Below, in pieces: positions 1 through 55,513 of a stretch of 55,513 nt of DNA. Every line of letters starts with the position of its first letter. Position 1 is the stretch's first letter. Source of the stretch: a virus (Duplodnaviria; Caudoviricetes); the IMG/VR virus record IMGVR_UViG_3300030090_003604, positions 1 through 55,513 of that record; one strand, 5' to 3'. A model generated the notes under the pieces. That model did no database searches. It was not told where the DNA came from and saw only the letters and a program-made list of their open reading frames with translations. The position numbers were made by a program, and so were the translations under genes.

Positions 1-162
1 GTCGGAAATTATCCCTGCCAAAAAAAACAAAAAGAACCTAATTTGTCTTATATGTGTCTAATTTAAGACTCAATAAAAAATTATTATTGATAGTCAACAT
101 CTGGTGCTTATTGAGAATAAAAATTTAGAGTTTCTGGAGAAAATTAGTTGATTTTATGCAAT

Positions 163-186
163 AAAAAAGGGACGTTTAAACGTCCC
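163..186 (-). terminator. Rho-independent terminator downstream of the Gp88-like gene
   Basis: GGGACGTTT/AAACGTCCC palindrome (169-186) next to an A6 tract (U-tract on minus). Confidence 0.75.
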
Positions 187-208
187 ACAAAATAGATATA
201 AAATTAAT

Positions 209-1054
209 TTATGCTATACAAAATCTATTAATATCTTTTTTGCTGTATCTCACGTTATAAGGTTTTTTAAATCTAAGCAATATTAAATGATTTAAAGGGT
301 CGTTGAATCTCATATCATCGTGATCTCCATCGAAGCACTTAAAAGTTTTATTAAATACATTACTTTTAAATTCATTCGGTATATATTCAGATTTTTTTAA
401 ATTTATAACACTTGCAATATTAACAAAATTTTCGATTGCATCATATGATAATTCAATATTTTTTTTATTTGATGCCCCATCAAAACTAAAAGTTATATGA
501 TAATTATTATATTTTCTTATTAAATTATAATCTCTTTTCATTTTGGTATAGTCGTAAAATCTAACATAACTTTCATTTTTAAATACTTCAAAAATATTTT
601 CATAATATCCCGAATTAATAGAAAATTTAAATTTTTCATATATAAAATTACTTAATGATGCATCGATATAAAAAGGGATATTCTCCCATAATATGTCACT
701 TGTACCATTTAACCTAATAGCAATATCTTTATATTTTCTTAGATTTCTAATGATATTTAAAATTAATAGATTTATAAAATCATTCGGACTTTCACTATAT
801 GCGTATGTCTTATTAATTCTAGATTTAATTTTACTAGAATAATATAAAGGATTCCCCGAATGATGTAGGCATAACTTTGCACAATTTAAAGCATTCGGAC
901 ATACGTTAATAATACCGCTCTGATTTGATGGACTTAAGTGTAATAAAAAAGTCTTAATTGAACTTTTTTTTGTTTTTGGATTCTCAGATAATAGAGAATT
1001 ATAATCAAGATTAAAAGTATCTTGATACTGTTTGATAGTTTTTGGAAGTCTCAT
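209..1054 (-). CDS. Phage Gp88-like protein (Cys-cluster, radical-SAM-like)
   Basis: CPNALNCAKLCL, RLNGTSD, FYDYTK and DGDHDDMRF motifs typical of the Gp88 family. Confidence 0.75.
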   Translation of the reverse strand: MRLPKTIKQYQDTFNLDYNSLLSENPKTKKSSIKTFLLHLSPSNQSGIINVCPNALNCAKLCLHHSGNPLYYSSKIKSRINKTYAYSESPNDFINLLILNIIRNLRKYKDIAIRLNGTSDILWENIPFYIDASLSNFIYEKFKFSINSGYYENIFEVFKNESYVRFYDYTKMKRDYNLIRKYNNYHITFSFDGASNKKNIELSYDAIENFVNIASVINLKKSEYIPNEFKSNVFNKTFKCFDGDHDDMRFNDPLNHLILLRFKKPYNVRYSKKDINRFCIA

Positions 1055-1120
1055 AATTAAGTAATAGATAGGATTTTTAAATTTTTTTTCCCTCTGGAGA
1101 AAAAAGTCTGGTTTATATGT

Positions 1121-1444
1121 TTAAGGTTTATAAACCTTATAGGGACTAGAAATGTTGTTAATGAATTCACTAACAGTTATTACATTTAAATGTGTATGCA
1201 TTTCAAACAATGCTAAACAACTAATATTTTCCCCATAAATAGAAAAATAATATTGTTTATGTGACTTTTTACAATCATTAAAATGTATTCTTACTTTGAA
1301 CCAATAACCCTTATTGGTTATTAATTCAAAAGTGTGAAATTCATTTTTAAATTCATTTTCTTTTTTGTATAAATGCCCGAAATGATTATATAAAAAATCG
1401 AGGGATGTATAACAATATCCAAAATGATTAAGTGATTTTTTCAT
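1121..1444 (-). CDS. Hypothetical protein
   Basis: 107-aa ORF co-oriented in the terminal operon. Confidence 0.55.
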   Translation of the reverse strand: MKKSLNHFGYCYTSLDFLYNHFGHLYKKENEFKNEFHTFELITNKGYWFKVRIHFNDCKKSHKQYYFSIYGENISCLALFEMHTHLNVITVSEFINNISSPYKVYKP

Positions 1445-1453
1445 AATTAATAA

Positions 1454-1678
1454 TTAAGATTGTTTTTGTAATTTTGAGAAAAATAAATATTTAAGATTAT
1501 TTTTCATTAATAATGCAAGAATATATTTTCTTACTATTTTTCTTATTAGTTCAATATCTGAATAAGTTAATTTATCAGAATCAAAAATATAAGAAATTTT
1601 ACTAAGATCATGTATAAATTCAGAAAATAAAATTTCATTAGAATTGTTGCAATTTTCGATAAGTTCAGAAGTGATCAT
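1454..1678 (-). CDS. Hypothetical protein
   Basis: 74-aa ORF ending 9 nt before the next start. Confidence 0.5.
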   Translation of the reverse strand: MITSELIENCNNSNEILFSEFIHDLSKISYIFDSDKLTYSDIELIRKIVRKYILALLMKNNLKYLFFSKLQKQS

Positions 1679-1698
1679 TTTAATAATTAGAAATTGAG

Positions 1699-1730
1699 AA
1701 AAAAAAAATGATGCTATTAAATAGCATCAT
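1699..1730 (-). terminator. Putative terminator hairpin
   Basis: ATGATGCTAT-taa-ATAGCATCAT perfect 10-bp stem next to a long A tract. Confidence 0.55.
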
Positions 1731-1884
1731 CTACAAAATAATTAGTGTTTTTTATACTGTTTAAATATCTTACTTTTAAAGTTGCATATTTAAAAGTATA
1801 TAGATTATCATCTATTGGTAAAAATCCGAGAGAGTTTAGATTTTCTTTTATTTGATAATCTTTTTTGTTTCTTAGAAAAAACAT
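1717..1884 (-). CDS. Small hypothetical protein (55 aa, not in ORF track)
   Basis: Hand translation MFFLRNKKDYQIKENLNSLGFLPIDD...YFVDDAI*; fills the gap in a co-oriented operon. Confidence 0.5.
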   Translation of the reverse strand: MFFLRNKKDYQIKENLNSLGFLPIDDNLYTFKYATLKVRYLNSIKNTNYFVDDAI

Positions 1885-1892
1885 AATAATAA

Positions 1893-2027
1893 TTAGTTAT
1901 TAATAAGAACATGAGAATATTTAAAAGGATTTGAATCTGTATTAGGAACTATTATTCTAGGTAATAAACCCATAAAGAAAATAATGCCTAATGCATAAGC
2001 AGAAAAAAGTTTGAAAAATAAGTTCAT
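1893..2027 (-). CDS. Small membrane protein (44 aa, not in ORF track)
   Basis: Hand translation MNLFFKLFSAYALGIIFFMGLLPRIIVP...; hydrophobic N-half; downstream of a TATAAT promoter. Confidence 0.5.
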   Translation of the reverse strand: MNLFFKLFSAYALGIIFFMGLLPRIIVPNTDSNPFKYSHVLINN

Positions 2028-2074
2028 AACTAATAACAGAGGACGAAAAAAAAAAATTAACCTCTGTAACCTTA

Positions 2075-2104
2075 ATTATAATCGAAAAACTAGGAAAAAG
2101 CTAG
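2075..2104 (-). promoter_or_regulatory. Promoter: TATAAT -10 plus CTAG-N7-CTAG site
   Basis: ATTATA at 2075-2080; CTAGgaaaaagCTAG at 2090-2104. Confidence 0.6.
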
Positions 2105-2452
2105 GCATTTAGGGTTAATTTTGAAATTGGTTGTAAATACTGACTTTTTTAATAAAAATCTTGTTTCTACCTGGAGAAATAAGACACGCTGAGATTCCAA
2201 AAAACCTAGTCATAGCCTGGGTTTACAAGGAATTTTATAATATATGAGAATAGATGAGAATCCTATATTTTTAATACTATTAACGACTACTACATCAAGA
2301 TAGCTAGTAAAAAACTAGGATTCTTATAAGACACTTTTAAGACTAGAGCTGGACTTGATACACTTAAAAATTTTAAATTATTAGATAAGGATTTCAAACC
2401 ATTTAAAAAATTGACTTAATAAGCTTATCTAAGAAAAAAAATAAATAAAAAA

Positions 2453-2477
2453 AATCTTGATAGAAAATATCAAGATT
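2453..2477 (-). terminator. Putative terminator hairpin
   Basis: AATCTTGATA-gaaaa-TATCAAGATT flanked by A tracts, downstream of 2506-2721. Confidence 0.5.
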
Positions 2478-2505
2478 AAAAAAAATAATTTTTTTTTATA
2501 TTAGA

Positions 2506-2721
2506 TTAAAATTTTAATTTTTCTTTTAAAATTTTATTTTCATTTTTCAAAATTTTATTTTCATTTTGAATAATTCTAATATAAGAAATTAAATCTTGAT
2601 AATATTTTTTAAAATCATCAAGTTTAATATTATTAGCATCTTTAATTAAATTTGCTAATTTTTGAGAAAAAATAAAAATTGACATTTTAGCAATTTTTAG
2701 TTCTGGTTTTTGGTTTTTCAT
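2506..2721 (-). CDS. Hypothetical coiled-coil protein
   Basis: 71 aa, NENKILK repeated; upstream TATAAT at 2754-2759 and downstream hairpin. Confidence 0.5.
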   Translation of the reverse strand: MKNQKPELKIAKMSIFIFSQKLANLIKDANNIKLDDFKKYYQDLISYIRIIQNENKILKNENKILKEKLKF

Positions 2722-3069
2722 TTTTGGTTAAAATGTTTTATGTTTACTCTTTAATTATAAATTTTTAAAAATCATAATTTTATTTTTACATGCGAAAAAC
2801 CAAAAAAAAAATTTTTCTCTGGAGAAAAAAAATTGATTTCTTTATACTTTATAAAAAAAATTACAAAAAATAAAATATAAACAATTAAAAAAAATTACAC
2901 TTATTAAGTATAAACAAATAGTGAAAAATAAAATATTTAATTATATTTAAGCTTGAAATATTTTTTTAAAGTATAAACAATCTGGAGAAATTAGAGTAAA
3001 TAAAATATAATTAAATAATCGCTGAAAACGTAGTCATACCAATGGATTTGCCCCATTTCTACCTCAGGT

Positions 3070-3083
3070 AGTACGCTTGTACT
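3070..3083. promoter_or_regulatory. Cyanobacterial LexA (SOS) box
   Basis: AGTACgctTGTACT matches the cyanobacterial LexA consensus RGTACNNNDGTWCB; intergenic. Confidence 0.65.
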
Positions 3084-3138
3084 ATTTTTTCCAGGATTTT
3101 TTTAAATTTTTTGAAAAATTTTGAGATTTTTTGAGAAA

Positions 3139-3260
3139 AAAAGCTTGCGAGTCCCTCTGTGAAAAAGTCAGCGAGTCCCTGAGAAAAAAAGCTTGCGAGT
3201 CTCTCAGAAAAAATGTTTGCGAGTCCCTTGGCAAAAAAAAAAGAACCCTAGCGAGTCCCT
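3139..3260 (+). repeat. Tandem array of GCGAGTC-core repeats, 24-bp period
   Basis: GCGAGTC at 3147, 3171, 3195, 3219, 3251 (spacing 24, 24, 24, 32), each preceded by an A tract. Confidence 0.92.
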
Positions 3261-3288
3261 TTTTAAAAAATTTTATGAAACCAGATTA

Positions 3289-3546
3289 TTAAGTTTCAAG
3301 GCAAACCTCAGTTGTTGGATCATTTTCAAACCATACTGTTCGCTCTTCTTTATTTACAAATTTATTGCCATGATAACTTTCAACTAAATCATGCACCCAC
3401 TTAGGATAATATTCTTTCCCATCTGAACTATCTAAATCATAATATGATGCATCAGAACTTAATGCATAAATACTAGATCTTAAATCTTCTAAATCTTCTA
3501 AATCGATTTCAAAAGAAATATCTACTTTAATTTTTTTATTTGTCAT
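3289..3546 (-). CDS. Hypothetical early protein
   Basis: 85-aa acidic ORF overlapping the upstream gene, GGAGG RBS. Confidence 0.65.
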   Translation of the reverse strand: MTNKKIKVDISFEIDLEDLEDLRSSIYALSSDASYYDLDSSDGKEYYPKWVHDLVESYHGNKFVNKEERTVWFENDPTTEVCLET

Positions 3547-3727
3547 TTTCTAAATCCTCCCATGTTTGTAAATCAACAGTAATTTTCCATGACATACTGC
3601 AATATTTTTCAGAATCCCACATAGATGTAGGAATTAAATGATCTGCAATAATGCGATTTATTTCTTCCATAGTTTGTTTGGAAAAATTTTTTTCAAAGTT
3701 TCTGATTTGTTTTTTTAGTTGTTTCAT
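3536..3727 (-). CDS. Hypothetical early protein (start revised to MKQLKKQ)
   Basis: GGAGG RBS upstream of the ATG at 3727; the longer track ORF overlaps the upstream gene. Confidence 0.6.
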   Translation of the reverse strand: MKQLKKQIRNFEKNFSKQTMEEINRIIADHLIPTSMWDSEKYCSMSWKITVDLQTWEDLENDK

Positions 3728-3740
3728 TTTTAATACCTCC

Positions 3741-4088
3741 TTAATCCATAGAATCATAATATTTTGCAGTTCCATCCCAAGGCTCAACTATGCCCCAATA
3801 TTTGATGTAAGCAAATTCTTGGTCTTTGCCACCACCATATTTTAAATTTTTCCAATTTTTAACACGCTTATTAAAAACAGCACCTCTTGGAACATCAACA
3901 GGAATTTTACGACCCCTTTGACCATAGCCATCATGTTCAATTAATTGGTCAGCGATCTCTTGTAACCAAACAGTTTTGTCTGTTCTTCTTACAACTTTAT
4001 AAAAAGTTGGAAGTTGCATGGTGCAACCGCCATTACAAAAAGCAATTTGTCCAACTTCAAAAGTTTTGGTTTGTTCAATAGTTTTCAT
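3741..4088 (-). CDS. Hypothetical early protein
   Basis: 115 aa; FEVGQI...FYKVVRRTDKTV; first gene after a divergent promoter. Confidence 0.7.
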   Translation of the reverse strand: MKTIEQTKTFEVGQIAFCNGGCTMQLPTFYKVVRRTDKTVWLQEIADQLIEHDGYGQRGRKIPVDVPRGAVFNKRVKNWKNLKYGGGKDQEFAYIKYWGIVEPWDGTAKYYDSMD

Positions 4089-4124
4089 AATTTTAAAAAA
4101 ATAAAAATTGTCCTGGTCTCCCTT

Positions 4125-4170
4125 ATTATAGCAATAAAACCTACTAATTTGCTAGAAATTAGGCTATAAT
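4125..4170. promoter_or_regulatory. Divergent promoter pair with a central CTAC-N7-CTAG site
   Basis: TATAAT on minus (4125-4130) and plus (4165-4170); CTACtaatttgCTAG at 4141-4155. Confidence 0.7.
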
Positions 4171-4194
4171 TAGGGAGTAGTTACACATTTAATT

Positions 4195-4683
4195 ATGACA
4201 ACAACAAAAACAAAAAGTGGTCATCCCATGAGGAAAACCAAATTTGCGATAGGCGAATGTAAAACCTTTGAAGGTTATTCGGGAGATACATATTGGAATG
4301 GATGGGACGAACCATGCTTCGATGAAAAAACTGCACAAGAGGTTATGGATTATTTTTTAAATCAAGAATGCAAAGAATCCGCAGATGGATGGAAAGAATC
4401 TTTTGAAGAAGTTCTTGATTCTGAAAACAAACTTATCTTTTCTAAATTAAGTCCAATTCATCTTGAAAATGGCGAAACTGTATACGACTTCGGTGGTGGA
4501 TACTGTTGGTCAGAAGTAGAAGACAACGAAAAAGAAGTTGTTTTGTCTTTAACAAAAAAAGCTTCTTATTCTTTGTATCAAGCACTAGATGTTTTTGTTA
4601 TGAAAAATCTAGATAATGCATGGTCAAATGATGAAAAAGATCTTTATGAAATTTTTAATACATTAAAAGAGGAGGTTAAGTAA
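4195..4683 (+). CDS. Hypothetical early protein
   Basis: 162 aa; FEGY...WNGWDEPCF...YDFGGGYCW; first gene of a plus-strand operon. Confidence 0.75.
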   Translation: MTTTKTKSGHPMRKTKFAIGECKTFEGYSGDTYWNGWDEPCFDEKTAQEVMDYFLNQECKESADGWKESFEEVLDSENKLIFSKLSPIHLENGETVYDFGGGYCWSEVEDNEKEVVLSLTKKASYSLYQALDVFVMKNLDNAWSNDEKDLYEIFNTLKEEVK

Positions 4684-5226
4684 ATGTCAAAATACGTTTC
4701 TTACGAATCTTGGGAAAAGTGTGTTTTTAAAATTCCTAATATTTCTCAACTAGAAGAAATTATGGATAAACATTGTATCTGTGATGTTCACGAAGATACA
4801 GCGAGTCTCTTAATCTTTGAAGAAGGTGGTTACATCGAACAATTTAAAGATGGCACTTATCATGTCACTTTAGATAGATCTGATATTTACGACAAAGATT
4901 TAAATGTTGTAAAACGTGCCTTATATGATTGGTGCGATGGCGAATTATTTAATTTACACAATGGATTTAAATTTGGCGAATATAAAAGTCAAAATGGATG
5001 CATTTGGGATCTCAAAGAATTTGCAATTTTATCAGATGCATGGTGTTCTTGGTTAGACAAAGAAGGTCTTCCACAATATTCCATAGAAGATTTACTTGGT
5101 ACATTCGATTGGTCAGTTGGTTATGAATTAACTGATAGTCAAAGAGAAACTGCAAGATCATTTGAAAAAATGTGGAATCTTGTAGACGATGCTTTTAATA
5201 AAAAGGAGGACTCCCCGAATGCATAA
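4684..5226 (+). CDS. Hypothetical early protein, paralogue of 5852-6226
   Basis: GGAGG RBS; GGY..E...G.Y...L...LYDWC.GE.FN block shared. Confidence 0.75.
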   Translation: MSKYVSYESWEKCVFKIPNISQLEEIMDKHCICDVHEDTASLLIFEEGGYIEQFKDGTYHVTLDRSDIYDKDLNVVKRALYDWCDGELFNLHNGFKFGEYKSQNGCIWDLKEFAILSDAWCSWLDKEGLPQYSIEDLLGTFDWSVGYELTDSQRETARSFEKMWNLVDDAFNKKEDSPNA

Positions 5227-5401
5227 CATCAAAGTTACTACAGAAGAATTGTTTGAACTAGTAGAAATGCTAGAAGACAAACTTCAATACAATCAAGATT
5301 TAATTCCTTTATATAAGAAATTAGCATCTATAGAAATTCCAAAACCTATAGAAAATTTTGATTATGAAATTCCCGAATACAAACCAAGGAGGAAAAATTA
5401 A
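5219..5401 (+). CDS. Hypothetical early protein (start revised to MHNIKV)
   Basis: AGGAGG RBS before the ATG at 5219. Confidence 0.6.
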   Translation: MHNIKVTTEELFELVEMLEDKLQYNQDLIPLYKKLASIEIPKPIENFDYEIPEYKPRRKN

Positions 5402-5598
5402 TGCCTAAAGATAAAAATGATCTAGCAATTGAATATATAAATCAAATGCTAAGTGATCAATATAGTCTTATCGAGGACAGAAAACTTGATAAAGATTATG
5501 AATCAGATGAAGAGTTAAAAGAAAGTACTGAATCTGAATTATCAGAAATCATAAATGCTCAAAGATACATGGATTTACAGACAGAGGTAAGACCATGA
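5401..5598 (+). CDS. Hypothetical early protein
   Basis: TAATG coupling, AGGAGG RBS. Confidence 0.65.
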   Translation: MPKDKNDLAIEYINQMLSDQYSLIEDRKLDKDYESDEELKESTESELSEIINAQRYMDLQTEVRP

Positions 5599-5849
5599 CA
5601 AAAAAAGTTTATGATGGCTTCACACTAAAAGAATTAGATAGTGCTTTTGATCTAATTAAATTTCCTAGTGGAGATTGGAGAGATCCTATTCAAGCAAGGG
5701 TTTTAAAAAAAGATTTAAAAGTTCTTGAAGCTTCAATTATTTATTACTGCGGTTGCGGTTTTAGTTCAGTAAAAAAAGATAACCAAGATGCTTGGGATGA
5801 ATATTACTACATCAAAGCAGATGGTTATTACTTATCTATGGTGCATTAA
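5595..5849 (+). CDS. Hypothetical early protein
   Basis: ATGA coupling; DWRDPI...AI.YY.G...ADGYY pattern. Confidence 0.7.
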   Translation: MTKKVYDGFTLKELDSAFDLIKFPSGDWRDPIQARVLKKDLKVLEASIIYYCGCGFSSVKKDNQDAWDEYYYIKADGYYLSMVH

Positions 5850-5851
5850 AA

Positions 5852-6226
5852 ATGACAAAAATCACATTTGAAGAATGGAGAAAAAATTACAAAGACATTC
5901 CATTCTTAGAAGAAAATTTTACAGAATTAAAAGATTCTGGAGTAGACGTTGGATTTATGAAGGAAAGAATGGAATATGTCATTTATCCAAAAATAAAATA
6001 TGTGCGAGTCTTTTTATATGGTGGATATTATGAAATTGATGAAGAAGGTATGTATGATTTAATTTTAGAAAATCATTGTTGGAGCGAAAAAACTACAGAT
6101 GTTGTTGATAAAGAATTATATGATTGGTGCAATGGAGAATACTTTAATACAGAAAATGATCCATTTGGATTAGAATCTGTTACCGATAATGACTATGACG
6201 AAAACGGAAATTGGAGGCACGAATAA
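5852..6226 (+). CDS. Hypothetical early protein, paralogue of 4684-5226
   Basis: Shared conserved block, operon position. Confidence 0.7.
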   Translation: MTKITFEEWRKNYKDIPFLEENFTELKDSGVDVGFMKERMEYVIYPKIKYVRVFLYGGYYEIDEEGMYDLILENHCWSEKTTDVVDKELYDWCNGEYFNTENDPFGLESVTDNDYDENGNWRHE

Positions 6227-6408
6227 TGCTTATCAAATCAACAGACAAAGAAGGCACATTTACTTGTGATGAAGAAGGAAGAAAATTAATTGATTTAATT
6301 GATTCCTTATGGTGGGGACGAGATCGGTGGGATAGTTCCACAGAAAAAGTTATGAATGAAATTGCAGATTTATTAGGTATGGGAGAAGAAGAAGAAGAAG
6401 AAGAATAA
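6226..6408 (+). CDS. Hypothetical acidic protein (start revised to MLIKST)
   Basis: TAATG coupling with GGAGG RBS; poly-Glu tail. Confidence 0.6.
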   Translation: MLIKSTDKEGTFTCDEEGRKLIDLIDSLWWGRDRWDSSTEKVMNEIADLLGMGEEEEEEE

Positions 6409-6427
6409 AATTTTTATAGACAAAAAA

Positions 6428-6646
6428 TTAGGACTCTTGCGAGTCCTTTTTTGTAAGTTTGGCAACTGCTTCCTCTAATAGTAAGGTTGCGAGTCCTGTA
6501 GGTTTCATATCCTTAAATTTAGAGAACTCGATATTTGTTTCACTTCCACAAGTGGGACAAATATTAGTTGATGATTTTTTTGTTAATGTTTCCAGCTGCT
6601 CATAACACTCGTCAGAAATACGAATGTTAAACTGTCTTTTTTGCAT
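6428..6646 (-). CDS. Putative ribbon-helix-helix regulator with a CxxC insert
   Basis: QFNIRISDECYEQLETL strand-helix pattern; CPTCG. Confidence 0.55.
   Translation of the reverse strand: MQKRQFNIRISDECYEQLETLTKKSSTNICPTCGSETNIEFSKFKDMKPTGLATLLLEEAVAKLTKKDSQES
6430..6452 (+). terminator. Terminator of the plus-strand early operon
   Basis: AGGACTC-ttgc-GAGTCCT followed by a T tract; contains a GCGAGTC motif. Confidence 0.7.
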
Positions 6647-6667
6647 TACTGCGAGTCCTCCGAGTCT

Positions 6668-6913
6668 TTAATAAGGGTTGTTGTTGTTGAAGAAAAAATC
6701 GTCAGATTTTGCTCCTTCCTGGTACGCTAAAATTTTTAATTTTTTAACGATTCCATTGATAGTACTCAGATTAAGAAATCTGAGTTTATCTTCTGGTCTT
6801 GCTTCTCTTTCAATGTGTAAAACATGACGTAGCAAGTCCTCCAGCTGATCATGTTCCAATTTGGATAAACCAAGTTGGAAAATTTCTTGTGTTTGCGAGT
6901 CTTTTAAGTTCAC
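6668..6913 (-). CDS. Hypothetical protein
   Basis: 81 aa, GTG start overlapping the upstream stop. Confidence 0.6.
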   Translation of the reverse strand: MNLKDSQTQEIFQLGLSKLEHDQLEDLLRHVLHIEREARPEDKLRFLNLSTINGIVKKLKILAYQEGAKSDDFFFNNNNPY

Positions 6914-7086
6914 TCCTCATCCTCCTCATAATCGTAAGTTGGTTCTGGTTCTTCTGTTAATTCAACATCAGCCCATGTATATTGTTTAATGCACTCGACA
7001 AAATCTACGAGTGCATCATTGCTTTTTTCATCAAAATCATTAGATGTATTAGTGATACATTGATCTACAAATTCATAAAGTTTCAT
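6910..7086 (-). CDS. Small acidic protein (58 aa, not in ORF track)
   Basis: Hand translation MKLYEFVDQC...YDYEEDEE*; GGAGG RBS, coupled at both ends. Confidence 0.65.
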   Translation of the reverse strand: MKLYEFVDQCITNTSNDFDEKSNDALVDFVECIKQYTWADVELTEEPEPTYDYEEDEE

Positions 7087-7348
7087 TTAGTTACCTCCTT
7101 TGAAAAATAATCATGCAACTCATTAATGTGAGTTTGTAAGTCTAAAAGACAATCGCCTATCGAAATGCTTGAACCTTCCCAATCTTTTGGAATATCCATT
7201 AATGTTTTCGGTTCTTCTTCAAATTGACTTTCATCATATTCTTCTATGATGTCATCATTGATTGAATGACCTTTTATTGTTTCAACAACATCATTAATGT
7301 TGAATAACATATTTGCCATGTAATCTCTGTTCATTTAGTTACCTCCTT
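7082..7348 (-). repeat. Identical 19-bp RBS/stop/start junction repeat (2 copies)
   Basis: TTCATTTAGTTACCTCCTT at 7082-7100 and 7330-7348; both upstream genes end KEVTK*. Confidence 0.8.
7083..7334 (-). CDS. Hypothetical acidic protein
   Basis: 83 aa, coupled by ATGA overlaps. Confidence 0.65.
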   Translation of the reverse strand: MNRDYMANMLFNINDVVETIKGHSINDDIIEEYDESQFEEEPKTLMDIPKDWEGSSISIGDCLLDLQTHINELHDYFSKEVTK

Positions 7349-7711
7349 AAATGGGTTTGTTTGTCTGTAGCTGAAATAATTAGATTCATTATCTTGTGGC
7401 AAAATAATTCCAAGGCAAGGATCTTCTTGCCTTAGATATAAATGTACAGGTACTTTATTTGACTCTAAATAAATTCCCAAATGTTTATAAATATCTTCGG
7501 GAAAATCATCAGCAGAATCATAATCATAAAATCCACTTTTGTTGTAGATATAAACTGATCTTGTTCCACAAGAATCTACATTCGTAAGAACACCTAAAGA
7601 AAATTTTGCCATATAAGTATTATTGAAATTATCAATAAAATCTTCATGTGGACGATTATCATCTTTATCGGTAGATCCGATAATTAATGTAATTGGTCTA
7701 GGTTTTGTCAT
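7331..7711 (-). CDS. Hypothetical protein
   Basis: 126 aa, TAATG coupling, GGAGG RBS. Confidence 0.65.
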   Translation of the reverse strand: MTKPRPITLIIGSTDKDDNRPHEDFIDNFNNTYMAKFSLGVLTNVDSCGTRSVYIYNKSGFYDYDSADDFPEDIYKHLGIYLESNKVPVHLYLRQEDPCLGIILPQDNESNYFSYRQTNPFKEVTK

Positions 7712-8118
7712 TATGCAACCTCCTCTTTAATATCATTTGTTGCATAACCTTCGATTCTTTTTGCAAGTGGTTCTATTAATGGATCATAATGTCCATCCTC
7801 ATCTTCTTTTTTCTCCCAATTACTAATATAATCATGTACAAACTTATATCCCTTTTCTCTTTTTTGATCCCAATTAAGATCATCCCAACCTTCTGTTTTT
7901 TCTAACTCTTTGTTTTTCTCCATCTGCTCTTTTTCTTTTGCAGTATATTCATCGGTATGAACTCTTTCTACACAGATCTGGTCATCTGAAAACAAGTAGT
8001 CCAGACCTCTTCCATAACATAAGTAATTCATGTCAGATAAACGTCTGTTATCTGCTTTAGCAATTCTGGAAAGCAGATCATAGTCTCTATCAGAAACTAA
8101 GATTTCAATTTTTTTCAT
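7711..8118 (-). CDS. Hypothetical protein with RHH-like N-terminus (start revised to MKKIEIL)
   Basis: KIEILVSDRDYDLLSRIAKADNRRLSD pattern; the longer start overlaps the promoter. Confidence 0.55.
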   Translation of the reverse strand: MKKIEILVSDRDYDLLSRIAKADNRRLSDMNYLCYGRGLDYLFSDDQICVERVHTDEYTAKEKEQMEKNKELEKTEGWDDLNWDQKREKGYKFVHDYISNWEKKEDEDGHYDPLIEPLAKRIEGYATNDIKEEVA

Positions 8119-8142
8119 AATAATAAATGAATGTACCCCCTT

Positions 8143-8172
8143 ATTATAGTTCATTTCCTAGCAAATTACTAT
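8143..8172 (-). promoter_or_regulatory. Promoter: TATAAT -10 plus CTAG-N7-CTAT site
   Basis: ATTATA at 8143-8148; CTAGcaaattaCTAT at 8158-8172. Confidence 0.6.
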
Positions 8173-8175
8173 CTT

Positions 8176-8952
8176 TTATTCTGGATTTTTCCATTCCTTA
8201 ACAGCAATCGCCCAATCGGGTGCAATACTATCCGAACCTAATTCTGCTTGTAATTTATGGCTATTAACTTTAACTACCAATCCATCTGTTGGATATCTTG
8301 AAAAAATTAAACTATCTAACCAATCATTATGTAAAATTTTTACTTTCTTTAAAACATAAGTTGCTATGCGTACATGACCACAAACATGAAATCCTAAACA
8401 TAATAATTCTTGTAAGGTATCAACTTCATATCCACTATCTCTACCGATAACTTCAAAAGCACAGAATGCGAGTCCTTCTCCTGTAGGACATTTCCTCCTC
8501 ATGTGTCCCGCTGCAAGTCTTTGACTTTTACTATGTCCAGTTAATCCATAAACTTCTCCTCTTATTTCTATAGAATCTAAATAATTTATTTGCTGTGGAA
8601 CATTACTAACTTTTCTCATTGCATAAGTAATATCTTTTCCTTTTCTATTCCAAGCCTTAACAAGTCTTCCATATTTATATCTAAGAGCTACAGCACAACC
8701 ATCTATCTTTGGTTCGACTATCACTTCTGTATTATGTGGCAAGTCTTTATACCAATTTTCAAAAGGTTGATTACCTAAAGAAAGAAGATGTGTACCTCCT
8801 CCAGGAGAAAGTAATATTGGATGATCAGGTGCTATATCTACTAATTCTGCTCTTAATTTATCAAACTCTAAATCAGACACTAAAGGATTACCAGCTCTAT
8901 ATGCTTCATCTAATAATTGTATTTTGTTTGCTAATTCTTCTACGTTAGTCAA
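8176..8952 (-). CDS. NAD-dependent DNA ligase, adenylation domain only
   Basis: Domain Ia AY..G.P.VSD.EFD, motif I EPKIDG, EIRGEV, TDGLVVKVN, WAIAVK; ends before the OB/Zn/HhH/BRCT domains. Confidence 0.85.
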   Translation of the reverse strand: MTNVEELANKIQLLDEAYRAGNPLVSDLEFDKLRAELVDIAPDHPILLSPGGGTHLLSLGNQPFENWYKDLPHNTEVIVEPKIDGCAVALRYKYGRLVKAWNRKGKDITYAMRKVSNVPQQINYLDSIEIRGEVYGLTGHSKSQRLAAGHMRRKCPTGEGLAFCAFEVIGRDSGYEVDTLQELLCLGFHVCGHVRIATYVLKKVKILHNDWLDSLIFSRYPTDGLVVKVNSHKLQAELGSDSIAPDWAIAVKEWKNPE

Positions 8953-8988
8953 AAGAATAAATACTTGCTACTAATATCCTAGCATTAT

Positions 8989-9783
8989 CTAATAAGGTTT
9001 GCCCGCTTTATTTACATTTTTCCTTAAAAATCTAGGTAACTCTCTTTTTGCTATTGCTGAAATCTGCACTCCAAAAGATTGTTTTGGTTTTATTTTTGGA
9101 GTTTTTACAAATGCAAATAATGGTCTAACAAATTCTTTGTTTTTATCTAACACCATTCTATATATACCCGCTTCGAGTCTTTTATTTTTACTTTCCCCTT
9201 TATAACGAACTGCAAATGTTCTTCCTTGATGTATCAACTCTCCTTTTCCTTTTCTTTTCTTACCTTTAAATTTACCTTTTCTAGTATTAGACAAACCCCA
9301 AATTGTATTTCTATAAATTGTAGGTTTAACATTACCAAAAGCATTTAATTGTATATCAGTTGTATTTCTCAAGTTAGCTACAGGATATTCATCTTTACTC
9401 ATGTAATTTTTATTTCTAAGATATTGAACAAATCTGGTTGGATATGGTTCAGTAGAACCACCACCAATTACTGGGTATAAATATTTTGAGGGAGCATTAC
9501 TTTTTTTTTCTTTATTGTATAAATAAAAATCAACTTCATTTTTTCTAGGTTTATATAAGACACTATCTTTTGTTAAGTCTACAGGTTGTCTAAATTTATT
9601 TTTTCCTTTTTGAAAATTATAAGGCAAACCTTTTTTTGAAGGATCATTTGTAGAACCACCACGAGCAATAAAATAACCTAATTCTTCTGCTGTTAAATAA
9701 ACTGCATTTCTTAACGATTTAGGATTATATTTATCAAAATTCTTTATAAACTTCTTCGCATTAAATGTTACTTTAGTTGCCAT
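8989..9783 (-). CDS. Basic protein, possibly tail-completion/neck (gpZ-like)
   Basis: Lys/Arg-rich, LNAFGNV and GIYR motifs as in siphophage neck proteins; no gpZ in the structural block. Confidence 0.4.
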   Translation of the reverse strand: MATKVTFNAKKFIKNFDKYNPKSLRNAVYLTAEELGYFIARGGSTNDPSKKGLPYNFQKGKNKFRQPVDLTKDSVLYKPRKNEVDFYLYNKEKKSNAPSKYLYPVIGGGSTEPYPTRFVQYLRNKNYMSKDEYPVANLRNTTDIQLNAFGNVKPTIYRNTIWGLSNTRKGKFKGKKRKGKGELIHQGRTFAVRYKGESKNKRLEAGIYRMVLDKNKEFVRPLFAFVKTPKIKPKQSFGVQISAIAKRELPRFLRKNVNKAGKPY

Positions 9784-9841
9784 AATTTTTATCAATTAAA
9801 GTAATTAAATACAGTATAGCAAGTCTTCATTTTTTGAGACT

Positions 9842-10042
9842 GTGTCCAACCTTGAGCTGGTGTCCAAGCATTTTCTTATATATATTGTTTTTTATTAGGT
9901 GTTAATAAGATATCCCCTTTTTAGCCCTATCTTGTAGGTTATTGTATAAAAAAAGTACTTTATAGGTTTTAGGTTGGACGTTAGACACAATCAGTTGTGG
10001 ACAGGGTGTCCAACCTGTGTCCAACCTCCAGGTGTCCAACCT
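9842..10042 (+). repeat. GTGTCCAACCT iteron-like repeats; candidate replication origin
   Basis: Exact copies at 9842, 10006, 10017, 10032, partial at 9860, inverted partial at 9971; AT-rich centre; directly downstream of primase-helicase. Confidence 0.75.
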
Positions 10043-10051
10043 CTTAATAAT

Positions 10052-12193
10052 TTATATAGAAATGGTGTCCGAGTCTCGAATGTAGACCCATTTGCGACTA
10101 CCTCTCCCTCCTCTGCGTTTTTTAACGAGTCCCAAGTCTCTTAAAATTGATGCAATTTGCATTTGATCTCCTCTGGTTTGTCGTTCAATTGGTTTTTCAA
10201 TTGCTTCTGTAAGTACGACCTCTGTTGTTAACTCACGACCCCTATTTTTTGGTTCATTTATATAACTTTCTATGACAGATTTCCAAGGACTATCTATTAA
10301 ATATTGAATGTTTTCGTTATTAATTATTGATTCAGATTCGCTATCTAAAACCCAAGGCTCATGATTATGATAAGCAGAAACAACAGAACTCCAAAGCGAG
10401 TCTCTTTCATCAACTAAACCTTTAATATCAATTTGATCATTAATATTTTTAGTAGTTGGAATAATCCAAAACCTTCTTGATCCAGTATCATCTATTAACA
10501 ATCCATCTGTCTTATTACTAGTCCCTACTATTATTCCTCTTCTTTTAAATACTTCTGTTGATTTTCCATATGGCACTCTAAAAATATCTGTGGCTTGTGA
10601 TAAAAATGCTTTTACTTCTCCAGCCTGTTTTCTTGTGGTCAAGTAATCCATTTCGGAGAATTCCATAATCCAACTGCGGTGTAGTACCATCAACGAGTCT
10701 TTGTTTGATATATCTTTTAAAGCATCAGAAAAAAAAGCACCTCCAAGCTTCTCCCAAAAAGTACTTTTTCTAGCTCCTTGTTTTCCAACAATAATGCAAC
10801 AGTTATCAAACTTACAGCCAGGTTCAAAAACACGAGCTACTGCTGCGATTAAGGTGCATTTCAACATTTTATCGTAAATTGTAGGAGCAATATCTTTATC
10901 TTCGGGTCTTAAATATGTTGTTGCCAGCTCATCTATATAAGTATGTTCAACAGTAGCAGAAACGTGTTTTAAATATTCTTTAACAGGATCATATTCATTT
11001 TCTCTTGCTGCTTGCACAACACAATCAAAAGCTAAATCTTTTGATACTTTTATTCCTTTATCTGCAAGTTTTAAATAATATCTTTCTAACGAGTTTTCTC
11101 CTTCACAAACTTCTTTTCCTTCTTCTATCTGTTGAGTAAAAATATTATATCTGAATGGATTATCTCCTTTATTTTTTTTCCTTAGTTGCTCCATTAATTG
11201 ATTTGCTTCCATTTTTTGTAATGGTTGTTTTTCCATTACAGTAATCTGATCAGGATTTTCTATACTTTTTATCTCTACAAGTTTTGGTGGATTATATCCA
11301 GATTCTCGTGCGAGATACCAAAAAGTCCCTGCCTCAATTTGAGAACCTCCAGATTTTGCAATCTGTTCAATACCACCCCATTGAGGAGAATGTTGTTGCA
11401 TTAAAGATATTGCATCGCTTGAAGATCTATTTGCATCATTGCAAGCTTTTATAAGTCCCCATAATAAATTCCGATAATAATCGTAAGTACCAGTTCCAGG
11501 TACACGAGGAGGAATGCAGTTTAGTGCTTCTTTTATATCCTCAAAAGTGCCTTTTCTATATTCTTTAAATTGTTTACTTTTTTTTATTTTTTCTGTTTGT
11601 ACTTTATCGGGCAAACAATCTTCTATATCTTTAACAGTATATTTTTGATCACATGAGTTAATGATTTTAGTCATCTCTCTTTTTGTGCCATCATCTCCCA
11701 TATGAAAAGTTCCTGGAAGACGCATAACTCGTGATGGATTTTTTAAAGCCCTGTCAGCATCTGCATAATCTAGTAATCTTTCTTGAATAGGTCGCCAAGT
11801 CTTCGGATCTATTGTCTTTTTTAAAACCCAATAATTATGAATAGATTTACCTCCTGTATCTATCTGAAGAGTTGGTTCTTTAAGACCTAAAGTTCTCCAC
11901 AAATCGACCTGTTCGGATTTTGGCCTATCGTCCCATTCAACAAACAGCGCTCGGCAACCTGTTATTTCACTATCTGTATCACCACCATCATTCACTACAA
12001 CATAAACACCTCTACCTTCTATCTGACATTGTGTAATCCAATCAATATCTGCATTCGATTTTTTACCACGATCAGTATTTTTAAGAGGATGTCCTTTAGG
12101 ATAAAAAGAACGTAATCTTACTGTATTTTTATCTTTGCCAAGAATTTTGAGGAAAGTCCTCCATTGCAACTTATCAAGTTTTAAGTCAGACAT
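10052..12193 (-). CDS. Primase-helicase (RepB-like primase + PriCT-2 + VapE-type helicase)
   Basis: FVEWD, TGGKSIHNYW, NPSRVMRLPG; Walker A GKQGARKST, WIMEFSE, RVPYG, DDTGSRRFW. Confidence 0.88.
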   Translation of the reverse strand: MSDLKLDKLQWRTFLKILGKDKNTVRLRSFYPKGHPLKNTDRGKKSNADIDWITQCQIEGRGVYVVVNDGGDTDSEITGCRALFVEWDDRPKSEQVDLWRTLGLKEPTLQIDTGGKSIHNYWVLKKTIDPKTWRPIQERLLDYADADRALKNPSRVMRLPGTFHMGDDGTKREMTKIINSCDQKYTVKDIEDCLPDKVQTEKIKKSKQFKEYRKGTFEDIKEALNCIPPRVPGTGTYDYYRNLLWGLIKACNDANRSSSDAISLMQQHSPQWGGIEQIAKSGGSQIEAGTFWYLARESGYNPPKLVEIKSIENPDQITVMEKQPLQKMEANQLMEQLRKKNKGDNPFRYNIFTQQIEEGKEVCEGENSLERYYLKLADKGIKVSKDLAFDCVVQAARENEYDPVKEYLKHVSATVEHTYIDELATTYLRPEDKDIAPTIYDKMLKCTLIAAVARVFEPGCKFDNCCIIVGKQGARKSTFWEKLGGAFFSDALKDISNKDSLMVLHRSWIMEFSEMDYLTTRKQAGEVKAFLSQATDIFRVPYGKSTEVFKRRGIIVGTSNKTDGLLIDDTGSRRFWIIPTTKNINDQIDIKGLVDERDSLWSSVVSAYHNHEPWVLDSESESIINNENIQYLIDSPWKSVIESYINEPKNRGRELTTEVVLTEAIEKPIERQTRGDQMQIASILRDLGLVKKRRGGRGSRKWVYIRDSDTISI

Positions 12194-12209
12194 TAATTTT
12201 GTGGTGGTA

Positions 12210-12566
12210 TTAACTTAGGGACAAAATATTGAAAACATCTTTAATGCTTCTGGCTACTCCTGTAATGCCCCCAGATTTATTGATGAAGTTAAGCCAATTG
12301 TTTTGTTGAGGTGTAAGTTTGCCTTTTTCTGTTTTTATTTCTATTGAGACAAACTGTGCGATTTCTTGTCCAATCATGTCTTCGGTAATTTTTATTTTCT
12401 TAAAACCGATAAGATCAGAAGAACCTTTAGCTAACCCGAACTGAACGTATCTTCCTGTTCTTGGGTCGGGAAGTTGCCCCACTTGATTACGAAAAAGGCG
12501 AAGAGTTGGTATCTTGCCGATTGCAAGTCGGATTTCCTGTTGAAGCTTAGTTTCATTGTTGCTCAC
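12210..12566 (-). CDS. VRR-NUC nuclease
   Basis: E..LQ..I, FGLAKGSSDLIG, IEIKTEKGKLTPQQ..W. Confidence 0.85.
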   Translation of the reverse strand: MSNNETKLQQEIRLAIGKIPTLRLFRNQVGQLPDPRTGRYVQFGLAKGSSDLIGFKKIKITEDMIGQEIAQFVSIEIKTEKGKLTPQQNNWLNFINKSGGITGVARSIKDVFNILSLS

Positions 12567-13557
12567 GCTCCAATTGTATAACCCTTTGCAAGGGTATAGC
12601 TGCGACAGCTGGCACTATCGTGTTTCCGAGTTGCTTGAGTCTCTGAATTCGTTGACTTGCGTCCAATTTATTGGATAACCCATCATCTCCTCTACGAATC
12701 GTGGGTTGAGATATGTATTGTCTCCAGTTTGGGTTAAGACGTCTGATATTCTGCGTTTTCCATGTCGGTCTATAAATCCTTGACCCGACCTTCCCTTGTA
12801 ATCCGTTGCTGTCGGGGTTGGAAGAATTGATACTGCATCTCTCAGTTTTACTCCCCATCTGACTCCCTCTTTGTTTTCCCTGTAAAAAGTTTCGTTCTTG
12901 TATTGAACATCCTTCACCACTCCCCCCTCCACATCCGATGCTCTCGGTGTTGGAAGCATTGGATATTTTTTCGTTGGAATTCCTATTTGTTTGCATATCC
13001 CCTCCTTTAGATTGTCTCCATAACCTAGATTCGTCCTTCCAGGTTCGCTTGCTCTCGGAGTTGGAAGAAAATCCAAGCAACCACCAGCGATCCCTTTGAT
13101 GGCAAGCTCCAACAAAGCTGCTTGGTATACAACACCATTCTGCATCGTACCCTGCCTCGAAAATGTCTCGGAGAACGATGTCCATTCCGTTAGTAAGGAT
13201 CGCTGATACGTTTTCCAAGATGAAGTATTTTGGTCGTACCATGCGTATGGTTCTGATGAGTTGAAACCAGAGACCAGATTTTGAAGTCTCCGTGATGCCT
13301 TCCCTATGTCCTGCCTGTGAGATTGATTGACATGGAAATCCCCCAGTGATAACGTCTGCTGAATATGGTTTGGCTCTGTAGGTTGTGATGTCATCGTGAA
13401 TAGGAATGTTTGGAAAATTTTTGTTTAGTACTTGTTGACAGTATGGATCAATTTCTATGAACTGTACTGTTTCAAATCCACCTACAAGGTTTTCTGCAGC
13501 GTAACTAAAACCGCCAATCCCTGCAAATGTATCTAGAAGTCTTAATTTTTTTGTCAT
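12553..13557 (-). CDS. dcm: DNA cytosine-5 methyltransferase, alpha-like subunit (motifs I-VIII and X)
   Basis: DTFAGIGGF, GGFPCQ, ENV, HQRDRW, LKQLGNTIVP. Confidence 0.9.
   Translation of the reverse strand: MTKKLRLLDTFAGIGGFSYAAENLVGGFETVQFIEIDPYCQQVLNKNFPNIPIHDDITTYRAKPYSADVITGGFPCQSISQAGHREGITETSKSGLWFQLIRTIRMVRPKYFILENVSAILTNGMDIVLRDIFEAGYDAEWCCIPSSFVGACHQRDRWWLLGFSSNSESKRTWKDESRLWRQSKGGDMQTNRNSNEKISNASNTESIGCGGGSGEGCSIQERNFLQGKQRGSQMGSKTERCSINSSNPDSNGLQGKVGSRIYRPTWKTQNIRRLNPNWRQYISQPTIRRGDDGLSNKLDASQRIQRLKQLGNTIVPAVAAIPLQRVIQLEREQQ
12615..13394 (-). CDS. Nested alternative-frame methyltransferase beta-like subunit (TRD + motif IX)
   Basis: 259-aa ORF inside dcm; three LPTP(R/T)A(S/T)(D/E) repeats and LNPRFVEEMMGYPINWT. 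Confidence 0.8.
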   Translation of the reverse strand: MTSQPTEPNHIQQTLSLGDFHVNQSHRQDIGKASRRLQNLVSGFNSSEPYAWYDQNTSSWKTYQRSLLTEWTSFSETFSRQGTMQNGVVYQAALLELAIKGIAGGCLDFLPTPRASEPGRTNLGYGDNLKEGICKQIGIPTKKYPMLPTPRASDVEGGVVKDVQYKNETFYRENKEGVRWGVKLRDAVSILPTPTATDYKGRSGQGFIDRHGKRRISDVLTQTGDNTYLNPRFVEEMMGYPINWTQVNEFRDSSNSETR

Positions 13558-15284
13558 GTTATAAAACCTGTGGGATCTTCATTTTTAGGCCATTTTTTCT
13601 GATTACAAGCCATCACAAAATTATTTATAAAATCAATATCCCATTCATAACGTACCATTTCTTCAAATAAACTTTTATTTAAATCTTTTTTTTCTTTCTC
13701 GCATTTAATAAATTTCCAAATGTCATTGACTTTTGTTTGCTGTAAATCCTCCCAAATAAAAGCAAAAGAATTTTGTTTTTTATCTGAATAATGTTCTTTA
13801 AATTTTTGATAAGCTAAAAAATTATTAACAAACAATTTTGCAACTCTTTCTTTTTGTACCATAGGTAAATTAGCTTTTTTAGGATTTATAATTTTATTTT
13901 TATGAAATATAGGTTTATGTTTTCTTGATTGATGTACTTTATAAGCCCAACCCTTTTTGTAGCCAAGAATTTGTGCTACTTGTTCTAATTCTTCTAAAGT
14001 TCTTGCACTTCTAATTAATTGTTCTTTCTGTTTATGTTCTGTTTCTTTTCTTTTAAGTTCTTCTAGTTCTCCCTCTTCTTGTTTTATAAATCTTTCTCTG
14101 TTTTGTGCTTCATAACCACAAACTGGACATACAGGTGTTGGTTTATATGTAGCGAAACATTTTTTGCAAGTCTCTACATGAGGAACAACAACACCTTTTT
14201 TCTTTTTTTTCTTTTTTGAATGTAATGACCAATCTTTTTTATCGTCAACAAAACCATGAGTTCTTGTGCTGTTTACATGATCTAAAATTATTGCGGTCTT
14301 ACCAGGTTTTGGTCTTAAAACTCTTCCTACTTGTTGTAAATATAACCCTTCAGATTTTGTTGGTCGAAGGAGAATCGCTGCTGATACATCTGGAACATCT
14401 GTGCCTTCTGAGATAACATCAACTGATGTAAGAATTTGTATTTTTCCGTTTCCAAGTCCTTTAATTGCTTCATCACGATCTCCTACTTTCATCTCACCAT
14501 GAACTATAGCAGCTTTATAACCAGCATCTTTAAATTTATTACAAACATCGGTTGCGTGTTTTATTGAAATACAGAATGCGATAGCGGGTAAACCATCTGC
14601 GTGTTTTTTATATTGTTGTACAGCATCTCCAATAATATCAACACTATCTATTTGTTTTTCTAAATCTTTTTTCTGATAATCTCCACCTAAAGTTTTGACC
14701 CGATCAAGATCTAATTTTAATGGAGGAGCAAATACTTTATATGGTGCTAGATACTTATCTTCTATAAGTTGTGCTACTCCAGGGCCTAAAACTAAATCAT
14801 CAAAAAAATCAGCTAAACCTTTGCCATCAAGTCTTATTGGTGTTGCAGTACATCCAATTTTGAATGCTTGACAAGTATTATCGTAATAATCAAGAATTTT
14901 CTGCCAACTACCAGCTGCTGCGTGATGTGCTTCATCAATAATTATATAGTCGGGAAAAAAATCAATATGAACAAGTCTTCTTACTAAAGTTTGTACTGAT
15001 GCTATTTGTATATTATTTTTCTTAGGTTTATATTTTGCAGCAATAATTCCATGTTTTACACCTATAGTTTTTAATTTTTTTGATGCTTGATCAATAAGCT
15101 CTCTTCTATGAACAAGAATTAAAACATTTTTTTTATTATCTGATATAGATTTTGATATAGAAGCAAAGACAACAGTTTTACCAGCTCCAGTTGGCATTAC
15201 TAAAAGTGGAGCTTTTTTCTTATGTATATGAATAGAATCTCTTAAGTTTGAAATTGCTTTGGTTTGATAACTTCTTAACTGCAT
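13554..15284 (-). CDS. Superfamily 2 DNA helicase with Zn ribbon
   Basis: LRSYQ, PTGAGKT, DEAHH, TATP, EGTDVP, QQVGRVLR; CKKC...CPVC. Confidence 0.9.
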   Translation of the reverse strand: MQLRSYQTKAISNLRDSIHIHKKKAPLLVMPTGAGKTVVFASISKSISDNKKNVLILVHRRELIDQASKKLKTIGVKHGIIAAKYKPKKNNIQIASVQTLVRRLVHIDFFPDYIIIDEAHHAAAGSWQKILDYYDNTCQAFKIGCTATPIRLDGKGLADFFDDLVLGPGVAQLIEDKYLAPYKVFAPPLKLDLDRVKTLGGDYQKKDLEKQIDSVDIIGDAVQQYKKHADGLPAIAFCISIKHATDVCNKFKDAGYKAAIVHGEMKVGDRDEAIKGLGNGKIQILTSVDVISEGTDVPDVSAAILLRPTKSEGLYLQQVGRVLRPKPGKTAIILDHVNSTRTHGFVDDKKDWSLHSKKKKKKKGVVVPHVETCKKCFATYKPTPVCPVCGYEAQNRERFIKQEEGELEELKRKETEHKQKEQLIRSARTLEELEQVAQILGYKKGWAYKVHQSRKHKPIFHKNKIINPKKANLPMVQKERVAKLFVNNFLAYQKFKEHYSDKKQNSFAFIWEDLQQTKVNDIWKFIKCEKEKKDLNKSLFEEMVRYEWDIDFINNFVMACNQKKWPKNEDPTGFIT

Positions 15285-15288
15285 AGGG

Positions 15289-15317
15289 TTGCACGAGATG
15301 TTTCTAGGGTATATGAT
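15289..15317 (+). promoter_or_regulatory. Sigma70-type promoter for the recombination operon
   Basis: TTGCAC-N17-TATGAT in the divergent gap. Confidence 0.55.
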
Positions 15318-15349
15318 ACGACTATAAACGACAAGCCCTTTATTAATAA

Positions 15350-15619
15350 ATGGACAAAAAAGATCAAAGAATTAACGTTACTTTATTTTCAACACTTGAA
15401 TATGAAATGGTTAAAGCATTAGCTACATTGCATGGGACTTCATTATCTATGGTTGTTGCTAAAGGTTTTAGTGAATGGCTAAAAAAAAATTTTATTATTG
15501 AGTTGGAATCATATCGTGATGCAGAAATATATTTAAAAAAAATGAATAGAACTGCTCCTATAGATAATTTATTCTACAAAGATAAAAATGGTTTTTATCA
15601 ACCTTGGAGAAGTGAATAA
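15350..15619 (+). CDS. Putative ribbon-helix-helix regulator
   Basis: QRINVTL...EYEMVKALA...GTSLSMVV. Confidence 0.55.
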   Translation: MDKKDQRINVTLFSTLEYEMVKALATLHGTSLSMVVAKGFSEWLKKNFIIELESYRDAEIYLKKMNRTAPIDNLFYKDKNGFYQPWRSE

Positions 15620-16446
15620 TGTATAAACCCTTGGTAATGAGCAATGCAGAATATCATTCAAAGAAAGACTATGAGTCTTCCAGTAGTATTCGTGATGCAT
15701 TATTAAATCCTAAAAAATATATTTTTAGAAAAACACATGAAACTGTTCCAACAAAATCAATGGAAGAAGGAACTGCTGTTCATTCATATTTTTTAGAAAA
15801 CGATAAATTTAAAAAAAATTATGTATTTAAACCGAAAGCATTTAATGGAAGAACAAAAGAAGGCAAAGAATGGATGCAAGAACATGGTCATCTAAATATA
15901 TTAGGTGCTGAATGGGAAGAAAATCTTATTCAGATGAATCATAATTTTTTAAATAGCCCTGCAAAATTTATCTACGATAACGAAGGATTAGCGGAATTAA
16001 GCTTTTTTTGGGATGATATATACAAAATTAAGGGTAAATGTAGACCAGATTGGCTTTCCGTTAATGGAAATACAGTAGTTGATTTAAAAACAACAAAAGA
16101 CGCAAGTCCTAAAAGTTTCCAAAGATCTATAAGTGAATTTGGATATCATATACAAGCAGCATGGTATCTAAGAGGTTTAAGAAAACTAGATATACCAGCA
16201 AAAGAATTTATTTTTATTGCAATAGAAAAAACAGCACCATATTGTATTGGAGTTTATAGAGCAGATGAAGAGATGATAGTTGCTGGTATGAGTGAGGTTG
16301 ATAAATCATTAGAAGTATTAAAGATGTGTCAAGAAACAAAACTCTATCCAGACTACACACCGACCATACAAGATATTAGTCTTCCTCCTTGGATGACTAA
16401 TAAAAAGGTCACACCACAAAACTACCAGGAGATTCAACTTTACTAA
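15619..16446 (+). CDS. RecE/ExoVIII-like PD-(D/E)xK exonuclease
   Basis: MSNAEYH, SSS, GTAVH...LE, KCRPD, VDLKTT, YHIQAAWY, FIAIEK. Confidence 0.88.
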   Translation: MYKPLVMSNAEYHSKKDYESSSSIRDALLNPKKYIFRKTHETVPTKSMEEGTAVHSYFLENDKFKKNYVFKPKAFNGRTKEGKEWMQEHGHLNILGAEWEENLIQMNHNFLNSPAKFIYDNEGLAELSFFWDDIYKIKGKCRPDWLSVNGNTVVDLKTTKDASPKSFQRSISEFGYHIQAAWYLRGLRKLDIPAKEFIFIAIEKTAPYCIGVYRADEEMIVAGMSEVDKSLEVLKMCQETKLYPDYTPTIQDISLPPWMTNKKVTPQNYQEIQLY

Positions 16447-16586
16447 TGAAAATCGAATTTGATTACAAACAAGGAGAGTGGATACAACTTAAGTCGTATC
16501 TATTTCCATACCTTAATAAATCAGAACTTGTACAAGATTTTGTAAAAAAGGTAAATACAAAAACAAGGTTGAGGTCAGTTAAATGA
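16446..16586 (+). CDS. Small hypothetical protein (46 aa, not in ORF track)
   Basis: Hand translation MKIEFDYKQGEW...; TAATG and ATGA coupling. Confidence 0.6.
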   Translation: MKIEFDYKQGEWIQLKSYLFPYLNKSELVQDFVKKVNTKTRLRSVK

Positions 16587-16795
16587 ATATAGAAGAACGT
16601 CTTAATAATCTTGAAAAAGGTTATAAACAACTTTGTCAATCACATGACAGAAACAAACACGCACATTTATTAACAGCAAATTCCATGCATCATGTTAATA
16701 AAAACTTTAAAGAAATTAGAGATTTAATTGAAGCACAACAAAAAATTAATTTAGGAATTTTAAGTAAATTACAAGATTTAGAGGATAAAAAATGA
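16583..16795 (+). CDS. Hypothetical coiled-coil protein
   Basis: 70 aa, coupled on both sides. Confidence 0.65.
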   Translation: MNIEERLNNLEKGYKQLCQSHDRNKHAHLLTANSMHHVNKNFKEIRDLIEAQQKINLGILSKLQDLEDKK

Positions 16796-17427
16796 CATCT
16801 GAAATTACAACAACATCTATAGAAAATGAGTCTTCTATATATCACAATGCTGATAGCTTCGAGTTTGCACAAAAACAAGCAAAAAGTTTAGCAGATTCAC
16901 AACTTGTACCAAAACAATATCAAGGCCAACAAGGTTTATCTAATTGTTTGGTAGCACTTGAGATGAGTAAAAGAATGAACCTTAGTCCACTAACTGTTAT
17001 GCAAAATTTAAATGTTATACACGGCAAGCCATATTGGTCAGCACAATTCATTGCATCCACCATAATGTCGTGCGGTAGATTTTCTAACTTTGACTATTTA
17101 GTAAAAGGTCAAGGAGATACATTAGAAGTACAATGTGTTGCCACCAGGCTTGAAGATAAAAAGCAAGTTAAAGGCACAGCAGTTTCTATGGCTATGGCTA
17201 GACAAGAAGGATGGGCTGCAAGAAACTCAAAATATTCTTCGATGCCAGAAGTCATGTTGAGGAGTCGAGCAGCTACATTTTTTGGTAGGCAATATATTCC
17301 TGACTTGTTATTAGGTGTGCAAACTAGTGAGGAAGTGGTAGATATAGAGTCAGAACCTATAAACGTATCCGAGTCCTCGGTACGAATCGAACCACAACAG
17401 GAGGATGAAAATGACATTGGATTCTAA
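16792..17427 (+). CDS. RecT-like single-strand annealing protein
   Basis: LVPKQYQG, LSPL.VMQNL.VIHGKP, PEVMLRSRA.TFFGR..PD.LLG..T.EE; near the RecE-like gene. Confidence 0.75.
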   Translation: MTSEITTTSIENESSIYHNADSFEFAQKQAKSLADSQLVPKQYQGQQGLSNCLVALEMSKRMNLSPLTVMQNLNVIHGKPYWSAQFIASTIMSCGRFSNFDYLVKGQGDTLEVQCVATRLEDKKQVKGTAVSMAMARQEGWAARNSKYSSMPEVMLRSRAATFFGRQYIPDLLLGVQTSEEVVDIESEPINVSESSVRIEPQQEDENDIGF

Positions 17428-17614
17428 AGATGAATTTATTACAAGCATGGAACTTGCTGAACGATGGCGAGTCCATGCAGATACTGTTGAACGATGGAGA
17501 AGGCAGGGCAAACCTCCTTCTTTCTATTCCATCAATGGAAAGATCCTCTATAAGGTGGCTGAGATAGAGGAGCTAGAACTAGCCAAACGTCAAAATTCAC
17601 AATTAACACAATGA
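17405..17614 (+). CDS. Excisionase-like HTH protein
   Basis: ITSMELAERWRV..DTVERWRRQGKPP.F..I.GKILY. Confidence 0.75.
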   Translation: MKMTLDSKDEFITSMELAERWRVHADTVERWRRQGKPPSFYSINGKILYKVAEIEELELAKRQNSQLTQ

Positions 17615-17985
17615 CACTTGAATTACAACTTGCAGTATTTCCTCAGACAGATGAGGATAATAAAAAACTTTTTAAAGAAAAGTACGATGCTAACAAAAAG
17701 TATCCATCACATTCTGGAACAATTAAAGTACCAGTATCCCAGCTACCAGAGTTAGTTAGTTATTTACAAAATGCAAAACCTGACAACGATGGTTACATTG
17801 GAGATTTTGTACCACTTAGAGCTACAGGTTATGTCAATACTCCTAAAAATAATCCAAATGGTAAAAAGTATCTTGCAATGAAGATTACTTCGGACTATAA
17901 CAAACAAAAGGAAATTTACGAAGGAGGAACAACATCTGAAGGTATTGCAGACAAACCAATAGGAGATGACGAAATAGGTTTCTAA
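17611..17985 (+). CDS. Putative ssDNA-binding protein
   Basis: KYP.HSG.I, GKKYL.M; acidic-aromatic tail DDEIGF. Confidence 0.55.
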   Translation: MTLELQLAVFPQTDEDNKKLFKEKYDANKKYPSHSGTIKVPVSQLPELVSYLQNAKPDNDGYIGDFVPLRATGYVNTPKNNPNGKKYLAMKITSDYNKQKEIYEGGTTSEGIADKPIGDDEIGF

Positions 17986-17989
17986 ACTA

Positions 17990-18202
17990 TTGGGGCATGA
18001 TCGCTAGTTTAGGGTAATGGGCTAGTTAACTTGCTGCTCCTTTGTAATCTTATGGCTAATGACTCTGTATGGCCTTTTACAGTAATTTTACAAAGATGAT
18101 ATGAGTTCCCATCGAGGATATTTGAGAGAGTCAAAAGCAGTTTCTGAAAGGTTTTCTGCTTCATATGCTCATTTATAAGCAACCGCATCTGTTAGTCCCC
18201 AA
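17990..18202 (+). ncRNA. Structured RNA with pseudoknot (possibly manA-motif-like)
   Basis: Closing TTGGGG/CCCCAA; CTTTGTAA/TTACAAAG; crossing TGACTCT/AGAGTCA; AAGCAG/CTGCTT; GCTAGTTT/GGGCTAGT. Confidence 0.55.
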
Positions 18203-18212
18203 CTTTTTTATT

Positions 18213-18488
18213 ATGGCAGATTCAACTAAATCAGTTTTAAGATTAAAAAAGCTAAGACAAAATCGATTAGCTTTTCTTAAAAAAAAATTAGATAAAGACA
18301 TACAAAGTTATGATCATATTGTCGAATATCGAGATGATCATACTGTATTACTCAAATCAGATTGGGTTGATGAAAATATAAAAATTATCATCATTAAATA
18401 CAACTACGAGGTCAACAGAACAAAAGCTATGAAAATTAAAGAATTTTATAAATGGGAAAGAAAGGAGGTCAATAATGAAATCCAATAA
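18213..18488 (+). CDS. Hypothetical protein (start revised to MADSTK)
   Basis: ATG right after the structured element. Confidence 0.6.
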   Translation: MADSTKSVLRLKKLRQNRLAFLKKKLDKDIQSYDHIVEYRDDHTVLLKSDWVDENIKIIIIKYNYEVNRTKAMKIKEFYKWERKEVNNEIQ

Positions 18489-18699
18489 TTTTCCTGATAA
18501 AGAATTACTTGATATGACACCCGATATGGAAGGTGTTACAAGACCAAAAAAAGACAGCAAAACTAAGAAATTTACATTTGTTATAAATGGCCCTGGTAAT
18601 GCACCTATGAAATTAACAACATACGCAGAAACAGAAGCTAAAGCTATTAAATATATAAAAGCTAGATGGGGCGATTGTAATTATGAGGTAGTGAAATGA
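18475..18699 (+). CDS. Hypothetical protein
   Basis: AAGGAGG RBS; 74 aa. Confidence 0.65.
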   Translation: MKSNNFPDKELLDMTPDMEGVTRPKKDSKTKKFTFVINGPGNAPMKLTTYAETEAKAIKYIKARWGDCNYEVVK

Positions 18700-18974
18700 A
18701 TTTAGAAGATTTTCCAAAAAATCCATATCCAGGGCAAGTCTTTTGGGATATGAAAAGCAAAATTGTATTTGAATATTGGACACCCGATGAGTTTTGTGAA
18801 AGTGCTGGTTTAAAACCTAAATGGATTACAAAAAGTTTTGAAGCAGAATGTATTGCGATGTTATTTTCAAAAAGAGGAAAAGAAAAATATTTCGCATATA
18901 ACAAATTAATTGATATTTATAAATATACAGATCAGCAGATTAAACTTTTAATGAAAGAAATGAGGATGGAATAA
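18696..18974 (+). CDS. Hypothetical protein
   Basis: FPKNPYPGQVF motif; coupled. Confidence 0.6.
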   Translation: MNLEDFPKNPYPGQVFWDMKSKIVFEYWTPDEFCESAGLKPKWITKSFEAECIAMLFSKRGKEKYFAYNKLIDIYKYTDQQIKLLMKEMRME

Positions 18975-19624
18975 TGAAAAACATAGGATTAGTAGTACCA
19001 CCAAATTTAGGGTGGTTACAAATTGAATTAGATGAGAAAGAAATAAATTATCTTTGGGAATTAGTTAAAAACAAAAAAGATAATACAAAATATAACCTTG
19101 CAGGTCATATAGATTCGAGTTACACAATTGTTGATAAAGGTAATTGGTTTTTTAATAATGTAATTAAATATTGTATTCAAACGTATTCAAAGCATTTTGA
19201 AGATTTGGGAAAAACAGTTCCTATATCAGGAATACATACTTATTATTTGGATCGTCTTTGGGTAAATTTTCAAAAACAAAATGAATTTAATCCTTTACAT
19301 GATCATACTGGTGTTTATAGTTTTGTAATTTGGCTTAAGATTCCAACTTATCACGAAGAGCAAAATAAAAATCCAATTGCGGCTAATGCAAATTCAAAAA
19401 AAATATCACAATTTAATTTTGTTTATACAGATATTTTAGGAAAAATAAATTCTCATGAATACAAAATGAATCCTGATATTGAAGGTACAATGTTATTTTT
19501 TCCGTCAGAATTATTACATGAAGTTTATCCGTTTTACAATTGTTCAGATGACAGGGTATCTATATCTGGAAATGTTTTACTGAAACCAGATTTCATACAA
19601 AATCAATATATAGCAAAACAATGA
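18974..19624 (+). CDS. 2OG-Fe(II) oxygenase family protein
   Basis: WVNFQ..EFNPLHDH.G..SFVIW, FFPS.L.HEVYPF, RVSISGN. Confidence 0.85.
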   Translation: MKNIGLVVPPNLGWLQIELDEKEINYLWELVKNKKDNTKYNLAGHIDSSYTIVDKGNWFFNNVIKYCIQTYSKHFEDLGKTVPISGIHTYYLDRLWVNFQKQNEFNPLHDHTGVYSFVIWLKIPTYHEEQNKNPIAANANSKKISQFNFVYTDILGKINSHEYKMNPDIEGTMLFFPSELLHEVYPFYNCSDDRVSISGNVLLKPDFIQNQYIAKQ

Positions 19625-20115
19625 ATGTAGAAAAACTACAAAAACTTTGGAACTTAGCAACTCGTAATCCAAACGAAAACGAGGCATTAGTTGCTGCTAG
19701 AAAGTTTGTAAGAGCTATAAATAGAGAACAAGTTAGTGTGCATTTATATAAAGGTGCAGCCCCTGCATCGCAAGAACAAATTCAAAGAGCTATAGATAAT
19801 GCATATCAAAAAGGTATTAACGATTTAAAAGCAGATTATCAAAGACAATTAGATAGACATTTGAATGCAAAATATAACGAAGGTTACTTAGATGGACAGC
19901 GAAATGGATATACAGAAGAAGACATGAGAAGACAATATGAAAAAGGTTATTATGCTGGAGAAAAATCTAAGGCTATACAGAAATCAGAACCATCAGATAT
20001 TGTTCAAGATACACAAAGAACACAAACTTTAAGAGCTAATACTTCTACTACAGCAGCACATATACATATAAATAATGGAACAGGTTCAATAAGTTTCAGA
20101 ATAAGTAATTTATAA
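19621..20115 (+). CDS. DUF2786-like N-terminus with GY..G repeats
   Basis: KLQKLWNLA..NPNENEA..A; AYQKG, YNEGYLDG, YEKGYYAG. Confidence 0.55.
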   Translation: MNVEKLQKLWNLATRNPNENEALVAARKFVRAINREQVSVHLYKGAAPASQEQIQRAIDNAYQKGINDLKADYQRQLDRHLNAKYNEGYLDGQRNGYTEEDMRRQYEKGYYAGEKSKAIQKSEPSDIVQDTQRTQTLRANTSTTAAHIHINNGTGSISFRISNL

Positions 20116-20120
20116 AAATC

Positions 20121-20318
20121 TTGTATATCACACATTTAGTCTGCAAAGGACAAATCGGAGTCAACCCGATATATTATGGACTAACAGCAAAATTTAGACC
20201 TTGGTATTTCGATGGAAAAAAAGTTTATGCGGGTAGATTATATGAGACAAAATCAGAAGCAGAAAAAGCAGCAACAAGACTTAGGGCAGATTGTATGTTG
20301 CGGAGTTCATGTCTTTAG
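20121..20318 (+). CDS. Hypothetical protein
   Basis: PWYFDGKKVY.G..YETKSEAEKAA pattern. Confidence 0.5.
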   Translation: MYITHLVCKGQIGVNPIYYGLTAKFRPWYFDGKKVYAGRLYETKSEAEKAATRLRADCMLRSSCL

Positions 20319-20391
20319 AGTTATAAATGGTACAAGATATTGGATTAGCACCCCACCTAATGGCTACGAAGATAAAATTTGGAGTAGGTAA
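20242..20391 (+). CDS. Small hypothetical protein (49 aa, not in ORF track)
   Basis: Hand translation MRQNQKQKKQQQDLGQIVCCG...KIWSR*; TAATG coupling to 20391. Confidence 0.45.
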   Translation: MRQNQKQKKQQQDLGQIVCCGVHVFRVINGTRYWISTPPNGYEDKIWSR

Positions 20392-20705
20392 TGGCATCTC
20401 TTAGGTATCATGCTGGACGCATGGTGCTTTATGAGAAAACACCACAAGAATGGCGAGTAAAAATAAAATCAAAGACAGGCAAAGTTGATTTAGCACTAAG
20501 TGCTAAAGAACTTGAACCAGCTATTATAGAAGCTGAATATTTGTATGCAGATATAAGAGCTATAAATAGAGGTTTACCTAAATGTATTGATTGCATTCAT
20601 CATCTAGTAATAAAAGCAGAATGCGGATTAAGTTTACCAGAAGGAAAAGCTAGTGGAGGGGTTTGGGCGAAAGATTGTCCTTATTTTTGGGAGAGGAAGA
20701 TTTAG
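20391..20705 (+). CDS. Hypothetical protein with Cys-rich C-terminus
   Basis: CIDCIH...C...CPYF. Confidence 0.65.
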   Translation: MASLRYHAGRMVLYEKTPQEWRVKIKSKTGKVDLALSAKELEPAIIEAEYLYADIRAINRGLPKCIDCIHHLVIKAECGLSLPEGKASGGVWAKDCPYFWERKI

Positions 20706-20967
20706 AATTTATTTTGTCAATATGATCTCCAGCTTGATTTATTATTTTTGTTAATCTAAAATTTTCCATTGCAAAAGCACTTATGAGGTCAGGTATATCA
20801 TCAGGATCTATATAATTAAAAACTTCTCTTAAAATTAATTCTACTTGAAACTCTTCTTCCATAGTTACACTTGCAAAAACCCAAGGTTCAATTTTTCGCC
20901 TTTTTTTTGCTTGTTTATTAAACCAACCAGACCAAGGCATTTCGAGTTTCATTAAAGTGTCCTCCAC
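20650..20967 (-). CDS. Hypothetical protein
   Basis: Helical ORF, EPW...T.EEEF.VE; start uncertain. Confidence 0.55.
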   Translation of the reverse strand: MEDTLMKLEMPWSGWFNKQAKKRRKIEPWVFASVTMEEEFQVELILREVFNYIDPDDIPDLISAFAMENFRLTKIINQAGDHIDKINSKSSSPKNKDNLSPKPLH

Positions 20968-20996
20968 CCTAACAATAACCTTTTATTCATAAAAGT

Positions 20997-21194
20997 CTAG
21001 TTATTCCTTATATACTGTGCTTTTTTATCTTCTATTGTTTGTTCTGGATATTGAATTGTATGCCAAACGTGTTCACATTTAAAACACAATCTTCTTCTAA
21101 TAATTATATGTTGCGAGTTTCTATCAGATTGAATTACTTTTTGTCTTGAAAGAGTATTGCAATTTGGACAGGTTACAAAATTTAATCTGTGCAT
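20997..21194 (-). CDS. NrdR-like Zn-ribbon protein (stand-alone)
   Basis: CPNC...KVIQS.R....I.RRRLCFKCEHVWHT; no ATP cone. Confidence 0.7.
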   Translation of the reverse strand: MHRLNFVTCPNCNTLSRQKVIQSDRNSQHIIIRRRLCFKCEHVWHTIQYPEQTIEDKKAQYIRNN

Positions 21195-21248
21195 CTGTAG
21201 ATTTGTATGGTTTTTTATTTTAATATATAAATAGCTACAAAAAAAGTT

Positions 21249-21311
21249 ATGCCTGGACACTATGGAACAGGAATGAAAAAGAAAAAGAAAAAGAAAGGCG
21301 GTAAAAAATAA
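21249..21311 (+). CDS. 20-aa poly-Lys peptide (not in ORF track)
   Basis: MPGHYGTGMKKKKKKKGGKK*; alternating AAA/AAG codons; stop abuts a convergent gene. Confidence 0.55.
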   Translation: MPGHYGTGMKKKKKKKGGKK

Positions 21312-21473
21312 TTACCTACCTGGAAACAAAGCTTTTTCTAACATATCGCACAATTGATCATCTATTGTGTTGTCAGTTTTTTTAACCATAGCTCGTACTA
21401 TATCTAGTGCGAGTTTTTTTAATGCTTTTCCTCTTAAAAAGGTAAACAGAATTGGCTCAATAATTTTTAGCAT
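21312..21473 (-). CDS. Small hypothetical protein (53 aa, not in ORF track)
   Basis: Hand translation MLKIIEPILFTFL...KKTDNTIDDQL...FPGR*. Confidence 0.65.
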   Translation of the reverse strand: MLKIIEPILFTFLRGKALKKLALDIVRAMVKKTDNTIDDQLCDMLEKALFPGR

Positions 21474-21501
21474 TGTTTGTAGTAAATTGCTAACTTAATA
21501 G

Positions 21502-21560
21502 TAGCTCATTCCCTACATCTGAGCTAAACCTCTCTTATTGGTGGTCTGTGAGAGAGGTTT
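21502..21560. terminator. Twin hairpins between membrane-protein genes
   Basis: TAGCTCA/TGAGCTA and AAACCTCTCT/AGAGAGGTTT stems. Confidence 0.4.
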
Positions 21561-21789
21561 ATCTTTTTGGTCTAATTTCTGCAACGGCAATATCTAACGA
21601 ATTAAGCCTTCCATAAATATCTCTCATATCAGAGTGCATATCATCCATTTTTTCAGAAATTAATTCTACTTTAGTGAGAAGGCTAACTACATCTTCTCTA
21701 TTTTTTTTACCTCTATAGCTAAGTGAACCAGCAGATACAAAAATTGCTGTAAGAACTGCACCTCCTGTTGCTGCTAGTAATTCAACCAC
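21559..21789 (-). CDS. Holin-like TM + coiled-coil protein (likely GTG start)
   Basis: ELLAATGGAVLTAIFVSAG then heptads ending RLNSLDIAVAEI. Confidence 0.45.
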   Translation of the reverse strand: MVELLAATGGAVLTAIFVSAGSLSYRGKKNREDVVSLLTKVELISEKMDDMHSDMRDIYGRLNSLDIAVAEIRPKR

Positions 21790-21816
21790 TTTACTTAATC
21801 TGTTTTTATGTATATT

Positions 21817-22386
21817 ATGACAGAAATAATAAACCTTGTGTACCAACTATTTGCAACACCTTTTTTTGCTTGTGAAAATTGCAATTTAGATATAAAAAAA
21901 CTGGAGAAAGAATGTTTAGATTTTATGAGCAAAACTCCCTCGGCTGACTTTTCAAATGTTGGTGGATATCAAGGGCAAGATTTTGAAAATGATGATTTAT
22001 TTGAATTTATTAAAAATAATTTACCAGCAGATGAAAATAAACCTATAAAACAATTTAGAATAGCAAGCTGGGTAAATGTAAACAAACAAGATAATTACAA
22101 TAGTAGACACCATCACGATCCTCATGCTGGTACTTTTTTAAGTGGTGTTTTTTATGTAAAATGTCCTCCTGATTGTGGAGCAATAAGATTTTACGATCCT
22201 AGACCACATATAGATACAGCACCTGATATGCAGTATTTTTATGACTCAAAAACCCACTTCAAAATATTCCCACAAGAAAATATGTTGCTAATGTTTCCAA
22301 GTTGGTTAGAACATGACGTAGAACCTAATAAATCAAAAGAAGAAAGAATTGCAATATCATTTAATATTCTTGATATAGAATATTAA
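21817..22386 (+). CDS. 2OG-Fe(II) oxygenase (TIGR02466-like)
   Basis: LFATP, SNVGGYQ, WVNVN, HHH, LSGVFYV, FYDPRP, FPSWLEHDV.PN, RIAISFN. Confidence 0.88.
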   Translation: MTEIINLVYQLFATPFFACENCNLDIKKLEKECLDFMSKTPSADFSNVGGYQGQDFENDDLFEFIKNNLPADENKPIKQFRIASWVNVNKQDNYNSRHHHDPHAGTFLSGVFYVKCPPDCGAIRFYDPRPHIDTAPDMQYFYDSKTHFKIFPQENMLLMFPSWLEHDVEPNKSKEERIAISFNILDIEY

Positions 22387-22413
22387 TAGATATAACTATA
22401 AAAAAAAATTATT

Positions 22414-22773
22414 ATGACTACTGAAAAGCCAAAGAATGTCATACAAAAGCTTAAAGAAGGCTTAGATGATAAAGAAGAGCAATTAGCTATTATTAGTCTT
22501 TTTGTTCGTTTGGGGGTTGTTGTTTGGAGTGGTTTTATAGTGACTCTAAACTACATAACAATACCTGGCTATAGCTCAGAGCCAAAAGATATCACGTTCC
22601 CAGCCTCGCTTCTAACTGGCGCACTTGCAACATTCGGTTTGGAGGGATCGAAAAAAGGTAGTAAAAAAGACGGCAAACTTGCCGAGAGCGAAGGTATGGT
22701 GCAAACTATAAGGGTAATAACACCTATAAAAATTGAAGGTGCTGAAGTAATTGACCCCAAACCAAAAGCATGA
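22414..22773 (+). CDS. Two-TM membrane protein, cyanophage type
   Basis: FVRLGVVVWSGFIVTLNY; DITFPASLLTGALATFG. Confidence 0.75.
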   Translation: MTTEKPKNVIQKLKEGLDDKEEQLAIISLFVRLGVVVWSGFIVTLNYITIPGYSSEPKDITFPASLLTGALATFGLEGSKKGSKKDGKLAESEGMVQTIRVITPIKIEGAEVIDPKPKA

Positions 22774-23249
22774 AAAGACTACTACCGTTTTTATTTTTAA
22801 TGTCAGCCCCCTCATATGCTGACATCACTTCGCAAATATCTTCAAGTATCAAGTTGGAGGTAGCTGCTCCAGGTACTACAGCGGATCGGATTGGAAATTC
22901 TTACTCTGTTTCTGGAACAGGAGTTACTACAACAGATGGGACAACTGCTGGAAGTCTTGGAGGATTAGGTGCAGCAACTAATGGGGTCAATGCTTATACA
23001 CCAATTACAGCATCTCAGCTTACAGATGGCGAGAGCTTCACATACACAGTTTCACACACTACTGGAGATACAATTGCAACATCTCTAACAGTTGGCGAAG
23101 TTAGTCCTTTTGGAGATTTGACCAGTACTTCGGGAGGTACAGCAACAAACCTAGCTGGTACTGTGGATAATCATGTTATTTCGGTAACAGCAGGGTCGGC
23201 TGGTACTACGGCAACAGCCTCTTATGTTACTTCTGTAACCGTGGATTAA
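22770..23249 (+). CDS. Secreted Thr/Gly/Ser-rich beta protein
   Basis: Signal peptide MKRLLPFLFLMSAPSYA; RIGNSYSVSG. Confidence 0.75.
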   Translation: MKRLLPFLFLMSAPSYADITSQISSSIKLEVAAPGTTADRIGNSYSVSGTGVTTTDGTTAGSLGGLGAATNGVNAYTPITASQLTDGESFTYTVSHTTGDTIATSLTVGEVSPFGDLTSTSGGTATNLAGTVDNHVISVTAGSAGTTATASYVTSVTVD

Positions 23250-23259
23250 GATATGAGCT

Positions 23260-23682
23260 ATGCGGAAGCTTTTATTACTGTTTTTTATATATGCTTTACC
23301 AGCTAACGCAAACATTGTTCCTAATTTTACAACTGGGACTATGTCCAGCACGACTAATACACAAACTACAATTACAGAATCGATTACAAGTAAGGATTAT
23401 AAAACTGGATATGAATATACAGTTACAGGTACAGGAATTAGTGCAGATGGCGATATTTCCCCAGACGCAGTTAATGTTACAGGAACGGTAGGAGGACAGA
23501 GTTATACATGGAAAGGGGCAGATTTAACAACAAAACCAAATTGGACGTTGACAAATCCTACATCAGGAGATGCCTTTCAATTTACAGAAACATATTCAGC
23601 GCCAGGTCTTCAGAACGTCACAACCATAAATCGCACCATAGAAACGGAATCGGTCGTAACTTCTACATCTGTCTTTCAATAG
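23260..23682 (+). CDS. Secreted Thr-rich protein
   Basis: Signal peptide MRKLLLLFFIYALPANA; VPNFTTG.M.S; AFQFTETYSAPGL. Confidence 0.75.
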   Translation: MRKLLLLFFIYALPANANIVPNFTTGTMSSTTNTQTTITESITSKDYKTGYEYTVTGTGISADGDISPDAVNVTGTVGGQSYTWKGADLTTKPNWTLTNPTSGDAFQFTETYSAPGLQNVTTINRTIETESVVTSTSVFQ

Positions 23683-24320
23683 CCCTGTTACCAACAGGAG
23701 TTTTAGCTAATTCTGTTAGTCAATCAAATTCTGGAAGTGTAACTAATCAAAACTGGAATGTTAATAATTCTGGATTCCATACCAACCAGTATGGAGGCGG
23801 TGTTGTTTGCCAAGGAGCAATGATGACTATTACTCCTTTTACTACATTCAATACAAATTACAGAAAACCATATCGAGATTACTATTACACACCTGTTTAT
23901 GACGAAACTGATATTGAGGGTGACTTTGATGAAGATGGTAACCCTATAGGAGATGGTACACCTGATCGACCAGGGCAAATTTTGTATTACGCTCAAAACT
24001 ATAGCGGTACGAACAAGGATAGTTTTGCACTTGGAACAGGAATTACGTTAAATTTCAGTATTCCATTAGACAGACAATATACAAAAAGATGCAAAGAGGC
24101 TGCTCAAGTACAAAATGATATAAACAAACAAAAGCTTAAGAATTTAGAACTTGACTGGCACATGGCAAGATTACGTCATTGTGGTGAGAAAAAAATTGCT
24201 GGTATAGAATTCACAGAAGATAGTCCTTACTACGATTTATGCAGCGATATTCGAATTAGACCTATTAAGAATCAAGTCTTGCCCCATAATCATAAAATTA
24301 ACTTAAAAACACAAAACTAG
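23508..24320 (+). CDS. Secreted/outer-membrane-like protein (start unresolved)
   Basis: Signal-like FYICLSIALLPTGVLA; YGGGVVCQG; GITLNFSIPLD; ARLRHCG. Confidence 0.7.
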   Translation: MERGRFNNKTKLDVDKSYIRRCLSIYRNIFSARSSERHNHKSHHRNGIGRNFYICLSIALLPTGVLANSVSQSNSGSVTNQNWNVNNSGFHTNQYGGGVVCQGAMMTITPFTTFNTNYRKPYRDYYYTPVYDETDIEGDFDEDGNPIGDGTPDRPGQILYYAQNYSGTNKDSFALGTGITLNFSIPLDRQYTKRCKEAAQVQNDINKQKLKNLELDWHMARLRHCGEKKIAGIEFTEDSPYYDLCSDIRIRPIKNQVLPHNHKINLKTQN

Positions 24321-24946
24321 TTCTTTTTTTTCTTCGATAATTTAGAAACGGCTTGCTTAACAATAGGTTTTACCAATTGCAAAACTAAAGGTGCTGATGC
24401 CCCAACGAGTGCTAACGAAAATACTCCAACAAACTGTGGTGCAGATGGAATATATCTATCACGGAATGGTACAGATGCATATTCTGTTATGCATTCTGTT
24501 CCATCTAAACGATGCGAGACAACTATCTCTAATTTTTTAGAATTTCTATAATCACCTACGCGCTGATCTTTTGAGCCAGGGCATTCTGGAATTACTATTT
24601 TTTTCTTTTCTTTTGGTATGTTGGGAGTAGTTGTTGGAGCTTCTAAAGTCTCATTTGTTTCTACTCTTTTTTCTTGTTCTTTAGACTCTACAATTTCAAT
24701 TCTTCTTCTGTCATATAACATTGGTTGGAATGATGGCATTGACCCATACGGACACAAAATAGTAGTGCCTCGTGGGTCATCATCATATAATGCTGTGTTT
24801 TTTGGCGAAGCATCTCGATGATATCTAACACAACCAGGTAATTTAATAGAAGGTGGTGGTACATTTAAAACTTGAAATGGAATATGAGTTGGTATATCTA
24901 TTTTTGGTATTTGTATATTAGGAATTGATATATCAGGTATCTCCAT
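24317..24946 (-). CDS. Pro-rich protein with C-terminal membrane anchor
   Basis: IP.I.IP repeats, LPGCVRYH, ECPG, C-terminal TM plus Lys tail; TGATG coupling. Confidence 0.7.
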   Translation of the reverse strand: MEIPDISIPNIQIPKIDIPTHIPFQVLNVPPPSIKLPGCVRYHRDASPKNTALYDDDPRGTTILCPYGSMPSFQPMLYDRRRIEIVESKEQEKRVETNETLEAPTTTPNIPKEKKKIVIPECPGSKDQRVGDYRNSKKLEIVVSHRLDGTECITEYASVPFRDRYIPSAPQFVGVFSLALVGASAPLVLQLVKPIVKQAVSKLSKKKKN

Positions 24947-25107
24947 CAATCAAAAGCATCTCTTTTTTTTAAAACTTCTACTTCTGCAAAACATCTAGGA
25001 CAATTTAATTGTGTTCTTACTGAAAACTCTGGATATAAAGGCATTGATTCATCAATATCTATATCTCCTCCTATTATTAACTCTGTATCACACCAATAAC
25101 AATTCAT
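24946..25107 (-). CDS. Small Zn-finger protein (53 aa, not in ORF track)
   Basis: Hand translation MNCYWCDTELIIGGD...LNCPRCFAEVEV...; coupled on both sides. Confidence 0.7.
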   Translation of the reverse strand: MNCYWCDTELIIGGDIDIDESMPLYPEFSVRTQLNCPRCFAEVEVLKKRDAFD

Positions 25108-25325
25108 TTTTTAAATGGTATAGGTATTGATTGACCAGTTGTATTTGGTAATGCATTGTCAAGAACTTTTGGCATAAGTCCTTGTACATTTTCAAGCACT
25201 TGATTCATCATCTTGGCCTTAAATTGTTCGCTAGTGACGTACTTAAATGTGAAGAATCCACCCCCTAAAATTCCTATCATAAGAATCCCAGTTACGATGG
25301 TAATAATGTCTAAAATCTTTCTCAT
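25104..25325 (-). CDS. Small membrane protein
   Basis: N-terminal TM; LPNTTGQSIP tail. Confidence 0.7.
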   Translation of the reverse strand: MRKILDIITIVTGILMIGILGGGFFTFKYVTSEQFKAKMMNQVLENVQGLMPKVLDNALPNTTGQSIPIPFKK

Positions 25326-25452
25326 GATAAAAGATGCGTTTTTAAAGGCTTTAGTACCTGTTACTATTATAACCTTTACAGGAATTATGGCTTTAGCTCC
25401 TTTATATGTAACTTTAGGAGTTATGACAAAACAAATAAATAAAACACAATGA
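25324..25452 (+). CDS. Small membrane protein (42 aa; start revised to MIKDAF)
   Basis: PVTIITFTGIMALAPLYVTLG hydrophobic helix. Confidence 0.55.
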   Translation: MIKDAFLKALVPVTIITFTGIMALAPLYVTLGVMTKQINKTQ

Positions 25453-25460
25453 AAAAATTA

Positions 25461-25982
25461 TTACAGTTTTACTAACATATTAATCATATAACCTCCAGCT
25501 ATAAGTCTTGTTCTGGTATTAGTACCACCACCATTACTTCTGTATTCTATTCGTACTTCTACAGTATCATTAGCACTTAAACCTGTTAAGTAACTATTGT
25601 TAAAAGTAACTTTGAAAGGGTCAGACTCATTTCTGTTACTTACACCTGATTCAAATCGGCTTATCCAAAAATAATGTTCTGAGCCGTTTTTCATAACTCT
25701 ACCTTGATAATTTGTATGAGTTTGGTTACTTGTTCTTTGAAATGTATAATTAAAACTATGTACTAAAATATAATCTCCAGCCTCTGGAACAGTAAAAGTT
25801 GTAGTTTGACCAGTTGGTATCGTATACCCTGTACTGGGGCTTGTTAATTGAGAGGCGTTTCTAACCCATTTTAATCCTTTAAGATTACCACCTCCAGGTA
25901 ATCCTGTAAGGGATGAACCATCAATAGCTGGTAAGCTTGCAAAAGTTGTGATGGAAGAACCATCTCCAAAATGTAAAGTCAT
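25461..25982 (-). CDS. Tail-fibre-associated / receptor-binding-like protein
   Basis: LHFGDGS, LPAIDGSSLTGL fibre motifs followed by a beta-rich domain. Confidence 0.55.
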   Translation of the reverse strand: MTLHFGDGSSITTFASLPAIDGSSLTGLPGGGNLKGLKWVRNASQLTSPSTGYTIPTGQTTTFTVPEAGDYILVHSFNYTFQRTSNQTHTNYQGRVMKNGSEHYFWISRFESGVSNRNESDPFKVTFNNSYLTGLSANDTVEVRIEYRSNGGGTNTRTRLIAGGYMINMLVKL

Positions 25983-26413
25983 TATTCTGAAGGAGTAGGG
26001 GTTTCAGTAGGCTGTGCCGAGTAAGATGTATCAGCAGCAGCAATATCAAAATTTTCAACATCCCCTTGATATCCACCGAGGGAGTTTTGCTCATATTCTA
26101 TGACTTTTTCGTTATGACTATCAATAGCATTTTGTACAAGTTTTTCAATTATTGCTACTTTATAATCCGTAAATATAGTTTTCATCCAACCTACAACAAT
26201 AGCTTCACCATCTTCTTTTTTTAAATCATCTATTGATTTAAAATCTGATCCAACCGAAGCTTTATTACCTGGTAAAAAAAGACAAGATATTGATACTGCT
26301 TTTGTTACTGAGCCTTCAGTACCAAAAACTTTTGCTGTTGCTTCCGTTATATAGTTGTCATCATTAGGATCTGTCTTTAATGAATCAACTTTCCAAGTAA
26401 ATGTAGTTGCCAT
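25982..26413 (-). CDS. Tail fibre accessory/chaperone, copy 2
   Basis: Paralogue of 26413-26796; downstream of the main fibre. Confidence 0.6.
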   Translation of the reverse strand: MATTFTWKVDSLKTDPNDDNYITEATAKVFGTEGSVTKAVSISCLFLPGNKASVGSDFKSIDDLKKEDGEAIVVGWMKTIFTDYKVAIIEKLVQNAIDSHNEKVIEYEQNSLGGYQGDVENFDIAAADTSYSAQPTETPTPSE

Positions 26414-26796
26414 TATTCTGAAGGAGTAGGTGTTTCAGTAGGTTGTGCCGAATAAGAAGTATCAGCAGCTTTAACAGTAGTTTCTATAACTTTTGAATTA
26501 TGTATATCAATAGCGTTTTGTATAGTTTTTTCAATCTTTGCTACTTTATAATCCATAATTCCAACTTTTATCCAACCTATAATAATACTTTCGCCATCTT
26601 CTTTCTTTAAATCTTCTAATGATTTAAAATCAGATCCAACAGAAGCTTTATTGCCAGGAAAAATACAAGATACTGTAGCTGCTTTTGTAACTGATCCTTC
26701 CGTACCGAAAACTTTTGCTGTAGCCTCAGTAATGTAATTGTCGTCATTTGGATCAGTTTTTAAAGAGTCAACTTTCCAAGTAAAAGTAGTAGCCAT
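26413..26796 (-). CDS. Tail fibre accessory/chaperone, copy 1
   Basis: MATTFTWKVDSL...; same N- and C-terminal peptides as its neighbour. Confidence 0.6.
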   Translation of the reverse strand: MATTFTWKVDSLKTDPNDDNYITEATAKVFGTEGSVTKAATVSCIFPGNKASVGSDFKSLEDLKKEDGESIIIGWIKVGIMDYKVAKIEKTIQNAIDIHNSKVIETTVKAADTSYSAQPTETPTPSE

Positions 26797-26820
26797 TGTT
26801 AGTTTTTCTTTTATTATATC

Positions 26821-29800
26821 TTAAACAGGAATCATAGCTATCTTAAATTTTTTGCCAGTTCTGTTATTAATCATAAATATATCTTCTTCCCCTTCTTGTA
26901 ATGTCCAATCACCCCAAGAACCATCAACATCATTTGTTTTACCTTCGTTAGAAAAGTGCATATCGTTTACATATAAGTTTGCAACTCTTAGTGAAGTGCT
27001 ACCTATGTTATAGGTATTATTAGAAGCTGGAACATAATGACCACTTCCATCTATTTTCCACCTATCAGTTGCATTTTCTCTAAAAACAATTCCGTCTGAA
27101 AGACCAGCAATATAAAGCTTATCACCATGTGCTTGAATTTTTCCACCTGTAGTATTCCCCGCCCAGTTTCCGTTAACAAATCTCATATCACTATTGCCTC
27201 CAATAGTTACTGCACCGCCACCGCCAGAAAATGTTAAAGGTTGTGTAGCTGAATCACTTGCATCTGATCTTAAGAAACTGCTCCCATGTATACCATCAAC
27301 TGTGTCGCTATCTAGCCCAGAGCCAGAACCGTCATTATTTTGATGCCAAACCCTATATTTTGCAGCACCCATAGACCAACCACCAACTGCAATGTCGTTG
27401 ATGTCAGCGTCTAGTCCAAAGTAACAAGCATAATCTTGACCAGCGTGAAATGCCATGAACGCATCATTTCCAGCACCAGTATTAAAAACTTCAATAGAGC
27501 CTTGACTTCCAGAGGCCGTTGCTATTGTGTCGTAATTATAAGTTTCATTAGCTCTGAACTCTATTCTTTGTGTTACTTGAAAATCATTAACGTCTGATCT
27601 TATAAAACTGCTTGCTTGTATTCCATCAACTGTATCTGCATCTAGCCCTGACCCAGAGCCGTCATTACCTTCTCTCCAATACTTATCACTTGTTCCACTC
27701 GTATTATGGTATAACTCTCCAGACTCAATTCTTGTGTTCCCATCTCCTTTATTAACTGAAAATATAATACTACCTAAATCTTCATTATTATAAAATCTTA
27801 TTCCGCCATAACTTGGTTGCGCTCCCATTCTTATACCTGTATGCCAACGCAAATCTAATTTGCTATAGTTCCCCCCAAAATTCTCCATATTTGTTCCAAT
27901 ATGGTAGTTATCTGGGTCATTTCCACCTCCAAACAATAAACGAGTGCTTGATACTGAGTTGTAAGCATTATTGCTATAAGTACCACCAATTAACAATTTT
28001 CCTGTAGTGTTGTCATCAGCATCAGACCTTAAGAAACTAGACGCTTGAATACCATCAACGGTGTCAGCATCTAGCCCACTTCCAGAGCCATCATTTCCCT
28101 GTCTCCAATACTTATCGCCAGTACCACTATTACCATGATAAATTTGTCCATCATTTGCAATCCAAGTTTTATCAGTACCGTCTTGTCTAAATTGAACAAT
28201 TCTATCTGAATTACTATTGGAAACAATATACCAACGGTTTGAATGCGCTTGTATTTTTAAAGTTGAAGCACCAGGATTACCTGTCCAATCTGAAGAACCA
28301 TTTGATCTAATGTCTGAACTGGTAATCACTACAGCATTAGCACCACCTGTAAATGTATATTCTCCAGCTAAAACATCATTTTGATCAGACCTTACGAGAT
28401 TAGAAACTTGAACACCATCAACAGTATCCGCATCTAATCCACTACCCGAACCATCATTACGATCTGACCATTGTTTCGCCCAAGTAGTAAAAGTACCATC
28501 ATTATTTCCGCTACCATTCTTATATGTCCTTGAATATAAATGTTCGTTATAGTAACTCATGGATAACTGGAATCCATGATCGTTAGCAGTATTACTATGC
28601 CTTACATTCAACATATTATGCCAACTTGTTCCAGGCATATTTGATGCAGTACTTGATTGATAAAAACCAGATGGTACTGAATTATTAAAATTACTTAATG
28701 TGGAAATTCTGTTAGTACTTTCTAAACCTGTTGAGCCTTTATTCCAATAATAAGACCCTTGCTGTCCATCTAAAGTGTCAGCATCAAGTCCACTACCCGA
28801 TCCGTCATTTCCAGCGTGAAACACCTCATTTGTACCAACATAAAATCCACTATTACCAGCAGTTTGGTCAATAATTACAGCAGTTGAACTTTCAGTTGAA
28901 TCAAAGTGAAAACTATTTCCAGCACTATTTGAGTTTGCATCAGAGTGTTCATATTGAAGGTATCCTCTTTGATTTTGATTACTTTGATCTGAAAATTCAA
29001 TAGTTGCTGAACTTGCATTTGTAGTGTTATGAATTTTTAAGTTTATACCATTTGAACTACCTCTGCTTAATGTTAATACACCACTAGATGTGTCATTTGC
29101 ATCTGATCTTAAGAAACTTCCACTATTAATAGAATCTAAAGTTGTAGCGTTTACGTTGGTTAGTGACGCACCATTACCATTAAAAGCAGTAGCTACGAGT
29201 GTTCCTGTTGATGGATTATAGGACATTCCATCAGCACTATCTGATTGTAATTGAGATGTACCAGTAGCAGCCGACAAGAAAGGAACACGATAAGCAGTAT
29301 TTGTGGTGTTATTGGCAACAGCAGTTACATTAGTCGCTTCCGTTGCTGTAGCTGCGTTTCCTGTTGTGTTTTGGTTAAGTGTAGGAACTCTAGCTGCTGG
29401 TATTGTTCCAGCGTTTAAATTAGATGCGTTTCTGTAGTAAGAACCATGCTGACCATCTAATAAATCACTATCTAAACCACTTCCAGAGCCGTCATTATTA
29501 GAGTGCCAAATTGTGGCGTTTCTCCATAAAATTGTATTGCTCCCACCTGTTATTCGTAAAGTATCAAAAGAACTACCATTCCAAGCTCTTATATCAGTTG
29601 CAACAGCACTACTTCCAGCATTGTTACTTGGATCTTGTGGATAAAAATGTATATAATTTCGAGCAGCTGAATGATAACCTTGATAATAATGACCAGATAA
29701 CTGTAAGTGGGAGTTGGTAAATGTTATTGCTCCAGTAGCTGTATCAGTTGCATCTGACCTTAAGAAACTCGCTTGACTTACACCATCTAACGTGTCAGCA

Positions 29801-32451
29801 TCAAGTCCACTTCCAGAGCCATCATTACCAGAGTGCCAAATTGTATAAAAACTAGAGTTATCAGGTGAGAAAACAAAATTATCTTTTATATGAAGCGTTG
29901 CTGCATCTTCTTGGTTTTGTAACCTTAAGTACCCATCAGGATGCCATTGAATAAATGCTTTATCTGTTGTACCTTCTCTAAATCTTATGTAAGGACTACT
30001 TGAACCTTGTAGTACAATTTTTCCGTTATCCGATCCATCAATAGTTACTGGATATTGATTAGAGCCAATTATTTCTAATGTTTGTTCTTTTGTAATGCGT
30101 AAAACGTCATTAAGAGAATTATTAAATGCTGTTTGGAAAGTTATTTCACCATAACCTCCAGTACCATCACTAAAACCTTTTATTCTTGCTACATCTCTAG
30201 CTTGACCATTTGCATCTACATTTTTAAAATTAATTAAACCACCAGCACTACCAGAAGCAGTACCAGACCTAATAGTTAAATTAGTATCTGTTCCATCAAC
30301 CTGTATACCAGTTGAGGTTGTTTCAAATCTTGCAGTACCCGAATGATGTAATATTACTGCTCCGTCAGCTATACATCTAACACTATTTTGATCAGTTTTT
30401 GCTTGAATAAAAATATTTCCATTAGTGTCTCTAATATATAAATCACCTGTTGTATTAATTAAATATCCAGATGATAGAGATGTGTTCCCAAGTGTTAAAC
30501 TTGTCGTTCCTGTAATAGCTCCAGTTACGTCAAGTCCTTCTAAAGCATTAAGGTTTCTATCTACATTGACTACATTTCCTGACGTTGGAGAAAGAGTTAT
30601 GTTTGTTTTAGCATATATGTGTCCACTATGAACAAACCTTATGTCATAGTCATCTGATGCTGGACTTTTTAAATCAATAAAAGCACCTGTAGAGCCACCT
30701 ATTTCTAAAGTTGCGTAATCATCTGTTGATGTAACTGAAAGACTAGAAGTACCTGACGATCTTTGTATTAGTAAGTTTCCAGTTAACGTACCACCAGCAA
30801 GAGGAAGCTTGGTTGCTATTGAGTTGGTGACAGTAGTTGAGAAATTTGCATCCGCACCCAAAGCATCACTAAGTTCTTTTAATGTATCTAAAGTGCTTGG
30901 TGCTGAATTGACTAGATTTGATACTGCTGTCCTTACATAAGCAGTCGTACTAACTTTAGTTGAGTTATCAGACTGAGCTTGGGTCGTTGCTGTAACTCCG
31001 TTGGTCAATACACCAGAGCTAGAGGTCAAGCCACCAAATAATGTATTTCTAGCTGCAATATCAACTCCATCTACTGTTCCTGTAACTGTGATGTTTCCTG
31101 TTACATCAAGACCAGCACTAACATCTAAATTTCCTATTACATCTACATGATCGCTAACTCTAAATCTTTCAGTACCACCAGCCTGTATTGCAACTGCATC
31201 GGGGTCAGGAAATCTTATTTGTGTATTTGAGTCACCAGTATGTCTTATTATATCTGGAACAATTAAATCACCACCAAAAGTTGTATTACCACCTAACTGT
31301 GTATTACCATCAGAGCCAAACTGGAAACCATATCGGTCAGAGTTATCAATATCTACTATTCTAAAGTTTCCATTATTATTTTCAACAGCAAAATCACTTT
31401 CATTGTTTGTATCATTAAATGTTATTCGTGGGTTAGTGCCACTAATAGTTGCAAGACCTGTGTTAAGAAATCCTGTTGTAGTTATATTCTGAGATCCAAA
31501 ATCAGGAGAAATCTTTGTTCCAGCTATCGCTGCACTTCCATTTATTTCAGTATTAGTAATAGTCGCATCAATTATATGAGAATTTCCTACAGAATTATTA
31601 GCTAACTCATTAGCTGTTATAGAGTCATTTGCAATATGAGTAGAACCTAGTGGACTCCCTGCTATAAGTGATTTAATTTCAGTTACGGTCTGATCTGCGG
31701 TAGCTCCAGATTCTATACCATCAAGTTTTGATCCGTCAGAGGCAACATTTCTTCCATCTACTGTTCCTCCAAGCGTTATATTGCGTTCAACAGCTAAATC
31801 ACCAGTTCCAGAGAGGGTAAGTCTTGTATATGTAGTACCACTTTGGGTAATACTTATGCCAAATATAGTTCCACCATCTAGTCTACCAGAATCACCTAAA
31901 ACAAGATGTTGATTTAGATTTCCCTGTAAATTTTCTATAACGGAAGCGTTATTATAATTTGTTGTAAAACCTCTGATAGCTGTTCCTGACGATACGTTTT
32001 CTTGTGAAATTTGAACATAATTATCATTCGTAATATCTCCTACTTGTAGAGATTTACTCAAATTATCAATTTTTATATCGCCAGTTGTTTCTATATTTTG
32101 CGATCCAAAGTCAGGACTGATCTTAGTTCCAGCTATCGCTGCGTTTGTAGCTACTTTTGCATTAGTTAATATCAGATCGCCTAAATCTTCTGTGTCTATA
32201 GTTCCATCTGCAATCTTGGCAGACGTTACAACCCCATTATCAATAGTAAAAGTATCGCCACTATTGCTGACAGTTATATCTCCTTTGTCTCCATCACTAA
32301 TACCAGAGCCACCTATCTCGGCTACGTTACCATTGTCTTTCTTTGTAAATAATTTACCAGAATCAGTTCTTAGAGCTACTTCTCCTACTACTAAATCACT
32401 AGCACTTGGATCACTCCCAGAACCTCTTTTTAACTTAATGATGTTTGACAT
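26821..32451 (-). CDS. Long modular tail fibre (1876 aa)
   Basis: Mtd-N-like IKLKRGSG...GEVAL...GKLF; APSTLDTLKEL..ALG.D.NFSTTV; 7 NDGSGSGLD.D..DG repeats. Confidence 0.85.
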   Translation of the reverse strand: MSNIIKLKRGSGSDPSASDLVVGEVALRTDSGKLFTKKDNGNVAEIGGSGISDGDKGDITVSNSGDTFTIDNGVVTSAKIADGTIDTEDLGDLILTNAKVATNAAIAGTKISPDFGSQNIETTGDIKIDNLSKSLQVGDITNDNYVQISQENVSSGTAIRGFTTNYNNASVIENLQGNLNQHLVLGDSGRLDGGTIFGISITQSGTTYTRLTLSGTGDLAVERNITLGGTVDGRNVASDGSKLDGIESGATADQTVTEIKSLIAGSPLGSTHIANDSITANELANNSVGNSHIIDATITNTEINGSAAIAGTKISPDFGSQNITTTGFLNTGLATISGTNPRITFNDTNNESDFAVENNNGNFRIVDIDNSDRYGFQFGSDGNTQLGGNTTFGGDLIVPDIIRHTGDSNTQIRFPDPDAVAIQAGGTERFRVSDHVDVIGNLDVSAGLDVTGNITVTGTVDGVDIAARNTLFGGLTSSSGVLTNGVTATTQAQSDNSTKVSTTAYVRTAVSNLVNSAPSTLDTLKELSDALGADANFSTTVTNSIATKLPLAGGTLTGNLLIQRSSGTSSLSVTSTDDYATLEIGGSTGAFIDLKSPASDDYDIRFVHSGHIYAKTNITLSPTSGNVVNVDRNLNALEGLDVTGAITGTTSLTLGNTSLSSGYLINTTGDLYIRDTNGNIFIQAKTDQNSVRCIADGAVILHHSGTARFETTSTGIQVDGTDTNLTIRSGTASGSAGGLINFKNVDANGQARDVARIKGFSDGTGGYGEITFQTAFNNSLNDVLRITKEQTLEIIGSNQYPVTIDGSDNGKIVLQGSSSPYIRFREGTTDKAFIQWHPDGYLRLQNQEDAATLHIKDNFVFSPDNSSFYTIWHSGNDGSGSGLDADTLDGVSQASFLRSDATDTATGAITFTNSHLQLSGHYYQGYHSAARNYIHFYPQDPSNNAGSSAVATDIRAWNGSSFDTLRITGGSNTILWRNATIWHSNNDGSGSGLDSDLLDGQHGSYYRNASNLNAGTIPAARVPTLNQNTTGNAATATEATNVTAVANNTTNTAYRVPFLSAATGTSQLQSDSADGMSYNPSTGTLVATAFNGNGASLTNVNATTLDSINSGSFLRSDANDTSSGVLTLSRGSSNGINLKIHNTTNASSATIEFSDQSNQNQRGYLQYEHSDANSNSAGNSFHFDSTESSTAVIIDQTAGNSGFYVGTNEVFHAGNDGSGSGLDADTLDGQQGSYYWNKGSTGLESTNRISTLSNFNNSVPSGFYQSSTASNMPGTSWHNMLNVRHSNTANDHGFQLSMSYYNEHLYSRTYKNGSGNNDGTFTTWAKQWSDRNDGSGSGLDADTVDGVQVSNLVRSDQNDVLAGEYTFTGGANAVVITSSDIRSNGSSDWTGNPGASTLKIQAHSNRWYIVSNSNSDRIVQFRQDGTDKTWIANDGQIYHGNSGTGDKYWRQGNDGSGSGLDADTVDGIQASSFLRSDADDNTTGKLLIGGTYSNNAYNSVSSTRLLFGGGNDPDNYHIGTNMENFGGNYSKLDLRWHTGIRMGAQPSYGGIRFYNNEDLGSIIFSVNKGDGNTRIESGELYHNTSGTSDKYWREGNDGSGSGLDADTVDGIQASSFIRSDVNDFQVTQRIEFRANETYNYDTIATASGSQGSIEVFNTGAGNDAFMAFHAGQDYACYFGLDADINDIAVGGWSMGAAKYRVWHQNNDGSGSGLDSDTVDGIHGSSFLRSDASDSATQPLTFSGGGGAVTIGGNSDMRFVNGNWAGNTTGGKIQAHGDKLYIAGLSDGIVFRENATDRWKIDGSGHYVPASNNTYNIGSTSLRVANLYVNDMHFSNEGKTNDVDGSWGDWTLQEGEEDIFMINNRTGKKFKIAMIPV

Positions 32452-32482
32452 GATAAAACCTCCTTATAAAAATAGTCAGCTA

Positions 32483-33529
32483 TCAATATGTGCCACCGTC
32501 TATATCAAAACCACTAACAGATCCGTTTTCTAAAAATGTTACTAAATCAGAAAATGCAACTTGAACCATAGTTCCATTATCATTAACAACCATGCGATCA
32601 GCCAAAGCTAAAGTTGTTGCTGTAGCAGATGTTCCACCATCTAAAATATTTATTTCAGAAGTCGTAACTGTCGCACCATCGAGTTTATTCAGTTCAGCAG
32701 TTGTTGTGGTCAAACCATCTAAGATTTGTACTTCTGTTGAAGTTAAGTCAGCCAAACTATTAGCTGTTGTTTGTGCCATTGTCGAAAGCTCTGTGAGCTT
32801 ATCGGTGTGAGGCTCTACGTCTGTGCCAATTACTAGACCGAGGTTTGACCTTGCACCTGATGCTGTGGAACTTCCTGTACCACCGTGGGCTACAGCTATA
32901 TCAGTAGCAGACCAAACACCAGAAGTTAGTGTTCCAACAGATGTCAAACTTGATGCAACAACAGTTGAGCCAAGACCTGTCTTACTAACAACAGATACAC
33001 CATCAATTCTAAAAACCTTACCTGTCGCAAGCTCTAAATTTTCGGATGATGTCCAACTGTCAGTTGAGTCAATCCAATTAAATGTTTTATCAGTAGAACC
33101 TTTTAGAGTAATACCACCTCCAGATGCGCCAGAATCACTTGGAGAGGACGTAGCACCAAGCTCAAGGTTTTTGTCATCCACACTCATGGTGGTACTGTTT
33201 ACAGTTGTAGTTGTACCATTAACTGTTAAATTACCTGTTATAACTAAATTTTGAGTAACAGTAAAACCAGAAACAGAAGCACTACTAATATCAAAACTAC
33301 CTGTAAAAGTTTTATCTCCAGATATTGTTTGTGTTCCTGTTTTATTAACAAAAGCTCCATCACCAGCAATTGCTAAAATTGACGATGCCGAACCTCCCGA
33401 ACCCCCTGTACCCTCTCCGTAGTACAGCGTATTATCAACTTCATTAAAAGCTAATTCTGCATTTTCTAAAGAACTAGGCGCTCCAGCACTACCGCTAGTT
33501 CTTCTTTTTATTCTTACTATGTTGGACAT
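32483..33529 (-). CDS. Tail fibre/adaptor with Mtd-N-like domain
   Basis: VRIKRRTSG..AP..L..AELAFNE; GNLTVNGTTTTVNST; C-terminal DGGTY. Confidence 0.7.
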   Translation of the reverse strand: MSNIVRIKRRTSGSAGAPSSLENAELAFNEVDNTLYYGEGTGGSGGSASSILAIAGDGAFVNKTGTQTISGDKTFTGSFDISSASVSGFTVTQNLVITGNLTVNGTTTTVNSTTMSVDDKNLELGATSSPSDSGASGGGITLKGSTDKTFNWIDSTDSWTSSENLELATGKVFRIDGVSVVSKTGLGSTVVASSLTSVGTLTSGVWSATDIAVAHGGTGSSTASGARSNLGLVIGTDVEPHTDKLTELSTMAQTTANSLADLTSTEVQILDGLTTTTAELNKLDGATVTTSEINILDGGTSATATTLALADRMVVNDNGTMVQVAFSDLVTFLENGSVSGFDIDGGTY

Positions 33530-33568
33530 GACTTTAAATTAGGTAAAGGCTAGTAGTAGCAATGGATT

Positions 33569-33796
33569 TTAAAAATTTCCTCCATCGGTCAATGCCAATG
33601 GAGTAACGGTTGAATCAGCAATGTATTTTCCAGCAGAACTACTGAAACGTACAATGCTTCCATCAACACGATTACTTTCATCTAATTCTAACCCTTTAGC
33701 CCCTTGAGGCCCTGGAGTTATGACAGAAACTACCTTAGTTTCTCCATTAACTTCAATTTTATTTTTTATTGTTGTAACAGAAATCTTAGTACTCAT
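33569..33796 (-). CDS. Small tail-associated protein
   Basis: TPGPQGAKG; C-terminal DGGNF. Confidence 0.6.
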   Translation of the reverse strand: MSTKISVTTIKNKIEVNGETKVVSVITPGPQGAKGLELDESNRVDGSIVRFSSSAGKYIADSTVTPLALTDGGNF

Positions 33797-34143
33797 CTCG
33801 TATATCCTTGACTTACAGTTATTTTACCTTCAATATAATATTCTTTCAAACCGCTTGAGTTTGTTAACAAAACATCATAATAAAGTTCATCAGGGAAATC
33901 TACAGTTTGATCATCTGTTAGAACTAAAGAAAATTTTCCATTGGGTTTATCGTCATAAACAACTCCAAAATCAGCATATTTTACATCTCTTTCTTCATCC
34001 CAAGCTTGAGCAAGAACTGATGAACCTGATAAGTCCATAGGAACTTCAGATCCATCAGTTTGAGTTGACTTAAAAGTATATTGCTCTTTCCAATCCGAGC
34101 CTCTTTGTAATATGAAATTTCGTAAGGCTGGATTGATTGCCAT
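33793..34143 (-). CDS. BppU-N-like fibre attachment protein
   Basis: QRGSDW, PMDLSG, L.LT..QT, YYDVLL, YYIEGKI.V. Confidence 0.65.
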   Translation of the reverse strand: MAINPALRNFILQRGSDWKEQYTFKSTQTDGSEVPMDLSGSSVLAQAWDEERDVKYADFGVVYDDKPNGKFSLVLTDDQTVDFPDELYYDVLLTNSSGLKEYYIEGKITVSQGYTR

Positions 34144-34145
34144 AA

Positions 34146-34364
34146 CTATTCTTCTGATGGGGGTGCTTCGTTTGGAGCGTCTTCTACAGAAGGCTCAATT
34201 TTATTATAAGCCAAGATCTCGCCATTGATAGCATCAACTTGTTTTTCTATTTGTTTTTTTTCAATTTGGATTTGTCTTTCAGCATTTTCAAGCTCTTGAA
34301 ATCTTTTAACAAGTTCTTGGCCTTTAGCTTGTGCCTCTGCTCTTAGATCAGAAATTTGTGACAT
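34146..34364 (-). CDS. Coiled-coil protein (possible fibre chaperone)
   Basis: 72-aa heptad pattern after a fibre gene. Confidence 0.55.
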   Translation of the reverse strand: MSQISDLRAEAQAKGQELVKRFQELENAERQIQIEKKQIEKQVDAINGEILAYNKIEPSVEDAPNEAPPSEE

Positions 34365-34404
34365 AAATAAATTTGTGTATGTTTTTTATTATATCAAAAT
34401 CCTA

Positions 34405-35979
34405 CTAATTAGCTACTTCTGTCCAATTAATTTTATAAACCTTACCATTTCGTTCATTTTTTATAAACAAATCATTTTCTCCCTCTTGAATTGTGTAGTC
34501 TCCCCAGGTTCCGTCAACGTCATTAGCTCCACCTTTATTAGATAGTTTAAGGTCATTAACATATAAGTTTTGCCATCTAGCACTTGTTGATCCTAAATCT
34601 CTATTACCAGATGGGATTACATTTAAGTTAAAACTGAAAGTAGATCCATCACAATCTATTCTTCCAGCATGATCTGCTGTTGAATTATCAGCAGTATGAA
34701 AATCTATATAACGACCAGCTTCTAATACTCCAGAAGCATCTACAAAAGGAACAACACCCCATCTATTTCCAGAAGAAGATGCTGCAAGTCCATTCAATTG
34801 CGTGGAATTAGTTGCAGTTGCAGCATTACCTGATGTGTCTTGGTTACCCGCAATATTAACCCCTGGTAGATTTATAGCTGATGAGCCGTTAAAACTTACT
34901 CCTCCAATATTTCTAGCTGTAGCAAGAGTTGTGGCAGTTCCAGCGTTTCCTGTAATACTTCCTGTAATTGTTCCAGTTACCTCTAAAGCACCATTAACTT
35001 TTGCTGCTGTTTTTATATCAAATAAAGAACTACTTGATATAAGGTAAGTTGATGATCCAGCCCTGTTTCTTAAATTATGTACATCTGCATCTATAAATGA
35101 ATCATTAGCATCTGTACCAAAACGTGCGTAGCCGTCATTATTTTCTACTCTTATAAAAACACCACCATTTATTGCTTGTTTAATATGTAATCTGTCATCA
35201 GGAGTTATAAATGTACCAATAACAACGTCACCGTCATCATGGATAACCATTCTAACATTATCACTTGTAATAAATTTCATATCTGCTGCTTCATTAGCCT
35301 CAATTATGAAATTTCCAGTTCCTCTATGAATTAATGATGTACTTGAATTAGCACCAGTATTACCTCTAATAATCCTAAAACCGTAATCTGTATAAGTGCC
35401 GTCACCAACTAAATCAATATAAGCATTTCTGTTGCCTGACCCGCCTCTTCCAATCTCTACAATACTATCATTTGTACCATTTTGTATTCTTAAATCTCCA
35501 TAAATGTCAAGTGTGTAGGCAGGGTCAACTGTGCCAATACCAACCTGACCGTTGCTTTCTATTGTTAATCTATCAGTACTATTTGTTGTAAATCTAATCT
35601 CATTAGCTGCTGGTAAATATACTCCATTAGCTGGTGCTGTTGATCCTGTAACATTTAATCTTGAACCTTGAATTTGACCTGTAGCAGATAAGTTTCCAGT
35701 TATTGATGCTCCACCTGTGGCAGTTAAAGCTCCTGTTTCTATATTGACAAACTTGTGAGTTCCGCTTGCACCTTCTAATCTTTCAAAAGCATTATTAGCT
35801 GCGTTACGTCTTTCAAAATAACCATTAGATGCGTTCCATCTAACTGCCCTTACTGGATAAGTACCTGTAAATGTTGACCCACTAGAAAATAAAGACGATA
35901 TATCATCATCTCTACCTTTTAATTCGGTAATAAAATTTGTATATGTGCTTGTTAAAGCTGGTTTTGTAAAGTCGGCCAT
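34405..35979 (-). CDS. Second tail fibre protein
   Basis: RLTI.S.GQVGIGT..P..LDI; TGNAGTATTLATARNIGGVSFNGS; C-terminal domain shared with the 1876-aa fibre. Confidence 0.8.
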   Translation of the reverse strand: MADFTKPALTSTYTNFITELKGRDDDISSLFSSGSTFTGTYPVRAVRWNASNGYFERRNAANNAFERLEGASGTHKFVNIETGALTATGGASITGNLSATGQIQGSRLNVTGSTAPANGVYLPAANEIRFTTNSTDRLTIESNGQVGIGTVDPAYTLDIYGDLRIQNGTNDSIVEIGRGGSGNRNAYIDLVGDGTYTDYGFRIIRGNTGANSSTSLIHRGTGNFIIEANEAADMKFITSDNVRMVIHDDGDVVIGTFITPDDRLHIKQAINGGVFIRVENNDGYARFGTDANDSFIDADVHNLRNRAGSSTYLISSSSLFDIKTAAKVNGALEVTGTITGSITGNAGTATTLATARNIGGVSFNGSSAINLPGVNIAGNQDTSGNAATATNSTQLNGLAASSSGNRWGVVPFVDASGVLEAGRYIDFHTADNSTADHAGRIDCDGSTFSFNLNVIPSGNRDLGSTSARWQNLYVNDLKLSNKGGANDVDGTWGDYTIQEGENDLFIKNERNGKVYKINWTEVAN

Positions 35980-38900
35980 TTAAACTCCTCTTACAGTAAA
36001 GTCTACAGTTCCAGCAACACCGTTGCCACTATCGTCAAACAAAAATACTTTAAAACCGTTTTGTGGATTTGCAGTATCTAGAAAATCATAAATAGCATAC
36101 TTAGCATTAGTGTTTGATGGAGTTCCTTGTATTGTTAATTGTATTGAATCAACATCAAGAAAAGTCTCTGCAAATGTAACTTGTTTACCAGAACCTTGAG
36201 ATTCTGATGCAGTTACATCTACTCTACCTTGATCTGTTTTACGTTTTAAAAATGTTTTAACACGAATACTATTAACTTTAATTAAATCATCATTATTAGC
36301 ACCAGCGAATGAATATTGAATTTTTATATATCTAAAATTTTGACCTATTACATTAGCATTACCAGACCCTTTAGAAGTGTAAGTAACATTATCAGGTGAT
36401 GTAAATATATGAGGAGTAATAGTTAGCCCTGATCCAATTGTTTCAGAAGCTACTAATCCAATACTGGATTCAATTCTTGTTGAAAGTATTGTAGCTCCTG
36501 TGTCTATGATCTCTTCGTAACTACCTGAGTTCTCACTAGGTAAAGCATAAGTAGTGGTGCTACCATAAACACCAAAAGTCCTAGACGTATCATTGTTATT
36601 TGGGTCAAAATGTTGCCTCCAAGTTCTTGATGTATTTATACAAAAGAATAACCCGCCATCATCAACAAATCCATTTACTATTGTGCCATTAAATGTACTT
36701 GCAAAATCTTGTGTTAACACAAAATCAGGAGGTTGATTAACTTCTGCTACAACAGAATTTTGCGTTCCTTCATTTCCAGCAGTATTAACTGGTTTTAAAA
36801 TATATTCAAATTGACCACCTACTTGTTCAAAAACTGTTGTAAAAGTTCCTAATTTTTGTCCAACTAAAGTACTTAAATTATTTCTATATACGTTGTAATG
36901 TTTTATTGGTAATTGGTTTACACCGACAGCACTTTCTGTCCATCTTAATAACACGTTGTTATCAATAACTTCATCACTTAAGTTTGTTACAGCAGACGGT
37001 ACAGCAACAGTAAAATCTACGTCTTGTAAATTACCATCATTTCCATTCACATCAACTGCTCTTACAAAATATCTTTGTGTTGCATTTGTCCATGTAACTT
37101 CTTCAGTAACAGATGTACCATTTTGTTGAAAATCAGCAGTACCCACAGATGTAGCACCCGCATTTTCTCTGTAAATTTTATAAAAAGCTATTGGCAATCC
37201 ATTTACCTTACCGCTAACAGTTGGCAAAGAAACCTCATCCCAACTTACAAAAGCACTTGCCCCCTTAATAACAGCAGTTAAATTATTAGGTGCTGGGGAT
37301 GGGCTTACTGATACGTCAGGATAATTAGAAATTCCAGTACGACCAATATTTCCAATAGTACCGTTTGCATCCCTAGCTGCTACAAAAAAACGTCTTGATG
37401 TAGTTGTATTAAGAACACTATGATCAACGTCTAGCAAATAACTTTCAGAATTTATAACATCTACGTCAACAGCAACTCCAAAATCAGTATTGTTTGTAGG
37501 ACTTGCTTTAATAATATAATCCTTAATTTTTGTAGCACCCTCTGTAGGTTTCGCCCAAGTAAGTCTTATTTTTGATCCCTCGTAAACGTATGTAATATTT
37601 GGTGCTGCTGCTTTAGCAAATACTGCGGTAAGAGTTGTATCACTACTTTCTTTACCAGTTATATCTCTAGCTTTTACTTTAAATATTTGATCTGTTGACC
37701 ATGTAACAGGCAAAGTAAAAGTTAATGAATTTGTTGTAGCTATTACTGTTGTTCCTTGCTTTATTTCATATTCAGCTATAGCAAATCTGTTGCCGTTAAT
37801 AACAGAAGCATTCCAATTTAAAATATAATTATCGTCTTGATAAGATCCAGTTAAAGACGTAGGAGCGTTTGGATTATCAAAAGTAATAGCTGTTGTTCTT
37901 GCAAGTTCACTTTCATTACCATCATCATCAACAGCTTTTATTGAATATGTTTGGCTTGCATTACCGCTAGACGGCAATGTTGGTACAACAACAGAGGTTG
38001 CTTTATATTCTCCTAAAAGATTACCACTTCCATAAGTTCCCTCATATATGATGTAACCTCTTATATCTAAATCAGCAAAGTTAGGATGCTGTGGAGCTAT
38101 AGCTGTCCATGACAAAACTACTCCTAAATTTGGATCTAATGAAGCTGCAAAATCAGAATTAACTTGTGATGGTTTTGCGTTTTTACCTACTACTTCAAAA
38201 GCGGTTTTAGTTAAAGGTGAACTAGATTTTTTACCTGATGCACTAATGCTTCTAACTTCAAAATCAAAAAATGATTTACCACTCGAACTACTTACAGCAA
38301 TATCATCAATAGTAAAACTTGGATTTTGTACTTGTACAGTTTGAAAACCACTTGAATCTTTTTGATACCTAAGTTCATATCTATTAACTCCACTAACAGG
38401 TTTCCATGCTAATAAAACCCTTACCTTGACTTGAGTTCTGTATTTATATAACTGTTCAATTGGATATGTAAAACCACCTGTAACTGGACTAACTGTGCCA
38501 TCAGATAATATCTCAGTATCTGAAGCCCAATCACTAGGACTAGCTGGTATTAAATCAAGATTAGTAACATCTCTATGCTTTATGGTTTCTAACGCTTCTA
38601 CTGCTGCATATTTAGATTCGTTATGCAAAACAGCAGTTACACCATATGTAAAATCATCACTCTCTTCTACAGATATAACTTTATATAGCTGTGATTGTAT
38701 TGCTGCACTTGTACCAGTTGTTTCTATTATCCAAAATGATCCCACATTTGGGTCTGTATTTTGAAATGTATCAGTATAAACAGGATTTGGTTGTCTTGTA
38801 TTATCTAAAAAAGGTTTATTACCACTACTATCGTTTACTTTTTTTTCAAATCTATTAACTACAGTAATTTTTTTATTGGTAGTATCAATTGTTGTTATTG

Positions 38901-40905
38901 TTTTTTTACTTATTTGTCCATCAGGTAAAATTACTGATAACATACCTCCCAACCCACCAGTTAAAACTGGAAGATCAACTATATTATCTATTCCAATAAC
39001 ACTATTACCATTAATTGTTTCAATCGATGTAATCTGACCGCCTCTTCTAACTCCAGATTTTACAGGATCTTGAATTTCAATAATTTGACCAGGTGTTATT
39101 AAAGATCCAGCTTGTATAGTTGTCGTGAACGAAACTATATCTGTTTCTGTTGCAAGAGTAGTTAAAAACCATTTTGCAAGTCTTCTAGCTTGATGCCTTG
39201 AAGTAACTCCAAAACTATCAATTGTTTTAGTAACTGCACCGTACTTAAGAACAGCATCATTATCAATTACTTGCTCATATGCTGAATCTCTTAATTCAAT
39301 ATCGAAATATTTAACAACTATAACTGTTGCTCTTGTCTTTGATCCACTACCAGAATAAGAAAATCCATCTTCAGTAACATTAGCTTTAGTGAATAAAAAC
39401 GATGGATCTATTCCAGCTTTATCTTGTATTAGGCTTATACTACCTGACACATATAAAGGCATAGCTCTAAAAACTGAACATAAACTATTTACAACTTTAA
39501 AAACATCTTGTCTGGTCTGTATATTTACATTTAAACTAAATCTTGGTTCTGTAATTGTAGTAACTACTCCACTACCTAACCTATCTTTAAAAGTTACAAG
39601 TTCTGAAGAATATACAGATGCTGCATAAAAACTATAAACATCTAACTGACTAGCACTTATAAAATCTCCACAGCCATATCGCTGACTTGTTAAAAGATCA
39701 AATAAACACCAAGCTGGGTCTGTTGTCCATTGTGCTGCTCCAAGTGTTCCGTTAAAGACATAGTTTGATGGATATATTATTCTGCCGTTGTCTGGATCAA
39801 CTGTCACACCATTTGGAATTTTTACTTTTATTCCTTTTATTAGATAAGACCTTTTAGGAACTGAATTAAATTGTTCCGCATCTATTCTTAACCCAAGAAC
39901 AGCAGAGTTAGGATAGTTAAATCTTTGACCAAAAGTAACAGTTCCAGTTACGTTTGCATCTTCTGTATGTTCAGCTTTGATTACAGTAGGTGAGACAACT
40001 GTATTAACAACCATGCTGATATTAGTACTATTATTAAATTCACAACCGATACTGTCTCCTACTTCTAATAAATGATCTGTTGATGAAGTGATAGTTACTA
40101 TTTTCCCTGCTGCACTACTGCCATTGTTATGTGTATATGTACCAGACAAATCAGATGCTTGATGTTTAATTAACGTATGAGAGGTAACATAAAATTTACT
40201 GACATGACTAATAAATCCATCATTGTCATTCATAAAAGTTGTATCTGAAGCTGAAGTTCTTATAACTTTAAATCTTACTGGAAAAGTATCTGTACTTATA
40301 TCAAAAACATATTGCTTTTGATAAAGATCAGCAGTTCTACCTTTAATTGTTTGATCTACTGTTCCATTAATAGAAAAATCTTGAAAAGCACCATTACCTG
40401 TTGATTTTTGAAATTTAAATTTAAATTCTGTTCCTTCTGTATCTCCATTATTTTTGATTTTTTGTAATTGAGGAACACTAAACAAAAATAAAACTTGATC
40501 TGTACTAGCATCAGTAATATTAAATTGTTGACCTGTTGCATCAATTTCTACTCCTGATTGAGTGTTATTAATAATATTAGATGCTTTTTCAAAGCCTGGT
40601 AAAACTGGTTGATTAGCTGTTCCATGCTCAACTCGTACAATAACATCATCAAAATTAACAGTACCATCTGCATTCTTTAGTGGAGTATTGTCTAAAAATA
40701 TTGAGCGCATAAAAGAGTCTGTTGCCCCTGAGATTGGATTAACAAATCCATCATCAACTAAACCAGCTATTTCTCCTTCGCTTATAAGATCTACAATATG
40801 TCCAAAGGATCTACTATTTAAAGAATCTGGATCAGTAGAAGGAGTTCGTGAACCACCTCCACCGCCTTTACCGCCACCACCAGAACCAGCAATAAATTTA
40901 TCCAT
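35980..40905 (-). CDS. Tail tip / host specificity protein (lambda gpJ-like) with FN3-like repeats
   Basis: DLISEGEI.GL, YPNSA, RSYLIKGIKV, TTDPAW..FD.LT..RYG, EPRF. Confidence 0.9.
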   Translation of the reverse strand: MDKFIAGSGGGGKGGGGGSRTPSTDPDSLNSRSFGHIVDLISEGEIAGLVDDGFVNPISGATDSFMRSIFLDNTPLKNADGTVNFDDVIVRVEHGTANQPVLPGFEKASNIINNTQSGVEIDATGQQFNITDASTDQVLFLFSVPQLQKIKNNGDTEGTEFKFKFQKSTGNGAFQDFSINGTVDQTIKGRTADLYQKQYVFDISTDTFPVRFKVIRTSASDTTFMNDNDGFISHVSKFYVTSHTLIKHQASDLSGTYTHNNGSSAAGKIVTITSSTDHLLEVGDSIGCEFNNSTNISMVVNTVVSPTVIKAEHTEDANVTGTVTFGQRFNYPNSAVLGLRIDAEQFNSVPKRSYLIKGIKVKIPNGVTVDPDNGRIIYPSNYVFNGTLGAAQWTTDPAWCLFDLLTSQRYGCGDFISASQLDVYSFYAASVYSSELVTFKDRLGSGVVTTITEPRFSLNVNIQTRQDVFKVVNSLCSVFRAMPLYVSGSISLIQDKAGIDPSFLFTKANVTEDGFSYSGSGSKTRATVIVVKYFDIELRDSAYEQVIDNDAVLKYGAVTKTIDSFGVTSRHQARRLAKWFLTTLATETDIVSFTTTIQAGSLITPGQIIEIQDPVKSGVRRGGQITSIETINGNSVIGIDNIVDLPVLTGGLGGMLSVILPDGQISKKTITTIDTTNKKITVVNRFEKKVNDSSGNKPFLDNTRQPNPVYTDTFQNTDPNVGSFWIIETTGTSAAIQSQLYKVISVEESDDFTYGVTAVLHNESKYAAVEALETIKHRDVTNLDLIPASPSDWASDTEILSDGTVSPVTGGFTYPIEQLYKYRTQVKVRVLLAWKPVSGVNRYELRYQKDSSGFQTVQVQNPSFTIDDIAVSSSSGKSFFDFEVRSISASGKKSSSPLTKTAFEVVGKNAKPSQVNSDFAASLDPNLGVVLSWTAIAPQHPNFADLDIRGYIIYEGTYGSGNLLGEYKATSVVVPTLPSSGNASQTYSIKAVDDDGNESELARTTAITFDNPNAPTSLTGSYQDDNYILNWNASVINGNRFAIAEYEIKQGTTVIATTNSLTFTLPVTWSTDQIFKVKARDITGKESSDTTLTAVFAKAAAPNITYVYEGSKIRLTWAKPTEGATKIKDYIIKASPTNNTDFGVAVDVDVINSESYLLDVDHSVLNTTTSRRFFVAARDANGTIGNIGRTGISNYPDVSVSPSPAPNNLTAVIKGASAFVSWDEVSLPTVSGKVNGLPIAFYKIYRENAGATSVGTADFQQNGTSVTEEVTWTNATQRYFVRAVDVNGNDGNLQDVDFTVAVPSAVTNLSDEVIDNNVLLRWTESAVGVNQLPIKHYNVYRNNLSTLVGQKLGTFTTVFEQVGGQFEYILKPVNTAGNEGTQNSVVAEVNQPPDFVLTQDFASTFNGTIVNGFVDDGGLFFCINTSRTWRQHFDPNNNDTSRTFGVYGSTTTYALPSENSGSYEEIIDTGATILSTRIESSIGLVASETIGSGLTITPHIFTSPDNVTYTSKGSGNANVIGQNFRYIKIQYSFAGANNDDLIKVNSIRVKTFLKRKTDQGRVDVTASESQGSGKQVTFAETFLDVDSIQLTIQGTPSNTNAKYAIYDFLDTANPQNGFKVFLFDDSGNGVAGTVDFTVRGV

Positions 40906-41510
40906 TATGCCTCTATATCATTAGTTTCGATTTTTGTTGAAATTGGAATTGAACCAACCAAAGTTTTTCCATATACCACAGGAATTGCAGTTCCAGCCCT
41001 GGTAGTCTGTTGCACCCCACTAAATGAAAAAGACTTTACAGGATCTGTTTCATCATCAGGCAATTCTGGTGTAGGAGTCAACAGCCCTGCAACACCACTT
41101 AAAACTAATAACATACCAATCTTGCCAGACAAAGCAAACCATGATATGCCTGATTTTGTTAATACAGGTGCTTTTAAAAACTCTCCAAAAGTTAAACCTC
41201 CAGAAAACAAAAATCCTAGACCTATTAAAGCAACTCCAGCTATTATTTTACCTACGTTACCAGCACCAATAACAACTGGTATTATTTTTATATCTAAACC
41301 ACCACTAGGAAAATTAAGTAAATCCTCATCAATATTATGTTCCCCTACATAAACTTTATAAAACTGACTAGACATATGTTGTTCTAATCCAGCAAAATTT
41401 GCTTTTAAAAAACGTACTGCATCTATTGGTTGATTAATAACTGCCTCAAATTGATTTTGACCACCACAAAAATCTGCAAGTCCTCCATACACTTTTACTT
41501 TACTTAACAT
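40905..41510 (-). CDS. Tail assembly protein gpI-like
   Basis: IIPV..GAG, SFSFSG, G..IPVVYG..LVGS. Confidence 0.88.
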   Translation of the reverse strand: MLSKVKVYGGLADFCGGQNQFEAVINQPIDAVRFLKANFAGLEQHMSSQFYKVYVGEHNIDEDLLNFPSGGLDIKIIPVVIGAGNVGKIIAGVALIGLGFLFSGGLTFGEFLKAPVLTKSGISWFALSGKIGMLLVLSGVAGLLTPTPELPDDETDPVKSFSFSGVQQTTRAGTAIPVVYGKTLVGSIPISTKIETNDIEA

Positions 41511-42207
41511 ACCGCAACCTCTTTCCAGTACATTTTACAAGCCATTCCCCATAAAAATCTTTTGAACTTAGTCTACCTTCTATATGATGCAATACCATCT
41601 GTTGTGGCAATAAAAATATACCAACATGATTTAAACCTTGACTATTAATAGAAAACAATAAACTATCACCATTTTCTAATTCCTCGTTGGGTTCTAACTC
41701 TCTAAAACCTGTATCTTTAAAACATTTATCAAAATATGGATTTATACGAAAACTTTCTGGGTCAGTAGGTCTTTCCCAATCTCTTAATATTATTCCAACA
41801 GATTCATAATAATCTTTTACTAAAGTCCAACAATCATGTACTCCAAAAGCATAATGCCTACCAATTAAAGGTGCTTTATAACCTGTTGGCTCAAACTCGT
41901 GCCATTGACCTAATGCAACAGCATATATATACCAAACTTTTTTTGAATTTTCGCAAGCAGTTAAATCAGCAGAACTAGGAAATGGAGTTTGATATGGATG
42001 TGAATGAAAAATTCCAACAATAGTTCCAGAATCTTCTGCTTCTGCATAATCTATAGGATCGATAATAAAATGATCATATGTATTAATTGCTATATTTTTG
42101 CATCTCTTATATCTTTTACGACCTTTAACAACAACCACTAAACCACAAACTTCAGATGGAAACATATCCTCTGCGTGTTTTTGTGCTTCAATTCTCCAAT
42201 TACTCAT
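41500..42207 (-). CDS. Tail assembly protein gpK-like (JAB + NlpC/P60); start revised to MSNWRI
   Basis: E.CG, HSHP, PS.AD; LIGR...GVHDCW, NHVGI, LHH..GRLS. Confidence 0.88.
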   Translation of the reverse strand: MSNWRIEAQKHAEDMFPSEVCGLVVVVKGRKRYKRCKNIAINTYDHFIIDPIDYAEAEDSGTIVGIFHSHPYQTPFPSSADLTACENSKKVWYIYAVALGQWHEFEPTGYKAPLIGRHYAFGVHDCWTLVKDYYESVGIILRDWERPTDPESFRINPYFDKCFKDTGFRELEPNEELENGDSLLFSINSQGLNHVGIFLLPQQMVLHHIEGRLSSKDFYGEWLVKCTGKRLRYVK

Positions 42208-42778
42208 GGAATGATCCAACACCAGGAAACTGTCTAGGTAAAACTTGTCTTGCAGGGATTTTAAAATTAGGTAAATCCCATATCGCACTTAATTCAAACT
42301 CAACAACTTCTCTATTTTCAACAGATTTACGATCAACAATAAAAACTTGAGTTCTACTTGTAGCAGCCGTATTTGCAGTAGACTCACCGTCAAGAAACAT
42401 CGCTAATGTTTCTATTCTTGTTAGTTTTGCATTTAACAAATCATTACCAGGTGTAATCTTATTTACCTCTATAAGTATTGTTGATACTGTAGATAACAAA
42501 TTGCTTACTCTTAAAACTGGTCTAGCTATTGCATCATTTTGTCCACTTTTTTGATCAAATCCTTCTGCCTCAATAGGCATTGGAGTATAAGTTTTGCTGT
42601 TAAAAACAATAGATCCAGCACCAGCAGCGGTCATTCCAGAATGCCAACAATATGTAGTAGTAACACTATCTGGATTACCTGTGGCATAATGTATTCCCTC
42701 AACAAGTTCAAGTTCATATAGTTGAATTATTGCACTTGGGTCAGGTTTTTGTAATTCACTAATATATGAATCCGTCAT
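42200..42778 (-). CDS. Minor tail protein gpL-like (short form)
   Basis: IIQLYEL, PIEAEGF, RP.LRVSN, R..T...FLD, DRK..ENRE.VEFEL, FPGVG. Confidence 0.85.
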   Translation of the reverse strand: MTDSYISELQKPDPSAIIQLYELELVEGIHYATGNPDSVTTTYCWHSGMTAAGAGSIVFNSKTYTPMPIEAEGFDQKSGQNDAIARPVLRVSNLLSTVSTILIEVNKITPGNDLLNAKLTRIETLAMFLDGESTANTAATSRTQVFIVDRKSVENREVVEFELSAIWDLPNFKIPARQVLPRQFPGVGSFHE

Positions 42779-43143
42779 GGCTCAAATACTTCTCTAAATA
42801 CCAACTCAATATCATTTAAATCATGTGAAACCATAGTAACTGATGGATTCTGACAAACCCATTTCCCAGCCGATCCGAAAGGAGGATTCCAATCAAATGC
42901 TTTTGCACCATTATTACCCTTTGTTGGATCAGCTAAAAAATTTAATATGTTGGTAGTTACTGTGTCTGATCTATTTAAAAAAGATAAAGAAAATGTTCTT
43001 CTACTTGCATTTATTCCATTCTGTAAACGCTGCTCATATCCATCGCCCATAGCAACAGTAATAATATTATTTTCAACTGTTAATTTTGGAGAATAACTTG
43101 GCGATACATCAGAGCCAACACCAGAAGAATCAAAAGTTGCCAT
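42775..43143 (-). CDS. Minor tail protein gpM-like
   Basis: GDGYEQR...GIN, AFDWNPP, F.EVFEP. Confidence 0.88.
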   Translation of the reverse strand: MATFDSSGVGSDVSPSYSPKLTVENNIITVAMGDGYEQRLQNGINASRRTFSLSFLNRSDTVTTNILNFLADPTKGNNGAKAFDWNPPFGSAGKWVCQNPSVTMVSHDLNDIELVFREVFEP

Positions 43144-45488
43144 TACGAATAAAGAATGCCACCTGGCCGTTTTTGCTTGATTAATTCTGCTTCTACAGCA
43201 GTACCTATCATCTTACCAAGTTGATTTGCTTTCATTGTATTACCTTGAGCAGAAGTTCCACCAGCATTTACAGAAACATTAACAACAGTACCTCCTCCTC
43301 CAGAAGATTCAACTCCAAGTTTTCCACCTTTACCACGTTTAAGTGGCATAATCGCTTCTGGCGAACCAGCTTCAGCCATCAAACCAACACCTCCCCGCGC
43401 CAAGGGAAATACGGATGGACGTTTAACAACGCCCCCATAGCTGAAAGGAACAACTTTATTTTTGGCAAAAACATTTCCTTTAGCACTCTTTGTTACTTCA
43501 CCACCCTCAACAACACCACCATCTCCTAAACCGAGTGCTTTTTTAAATGGATCGAATATAAGTTGGAATAATAATGCTTTTAGTATCATTCTTTGTAAGT
43601 CTTGTAAAATTGATCGTGCTAAATCTCCAAACGAAGCTTTTCCTGTAACCATTAAATCAACAAAAGAATCTGCTAAACGATCAACAGCACCAATTGCATA
43701 TTGCCCTATGTTTGTTCCTAAATCAGTAACTGAATCATAAAGTTCTTTAAATGATTCTTTAAAATTAAATGTTTCATTTTTTGCATTTTTTAAAGCTTCT
43801 TTAACATAATCAATATTAATTCCTAATTGTTCTGATATTCTTAAAGCCTCTTGATCTAATTTTATTTGATCAAATTTTTCTTGTGTAATCTGACCTGATA
43901 ATAATTGAAAATCTAGAAATGCATTATATTGTTCATTTTCTGCTTTTTCTTCTTCATCTCTTAATTTTTGAGTGAAATCTAATCTTTTTTGTAAATTTTT
44001 TATATATTTATCATCATCTCCAGTAGGACTCATAAAATTAGTTAAATCATTTGCAGTAACAGGTGCTTTCATTATTCCTTCTTCAAACGCATAACCTTTT
44101 AAATTATCTCTAAACATTTCACTAACTAATTTTCTGTATAAATCCATATCTATTGGTTTCTGCTTTCCAATACTTAGTGAGTGTACATTTCCTTGTTTAT
44201 AATCTTCCTCAGTAAATACTCCAGCTCTTAATTGTGCAATTTTAAAAGCTTGTTTTTCAGCATCTCGTAAAGCTTTATTAGCTACTGATCCAGCAACATT
44301 TTTACCTTCTTCTAATTGGATCATTTTTAAAATATTTCTAGTTTCTAATGCTGCGTTCAGCATATTTACCATACCAGTAATAATATCTTGGAAACCAGCT
44401 CCAATTGGTTGAAAGAACTCTCCAAAACTTAGTTTTAATTTATCTAGTGCTACTTGCATTCTTTGACCAGCGTCAGCAGTAGAATTTGCCATTTCTCTAG
44501 CAGCACTAGCATGATCGGTACTCAACTTAACAACAAATTTCATAACATCATTTAATCCAACAGTTCCATCTCGTAAGTCTTTCTGTAACTGAGGTAATGT
44601 TCTACCTGTTGCTTGTGCAAATTTAACCACGGCGCCTGGTAAGCGTTCACCGAGCTGGCCTTGTAATTCTTCTGCCGACACCTTACCTTTACCAAAAATC
44701 TGCGACATCGCTCGAATAGCAGATTTAACATCTTCTGCATCTCCACCTGTAGCTTTAATAGCCTCAGATACACCTCTAAATACTAATTCTGCATCACTAA
44801 CACTTCCTCCAGCACCAATAACAGATGCAGATAAAGTTGTAAATTGCTTAGTTGCATTTGCGATAGGAACATTCAAACCGTCAGATACAGAAGCAATAAC
44901 TCTTTGTGCTTTTGCAAATTCTTCTTGAGTTTTAGTGACACCTTTTAATGCAACTTCTAGCCTTTTTATATTTCCAGCAAATACAGCAGCACTTTGAGCA
45001 GCACCACTAAAATCCATCCCTGCACCTAAAACAGCACCTATTGCTGCTCCTTTTGCACCACCAAATTGTAAACCAGATAAAGCTAATTGAGATGTTCTAC
45101 CTGGTAAAACTTGAGATGCAATAAGACTTCCAAACCCACTACCAATCTTTCCTCCAATCCCACCACTTTTTTTACTTGTTAAATTAAATTTATTTATTTG
45201 TTCTCTTGTTCTATTTATTTCATTACCTAAACTCCTAAAACTTCTAGAATTTACATTAGTGATATTTCTAATTGCTGTTAAAGCTCGTTCTTTTTGTCTT
45301 AAAGATGCAATTGTTTGCGTAGATGATTTTTTAACAAATTGAATACTCCGACCTAAAGCTTGTACTTGTCTAGTTGTTTTAGGTGCAACTGATTTTTCAA
45401 AGTTTTTTAAAGTTCGTTCTAAACCAGTAAGATCTTTTAAACCTTCAACATCAAGTTTTATCGTAAATTTTTCAACTTGTTTAGCCAC
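43143..45488 (-). CDS. Tape measure protein
   Basis: QIFGKGKVSAEELQGQLGERLP domain; AKGNVF...GLMAEAGSPEAIMPL; lambda-type end KQKRPGGIL. Confidence 0.9.
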   Translation of the reverse strand: MAKQVEKFTIKLDVEGLKDLTGLERTLKNFEKSVAPKTTRQVQALGRSIQFVKKSSTQTIASLRQKERALTAIRNITNVNSRSFRSLGNEINRTREQINKFNLTSKKSGGIGGKIGSGFGSLIASQVLPGRTSQLALSGLQFGGAKGAAIGAVLGAGMDFSGAAQSAAVFAGNIKRLEVALKGVTKTQEEFAKAQRVIASVSDGLNVPIANATKQFTTLSASVIGAGGSVSDAELVFRGVSEAIKATGGDAEDVKSAIRAMSQIFGKGKVSAEELQGQLGERLPGAVVKFAQATGRTLPQLQKDLRDGTVGLNDVMKFVVKLSTDHASAAREMANSTADAGQRMQVALDKLKLSFGEFFQPIGAGFQDIITGMVNMLNAALETRNILKMIQLEEGKNVAGSVANKALRDAEKQAFKIAQLRAGVFTEEDYKQGNVHSLSIGKQKPIDMDLYRKLVSEMFRDNLKGYAFEEGIMKAPVTANDLTNFMSPTGDDDKYIKNLQKRLDFTQKLRDEEEKAENEQYNAFLDFQLLSGQITQEKFDQIKLDQEALRISEQLGINIDYVKEALKNAKNETFNFKESFKELYDSVTDLGTNIGQYAIGAVDRLADSFVDLMVTGKASFGDLARSILQDLQRMILKALLFQLIFDPFKKALGLGDGGVVEGGEVTKSAKGNVFAKNKVVPFSYGGVVKRPSVFPLARGGVGLMAEAGSPEAIMPLKRGKGGKLGVESSGGGGTVVNVSVNAGGTSAQGNTMKANQLGKMIGTAVEAELIKQKRPGGILYS

Positions 45489-45835
45489 TATTTTTTCTCC
45501 TTATTCATTTCGGCTAAAGCAGTTGCTTCCATTAGTTGTAGACCTTCAAACATTTCTTGTCGGTTATCTATATTGTATACGTCAAATAGTCCTCCGTTAA
45601 GTAGGAGAACTTCATATTTTAATCCTACCGCACCTCCAAAGGACATATTCCATTGTGTTTGTATTCTTAAAAACATCATAACAATTTCCCAATTATCTTC
45701 AAACACTTCAAAATCTTTCTTGACATCTGGCTGCTTCTTTAATTTAATACCAAATGCTTTTGCATCATCCTCGGTATTATCAATTAATTCTGTGCTACCC
45801 GAAGCCCAGTATTTGGCAGCATCGACTAGTTTCCC
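45488..45835 (-). CDS. Tail assembly chaperone gpT-like frame (made by -1 frameshift)
   Basis: Open from the slippery site: LVDAAKYW...FEVFEDNWE...TQW...GLKY...LQLME..AL. Confidence 0.8.
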   Translation of the reverse strand, partial: GKLVDAAKYWASGSTELIDNTEDDAKAFGIKLKKQPDVKKDFEVFEDNWEIVMMFLRIQTQWNMSFGGAVGLKYEVLLLNGGLFDVYNIDNRQEMFEGLQLMEATALAEMNKEKK

Positions 45836-46158
45836 GCTTGAGAATTTCCATAAAATCCTCTAAAAGCATCTAAAACACCTTTAACGAAATCTACATCCTC
45901 ACTAAATTCTTTTAAAACTGTCTTACTAAAATTAATAGGAGTACCATCTTCTTCATTAATATCCTCCCAACCAACTAAAATTTTTTGCAATGCAGAAAAT
46001 TCATCTTCATTATCAAAATTATCTAATTCAGATCTTTTTAATCTTTTAAATTTGCCAATAAATTTGTCAACATCAAATTCTCCAGGTGTATCTAATGAAG
46101 GACGTTTAACCTCTACAGGCCAGGGATAAATATTTCCCTTCTTTCTGACAAATGCCAT
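45826..46158 (-). CDS. Tail assembly chaperone gpG-like
   Basis: WPV.V..P, LVGWEDI..EDG.PI.FS; between tube and tape measure. Confidence 0.8.
   Translation of the reverse strand: MAFVRKKGNIYPWPVEVKRPSLDTPGEFDVDKFIGKFKRLKRSELDNFDNEDEFSALQKILVGWEDINEEDGTPINFSKTVLKEFSEDVDFVKGVLDAFRGFYGNSQAGN
45829..45835 (-). promoter_or_regulatory. Programmed -1 frameshift heptamer G GGA AAC
   Basis: X XXY YYZ directly before the gpG TAG; -1 frame open to 45488. Confidence 0.85.
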
Positions 46159-46208
46159 AAACAGTAAATAATATATATACTTCTATACTTTAGCTAGGAA
46201 GTCAATGT

Positions 46209-47159
46209 TTATGTATAAATTAAGCTAAATTCATCTCCTTCTGCTGCTGTTGATGATGCACTTGGTACGAGTGTAAAAGGTATATCTAGCATGACAACAC
46301 CTTGCATATCACTATAAGCAACATCGCCTATATCAACTCTAGAAGAAGTAAATTGAACTTTATTACCAGCAGTTGTTCCATGTAAAAATTGTAAATTTCC
46401 TAAAGAACCTTCTGCAAGTGCAGCAGCAAAATAATCCTTAGTGCCTAAAGCAACAGCTTCTATTGAAACAGAACCGCTTGCAGCCCTATCAGTTATAAGT
46501 ACTTCTTTAGCGGAAGAAGCTCCAACAAGTTCTCTATACTCAACAGTATTTCCTAAATCCATTGTTACAGATTGTAATAACCCTGCATAACTTAGTAGTT
46601 GAAAACCTGTTGTATTTCCGTTTTTAAATATTAATGGTGACGCTTGATCGCCATATGTGATTGTTGGAAGTGCAGAATCTGTTGGGGCTACATACTCTCC
46701 AGTAAACGTAAAATCAATCCGTGGGATTGCTCCTACCTCGGCTGCAATTGAAAATGTACCTCGGCAATTAATTGCCTTATGAAGGACACCATCTACGTTG
46801 TAATGGATAGTAACTGTCTCAATACCTGTAGACATTGGCTTGTAAGTAACAGAAGTTCCAGAAGCAATTGTTTCCTTCATGCCACAGGCTTCTAAGGCTT
46901 TTGAATATCGAGGGGCAGTTCCAGCTGTGCCTGATCCAGCAAGTTCCACAGAAAATGTACATTCAACCTTTGTGTTTGCTAATAACTGCTCACTAGCACC
47001 AAAATAAGGTCTAACAACATCTCTATTTACTACATCACTTGATTGTGGTGTGATACTCAAATCAATAACTTGTACTGCGTCAGTAGCTCCAACAGTTGCT
47101 TCTGAAGTACCAGATTCAGTTTCGATAAGAATAACTCTTTTTCTTTGCAATAATGCCAT
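46209..47159 (-). CDS. Major tail tube protein
   Basis: VELAGSGTAGTAP, CRGTF, FTFTG, HGTTAGN; position. Confidence 0.85.
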   Translation of the reverse strand: MALLQRKRVILIETESGTSEATVGATDAVQVIDLSITPQSSDVVNRDVVRPYFGASEQLLANTKVECTFSVELAGSGTAGTAPRYSKALEACGMKETIASGTSVTYKPMSTGIETVTIHYNVDGVLHKAINCRGTFSIAAEVGAIPRIDFTFTGEYVAPTDSALPTITYGDQASPLIFKNGNTTGFQLLSYAGLLQSVTMDLGNTVEYRELVGASSAKEVLITDRAASGSVSIEAVALGTKDYFAAALAEGSLGNLQFLHGTTAGNKVQFTSSRVDIGDVAYSDMQGVVMLDIPFTLVPSASSTAAEGDEFSLIYT

Positions 47160-47206
47160 TGGAGTTTTATCTAGCGTTCATTTAATATATTAGTCCAACA
47201 AGGTTG

Positions 47207-47635
47207 TTAGGTTGAAAGATTGTCATAAGAACTTCTATAATCTATTTCAAATTCTACAGATACAATCCCTGCGGGTTCATCTGCTTCTAATATTTCAAAG
47301 TTAGTTACTGAAGGTCTTATATCAATTGCCAAACCTCCAATAGTAGGATCAGTTAATAATTTTGTATACAAACTATTCACAGTAGGATCTGCAACTTTAT
47401 CTGGTATTTTTCCTCTTACAATTACAGATACTCTTACCCTAAATTCCCATGTAATCTTACTGAAAATAGTATCTGTTTCCCTGGGATTATCACTAACAGG
47501 TTCTAGTATGATTGCTGGAGTAGCTGCTTTGGTTAATGCTTCGGGGCGACTTCTATATATTCTTGTTGATACTCCTGTAGTACCTGTAAGCTTTGTTTTT
47601 AACGCAGCTAATATCTGTTCTCTTTTTGTTGCCAT
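47207..47635 (-). CDS. Tail terminator (gpU-like)
   Basis: TKREQIL, RIYRSR, DPT.GGLA.D; position. Confidence 0.7.
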   Translation of the reverse strand: MATKREQILAALKTKLTGTTGVSTRIYRSRPEALTKAATPAIILEPVSDNPRETDTIFSKITWEFRVRVSVIVRGKIPDKVADPTVNSLYTKLLTDPTIGGLAIDIRPSVTNFEILEADEPAGIVSVEFEIDYRSSYDNLST

Positions 47636-47636
47636 A

Positions 47637-47921
47637 TCAAGTGCTTTCTTTACTTAATGACACTATACACATACTACCGTCATCAATCTTTCTAACACTT
47701 CTTACCGTATAATCTTCATCGTTAACAACTATTTTATCTTCATATTCAACTAACCCAAAATCACTTGTTTTTCCTGTTAATTCATAATCAGTTGATACCA
47801 CAACTCCATCAGCTATCATTTCATCAGGCTGATCCAAAAAAGCTATATACTCTGCATTATCGTAGATAACAGAGTCTCTAAAATCTATGAAAAATGTATC
47901 TAAATCTTCTGTAAAAGGCAT
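47637..47921 (-). CDS. Head-tail joining protein (gpFII-like)
   Basis: FTEDLD.F..DF, Y.VR.V..IDDG. Confidence 0.7.
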   Translation of the reverse strand: MPFTEDLDTFFIDFRDSVIYDNAEYIAFLDQPDEMIADGVVVSTDYELTGKTSDFGLVEYEDKIVVNDEDYTVRSVRKIDDGSMCIVSLSKEST

Positions 47922-47922
47922 G

Positions 47923-47945
47923 AAAAAAAGCCCCAGTTAAGGGGC
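47923..47945 (-). terminator. Terminator after the capsid genes
   Basis: GCCCC-agttaa-GGGGC with an A7 tract. Confidence 0.75.
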
Positions 47946-47952
47946 AATAAAT

Positions 47953-48333
47953 TTAACCGTACTTCTTAAGACCTAATCCTGTTACAGATAGATCAAATGT
48001 AGGAGAAGATCCACCAATAGTGAACTTAACTCTTACATATCTTTTGCATTCATCAGAACTAATAGATAGTTTTTGTGATGATGCACTTCCAGTTACTTGA
48101 GTAAACGCTGCTCCAGACAATGCAGCAAAAGTTGAATTGTCAGCAGAATCTTCAATAGTTACATCTAGTGTTGGAGATGATCCACCACCAGCAGCAGAAT
48201 CAAGAATAAAAAGGATATCTCCTTCGTAATCTTTTAAATCGATACCAGTACCTTGACCAGTAGCAGTTTTAGTAGAAGTACCAAGACCTGTTAATAGATC
48301 TAGTCTTTCTAAGTTAACTCGGTTGTAGCCCAT
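47953..48333 (-). CDS. Capsid-associated/decoration-like protein (start revised to MGYNRV)
   Basis: GTGIDL.DY, TLDV.IEDS.DNS.F, KRYVR; between capsid and terminator. Confidence 0.6.
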   Translation of the reverse strand: MGYNRVNLERLDLLTGLGTSTKTATGQGTGIDLKDYEGDILFILDSAAGGGSSPTLDVTIEDSADNSTFAALSGAAFTQVTGSASSQKLSISSDECKRYVRVKFTIGGSSPTFDLSVTGLGLKKYG

Positions 48334-48334
48334 G

Positions 48335-48523
48335 TTAATCGTCCTTAACAACAGTTTTAGGTTTAGGTTTAGGCTTTGCTTTTGTTGTTGCCTTAACAAC
48401 AGGGATTACAGCCTTACCGCTGCCTATAAGCGATCTAGCTAAATCTTGATCTACATCAATGGTTGTGCCAGAGTCCTTATGGACTCCAGCTATCAACACA
48501 CCTCTTATAAGTTCTACTTTCAT
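48335..48523 (-). CDS. Small post-capsid protein (start revised to MKVELIR)
   Basis: A..LI..GKA motif, Lys/Pro tail; starts right after the capsid stop. Confidence 0.6.
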   Translation of the reverse strand: MKVELIRGVLIAGVHKDSGTTIDVDQDLARSLIGSGKAVIPVVKATTKAKPKPKPKTVVKDD

Positions 48524-48524
48524 A

Positions 48525-51011
48525 TTAAGTAGCGAAACAGAAAGCTCCAGCTTGACGGATAGCGTAATCGATATCTTGTAAAGCAATGATTCTAACTGTT
48601 CCAGCAGTTGCACCAGCATATGGGTCAACTGTTAGATCTAAACCAGACCACATACCAACGATAAACTGACTAAAGTCTCCGAAGATTGCGTCATTGTTAG
48701 CTAATTGGTTAGAAACAATAGCGTCATAACCATTAATTTGGTTATTGTCGAATACAAACATACCTGTGTTTGAAGCTTTTTCTGTTGACTTCAAAGCACC
48801 TCTTGCAGAAGCATTAATGAGATACTTCATAGAACCGCCTTCAGCATTAGCAACAGCTACATCTGTTTCCATTCCGATGTACTCAGCAAAAGTACCGAAT
48901 GATGTTAGAGATTGAGAACCAATACCACTTGTATCTTTAAGACCTAATGGTTGGTTAGAAGAACCTGTTCCATAGATGGCTGTACGATCTAACTCAAGAG
49001 CAATCTTCTTAGCAATGTCATCTCTTACAAATGCTTCAATATCAATTGAAGATTGTAGAAGAGTTCTTCTAGTAAAGTCAGTAAATGCACCTATCGTTTT
49101 TGGTGTCATTGAAATTTGCGTAAAGCTTTGCTGACCCTCAGTTGGAGCGCCACCTTCACCTACCCAATAGGCACTGGTTGTACCGTCTTGCTTCGGAATT
49201 GAAATATTTCCTTCTAGACCAGTAAGCATAGTTACACCAGCTTCCATTATAGCCATCTTATTTCTTAAGATTTCTATAAATGAACCGCTTAGAAGCTCTG
49301 TACTAACTAGGTTTCCACCGTCAGCAGCAGTACCAACATTTAAGTCTCTTTTTAAAACTTCGTTAGGAACAATGATTCCTTTTGCTGGTCTACCATAACG
49401 CTTTGCAGCTTCATCAGAAACTTCTCTTTCAAATGTTGCAGCTTCTTGTGCTTGCTTATCTCCAGGAGAAGCTAATGCATTAATAGCTCTTAAGAAAGAG
49501 AATTGCTTAACTTCTTTCTTATCAAGAAATTCTTTGGATTGTTTTGGCTCAATCATGTCAGTAGAACGAATTGGAGTATTATTTACCTCTGCCTTGTTTT
49601 TGACAAGATCGAGGATTGCTGCTTTTGCTTCATTAGCGGATTTATTTCCTCTAATTAATGCATCTGCAATATCTTCTGCTCCATACTGTTTGTACTCACG
49701 ACATAAAGTTGTGATCTCAGCAGTACGAGCATTATTTTCGTCAATAGCACGTTTTACTTCGGCATTGACATCGATTTCAACGGCTGGAGCCGTATCCACC
49801 GCAGTTTCTTTAGTAGATTCTTCCATAGTGCGAACCGTGGGTGATGCGGGTTCAACCGCAGAATTTATCTCCTCGATAGGAGACTTATCTTCCATACTAA
49901 TACTATTACCTTGTGAGGGTTCTATCAAACTTCTTCCAAAACCCACAGAATTGTCCGCTGGAATCGTTGCCAGGCTAACTTCGTGCGGAATCCATGATAC
50001 TGCTCGTAGACCATCATCCATTTCCTCAAATTTTTCGATTGAATAACCAAACGAAATTCCACGATAAATACCGTCTTTAACGTCATCTAAGACTTCAGAA
50101 GCGAATTTAGAGCGAGAGAAGCGAATTTTAGCGTATCCACGCTTATCAGAAGAATCTATATATGCAGATTCCACTACTCCTAAAACACGATTAGGATCAT
50201 GGTTGTAGAGAAACGGAGCGCCATCATTTAGTCGTGCTAAATCTGCACTTCCATCTTCGTGGCTTAACACTTCGTTACCAAATACCCTCTTTACTGGGGC
50301 TTCTGATGAGAAAGGAAACTCAAATGTTCTTGATTTCACATTTTTGAAATCAGTAACTTCTTTTCTTTCAAACTTATCGGTTGCATCAATCATTCTGATT
50401 GGAGCAATTTTTGTAAGTGTTGAAAACTTGTGTCCTACTTTTCTGTCAGTAGCCTCACCATTTCTATATAAAGTAATTAGTGCCGCTGGATCATCAGCTG
50501 TACCTGTAATCGTAAATGACGAATCTGGTACGTCAATTGATCCATCTCTTACGATCCTAGTGATTTTACCTCTTGCAGTACCACCACTAGAATTCCAAGA
50601 AACAAAGTCACCAGTTTTTAAGGCATCTGGTGCTGCTCTTTCTTCTGTCTGTTCAGACATAGTGCGCTCCCTTGCTTTTTTGATTGCATTAGATTTTGAC
50701 CTAGCCCAAGTCTGACCAGAATCTGACCCCCAAGCTGACCAGGCCACCCTGCCTTTTGAAGGGTAGCCCTCCTCGCCTGAGTTAAATCCTTTGCCTTGTT
50801 TGTCAACTTCATGTCGAGCAAACCATGCATTCATTGTAATAACTGTATCAGGGGATAGCTCATTTCCACTTAATATTTGTGTAGCTCTTCTTGCAGCATC
50901 ATCAGTTCCCCCTGCTCTACCTTCTTTTTTCCATTTTCTATATTGCTTGGCAGCACTTCTCATTGCCTCTGTAGGCATAAGATTAATTTCTGTTCCGTTT
51001 ACATTTGCCAT
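48525..51011 (-). CDS. Fused prohead protease-scaffold-major capsid protein (HK97 fold) with two extra N-terminal domains
   Basis: FSSE.PV.R.FG.EVL.H, PFL.NHD, SFGY, PHEVSL..IPAD..VG.GR; AYWVGEG, IFGDFS, DLTVDPY. Confidence 0.9.
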   Translation of the reverse strand: MANVNGTEINLMPTEAMRSAAKQYRKWKKEGRAGGTDDAARRATQILSGNELSPDTVITMNAWFARHEVDKQGKGFNSGEEGYPSKGRVAWSAWGSDSGQTWARSKSNAIKKARERTMSEQTEERAAPDALKTGDFVSWNSSGGTARGKITRIVRDGSIDVPDSSFTITGTADDPAALITLYRNGEATDRKVGHKFSTLTKIAPIRMIDATDKFERKEVTDFKNVKSRTFEFPFSSEAPVKRVFGNEVLSHEDGSADLARLNDGAPFLYNHDPNRVLGVVESAYIDSSDKRGYAKIRFSRSKFASEVLDDVKDGIYRGISFGYSIEKFEEMDDGLRAVSWIPHEVSLATIPADNSVGFGRSLIEPSQGNSISMEDKSPIEEINSAVEPASPTVRTMEESTKETAVDTAPAVEIDVNAEVKRAIDENNARTAEITTLCREYKQYGAEDIADALIRGNKSANEAKAAILDLVKNKAEVNNTPIRSTDMIEPKQSKEFLDKKEVKQFSFLRAINALASPGDKQAQEAATFEREVSDEAAKRYGRPAKGIIVPNEVLKRDLNVGTAADGGNLVSTELLSGSFIEILRNKMAIMEAGVTMLTGLEGNISIPKQDGTTSAYWVGEGGAPTEGQQSFTQISMTPKTIGAFTDFTRRTLLQSSIDIEAFVRDDIAKKIALELDRTAIYGTGSSNQPLGLKDTSGIGSQSLTSFGTFAEYIGMETDVAVANAEGGSMKYLINASARGALKSTEKASNTGMFVFDNNQINGYDAIVSNQLANNDAIFGDFSQFIVGMWSGLDLTVDPYAGATAGTVRIIALQDIDYAIRQAGAFCFAT

Positions 51012-52553
51012 TTACTTTTTACTCCTTTTACTAGTTTTTGATCTTTCTGGTTGAGGTGGAGTGTTAGGAGATAAATCAAGTTCCATTTGACCCATTTCTA
51101 CCTCTAAATCTAAATCCTTATCTAATGTAACTCCTAACCCTTTAGCGACTTCTTGTTCTCTTGCTATTTCTGCAACAATATCGTCATAATCTCCACCACC
51201 GTTCATTGATATAACTTGTGACTTAGTCATATATCCAGCCTGTTCAGCCTCTCTATATGCTTTTATTTCTTTTAAAGGATCAACATAATGTTGTGTAGGA
51301 GGAGTCCATCTTGGTTTGCAATATCTATCAGAATTAGTTGCATAATCTGGTAAATCTAAATCTCCTACTAACACAGACAAACCTAACCATTCTTTAAATA
51401 CTCGATAATGAAAGTTTTCAATAATATATTGCTGACAGAATTTCCAATGTTCTCTGTCTTCTAACAAGCTGAGTCTTGAACTAGAATAGTTTGTTTCGCT
51501 GAAATCTTTACTAATAGTTTCATAGCTACACCCAATTCCAGACGCAAAACGTCTAATTTTGTTTTTTACAAACATCTCATATTGTTGAGATGGATAATCA
51601 ACATCAGGAACAGTAACGCTTTCATTCGGTGCTAGATATCTAAAACTTCCAGGTTGAAAATCTTGTACTCTTTCATTTGCAACAACATCATCTCCAATAA
51701 GTTCTCCACCATTATTTGTAATAAAACCTTGAATACTTGCTCCAGCTCGCGCTCGAATTACCGCTGCTTCTTCGTAGCCTTGCAATTGGTGCATATCTTC
51801 CATTACAGGATGAAACCAAGGCACACCTCTGTTTTGACCTGGTCTTTCTGGTAAAAATAAATGGATAATATCTTCTGCGGGTAAAATTAAATTTTTCTTT
51901 TGCTTTCCTTGGTTAGTTAGATAATATGCATCTCCAGGATGTCGTGACATTATTGAATACCTAACAGGACGACCCCATTGATCAACTTCCACTCCATTTC
52001 TCCACTCATTAGCTTTTGCTAATGTATCGCCACTATATTCTTCATCCAATAAATCACTTTCAATTATTTGTAATGCAATTGGTACTCTTGAATCTCCAAA
52101 CGGTTTTCTGACAATCCTAAATAATGCTTCTCCACTTTCTGGTAATGCTCCAGCTAATAACCACTCAAATTGATGAAAGCTATGACGACCAGCACAATCG
52201 CAGTTATATGCTTTAGTCCATTTTGCCCATTTTTCTTCTATTTCTTTGTTTTTTCTTTCATCTCTTTTACCTCCTCGTTGTTGTGTAACTAAAGATTGAA
52301 ACTTCATACCAGTCCCAACAATATTTAACTGTGTTGTTCTTTTTACCTGTTTTGCATATGGATTATTTCTAATTAATTCTCTTGATCTATCTCTTAATTT
52401 TCTAAGACTATTTCTAACTTCTGCATCTGCACTTAGTTGACTACTAAGCCAATCAGAATTAAGTCTGGTTACTACCGCACCTTGATAACCTCTTCTCATC
52501 TTTCCAAAAGATCTTGGAAATAATACAGCTAATGTTCTTTGAAATATATTCAT
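51012..52553 (-). CDS. Portal protein, lambda family
   Basis: LRDRSREL.RNNPY, GVE.D.WGRP..Y, RPGQ.RGVPW, NYSSSR, VDPLKE. Confidence 0.93.
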   Translation of the reverse strand: MNIFQRTLAVLFPRSFGKMRRGYQGAVVTRLNSDWLSSQLSADAEVRNSLRKLRDRSRELIRNNPYAKQVKRTTQLNIVGTGMKFQSLVTQQRGGKRDERKNKEIEEKWAKWTKAYNCDCAGRHSFHQFEWLLAGALPESGEALFRIVRKPFGDSRVPIALQIIESDLLDEEYSGDTLAKANEWRNGVEVDQWGRPVRYSIMSRHPGDAYYLTNQGKQKKNLILPAEDIIHLFLPERPGQNRGVPWFHPVMEDMHQLQGYEEAAVIRARAGASIQGFITNNGGELIGDDVVANERVQDFQPGSFRYLAPNESVTVPDVDYPSQQYEMFVKNKIRRFASGIGCSYETISKDFSETNYSSSRLSLLEDREHWKFCQQYIIENFHYRVFKEWLGLSVLVGDLDLPDYATNSDRYCKPRWTPPTQHYVDPLKEIKAYREAEQAGYMTKSQVISMNGGGDYDDIVAEIAREQEVAKGLGVTLDKDLDLEVEMGQMELDLSPNTPPQPERSKTSKRSKK

Positions 52554-53134
52554 TATTTAAACCTCACATATAAAGCTCGTGGATTACCAAGACCATTCGC
52601 CATAGTTTCTGCTTGTTTTTCTCGTGCCACAATAGCAGCATATTCTCCTTTTAAAACCATTAACTCAGCTAAATCATACTTTTTAGCTGATCTTGTTCCT
52701 ATTTTATAATCTTGTATAGCACCACCTTTAATAATATTATCAATTGCTGTTTTTATAAGGTCTAATGTTTTTTCTGCTTCACTACGACCATCAAATGGTT
52801 TAGGGTTAGATCCTGTAAAAGCAAGACTAGGTAAAACTTCAAATGTTCCTGTACCTATCGTTTTAGATATAGCAGTACCTGTTTTACTAGCAACTGCTTG
52901 AAAAAACCAATTACCATCAACAAAATCTGCTGTAGTTGCTGCTGGAATACTAAACTGAAATCCATCACCATATGCTGAACTGGATATACTTGCACCAAAC
53001 TTACTTTTATTTGTTCGCAAATAATAAATAACTGTCCAGTTTGGACTATTGATTGGATCTCCAAATACATCAGTAGTAGCTGGATCTCGCCATTCAATTA
53101 AATCGCCAGAACGTATTTTAGAAGGAAATACCAC
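52553..53134 (-). CDS. Head-tail adaptor (gpW-like C-terminus)
   Basis: Q.YKIGTRS.K...L.EL; between terminase and portal. Confidence 0.65.
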   Translation of the reverse strand: MVFPSKIRSGDLIEWRDPATTDVFGDPINSPNWTVIYYLRTNKSKFGASISSSAYGDGFQFSIPAATTADFVDGNWFFQAVASKTGTAISKTIGTGTFEVLPSLAFTGSNPKPFDGRSEAEKTLDLIKTAIDNIIKGGAIQDYKIGTRSAKKYDLAELMVLKGEYAAIVAREKQAETMANGLGNPRALYVRFK

Positions 53135-53140
53135 GTTTTT

Positions 53141-55009
53141 TTACCATTTAGACACGAAATTAGTCCTTTTAAGACTATTTTTACTCCTTGAGTCTAACTT
53201 AGCACCCTTTTTAGGTTCATCAGGATTTAATCTTTTTTCAAATTGATCAAATATCGTTCTTCTGTCATATTTTTGTAACAATCTTTGCCAAGCAGCATAT
53301 GCGTATACCATTTCATCAAGGGCTTCATTTCTAGCATCACTTTTTTTAACCCACACTCTTTCTTGATAACCATGCTTATACCTAAGAACTTGTCGCTCTG
53401 CGGTTAATTCTTCAAAATAATCATGTGTGATCGTTGGATAAAAATGTATATATCCTTCCCCTGGTTCTGCATCTTTTAGTCGGTTATGTAATGTTGATTT
53501 AATTACATCTACACCAACAGGAAATAATTGAACTCCTCTTTTAAGTGCTTTACCAGAAAAATTAATATCAACTTTACTTGGTTTACCTAAAGGTGGTTTT
53601 CCTTTTTGTCCCATACCTTTTATTCCTATTAATCCTAAATGAGTTCTTTCTCTTACATATTGATAAACTTCTTGGGTAAAATGACCACCAGTATCAATCG
53701 CAGCACTATCAATCTTTAACTGCTTTCCTTCTTCATTTGTATACTTACCCAACAAAACTTCATCCATCTGTTTCCATAAATCTGCTCTAGCTGGAGAACC
53801 ATATATAACTTTTCTATCTATTAAATACATTTCCTCATTACGTCCTATACCCCAAACACTCATAGAAAGTCTGTCATCTTGTACGTCACATCCGAGACAC
53901 AAAGTAAGAACTTCTTTTGGTGGTATGTTTTGTTCGTATTGTTCATCTGCTGCTCTCTTCATTAATCCATCTGCACCAACCTTGCTGGCATACATATCTT
54001 CCCAACAATCTCCACAAATGGTGTTAATCCACGTTTTTAACTGTTCTGGATCATTTTTACTTTGCAAAAATTCTTCGACAAGATTAGACCAACTCGCATT
54101 TGGAGAATATGAATATGCAGCCCATATATGAAAACCAACGTGTTTAGGATTACCTGGAGCAGTAGCTCTCCATTCTCCTCTTTCTATCATCCATCTTTTT
54201 TTACTATGTGGTATTAAACAACCACAACTTTCACATCCATACGCAACTGTATCTGGATCATTATCTCGCCATTTCATATTTGACCATTTCAGATATTGCA
54301 TATGACCACATTCGGGACACGGAATGAAGTAGCGCATTTGGTTCGTCTGATTAAATAATCTTTCGATACGACTAAAGTCTTTAATTGTTGGTGTTGAGCC
54401 AGCTACTATCTTTCTATTCCAATAATATTCTGTTCTTCTGATACCAAGTTTTATTTGATCACCCTCAGTTCCTGCCGAGGCAGGGTAGCCATCTACCTCA
54501 TCGAACAGGACAATACGTCTGGATACCCTACGAAAACCTCTAGCACTATTTGCACCAACTAAAGATAATGTCCCCCCTGGAAAGTTTTTTTGCAATAAAG
54601 TATTACTTCCATCTTTTGCTTTAGGATCACTTACTAATCCATGCAAACATTTTGTATCGCGCAACATGGGGCTGACTTCTTCTTTAGAATACCCAGTAGC
54701 ATCGTCTATAGTTGGCTGAACAACCATGATAGGACAGGGATCTTGGTGGATATGATATCCAATAATATGATTTAAAATTTTAGAATATCCAACCCTCGCT
54801 GACTTCATAACTGTCACTTGCTCTACTTTCGGATCAGTTATGGCATCCATTATTCCTTTTTGATATGGAAGTGTTCTCCAACGACCACCTTCTGCTGAAC
54901 TTTCTGCGGAAAGATAGGCAAAATTATCCGCCCATTGGCTCAAACTAAGCTTTTTAGGCGGTTTAAAGGCTAAATAAGCTCTTTTTTCTAGTTTTAAGAG
55001 GTTATTCAT
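53141..55009 (-). CDS. terL: Terminase large subunit, lambda gpA family
   Basis: KSARVGYS, FDEVDGYP, STPT, CPECG, DVQDDR, IDTGG, RNEALD. Confidence 0.95.
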   Translation of the reverse strand: MNNLLKLEKRAYLAFKPPKKLSLSQWADNFAYLSAESSAEGGRWRTLPYQKGIMDAITDPKVEQVTVMKSARVGYSKILNHIIGYHIHQDPCPIMVVQPTIDDATGYSKEEVSPMLRDTKCLHGLVSDPKAKDGSNTLLQKNFPGGTLSLVGANSARGFRRVSRRIVLFDEVDGYPASAGTEGDQIKLGIRRTEYYWNRKIVAGSTPTIKDFSRIERLFNQTNQMRYFIPCPECGHMQYLKWSNMKWRDNDPDTVAYGCESCGCLIPHSKKRWMIERGEWRATAPGNPKHVGFHIWAAYSYSPNASWSNLVEEFLQSKNDPEQLKTWINTICGDCWEDMYASKVGADGLMKRAADEQYEQNIPPKEVLTLCLGCDVQDDRLSMSVWGIGRNEEMYLIDRKVIYGSPARADLWKQMDEVLLGKYTNEEGKQLKIDSAAIDTGGHFTQEVYQYVRERTHLGLIGIKGMGQKGKPPLGKPSKVDINFSGKALKRGVQLFPVGVDVIKSTLHNRLKDAEPGEGYIHFYPTITHDYFEELTAERQVLRYKHGYQERVWVKKSDARNEALDEMVYAYAAWQRLLQKYDRRTIFDQFEKRLNPDEPKKGAKLDSRSKNSLKRTNFVSKW

Positions 55010-55512
55010 GCTGCTGATAACTCTTCTAACGCTTCACGGACAATATCATCTAAACAAGACACCGCATTTGCATCTAAATCTGGTATTCTTTGTTTTGCTT
55101 TAGCTGGAAGACCTAATAATTTGGTTCTTGCATTAGTAATGATGTCGCACCATTTATTTTCTACTTCATCCATAGGAACTAATTCTTTTTCTTTCATTTT
55201 GCGTTCAAGTTCTAATAATTCTGCTTTTAAATGTTCTGTTCTTGCTTTACTTTCTTCATATTGTGGTATTGACTCATCTGTTTTACTAAGTCGGGATCTA
55301 TGGACGACTACATTATTGTCCTTAGATGTGGTTCTTACTCTTTTAAATGCAGATTTGCTATACCATTCGTCTTCTAATGTATCGCTGTTAATTACAATTT
55401 TCCCTTTGTCATCTGTCATCGCTGTAAGACGACCTTCTTTGATTGCACCGTAAACAGCTTGAATTGTTACTCCCATTTTCTCTGCTGCTTGCTTTCTGGT
55501 AATAAGAGCCAT
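55006..55512 (-). CDS. terS: Terminase small subunit (Nu1-like)
   Basis: N-terminal HTH, KA.L.ELE, R.KLL.LP, REALEEL; ATGA overlap with terL. Confidence 0.85.
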   Translation of the reverse strand: MALITRKQAAEKMGVTIQAVYGAIKEGRLTAMTDDKGKIVINSDTLEDEWYSKSAFKRVRTTSKDNNVVVHRSRLSKTDESIPQYEESKARTEHLKAELLELERKMKEKELVPMDEVENKWCDIITNARTKLLGLPAKAKQRIPDLDANAVSCLDDIVREALEELSAA

Positions 55513-55513
55513 A

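Follow-up and report, generated by a model that had tools for sequence, protein, structure and literature searches.

In phage tf, 14 nicks lie at TACTRTGMC, with the consensus copies all on one strand and 11/14 in one genome half, and relatives of tf show similar nick positions with a variant consensus; for tf/LUZ24-like phages the excerpted text describes a 9-nt asymmetric consensus of ~9-14 copies, crowded in one half (PMC3517423). In T5 and phiKMV-like phages, too, the nicks are confined to a single strand (cited in the same excerpt of PMC3517423). In HRPV-3, strand-specific interruptions occur at GCCCA, some of them where this word is doubled and one where it is tripled (PMC3384331, in excerpt).

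The window analyzed here is a stretch of 55,513 nucleotides of a Caudoviricetes genome, of which one half carries a short polar word. By analogy, the tf nicks are the nearest precedent, and every tf property listed above is matched: the relaxed word CRAGTCY is found 41:2 (+:-), 34/41 of the copies fall in one half, 132/162 positions are kept in relatives and a variant word occurs in L129/L130. On the other hand, nicks are established in tf and putative here, and the sequence of the word is different; the phages are unrelated (here a siphovirus with a PrimPol-helicase), the copies are more numerous (34-70), and there are tandem arrays with 8-32 bp spacing, which the excerpt on tf does not describe. 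The window resembles T5 in encoding a homologue of subunit A of the T5-type split NAD-ligase (LigA), but no homologue of subunit B was detected and the T5 nick consensus, R/GCGCRGG, differs (quoted in the excerpt of PMC3517423). HRPV-3 also shows a short word preceding strand-specific discontinuities, whose distribution is polar, but according to the excerpt its polarity follows transcription switches and its lesions are short gaps, whereas the strand is independent of transcription here. T5 also differs in having few major nicks, without arrays.

Mycobacteriophage L5 carries stoperators, dozens of ~13 bp asymmetric sites for one phage protein, dispersed genome-wide in one orientation that follows the direction of transcription. 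Dozens of asymmetric sites in one orientation are likewise found here, but their densities in + genes (1.16 per kb) and - genes (1.42 per kb) are similar, and they keep to a single DNA strand throughout.

The polar word in the window

The initial annotation had reported 14 copies of GCGAGTC and six further copies of CGAGTC, all on the + strand, and exact counting finds each of them where it was placed. GCGAGTC occurs 14:0 (both-strand expectation 0.91, top shuffle 5) and CGAGTC 20:0 (4.65 expected, top shuffle 12), the latter at the 14 GCGAGTC places plus 6661, 9174, 10070, 10126, 10694 and 17370; all copies are confined to 3147-17473. The reverse complement GACTCG, of which the scan by eye had noticed no copy, has no exact match on the + strand. 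The full word is wider and degenerate, G-C-R-A-G-T-C-Y-T (GCRAGTCYT), and the number of sites within 3148-24273 is therefore 34 (of the 41 relaxed copies), not 20. GAGTC alone and GANTC were tested in the window and neither is enriched. The sites other than the array are as follows.

4802-4808 (+): CGAGTCT, within the + gene 4684-5226
6005-6011 (+): CGAGTCT, within the + gene 5852-6226
6440-6446 (+): CGAGTCC, one arm of a two-way terminator hairpin, 6430-6447
6490-6496 (+): CGAGTCC, within the - gene 6428-6646
6652-6667 (+): two tandem words with starts at 6652 and 6661, offset by 9 bp, covering the ribosome-binding region of gene 6428-6646
6833-6839 (+): CAAGTCC, within the - gene 6668-6913
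6896-6902 (+): CGAGTCT, within the - gene 6668-6913
8469-8475 (+): CGAGTCC, ligase gene
8514-8520 (+): CAAGTCT, ligase gene
8661-8667 (+): CAAGTCT, ligase gene
8740-8746 (+): CAAGTCT, ligase gene
9174-9180 (+): CGAGTCT, gene 8989-9795
9820-9826 (+): CAAGTCT, left edge of the origin-like locus, followed by TTTTTTGAGAC
10070-10076 (+): CGAGTCT, right edge of the origin-like locus, 3' end of the primase gene
10126-10139 (+): CGAGTCC (10126) and CAAGTCT (10133), primase gene
10397-10403 (+): CGAGTCT, primase gene
10694-10700 (+): CGAGTCT, primase gene
11796-11802 (+): CAAGTCT, primase gene
14167-14173 (+): CAAGTCT, SNF2-type helicase gene
14453-14459 (+): CAAGTCC, SNF2-type helicase gene
14828-14834 (+): CAAGTCT, SNF2-type helicase gene
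14972-14978 (+): CAAGTCT, SNF2-type helicase gene
16103-16109 (+): CAAGTCC, exonuclease gene (+)
17370-17376 (+): CGAGTCC, 3' end of the RecT gene, 35 nt ahead of the HTH_17 gene
17468-17474 (+): CGAGTCC, HTH_17 gene
18735-18741 (+): CAAGTCT, within the + gene 18696-18974
24273-24279 (+): CAAGTCT, within the + gene 23508-24320, final site of the enriched zone

Enrichment was assessed against 1000 codon-preserving shuffles, with protein sequence and codon usage fixed and the array excluded. In 3290-25000, CGAGTC occurs 15 times (shuffle mean 3.57, max 8) and CRAGTCY 29 times (mean 8.05, max 17). The observed counts are never reached when the orientations are taken separately either: the + gene blocks alone hold 7 words vs 1.52 and the - block 6668-15284 alone 18 vs 4.19, with 0/1000 shuffles attaining 7 or 18, respectively. 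In the structural region the scan by eye had noticed no copy, which holds for CGAGTC, absent past 17473, but not for the relaxed word, whose 7 copies in the structural half (4.3 expected from the same kind of shuffle) represent no enrichment.

As the initial annotation had noted, the sites occupy genes of both orientations; all three reading frames are used. In the early/replication/recombination half one strand carries ~1-2 of them per kb, and their polarity is uniform over ~21 kb irrespective of transcription. The claims that density declines with distance from the array and that the word spreads from it are not supported in that form, the profile being nearer to a plateau over ~3-19 kb and the isolated sites being individually conserved, with flanks that carry no signal. 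The central proposal of the initial annotation, a directional signal selected on the DNA, is upheld by shuffle enrichment in both gene orientations, by conservation at orthologous positions and by polarity in relatives. The word is a conserved directional DNA signal, with selection on DNA rather than protein, and in a family of marine siphoviruses (G)CRAGTCY(T) constitutes a genuine strand-specific cis-element under selection.

The array and the word in relatives

The array is non-coding, lies between two - strand ORFs (2506-2721 and 3289-3546) and is preceded by two further elements:

3069-3084 (+): conserved hairpin TAGTAC-N4-GTACTA, then a T run
3085-3146 (+): T/A-tract region with repeated TTTTGAGA units, immediately left of the array
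3147-3258 (+): array of five GCGAGTCY words, starting at 3147, 3171, 3195, 3219 and 3251

Its spacings are 24, 24, 24 and 32 bp in the window. The array is kept in relatives with differing spacings (24; 16,16,29; 32,17,28,47; 8,8,9,9,8), as head-to-tail contiguous words mostly 8-9 bp apart, and spacings of 8-9, 16, 24 and 32 bp dominate between successive sites in these genomes. TTTTGAGA units also precede the arrays of L121, L123, L125 and L126. In all four genomes in which both were located (window, G001, G006 and G007) the array is 2-4 kb from the small-terminase gene.

A search of related genomes, as the initial annotation had proposed, finds the word polar in 25/31 low-GC relatives. Pooled over these 31, forward copies number 787 and reverse copies 56, the reverse being at background (a backward-read control word gave 48 and 49 in the same loci); the forward:reverse ratio is 70:1 in the complete record G006 and 17:1 in L192. 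Of 162 comparisons at orthologous positions, 132 show the site retained, with 62.7 expected, and the isolated sites (n = 171) form a compact word of 8-9 nt. Individual sites can be followed: 9-bp pairs stand at the place matching 6652/6661 in L121, L122, L124, L125 and L126, the site 10070-10076 is retained in L125, L169 and L177, and the 98-bp pair 17370/17468 in L121-L124 and L128.

The word-bearing phages are marine siphoviruses whose structural genes form a lambda-like set and which encode a PrimPol-helicase. The word is retained at 30-53% GC (the mid-GC loci L203, L210 and L212 included) and with a different large terminase, and two complete relatives, G008 and G010, keep it polar while a homologue of the window TerL is undetectable in them. 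The sublineage with L129 and L130 uses the variant word GCAAGAAC with its layout unchanged, G001 being a complete GCAAGAAC genome. Because the word persists across this GC range and a different large terminase, and because one sublineage switched words while keeping the layout, we infer that its reader is phage-encoded. The high-GC clade (12 loci) is without the word.

Candidate roles of the word

The genes and the locus that bear on function are:

6428-6646 (-): 'RHH2', 72-aa protein, candidate word reader, with two helices and a CPTCG knuckle
8176-8952 (-): NAD-dependent DNA ligase, adenylation part only, 258 aa, T5-type ligase subunit A homologue
8989-9795 (-): basic protein of 268 aa; part of its nearest Atlas clusters carry DUF6441
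9796-10066: origin-like locus, GTGTCCAAC iterons round an AT-rich core, between gene 8989-9795 and the primase gene
10052-12193 (-): PrimPol / VapE-type primase-helicase, 713 aa

The words are possibly programmed single-strand nick sites, and our best guess, with a probability of roughly 0.3, is that they would be strand-specific nick sites of the T5/tf kind, which is suggested by the analogy and by the restriction of a T5-type NAD-ligase subunit A to word-bearing clades. One strand of the phage DNA would be cut at the words, giving localized single-strand nicks as in T5, phiKMV-like and tf/LUZ24-like phages; nicking would take place before or during packaging, and the nicks would be sealed after entry by the T5-type NAD-ligase subunit of the phage. 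At the array, the tandem copies would produce a hinge, gapped or with several nicks, that lies ~3 kb inward of an end of the genome; by the lambda paradigm this end would be packaged last and injected first.

The ligase shows ~28% identity with the T5-type subunit A across 98% of its length, and the 258-aa fragment matches 674 phage records; the 25 matches listed are mostly 108-128 kb enterobacterial/Vibrio phages annotated 'NAD-dependent DNA ligase (subunit A)', and in one of the matching records, a Demerecviridae genome, the two subunits A and B are encoded next to each other. The ligase profile matches the window, 25/31 low-GC loci and 5/10 mid-GC loci, most of the ligase-negative loci ending, by their coordinates, short of the ligase position; it matches 0/12 high-GC, word-less loci and 0/5 high-GC records, one of them 96% complete. 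Since this co-distribution of ligase and word is a single clade split, it counts as one evolutionary event. A nickase candidate was not found in Pfam and PHROG scans covering part of the ORFs, in which the only nucleases, VRR-NUC and the PDDEXK exonuclease, also occur in the word-less clade. The reverse orientation is at background rather than avoided, so the polarity is not explained by avoidance of double-strand breaks. Published nick words, as far as the excerpted sources go, form at most doublets and one triplet, with no long 8-9 bp tandem arrays described.

The link between RHH2 and the word also counts against nick sites, as it suits at least equally well a rather doubtful reading in which the words are bound by a small protein with sequence-specific affinity for DNA. 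RHH2, the best candidate, may be a ribbon-helix-helix protein; its targets would be the array and single GCGAGTCCT sites, and it would coat the head-to-tail 8-9 bp array units, as MetJ, omega and ParR coat tandem repeats (8-bp metboxes, 7-bp heptads and iterons), and form an orientation-dependent roadblock or recruitment point at isolated sites. The contiguous 8-9 bp units and dominant spacings in relatives agree with this, as does the 9-bp pair that covers the RHH2 ribosome-binding region. Those arrays likewise consist of units of 7-9 bp joined head to tail, with a small protein encoded close by whose own gene is preceded by a pair of sites. Besides the window, the RHH2 profile matches 22 loci, every one of them low-GC and word-bearing, and the predicted model has an extended N-terminus, then two helices, with an N-terminal Q-x-N-x-R/K stretch whose Q, N and R/K are kept down to 27-36% identity. 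Its absence from the GCAAGAAC genome G001 fits as well, and the profile finds none in L129, but neither does it in L192 or the mid-GC loci, and L192, L203, L210 and L212 keep the word. Moreover, a symmetric double-strand binder fails to explain the 787:56 polarity across both gene orientations, the isolated sites are mostly inside genes and not at promoters, and the MetJ, omega and ParR systems are without genome-wide one-strand dispersal inside genes. The fold itself is putative, Foldseek giving no match and a PDB-sequence profile search only zinc-knuckle matches. It is unlikely that the words are Chi-like or exonuclease-control sites that stop or pause resection and favor RecT- or RecA-mediated repair, a nuclease (possibly AddAB/RecBCD of the host or the PDDEXK exonuclease of the phage itself) coming from the terminase-free cos end at position 1 and meeting the array, then back-up copies. 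Chi and lambda-exonuclease pause sites are short words that act from one side, and the sites here are all in one orientation relative to the terS junction and the cos end; counted from that end, no other cluster precedes the array in the window, G001, G006 or G007, the variable array spacing suits independently acting sites, and both RecT and a DUF3799/PDDEXK exonuclease are encoded by the phage. A phage precedent exists in the strand- and sequence-specific pausing of lambda Exo at GGCGATTCT, core GGCGA (PMC7496540, in excerpt), but the CAAGTC and GCAAGAAC variants are without a GGCGA-like core. The persistence of the word at 30-53% GC, in phages whose hosts probably differ, argues against a host-specific Chi, and the phage-specific word switch is a further difference; the exonuclease is also present in the word-less clade, the ligase co-distribution is left unexplained, and the ends of the window are themselves only presumed to be physical cos ends.

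Replication offers two further readings. That the PrimPol-helicase recognizes the words in the template and begins DNA synthesis at them on the + strand, so that they initiate the complementary or lagging strand from single-stranded DNA, is quite unlikely, although strand specificity is inherent to priming and PrimPols are known to read defined template words: NrS-1 PrimPol reads 5'-TTTGGTTA-3' and GTG, and pRN1 ORF904 reads GTG (PMC8718748, in excerpt). A separate DNA polymerase was not found among the scanned ORFs, and word copies flank the origin-like locus beside the primase gene. However, the structural half (31 kb) is unenriched, so that most of the genome would be without start sites; the strand stays the same at the origin-like locus, where lagging-strand sites should switch if the replicon is bidirectional; the high-GC clade is without the word although its primase is 53-54% identical; and no primase region is specifically divergent in the word-switching lineage. 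It is very unlikely that the array is the origin of the primase-helicase (iterons with an AT-rich unwinding element) and the scattered copies secondary loading or titration sites. The array does adjoin AT-rich T-tract DNA, and in L210 (53% GC) two word copies follow a ~230-bp AT-rich island, but a better candidate, with inverted iterons of different sequence and an AT-rich core, lies beside the primase gene and is position-conserved in every clade, the word-less one included; the polarity of the scattered copies is also left unexplained. The array is probably not the primase origin, which has a separate candidate at 9796-10066. KOPS-like guidance of a double-strand DNA translocase (SNF2, terminase or host pump) during entry or packaging, an option raised by the initial annotation, is likewise very unlikely. 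The uniform polarity whatever the transcription and the SNF2-type ATPase of the phage speak for it, but SNF2 is also present in the word-less clade, the word is absent from half of the genome, and we know of no phage precedent. A KOPS-like skew tied to replication is disfavored because the word keeps its strand across 9796-10066, and a packaging-specific signal because G008 and G010 keep the polar word without a detectable TerL homologue.

The GTGTCCAAC iterons of the origin-like locus are direct at ~9842, 9860, 10006, 10017 and 10032 and inverted at 9971. Equivalent loci with other iterons are present in L125, L169, L177, L129 and the high-GC clade, and gene 8989-9795 adjoins the primase gene in every clade.

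The CRAGTCY word and its controls

The early half of the genome carries a compact, strongly selected and strand-specific cis-element, the word CRAGTCY (fuller form GCRAGTCYT), which is conserved family-wide. The window spans the entire record (55,513 bp, 33.7% GC); several small proteins of its early half resemble ribbon-helix-helix (RHH) proteins as judged by eye, and Rfam and tRNA scans of the window found nothing.

Gene content of the window and loci discussed in the text
55512 down to 24317, - strand: lambda-like structural genes (TerS, TerL, portal, capsid, tape measure, J-like tail protein)
Early half: PrimPol/VapE primase-helicase, DUF6441-related protein, 258-aa NAD-ligase adenylation fragment, VRR-NUC, SNF2-type helicase, C5 methyltransferase, PDDEXK exonuclease, RecT, HTH_17 protein (17405-17614)
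3147-3258, + strand: non-coding array of five head-to-tail word copies
6428-6646, - strand: RHH2, a 72-aa protein and candidate reader of the word
7711-8154: RHH1, a small protein
9796-10066: origin-like locus

Exact counting reproduced the coordinates of the initial annotation, with 14 copies of GCGAGTC and 20 of CGAGTC from 3147 to 17473, 100% of them on the + strand, and zero GACTCG on that strand, as had been noticed by eye. Dinucleotide shuffles predict 0.91 and 4.65 copies respectively, both strands summed, and the observed numbers were reached in 0 of 100 shuffles. The pentamer GAGTC (54 observed, 52.7 expected in the window) and GANTC (149 versus 163.8) show no enrichment, so the unit under selection must be larger; either one as the selected unit is ruled out by this lack of enrichment and by the equally polar variant CAAGTC, which contains neither. 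GAGTC is recognised by PleI, MlyI and Nt.BstNBI, which are type IIS or nicking enzymes, and GANTC is the CcrM methylation site. CAAGTCY acts like CGAGTCY, as emerged from the sequence around the 20 sites and from an unbiased k-mer search for strand asymmetry; the combined CRAGTCY occurs 41 times on the + strand of the window and twice on the - strand, 34 of the 41 copies lying within 3148-24273. A profile built on 171 isolated sites, drawn from eight divergent genomes, reads G(61%)-C-R-A-G-T-C-Y-T(67%), with no signal further out, which gives a unit of 8-9 nt.

A codon-preserving shuffle, named as a check in the initial annotation, was run with synonymous codons shuffled per gene in 1000 rounds and the array excluded. 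In 3290-25000, CGAGTC occurs 15 times against a shuffled mean of 3.57 and a maximum of 8, and CRAGTCY 29 times against a mean of 8.05 and a maximum of 17; the structural half (25001-55513) holds 7 CRAGTCY against 4.3 expected from codon shuffling and shows no enrichment. The + gene blocks carry 7 words versus 1.52 after shuffling and the - block 6668-15284 carries 18 on the same DNA strand versus 4.19, each number being reached in 0 of 1000 shuffles. Sites occupy all three reading frames, and over the eight divergent genomes their densities are similar in + ORFs (1.16 per kb) and - ORFs (1.42), with 2.09 per kb in non-coding DNA. Selection thus acts on the DNA, as had been proposed, and independently of the direction of transcription, while chance, composition and codon bias are ruled out as causes by the two kinds of shuffle. 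In stoperators, the orientation of the sites follows the direction of transcription; repressor sites of this type are rejected here since the word keeps to the same strand in + and - blocks. One word copy also forms an arm of a two-way terminator hairpin (AGGACTC-TTGC-GAGTCCT, 6430-6447) between convergent gene blocks.

Conservation and change of the word in relatives

Searches with the primase and with a primase profile yielded 50 and 80 IMG/VR loci respectively, and 53 family loci were analysed (L121-L130, L169, L177-L218), some of them near-identical and hence non-independent. Pooled over the 503,730 bases of the 31 low-GC loci, CRAGTCY occurs 787 times forward and 56 times in reverse, compared with 48 and 49 for a backward-read control; the reverse count being close to the control, one orientation alone is selected and the opposite one is neither favoured nor avoided. 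An analogous polar word in relatives, which the initial annotation had made a test of its claim, was found in 25 of these 31 loci (at least 10 forward copies and forward at least 4 times reverse); L129, L130, L191, L185 (6:0 in 2.2 kb), L187 (9:1 in 5.4 kb) and L207 (26:8) fall below that threshold. Whole records of relatives gave forward:reverse counts of 70:1 (G006, control 3/3), 41:6 (G008), 35:13 (G007), 13:7 (G009) and 22:8 (G010, 53% GC). The 10 mid-GC loci show a modest 75:29 in total (10:0 in L203, 17:4 in L210, 13:2 in L212), and the polar word is absent from the 12 high-GC loci. CRAGTCY was counted 5 times forward and 37 times in reverse in L193-L201, L204-L206 and L208 (high-GC loci; control about 70), which probably reflects coding-strand bias, and other polar 7-mers of high-GC relatives (CTTGCCG, CAGGTAG and others) were set aside because they too look like such bias, having unconserved flanks and complements where genes turn.

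In alignments with seven close relatives, the sites of the window are kept in 132 of 162 cases, whereas control 7-mers of the same alignments predict 62.7. L129 and L130 are without CRAGTCY and carry GCAAGAAC instead (CAAGAAC 14:0 and 8:0), in the same layout of an intergenic array followed by copies across the early genes; in G001, the complete record of L129, the GCAAGAAC-type word is found 19 times forward and 5 times in reverse, 14 of the forward copies inside 27367-40846. L129 is nested within CRAGTCY-bearing clades, as sister to L191 and L198, in a quick maximum-likelihood primase tree (rows L128 and L130, a wrong ORF, disregarded), and its primase has no specifically diverged region. 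Given that the word persists over 30-53% GC and that one lineage changed it, we infer that its reader is phage-encoded. Additionally, the complete records G008 (behind L198) and G010 (behind L210) retain the primase module together with the polar word, and no homologue of the TerL of the window was detected in them; their packaging module therefore appears to have been exchanged, and the presence of the word without a window-type TerL makes a terminase-specific signal less likely.

A megablast search of the phage collection with 2500-12500 gave zero matches. Parts of 2500-11500 were found in sequencing runs of marine metagenomes belonging to 9 studies, and four runs contain 82-89% of the words sampled from that stretch. 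In one scan of genome contigs, TerL relatives reached 47-55% only, in assorted metagenome-assembled genomes, and no host was identified.

Arrays, the probable genome end and the origin-like locus

Copies in the array of the window are spaced by 24, 24, 24 and 32 bp, and those of relatives by 16, 16, 29 bp (L125), 32, 17, 28, 47 bp (L126) or 8, 8, 9, 9, 8 bp (L169); G006 has ten copies at 7-8 bp and L207/G007 multiples of 8 bp. Arrays of 8-9 bp are present in L169, L177, L183, L189, L207 and G006, and the commonest spacings over distinct contexts are 8-9, 16, 24, 28 and 32 bp. TTTTGAGA repeats and a TAGTAC-N4-GTACTA hairpin precede the arrays in the window clade, and in L210 (53% GC) two word copies follow an AT-rich island.

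The array lies 2-4 kb from the start of terS in the window, G001, G006 and G007, and the word is uniformly oriented relative to the terS junction in all four. The window, L123, L125 and the complete G006 all start or end at this junction, just upstream of terS (the G001 and G007 records being permuted), and from these shared termini we infer that it is a physical genome end. In lambda, packaging starts from the Nu1 side and the opposite end is injected first; with the terS junction taken as the physical end, the word-rich half would by this paradigm be packaged last and injected first. The block from the terS junction to the array (1-3050) is very AT-rich (20-23% GC) and consists of small - strand genes with zero word copies, including a GP88-family protein at 209-1054 and a terminator (186-169) at its end.

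The origin-like locus (9796-10066) is a non-coding stretch of 270 bp, bounded by gene 8989-9795 and the primase gene, in which GTGTCCAAC iterons, five direct and one inverted, flank an AT-rich core. Analogous structures with other iterons stand at the matching position in L125, L169, L177 and L129, and in the high-GC clade an AT-rich core stands there between three GTTCCCA and three AGGAACA copies at 8-9 bp spacing; the position is conserved and the iteron sequence is lineage-specific (GTGTCCATAG, CCTACC/GGTAGG, GTTCCCA/AGGAACA). Lone polar sites border the locus (9820, 10070) in several lineages. The adjoining gene 8989-9795 encodes a basic 268-aa protein that evolves fast and for which the closest Atlas clusters are partly DUF6441. 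The gene directly adjoins that of the primase-helicase in all clades, a constant position that points to an as yet unrecognised accessory role in replication.

Two alternative readings of the word bear on this locus. Were the array the origin iterons of the primase-helicase, as for P4 alpha or SaPI Rep, it should match the description of iterons with an AT-rich region near the initiator, which fits 9796-10066 instead; that locus adjoins the primase gene and the array is 6.8 kb off, so that the array is unlikely to be the origin used by the primase, which leaves this explanation very improbable. Guidance of a translocase by KOPS- or SRS-like words, an option raised in the initial annotation, predicts a switch of strand between replication arms, but the word strand is unchanged across the locus (array plus 14 sites to the left, 15 to the right), which disfavours a skew of the lagging-strand or KOPS type, as in a bidirectional replicon, and leaves this option highly improbable.

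Possible function, candidate readers and the ligase subunit

The reading to which we commit, at a probability of roughly 0.3, is that the words may be programmed nick sites, at which one DNA strand would be interrupted as in the phages tf, T5 and phiKMV. It is preferred because the hallmarks of the nick consensus of these phages are reproduced and because a T5-type ligase subunit accompanies the word. In such systems (T5, phiKMV-like, tf/LUZ24-like phages) the virion DNA is nicked at the consensus, and the nicks are ligatable, with 3'-OH and 5'-P ends. Strand-specific localized nicks have been known in phages since the 1960s, their function being still unexplained at the time of the cited reports (PMC3517423, PMC3384331). 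As far as the consensus is described there, all its sequence-level hallmarks are matched here, from sequence alone: confinement to a single strand (41:2 in the window, 787:56 in the 31 low-GC loci), a 9-mer with degenerate letters, concentration in one genome half, conservation of position (132/162 versus 62.7) and a variant word in relatives (GCAAGAAC in L129/L130). On the other hand, the opposite orientation is not avoided in relatives, the nick papers cited report no precedent for long tandem arrays, and no nickase domain (HNH, GIY-YIG or other) was found in the subset of ORFs scanned, many small ORFs being without family.

The 258-aa ligase fragment matches 674 phage records, and the best 25 of the 674 are mostly 108-128 kb enterobacterial and Vibrio phage records annotated as 'NAD-dependent DNA ligase (subunit A)'; subunits A and B are adjacent in one Demerecviridae record, and a homologue of T5-type subunit B was undetected in the window and in the ORFs of the loci. 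The ligase profile matches the window, 25 of 31 low-GC loci and 5 of 10 mid-GC loci, most non-matching loci ending before that position, and 0 of 12 high-GC loci and 0 of 5 high-GC records (one 96% complete). The subunit goes with the word, in a correlation that is weak since it reflects a single clade split.

As for the reader, an iterated RHH2 profile matches the window and 22 loci, every one of them low-GC and word-bearing, and is unmatched in L129, its complete record G001, L192 and all mid-GC and high-GC loci, several short loci stopping short of the region by their coordinates. RHH2 has a conserved N-terminal Q-x-N-x-R/K stretch and a CPTCG knuckle, and its model (mean pLDDT 74.5) shows an extended N-terminus and two helices; Foldseek against the PDB gave no match, and a sequence profile search of the PDB gave only zinc-knuckle matches and a TraM row at E=1, so that neither search confirms an RHH fold. 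The correlations of the word with RHH2 and with the ligase amount to one or two evolutionary events, the loci being fragmentary and interrelated. Other candidates were discarded: RHH1 is sporadic (10 sources only), the DUF6441-like protein, considered as a specificity factor, occurs in all clades and thus also in the wordless one, and the C5 methyltransferase is missing from the word-bearing L169 and L127. The C5 cytosine methyltransferase gene and two 2OG-Fe(II) oxygenase genes lie at 12553-13557, 18974-19624 and 21808-22386, the former missing in L169, L127, L129 and L130.

Extending the nick reading, we consider, though as a doubtful scheme, that this widespread marine siphovirus family has a phage-encoded one-strand break-and-seal address system, in which the compact 8-9 nt word would mark one strand of one genome half, probably the first injected. 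Reading would fall to a dedicated small protein, in most members RHH2 and upon word change a substitute, which would be coupled to the T5-type NAD-ligase adenylation subunit that stands alone, without subunit B. Programmed interruptions would be introduced and resealed by the two jointly, the tandem array serving as a hinge with several interruptions close to the leading end. If true, virion DNA would undergo a site-specific break-and-seal cycle with nameable components. To our knowledge, such components have not yet been named for the nicks of T5, phiKMV or tf.

Rival functions must be weighed against programmed nicks. RHH operator and centromere arrays (MetJ, omega, ParR) consist of tandem head-to-tail units of 7-11 bp, a format found in the 8-9 bp arrays of relatives (the spacing in the window is 24 bp), and the words could be operators of RHH2 with an orientation-dependent effect; RHH2 is however undetected in the word-bearing L192, L203, L210 and L212, and we hold this possible but not likely. 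Sites of the Chi or exonuclease-pause kind, oriented towards the cos end, for which PMC7496540 offers a lambda Exo precedent, are an unlikely explanation. Chi sites are enriched in the host genome, co-oriented with replication, and keep one orientation relative to the double-strand end used by the nuclease; the word is uniformly oriented relative to the terS junction, in what may be its active or its inactive direction. PrimPol start sites, a reading for which PMC8718748 is cited, seem quite unlikely.

Even if the words are not nicks, they are a strongly selected directional DNA signal, indifferent to transcription and to the presumed origin, for which we found no described counterpart in the literature on siphoviruses; searches for GCGAGTC in phages and for single-strand interruptions returned primers or nick papers only. 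With sites numbering in the dozens in each genome, numerous sequenced relatives, a word switch that occurred naturally and candidate genes that co-vary (one for a putative small DNA-binding protein, one for the T5-type subunit of the ligase), the family makes the question of nick function testable through comparative genomics and simple biochemistry.

An IMG/VR scan for two GCGAGTC 17 nt apart returned mostly unrelated 12-bp and 8-bp tandem repeats and is uninformative on the generality of the word, since the search itself selected for it. L012 (33% GC, 73-kb contig), from an apparently unrelated phage, has 12-bp-periodic GCGAGTNCC arrays in at least 6 intergenic gaps, in a single orientation between same-strand genes; proteins of the window were unmatched there at E 1e-3, as were both RHH queries in its whole record. 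L047, an 11-kb viral contig (47% GC), contains 26 contiguous 8-bp GCGAGTCC units at 1445-1651 and also encodes a homologue of the SNF2-type helicase with 30% identity.
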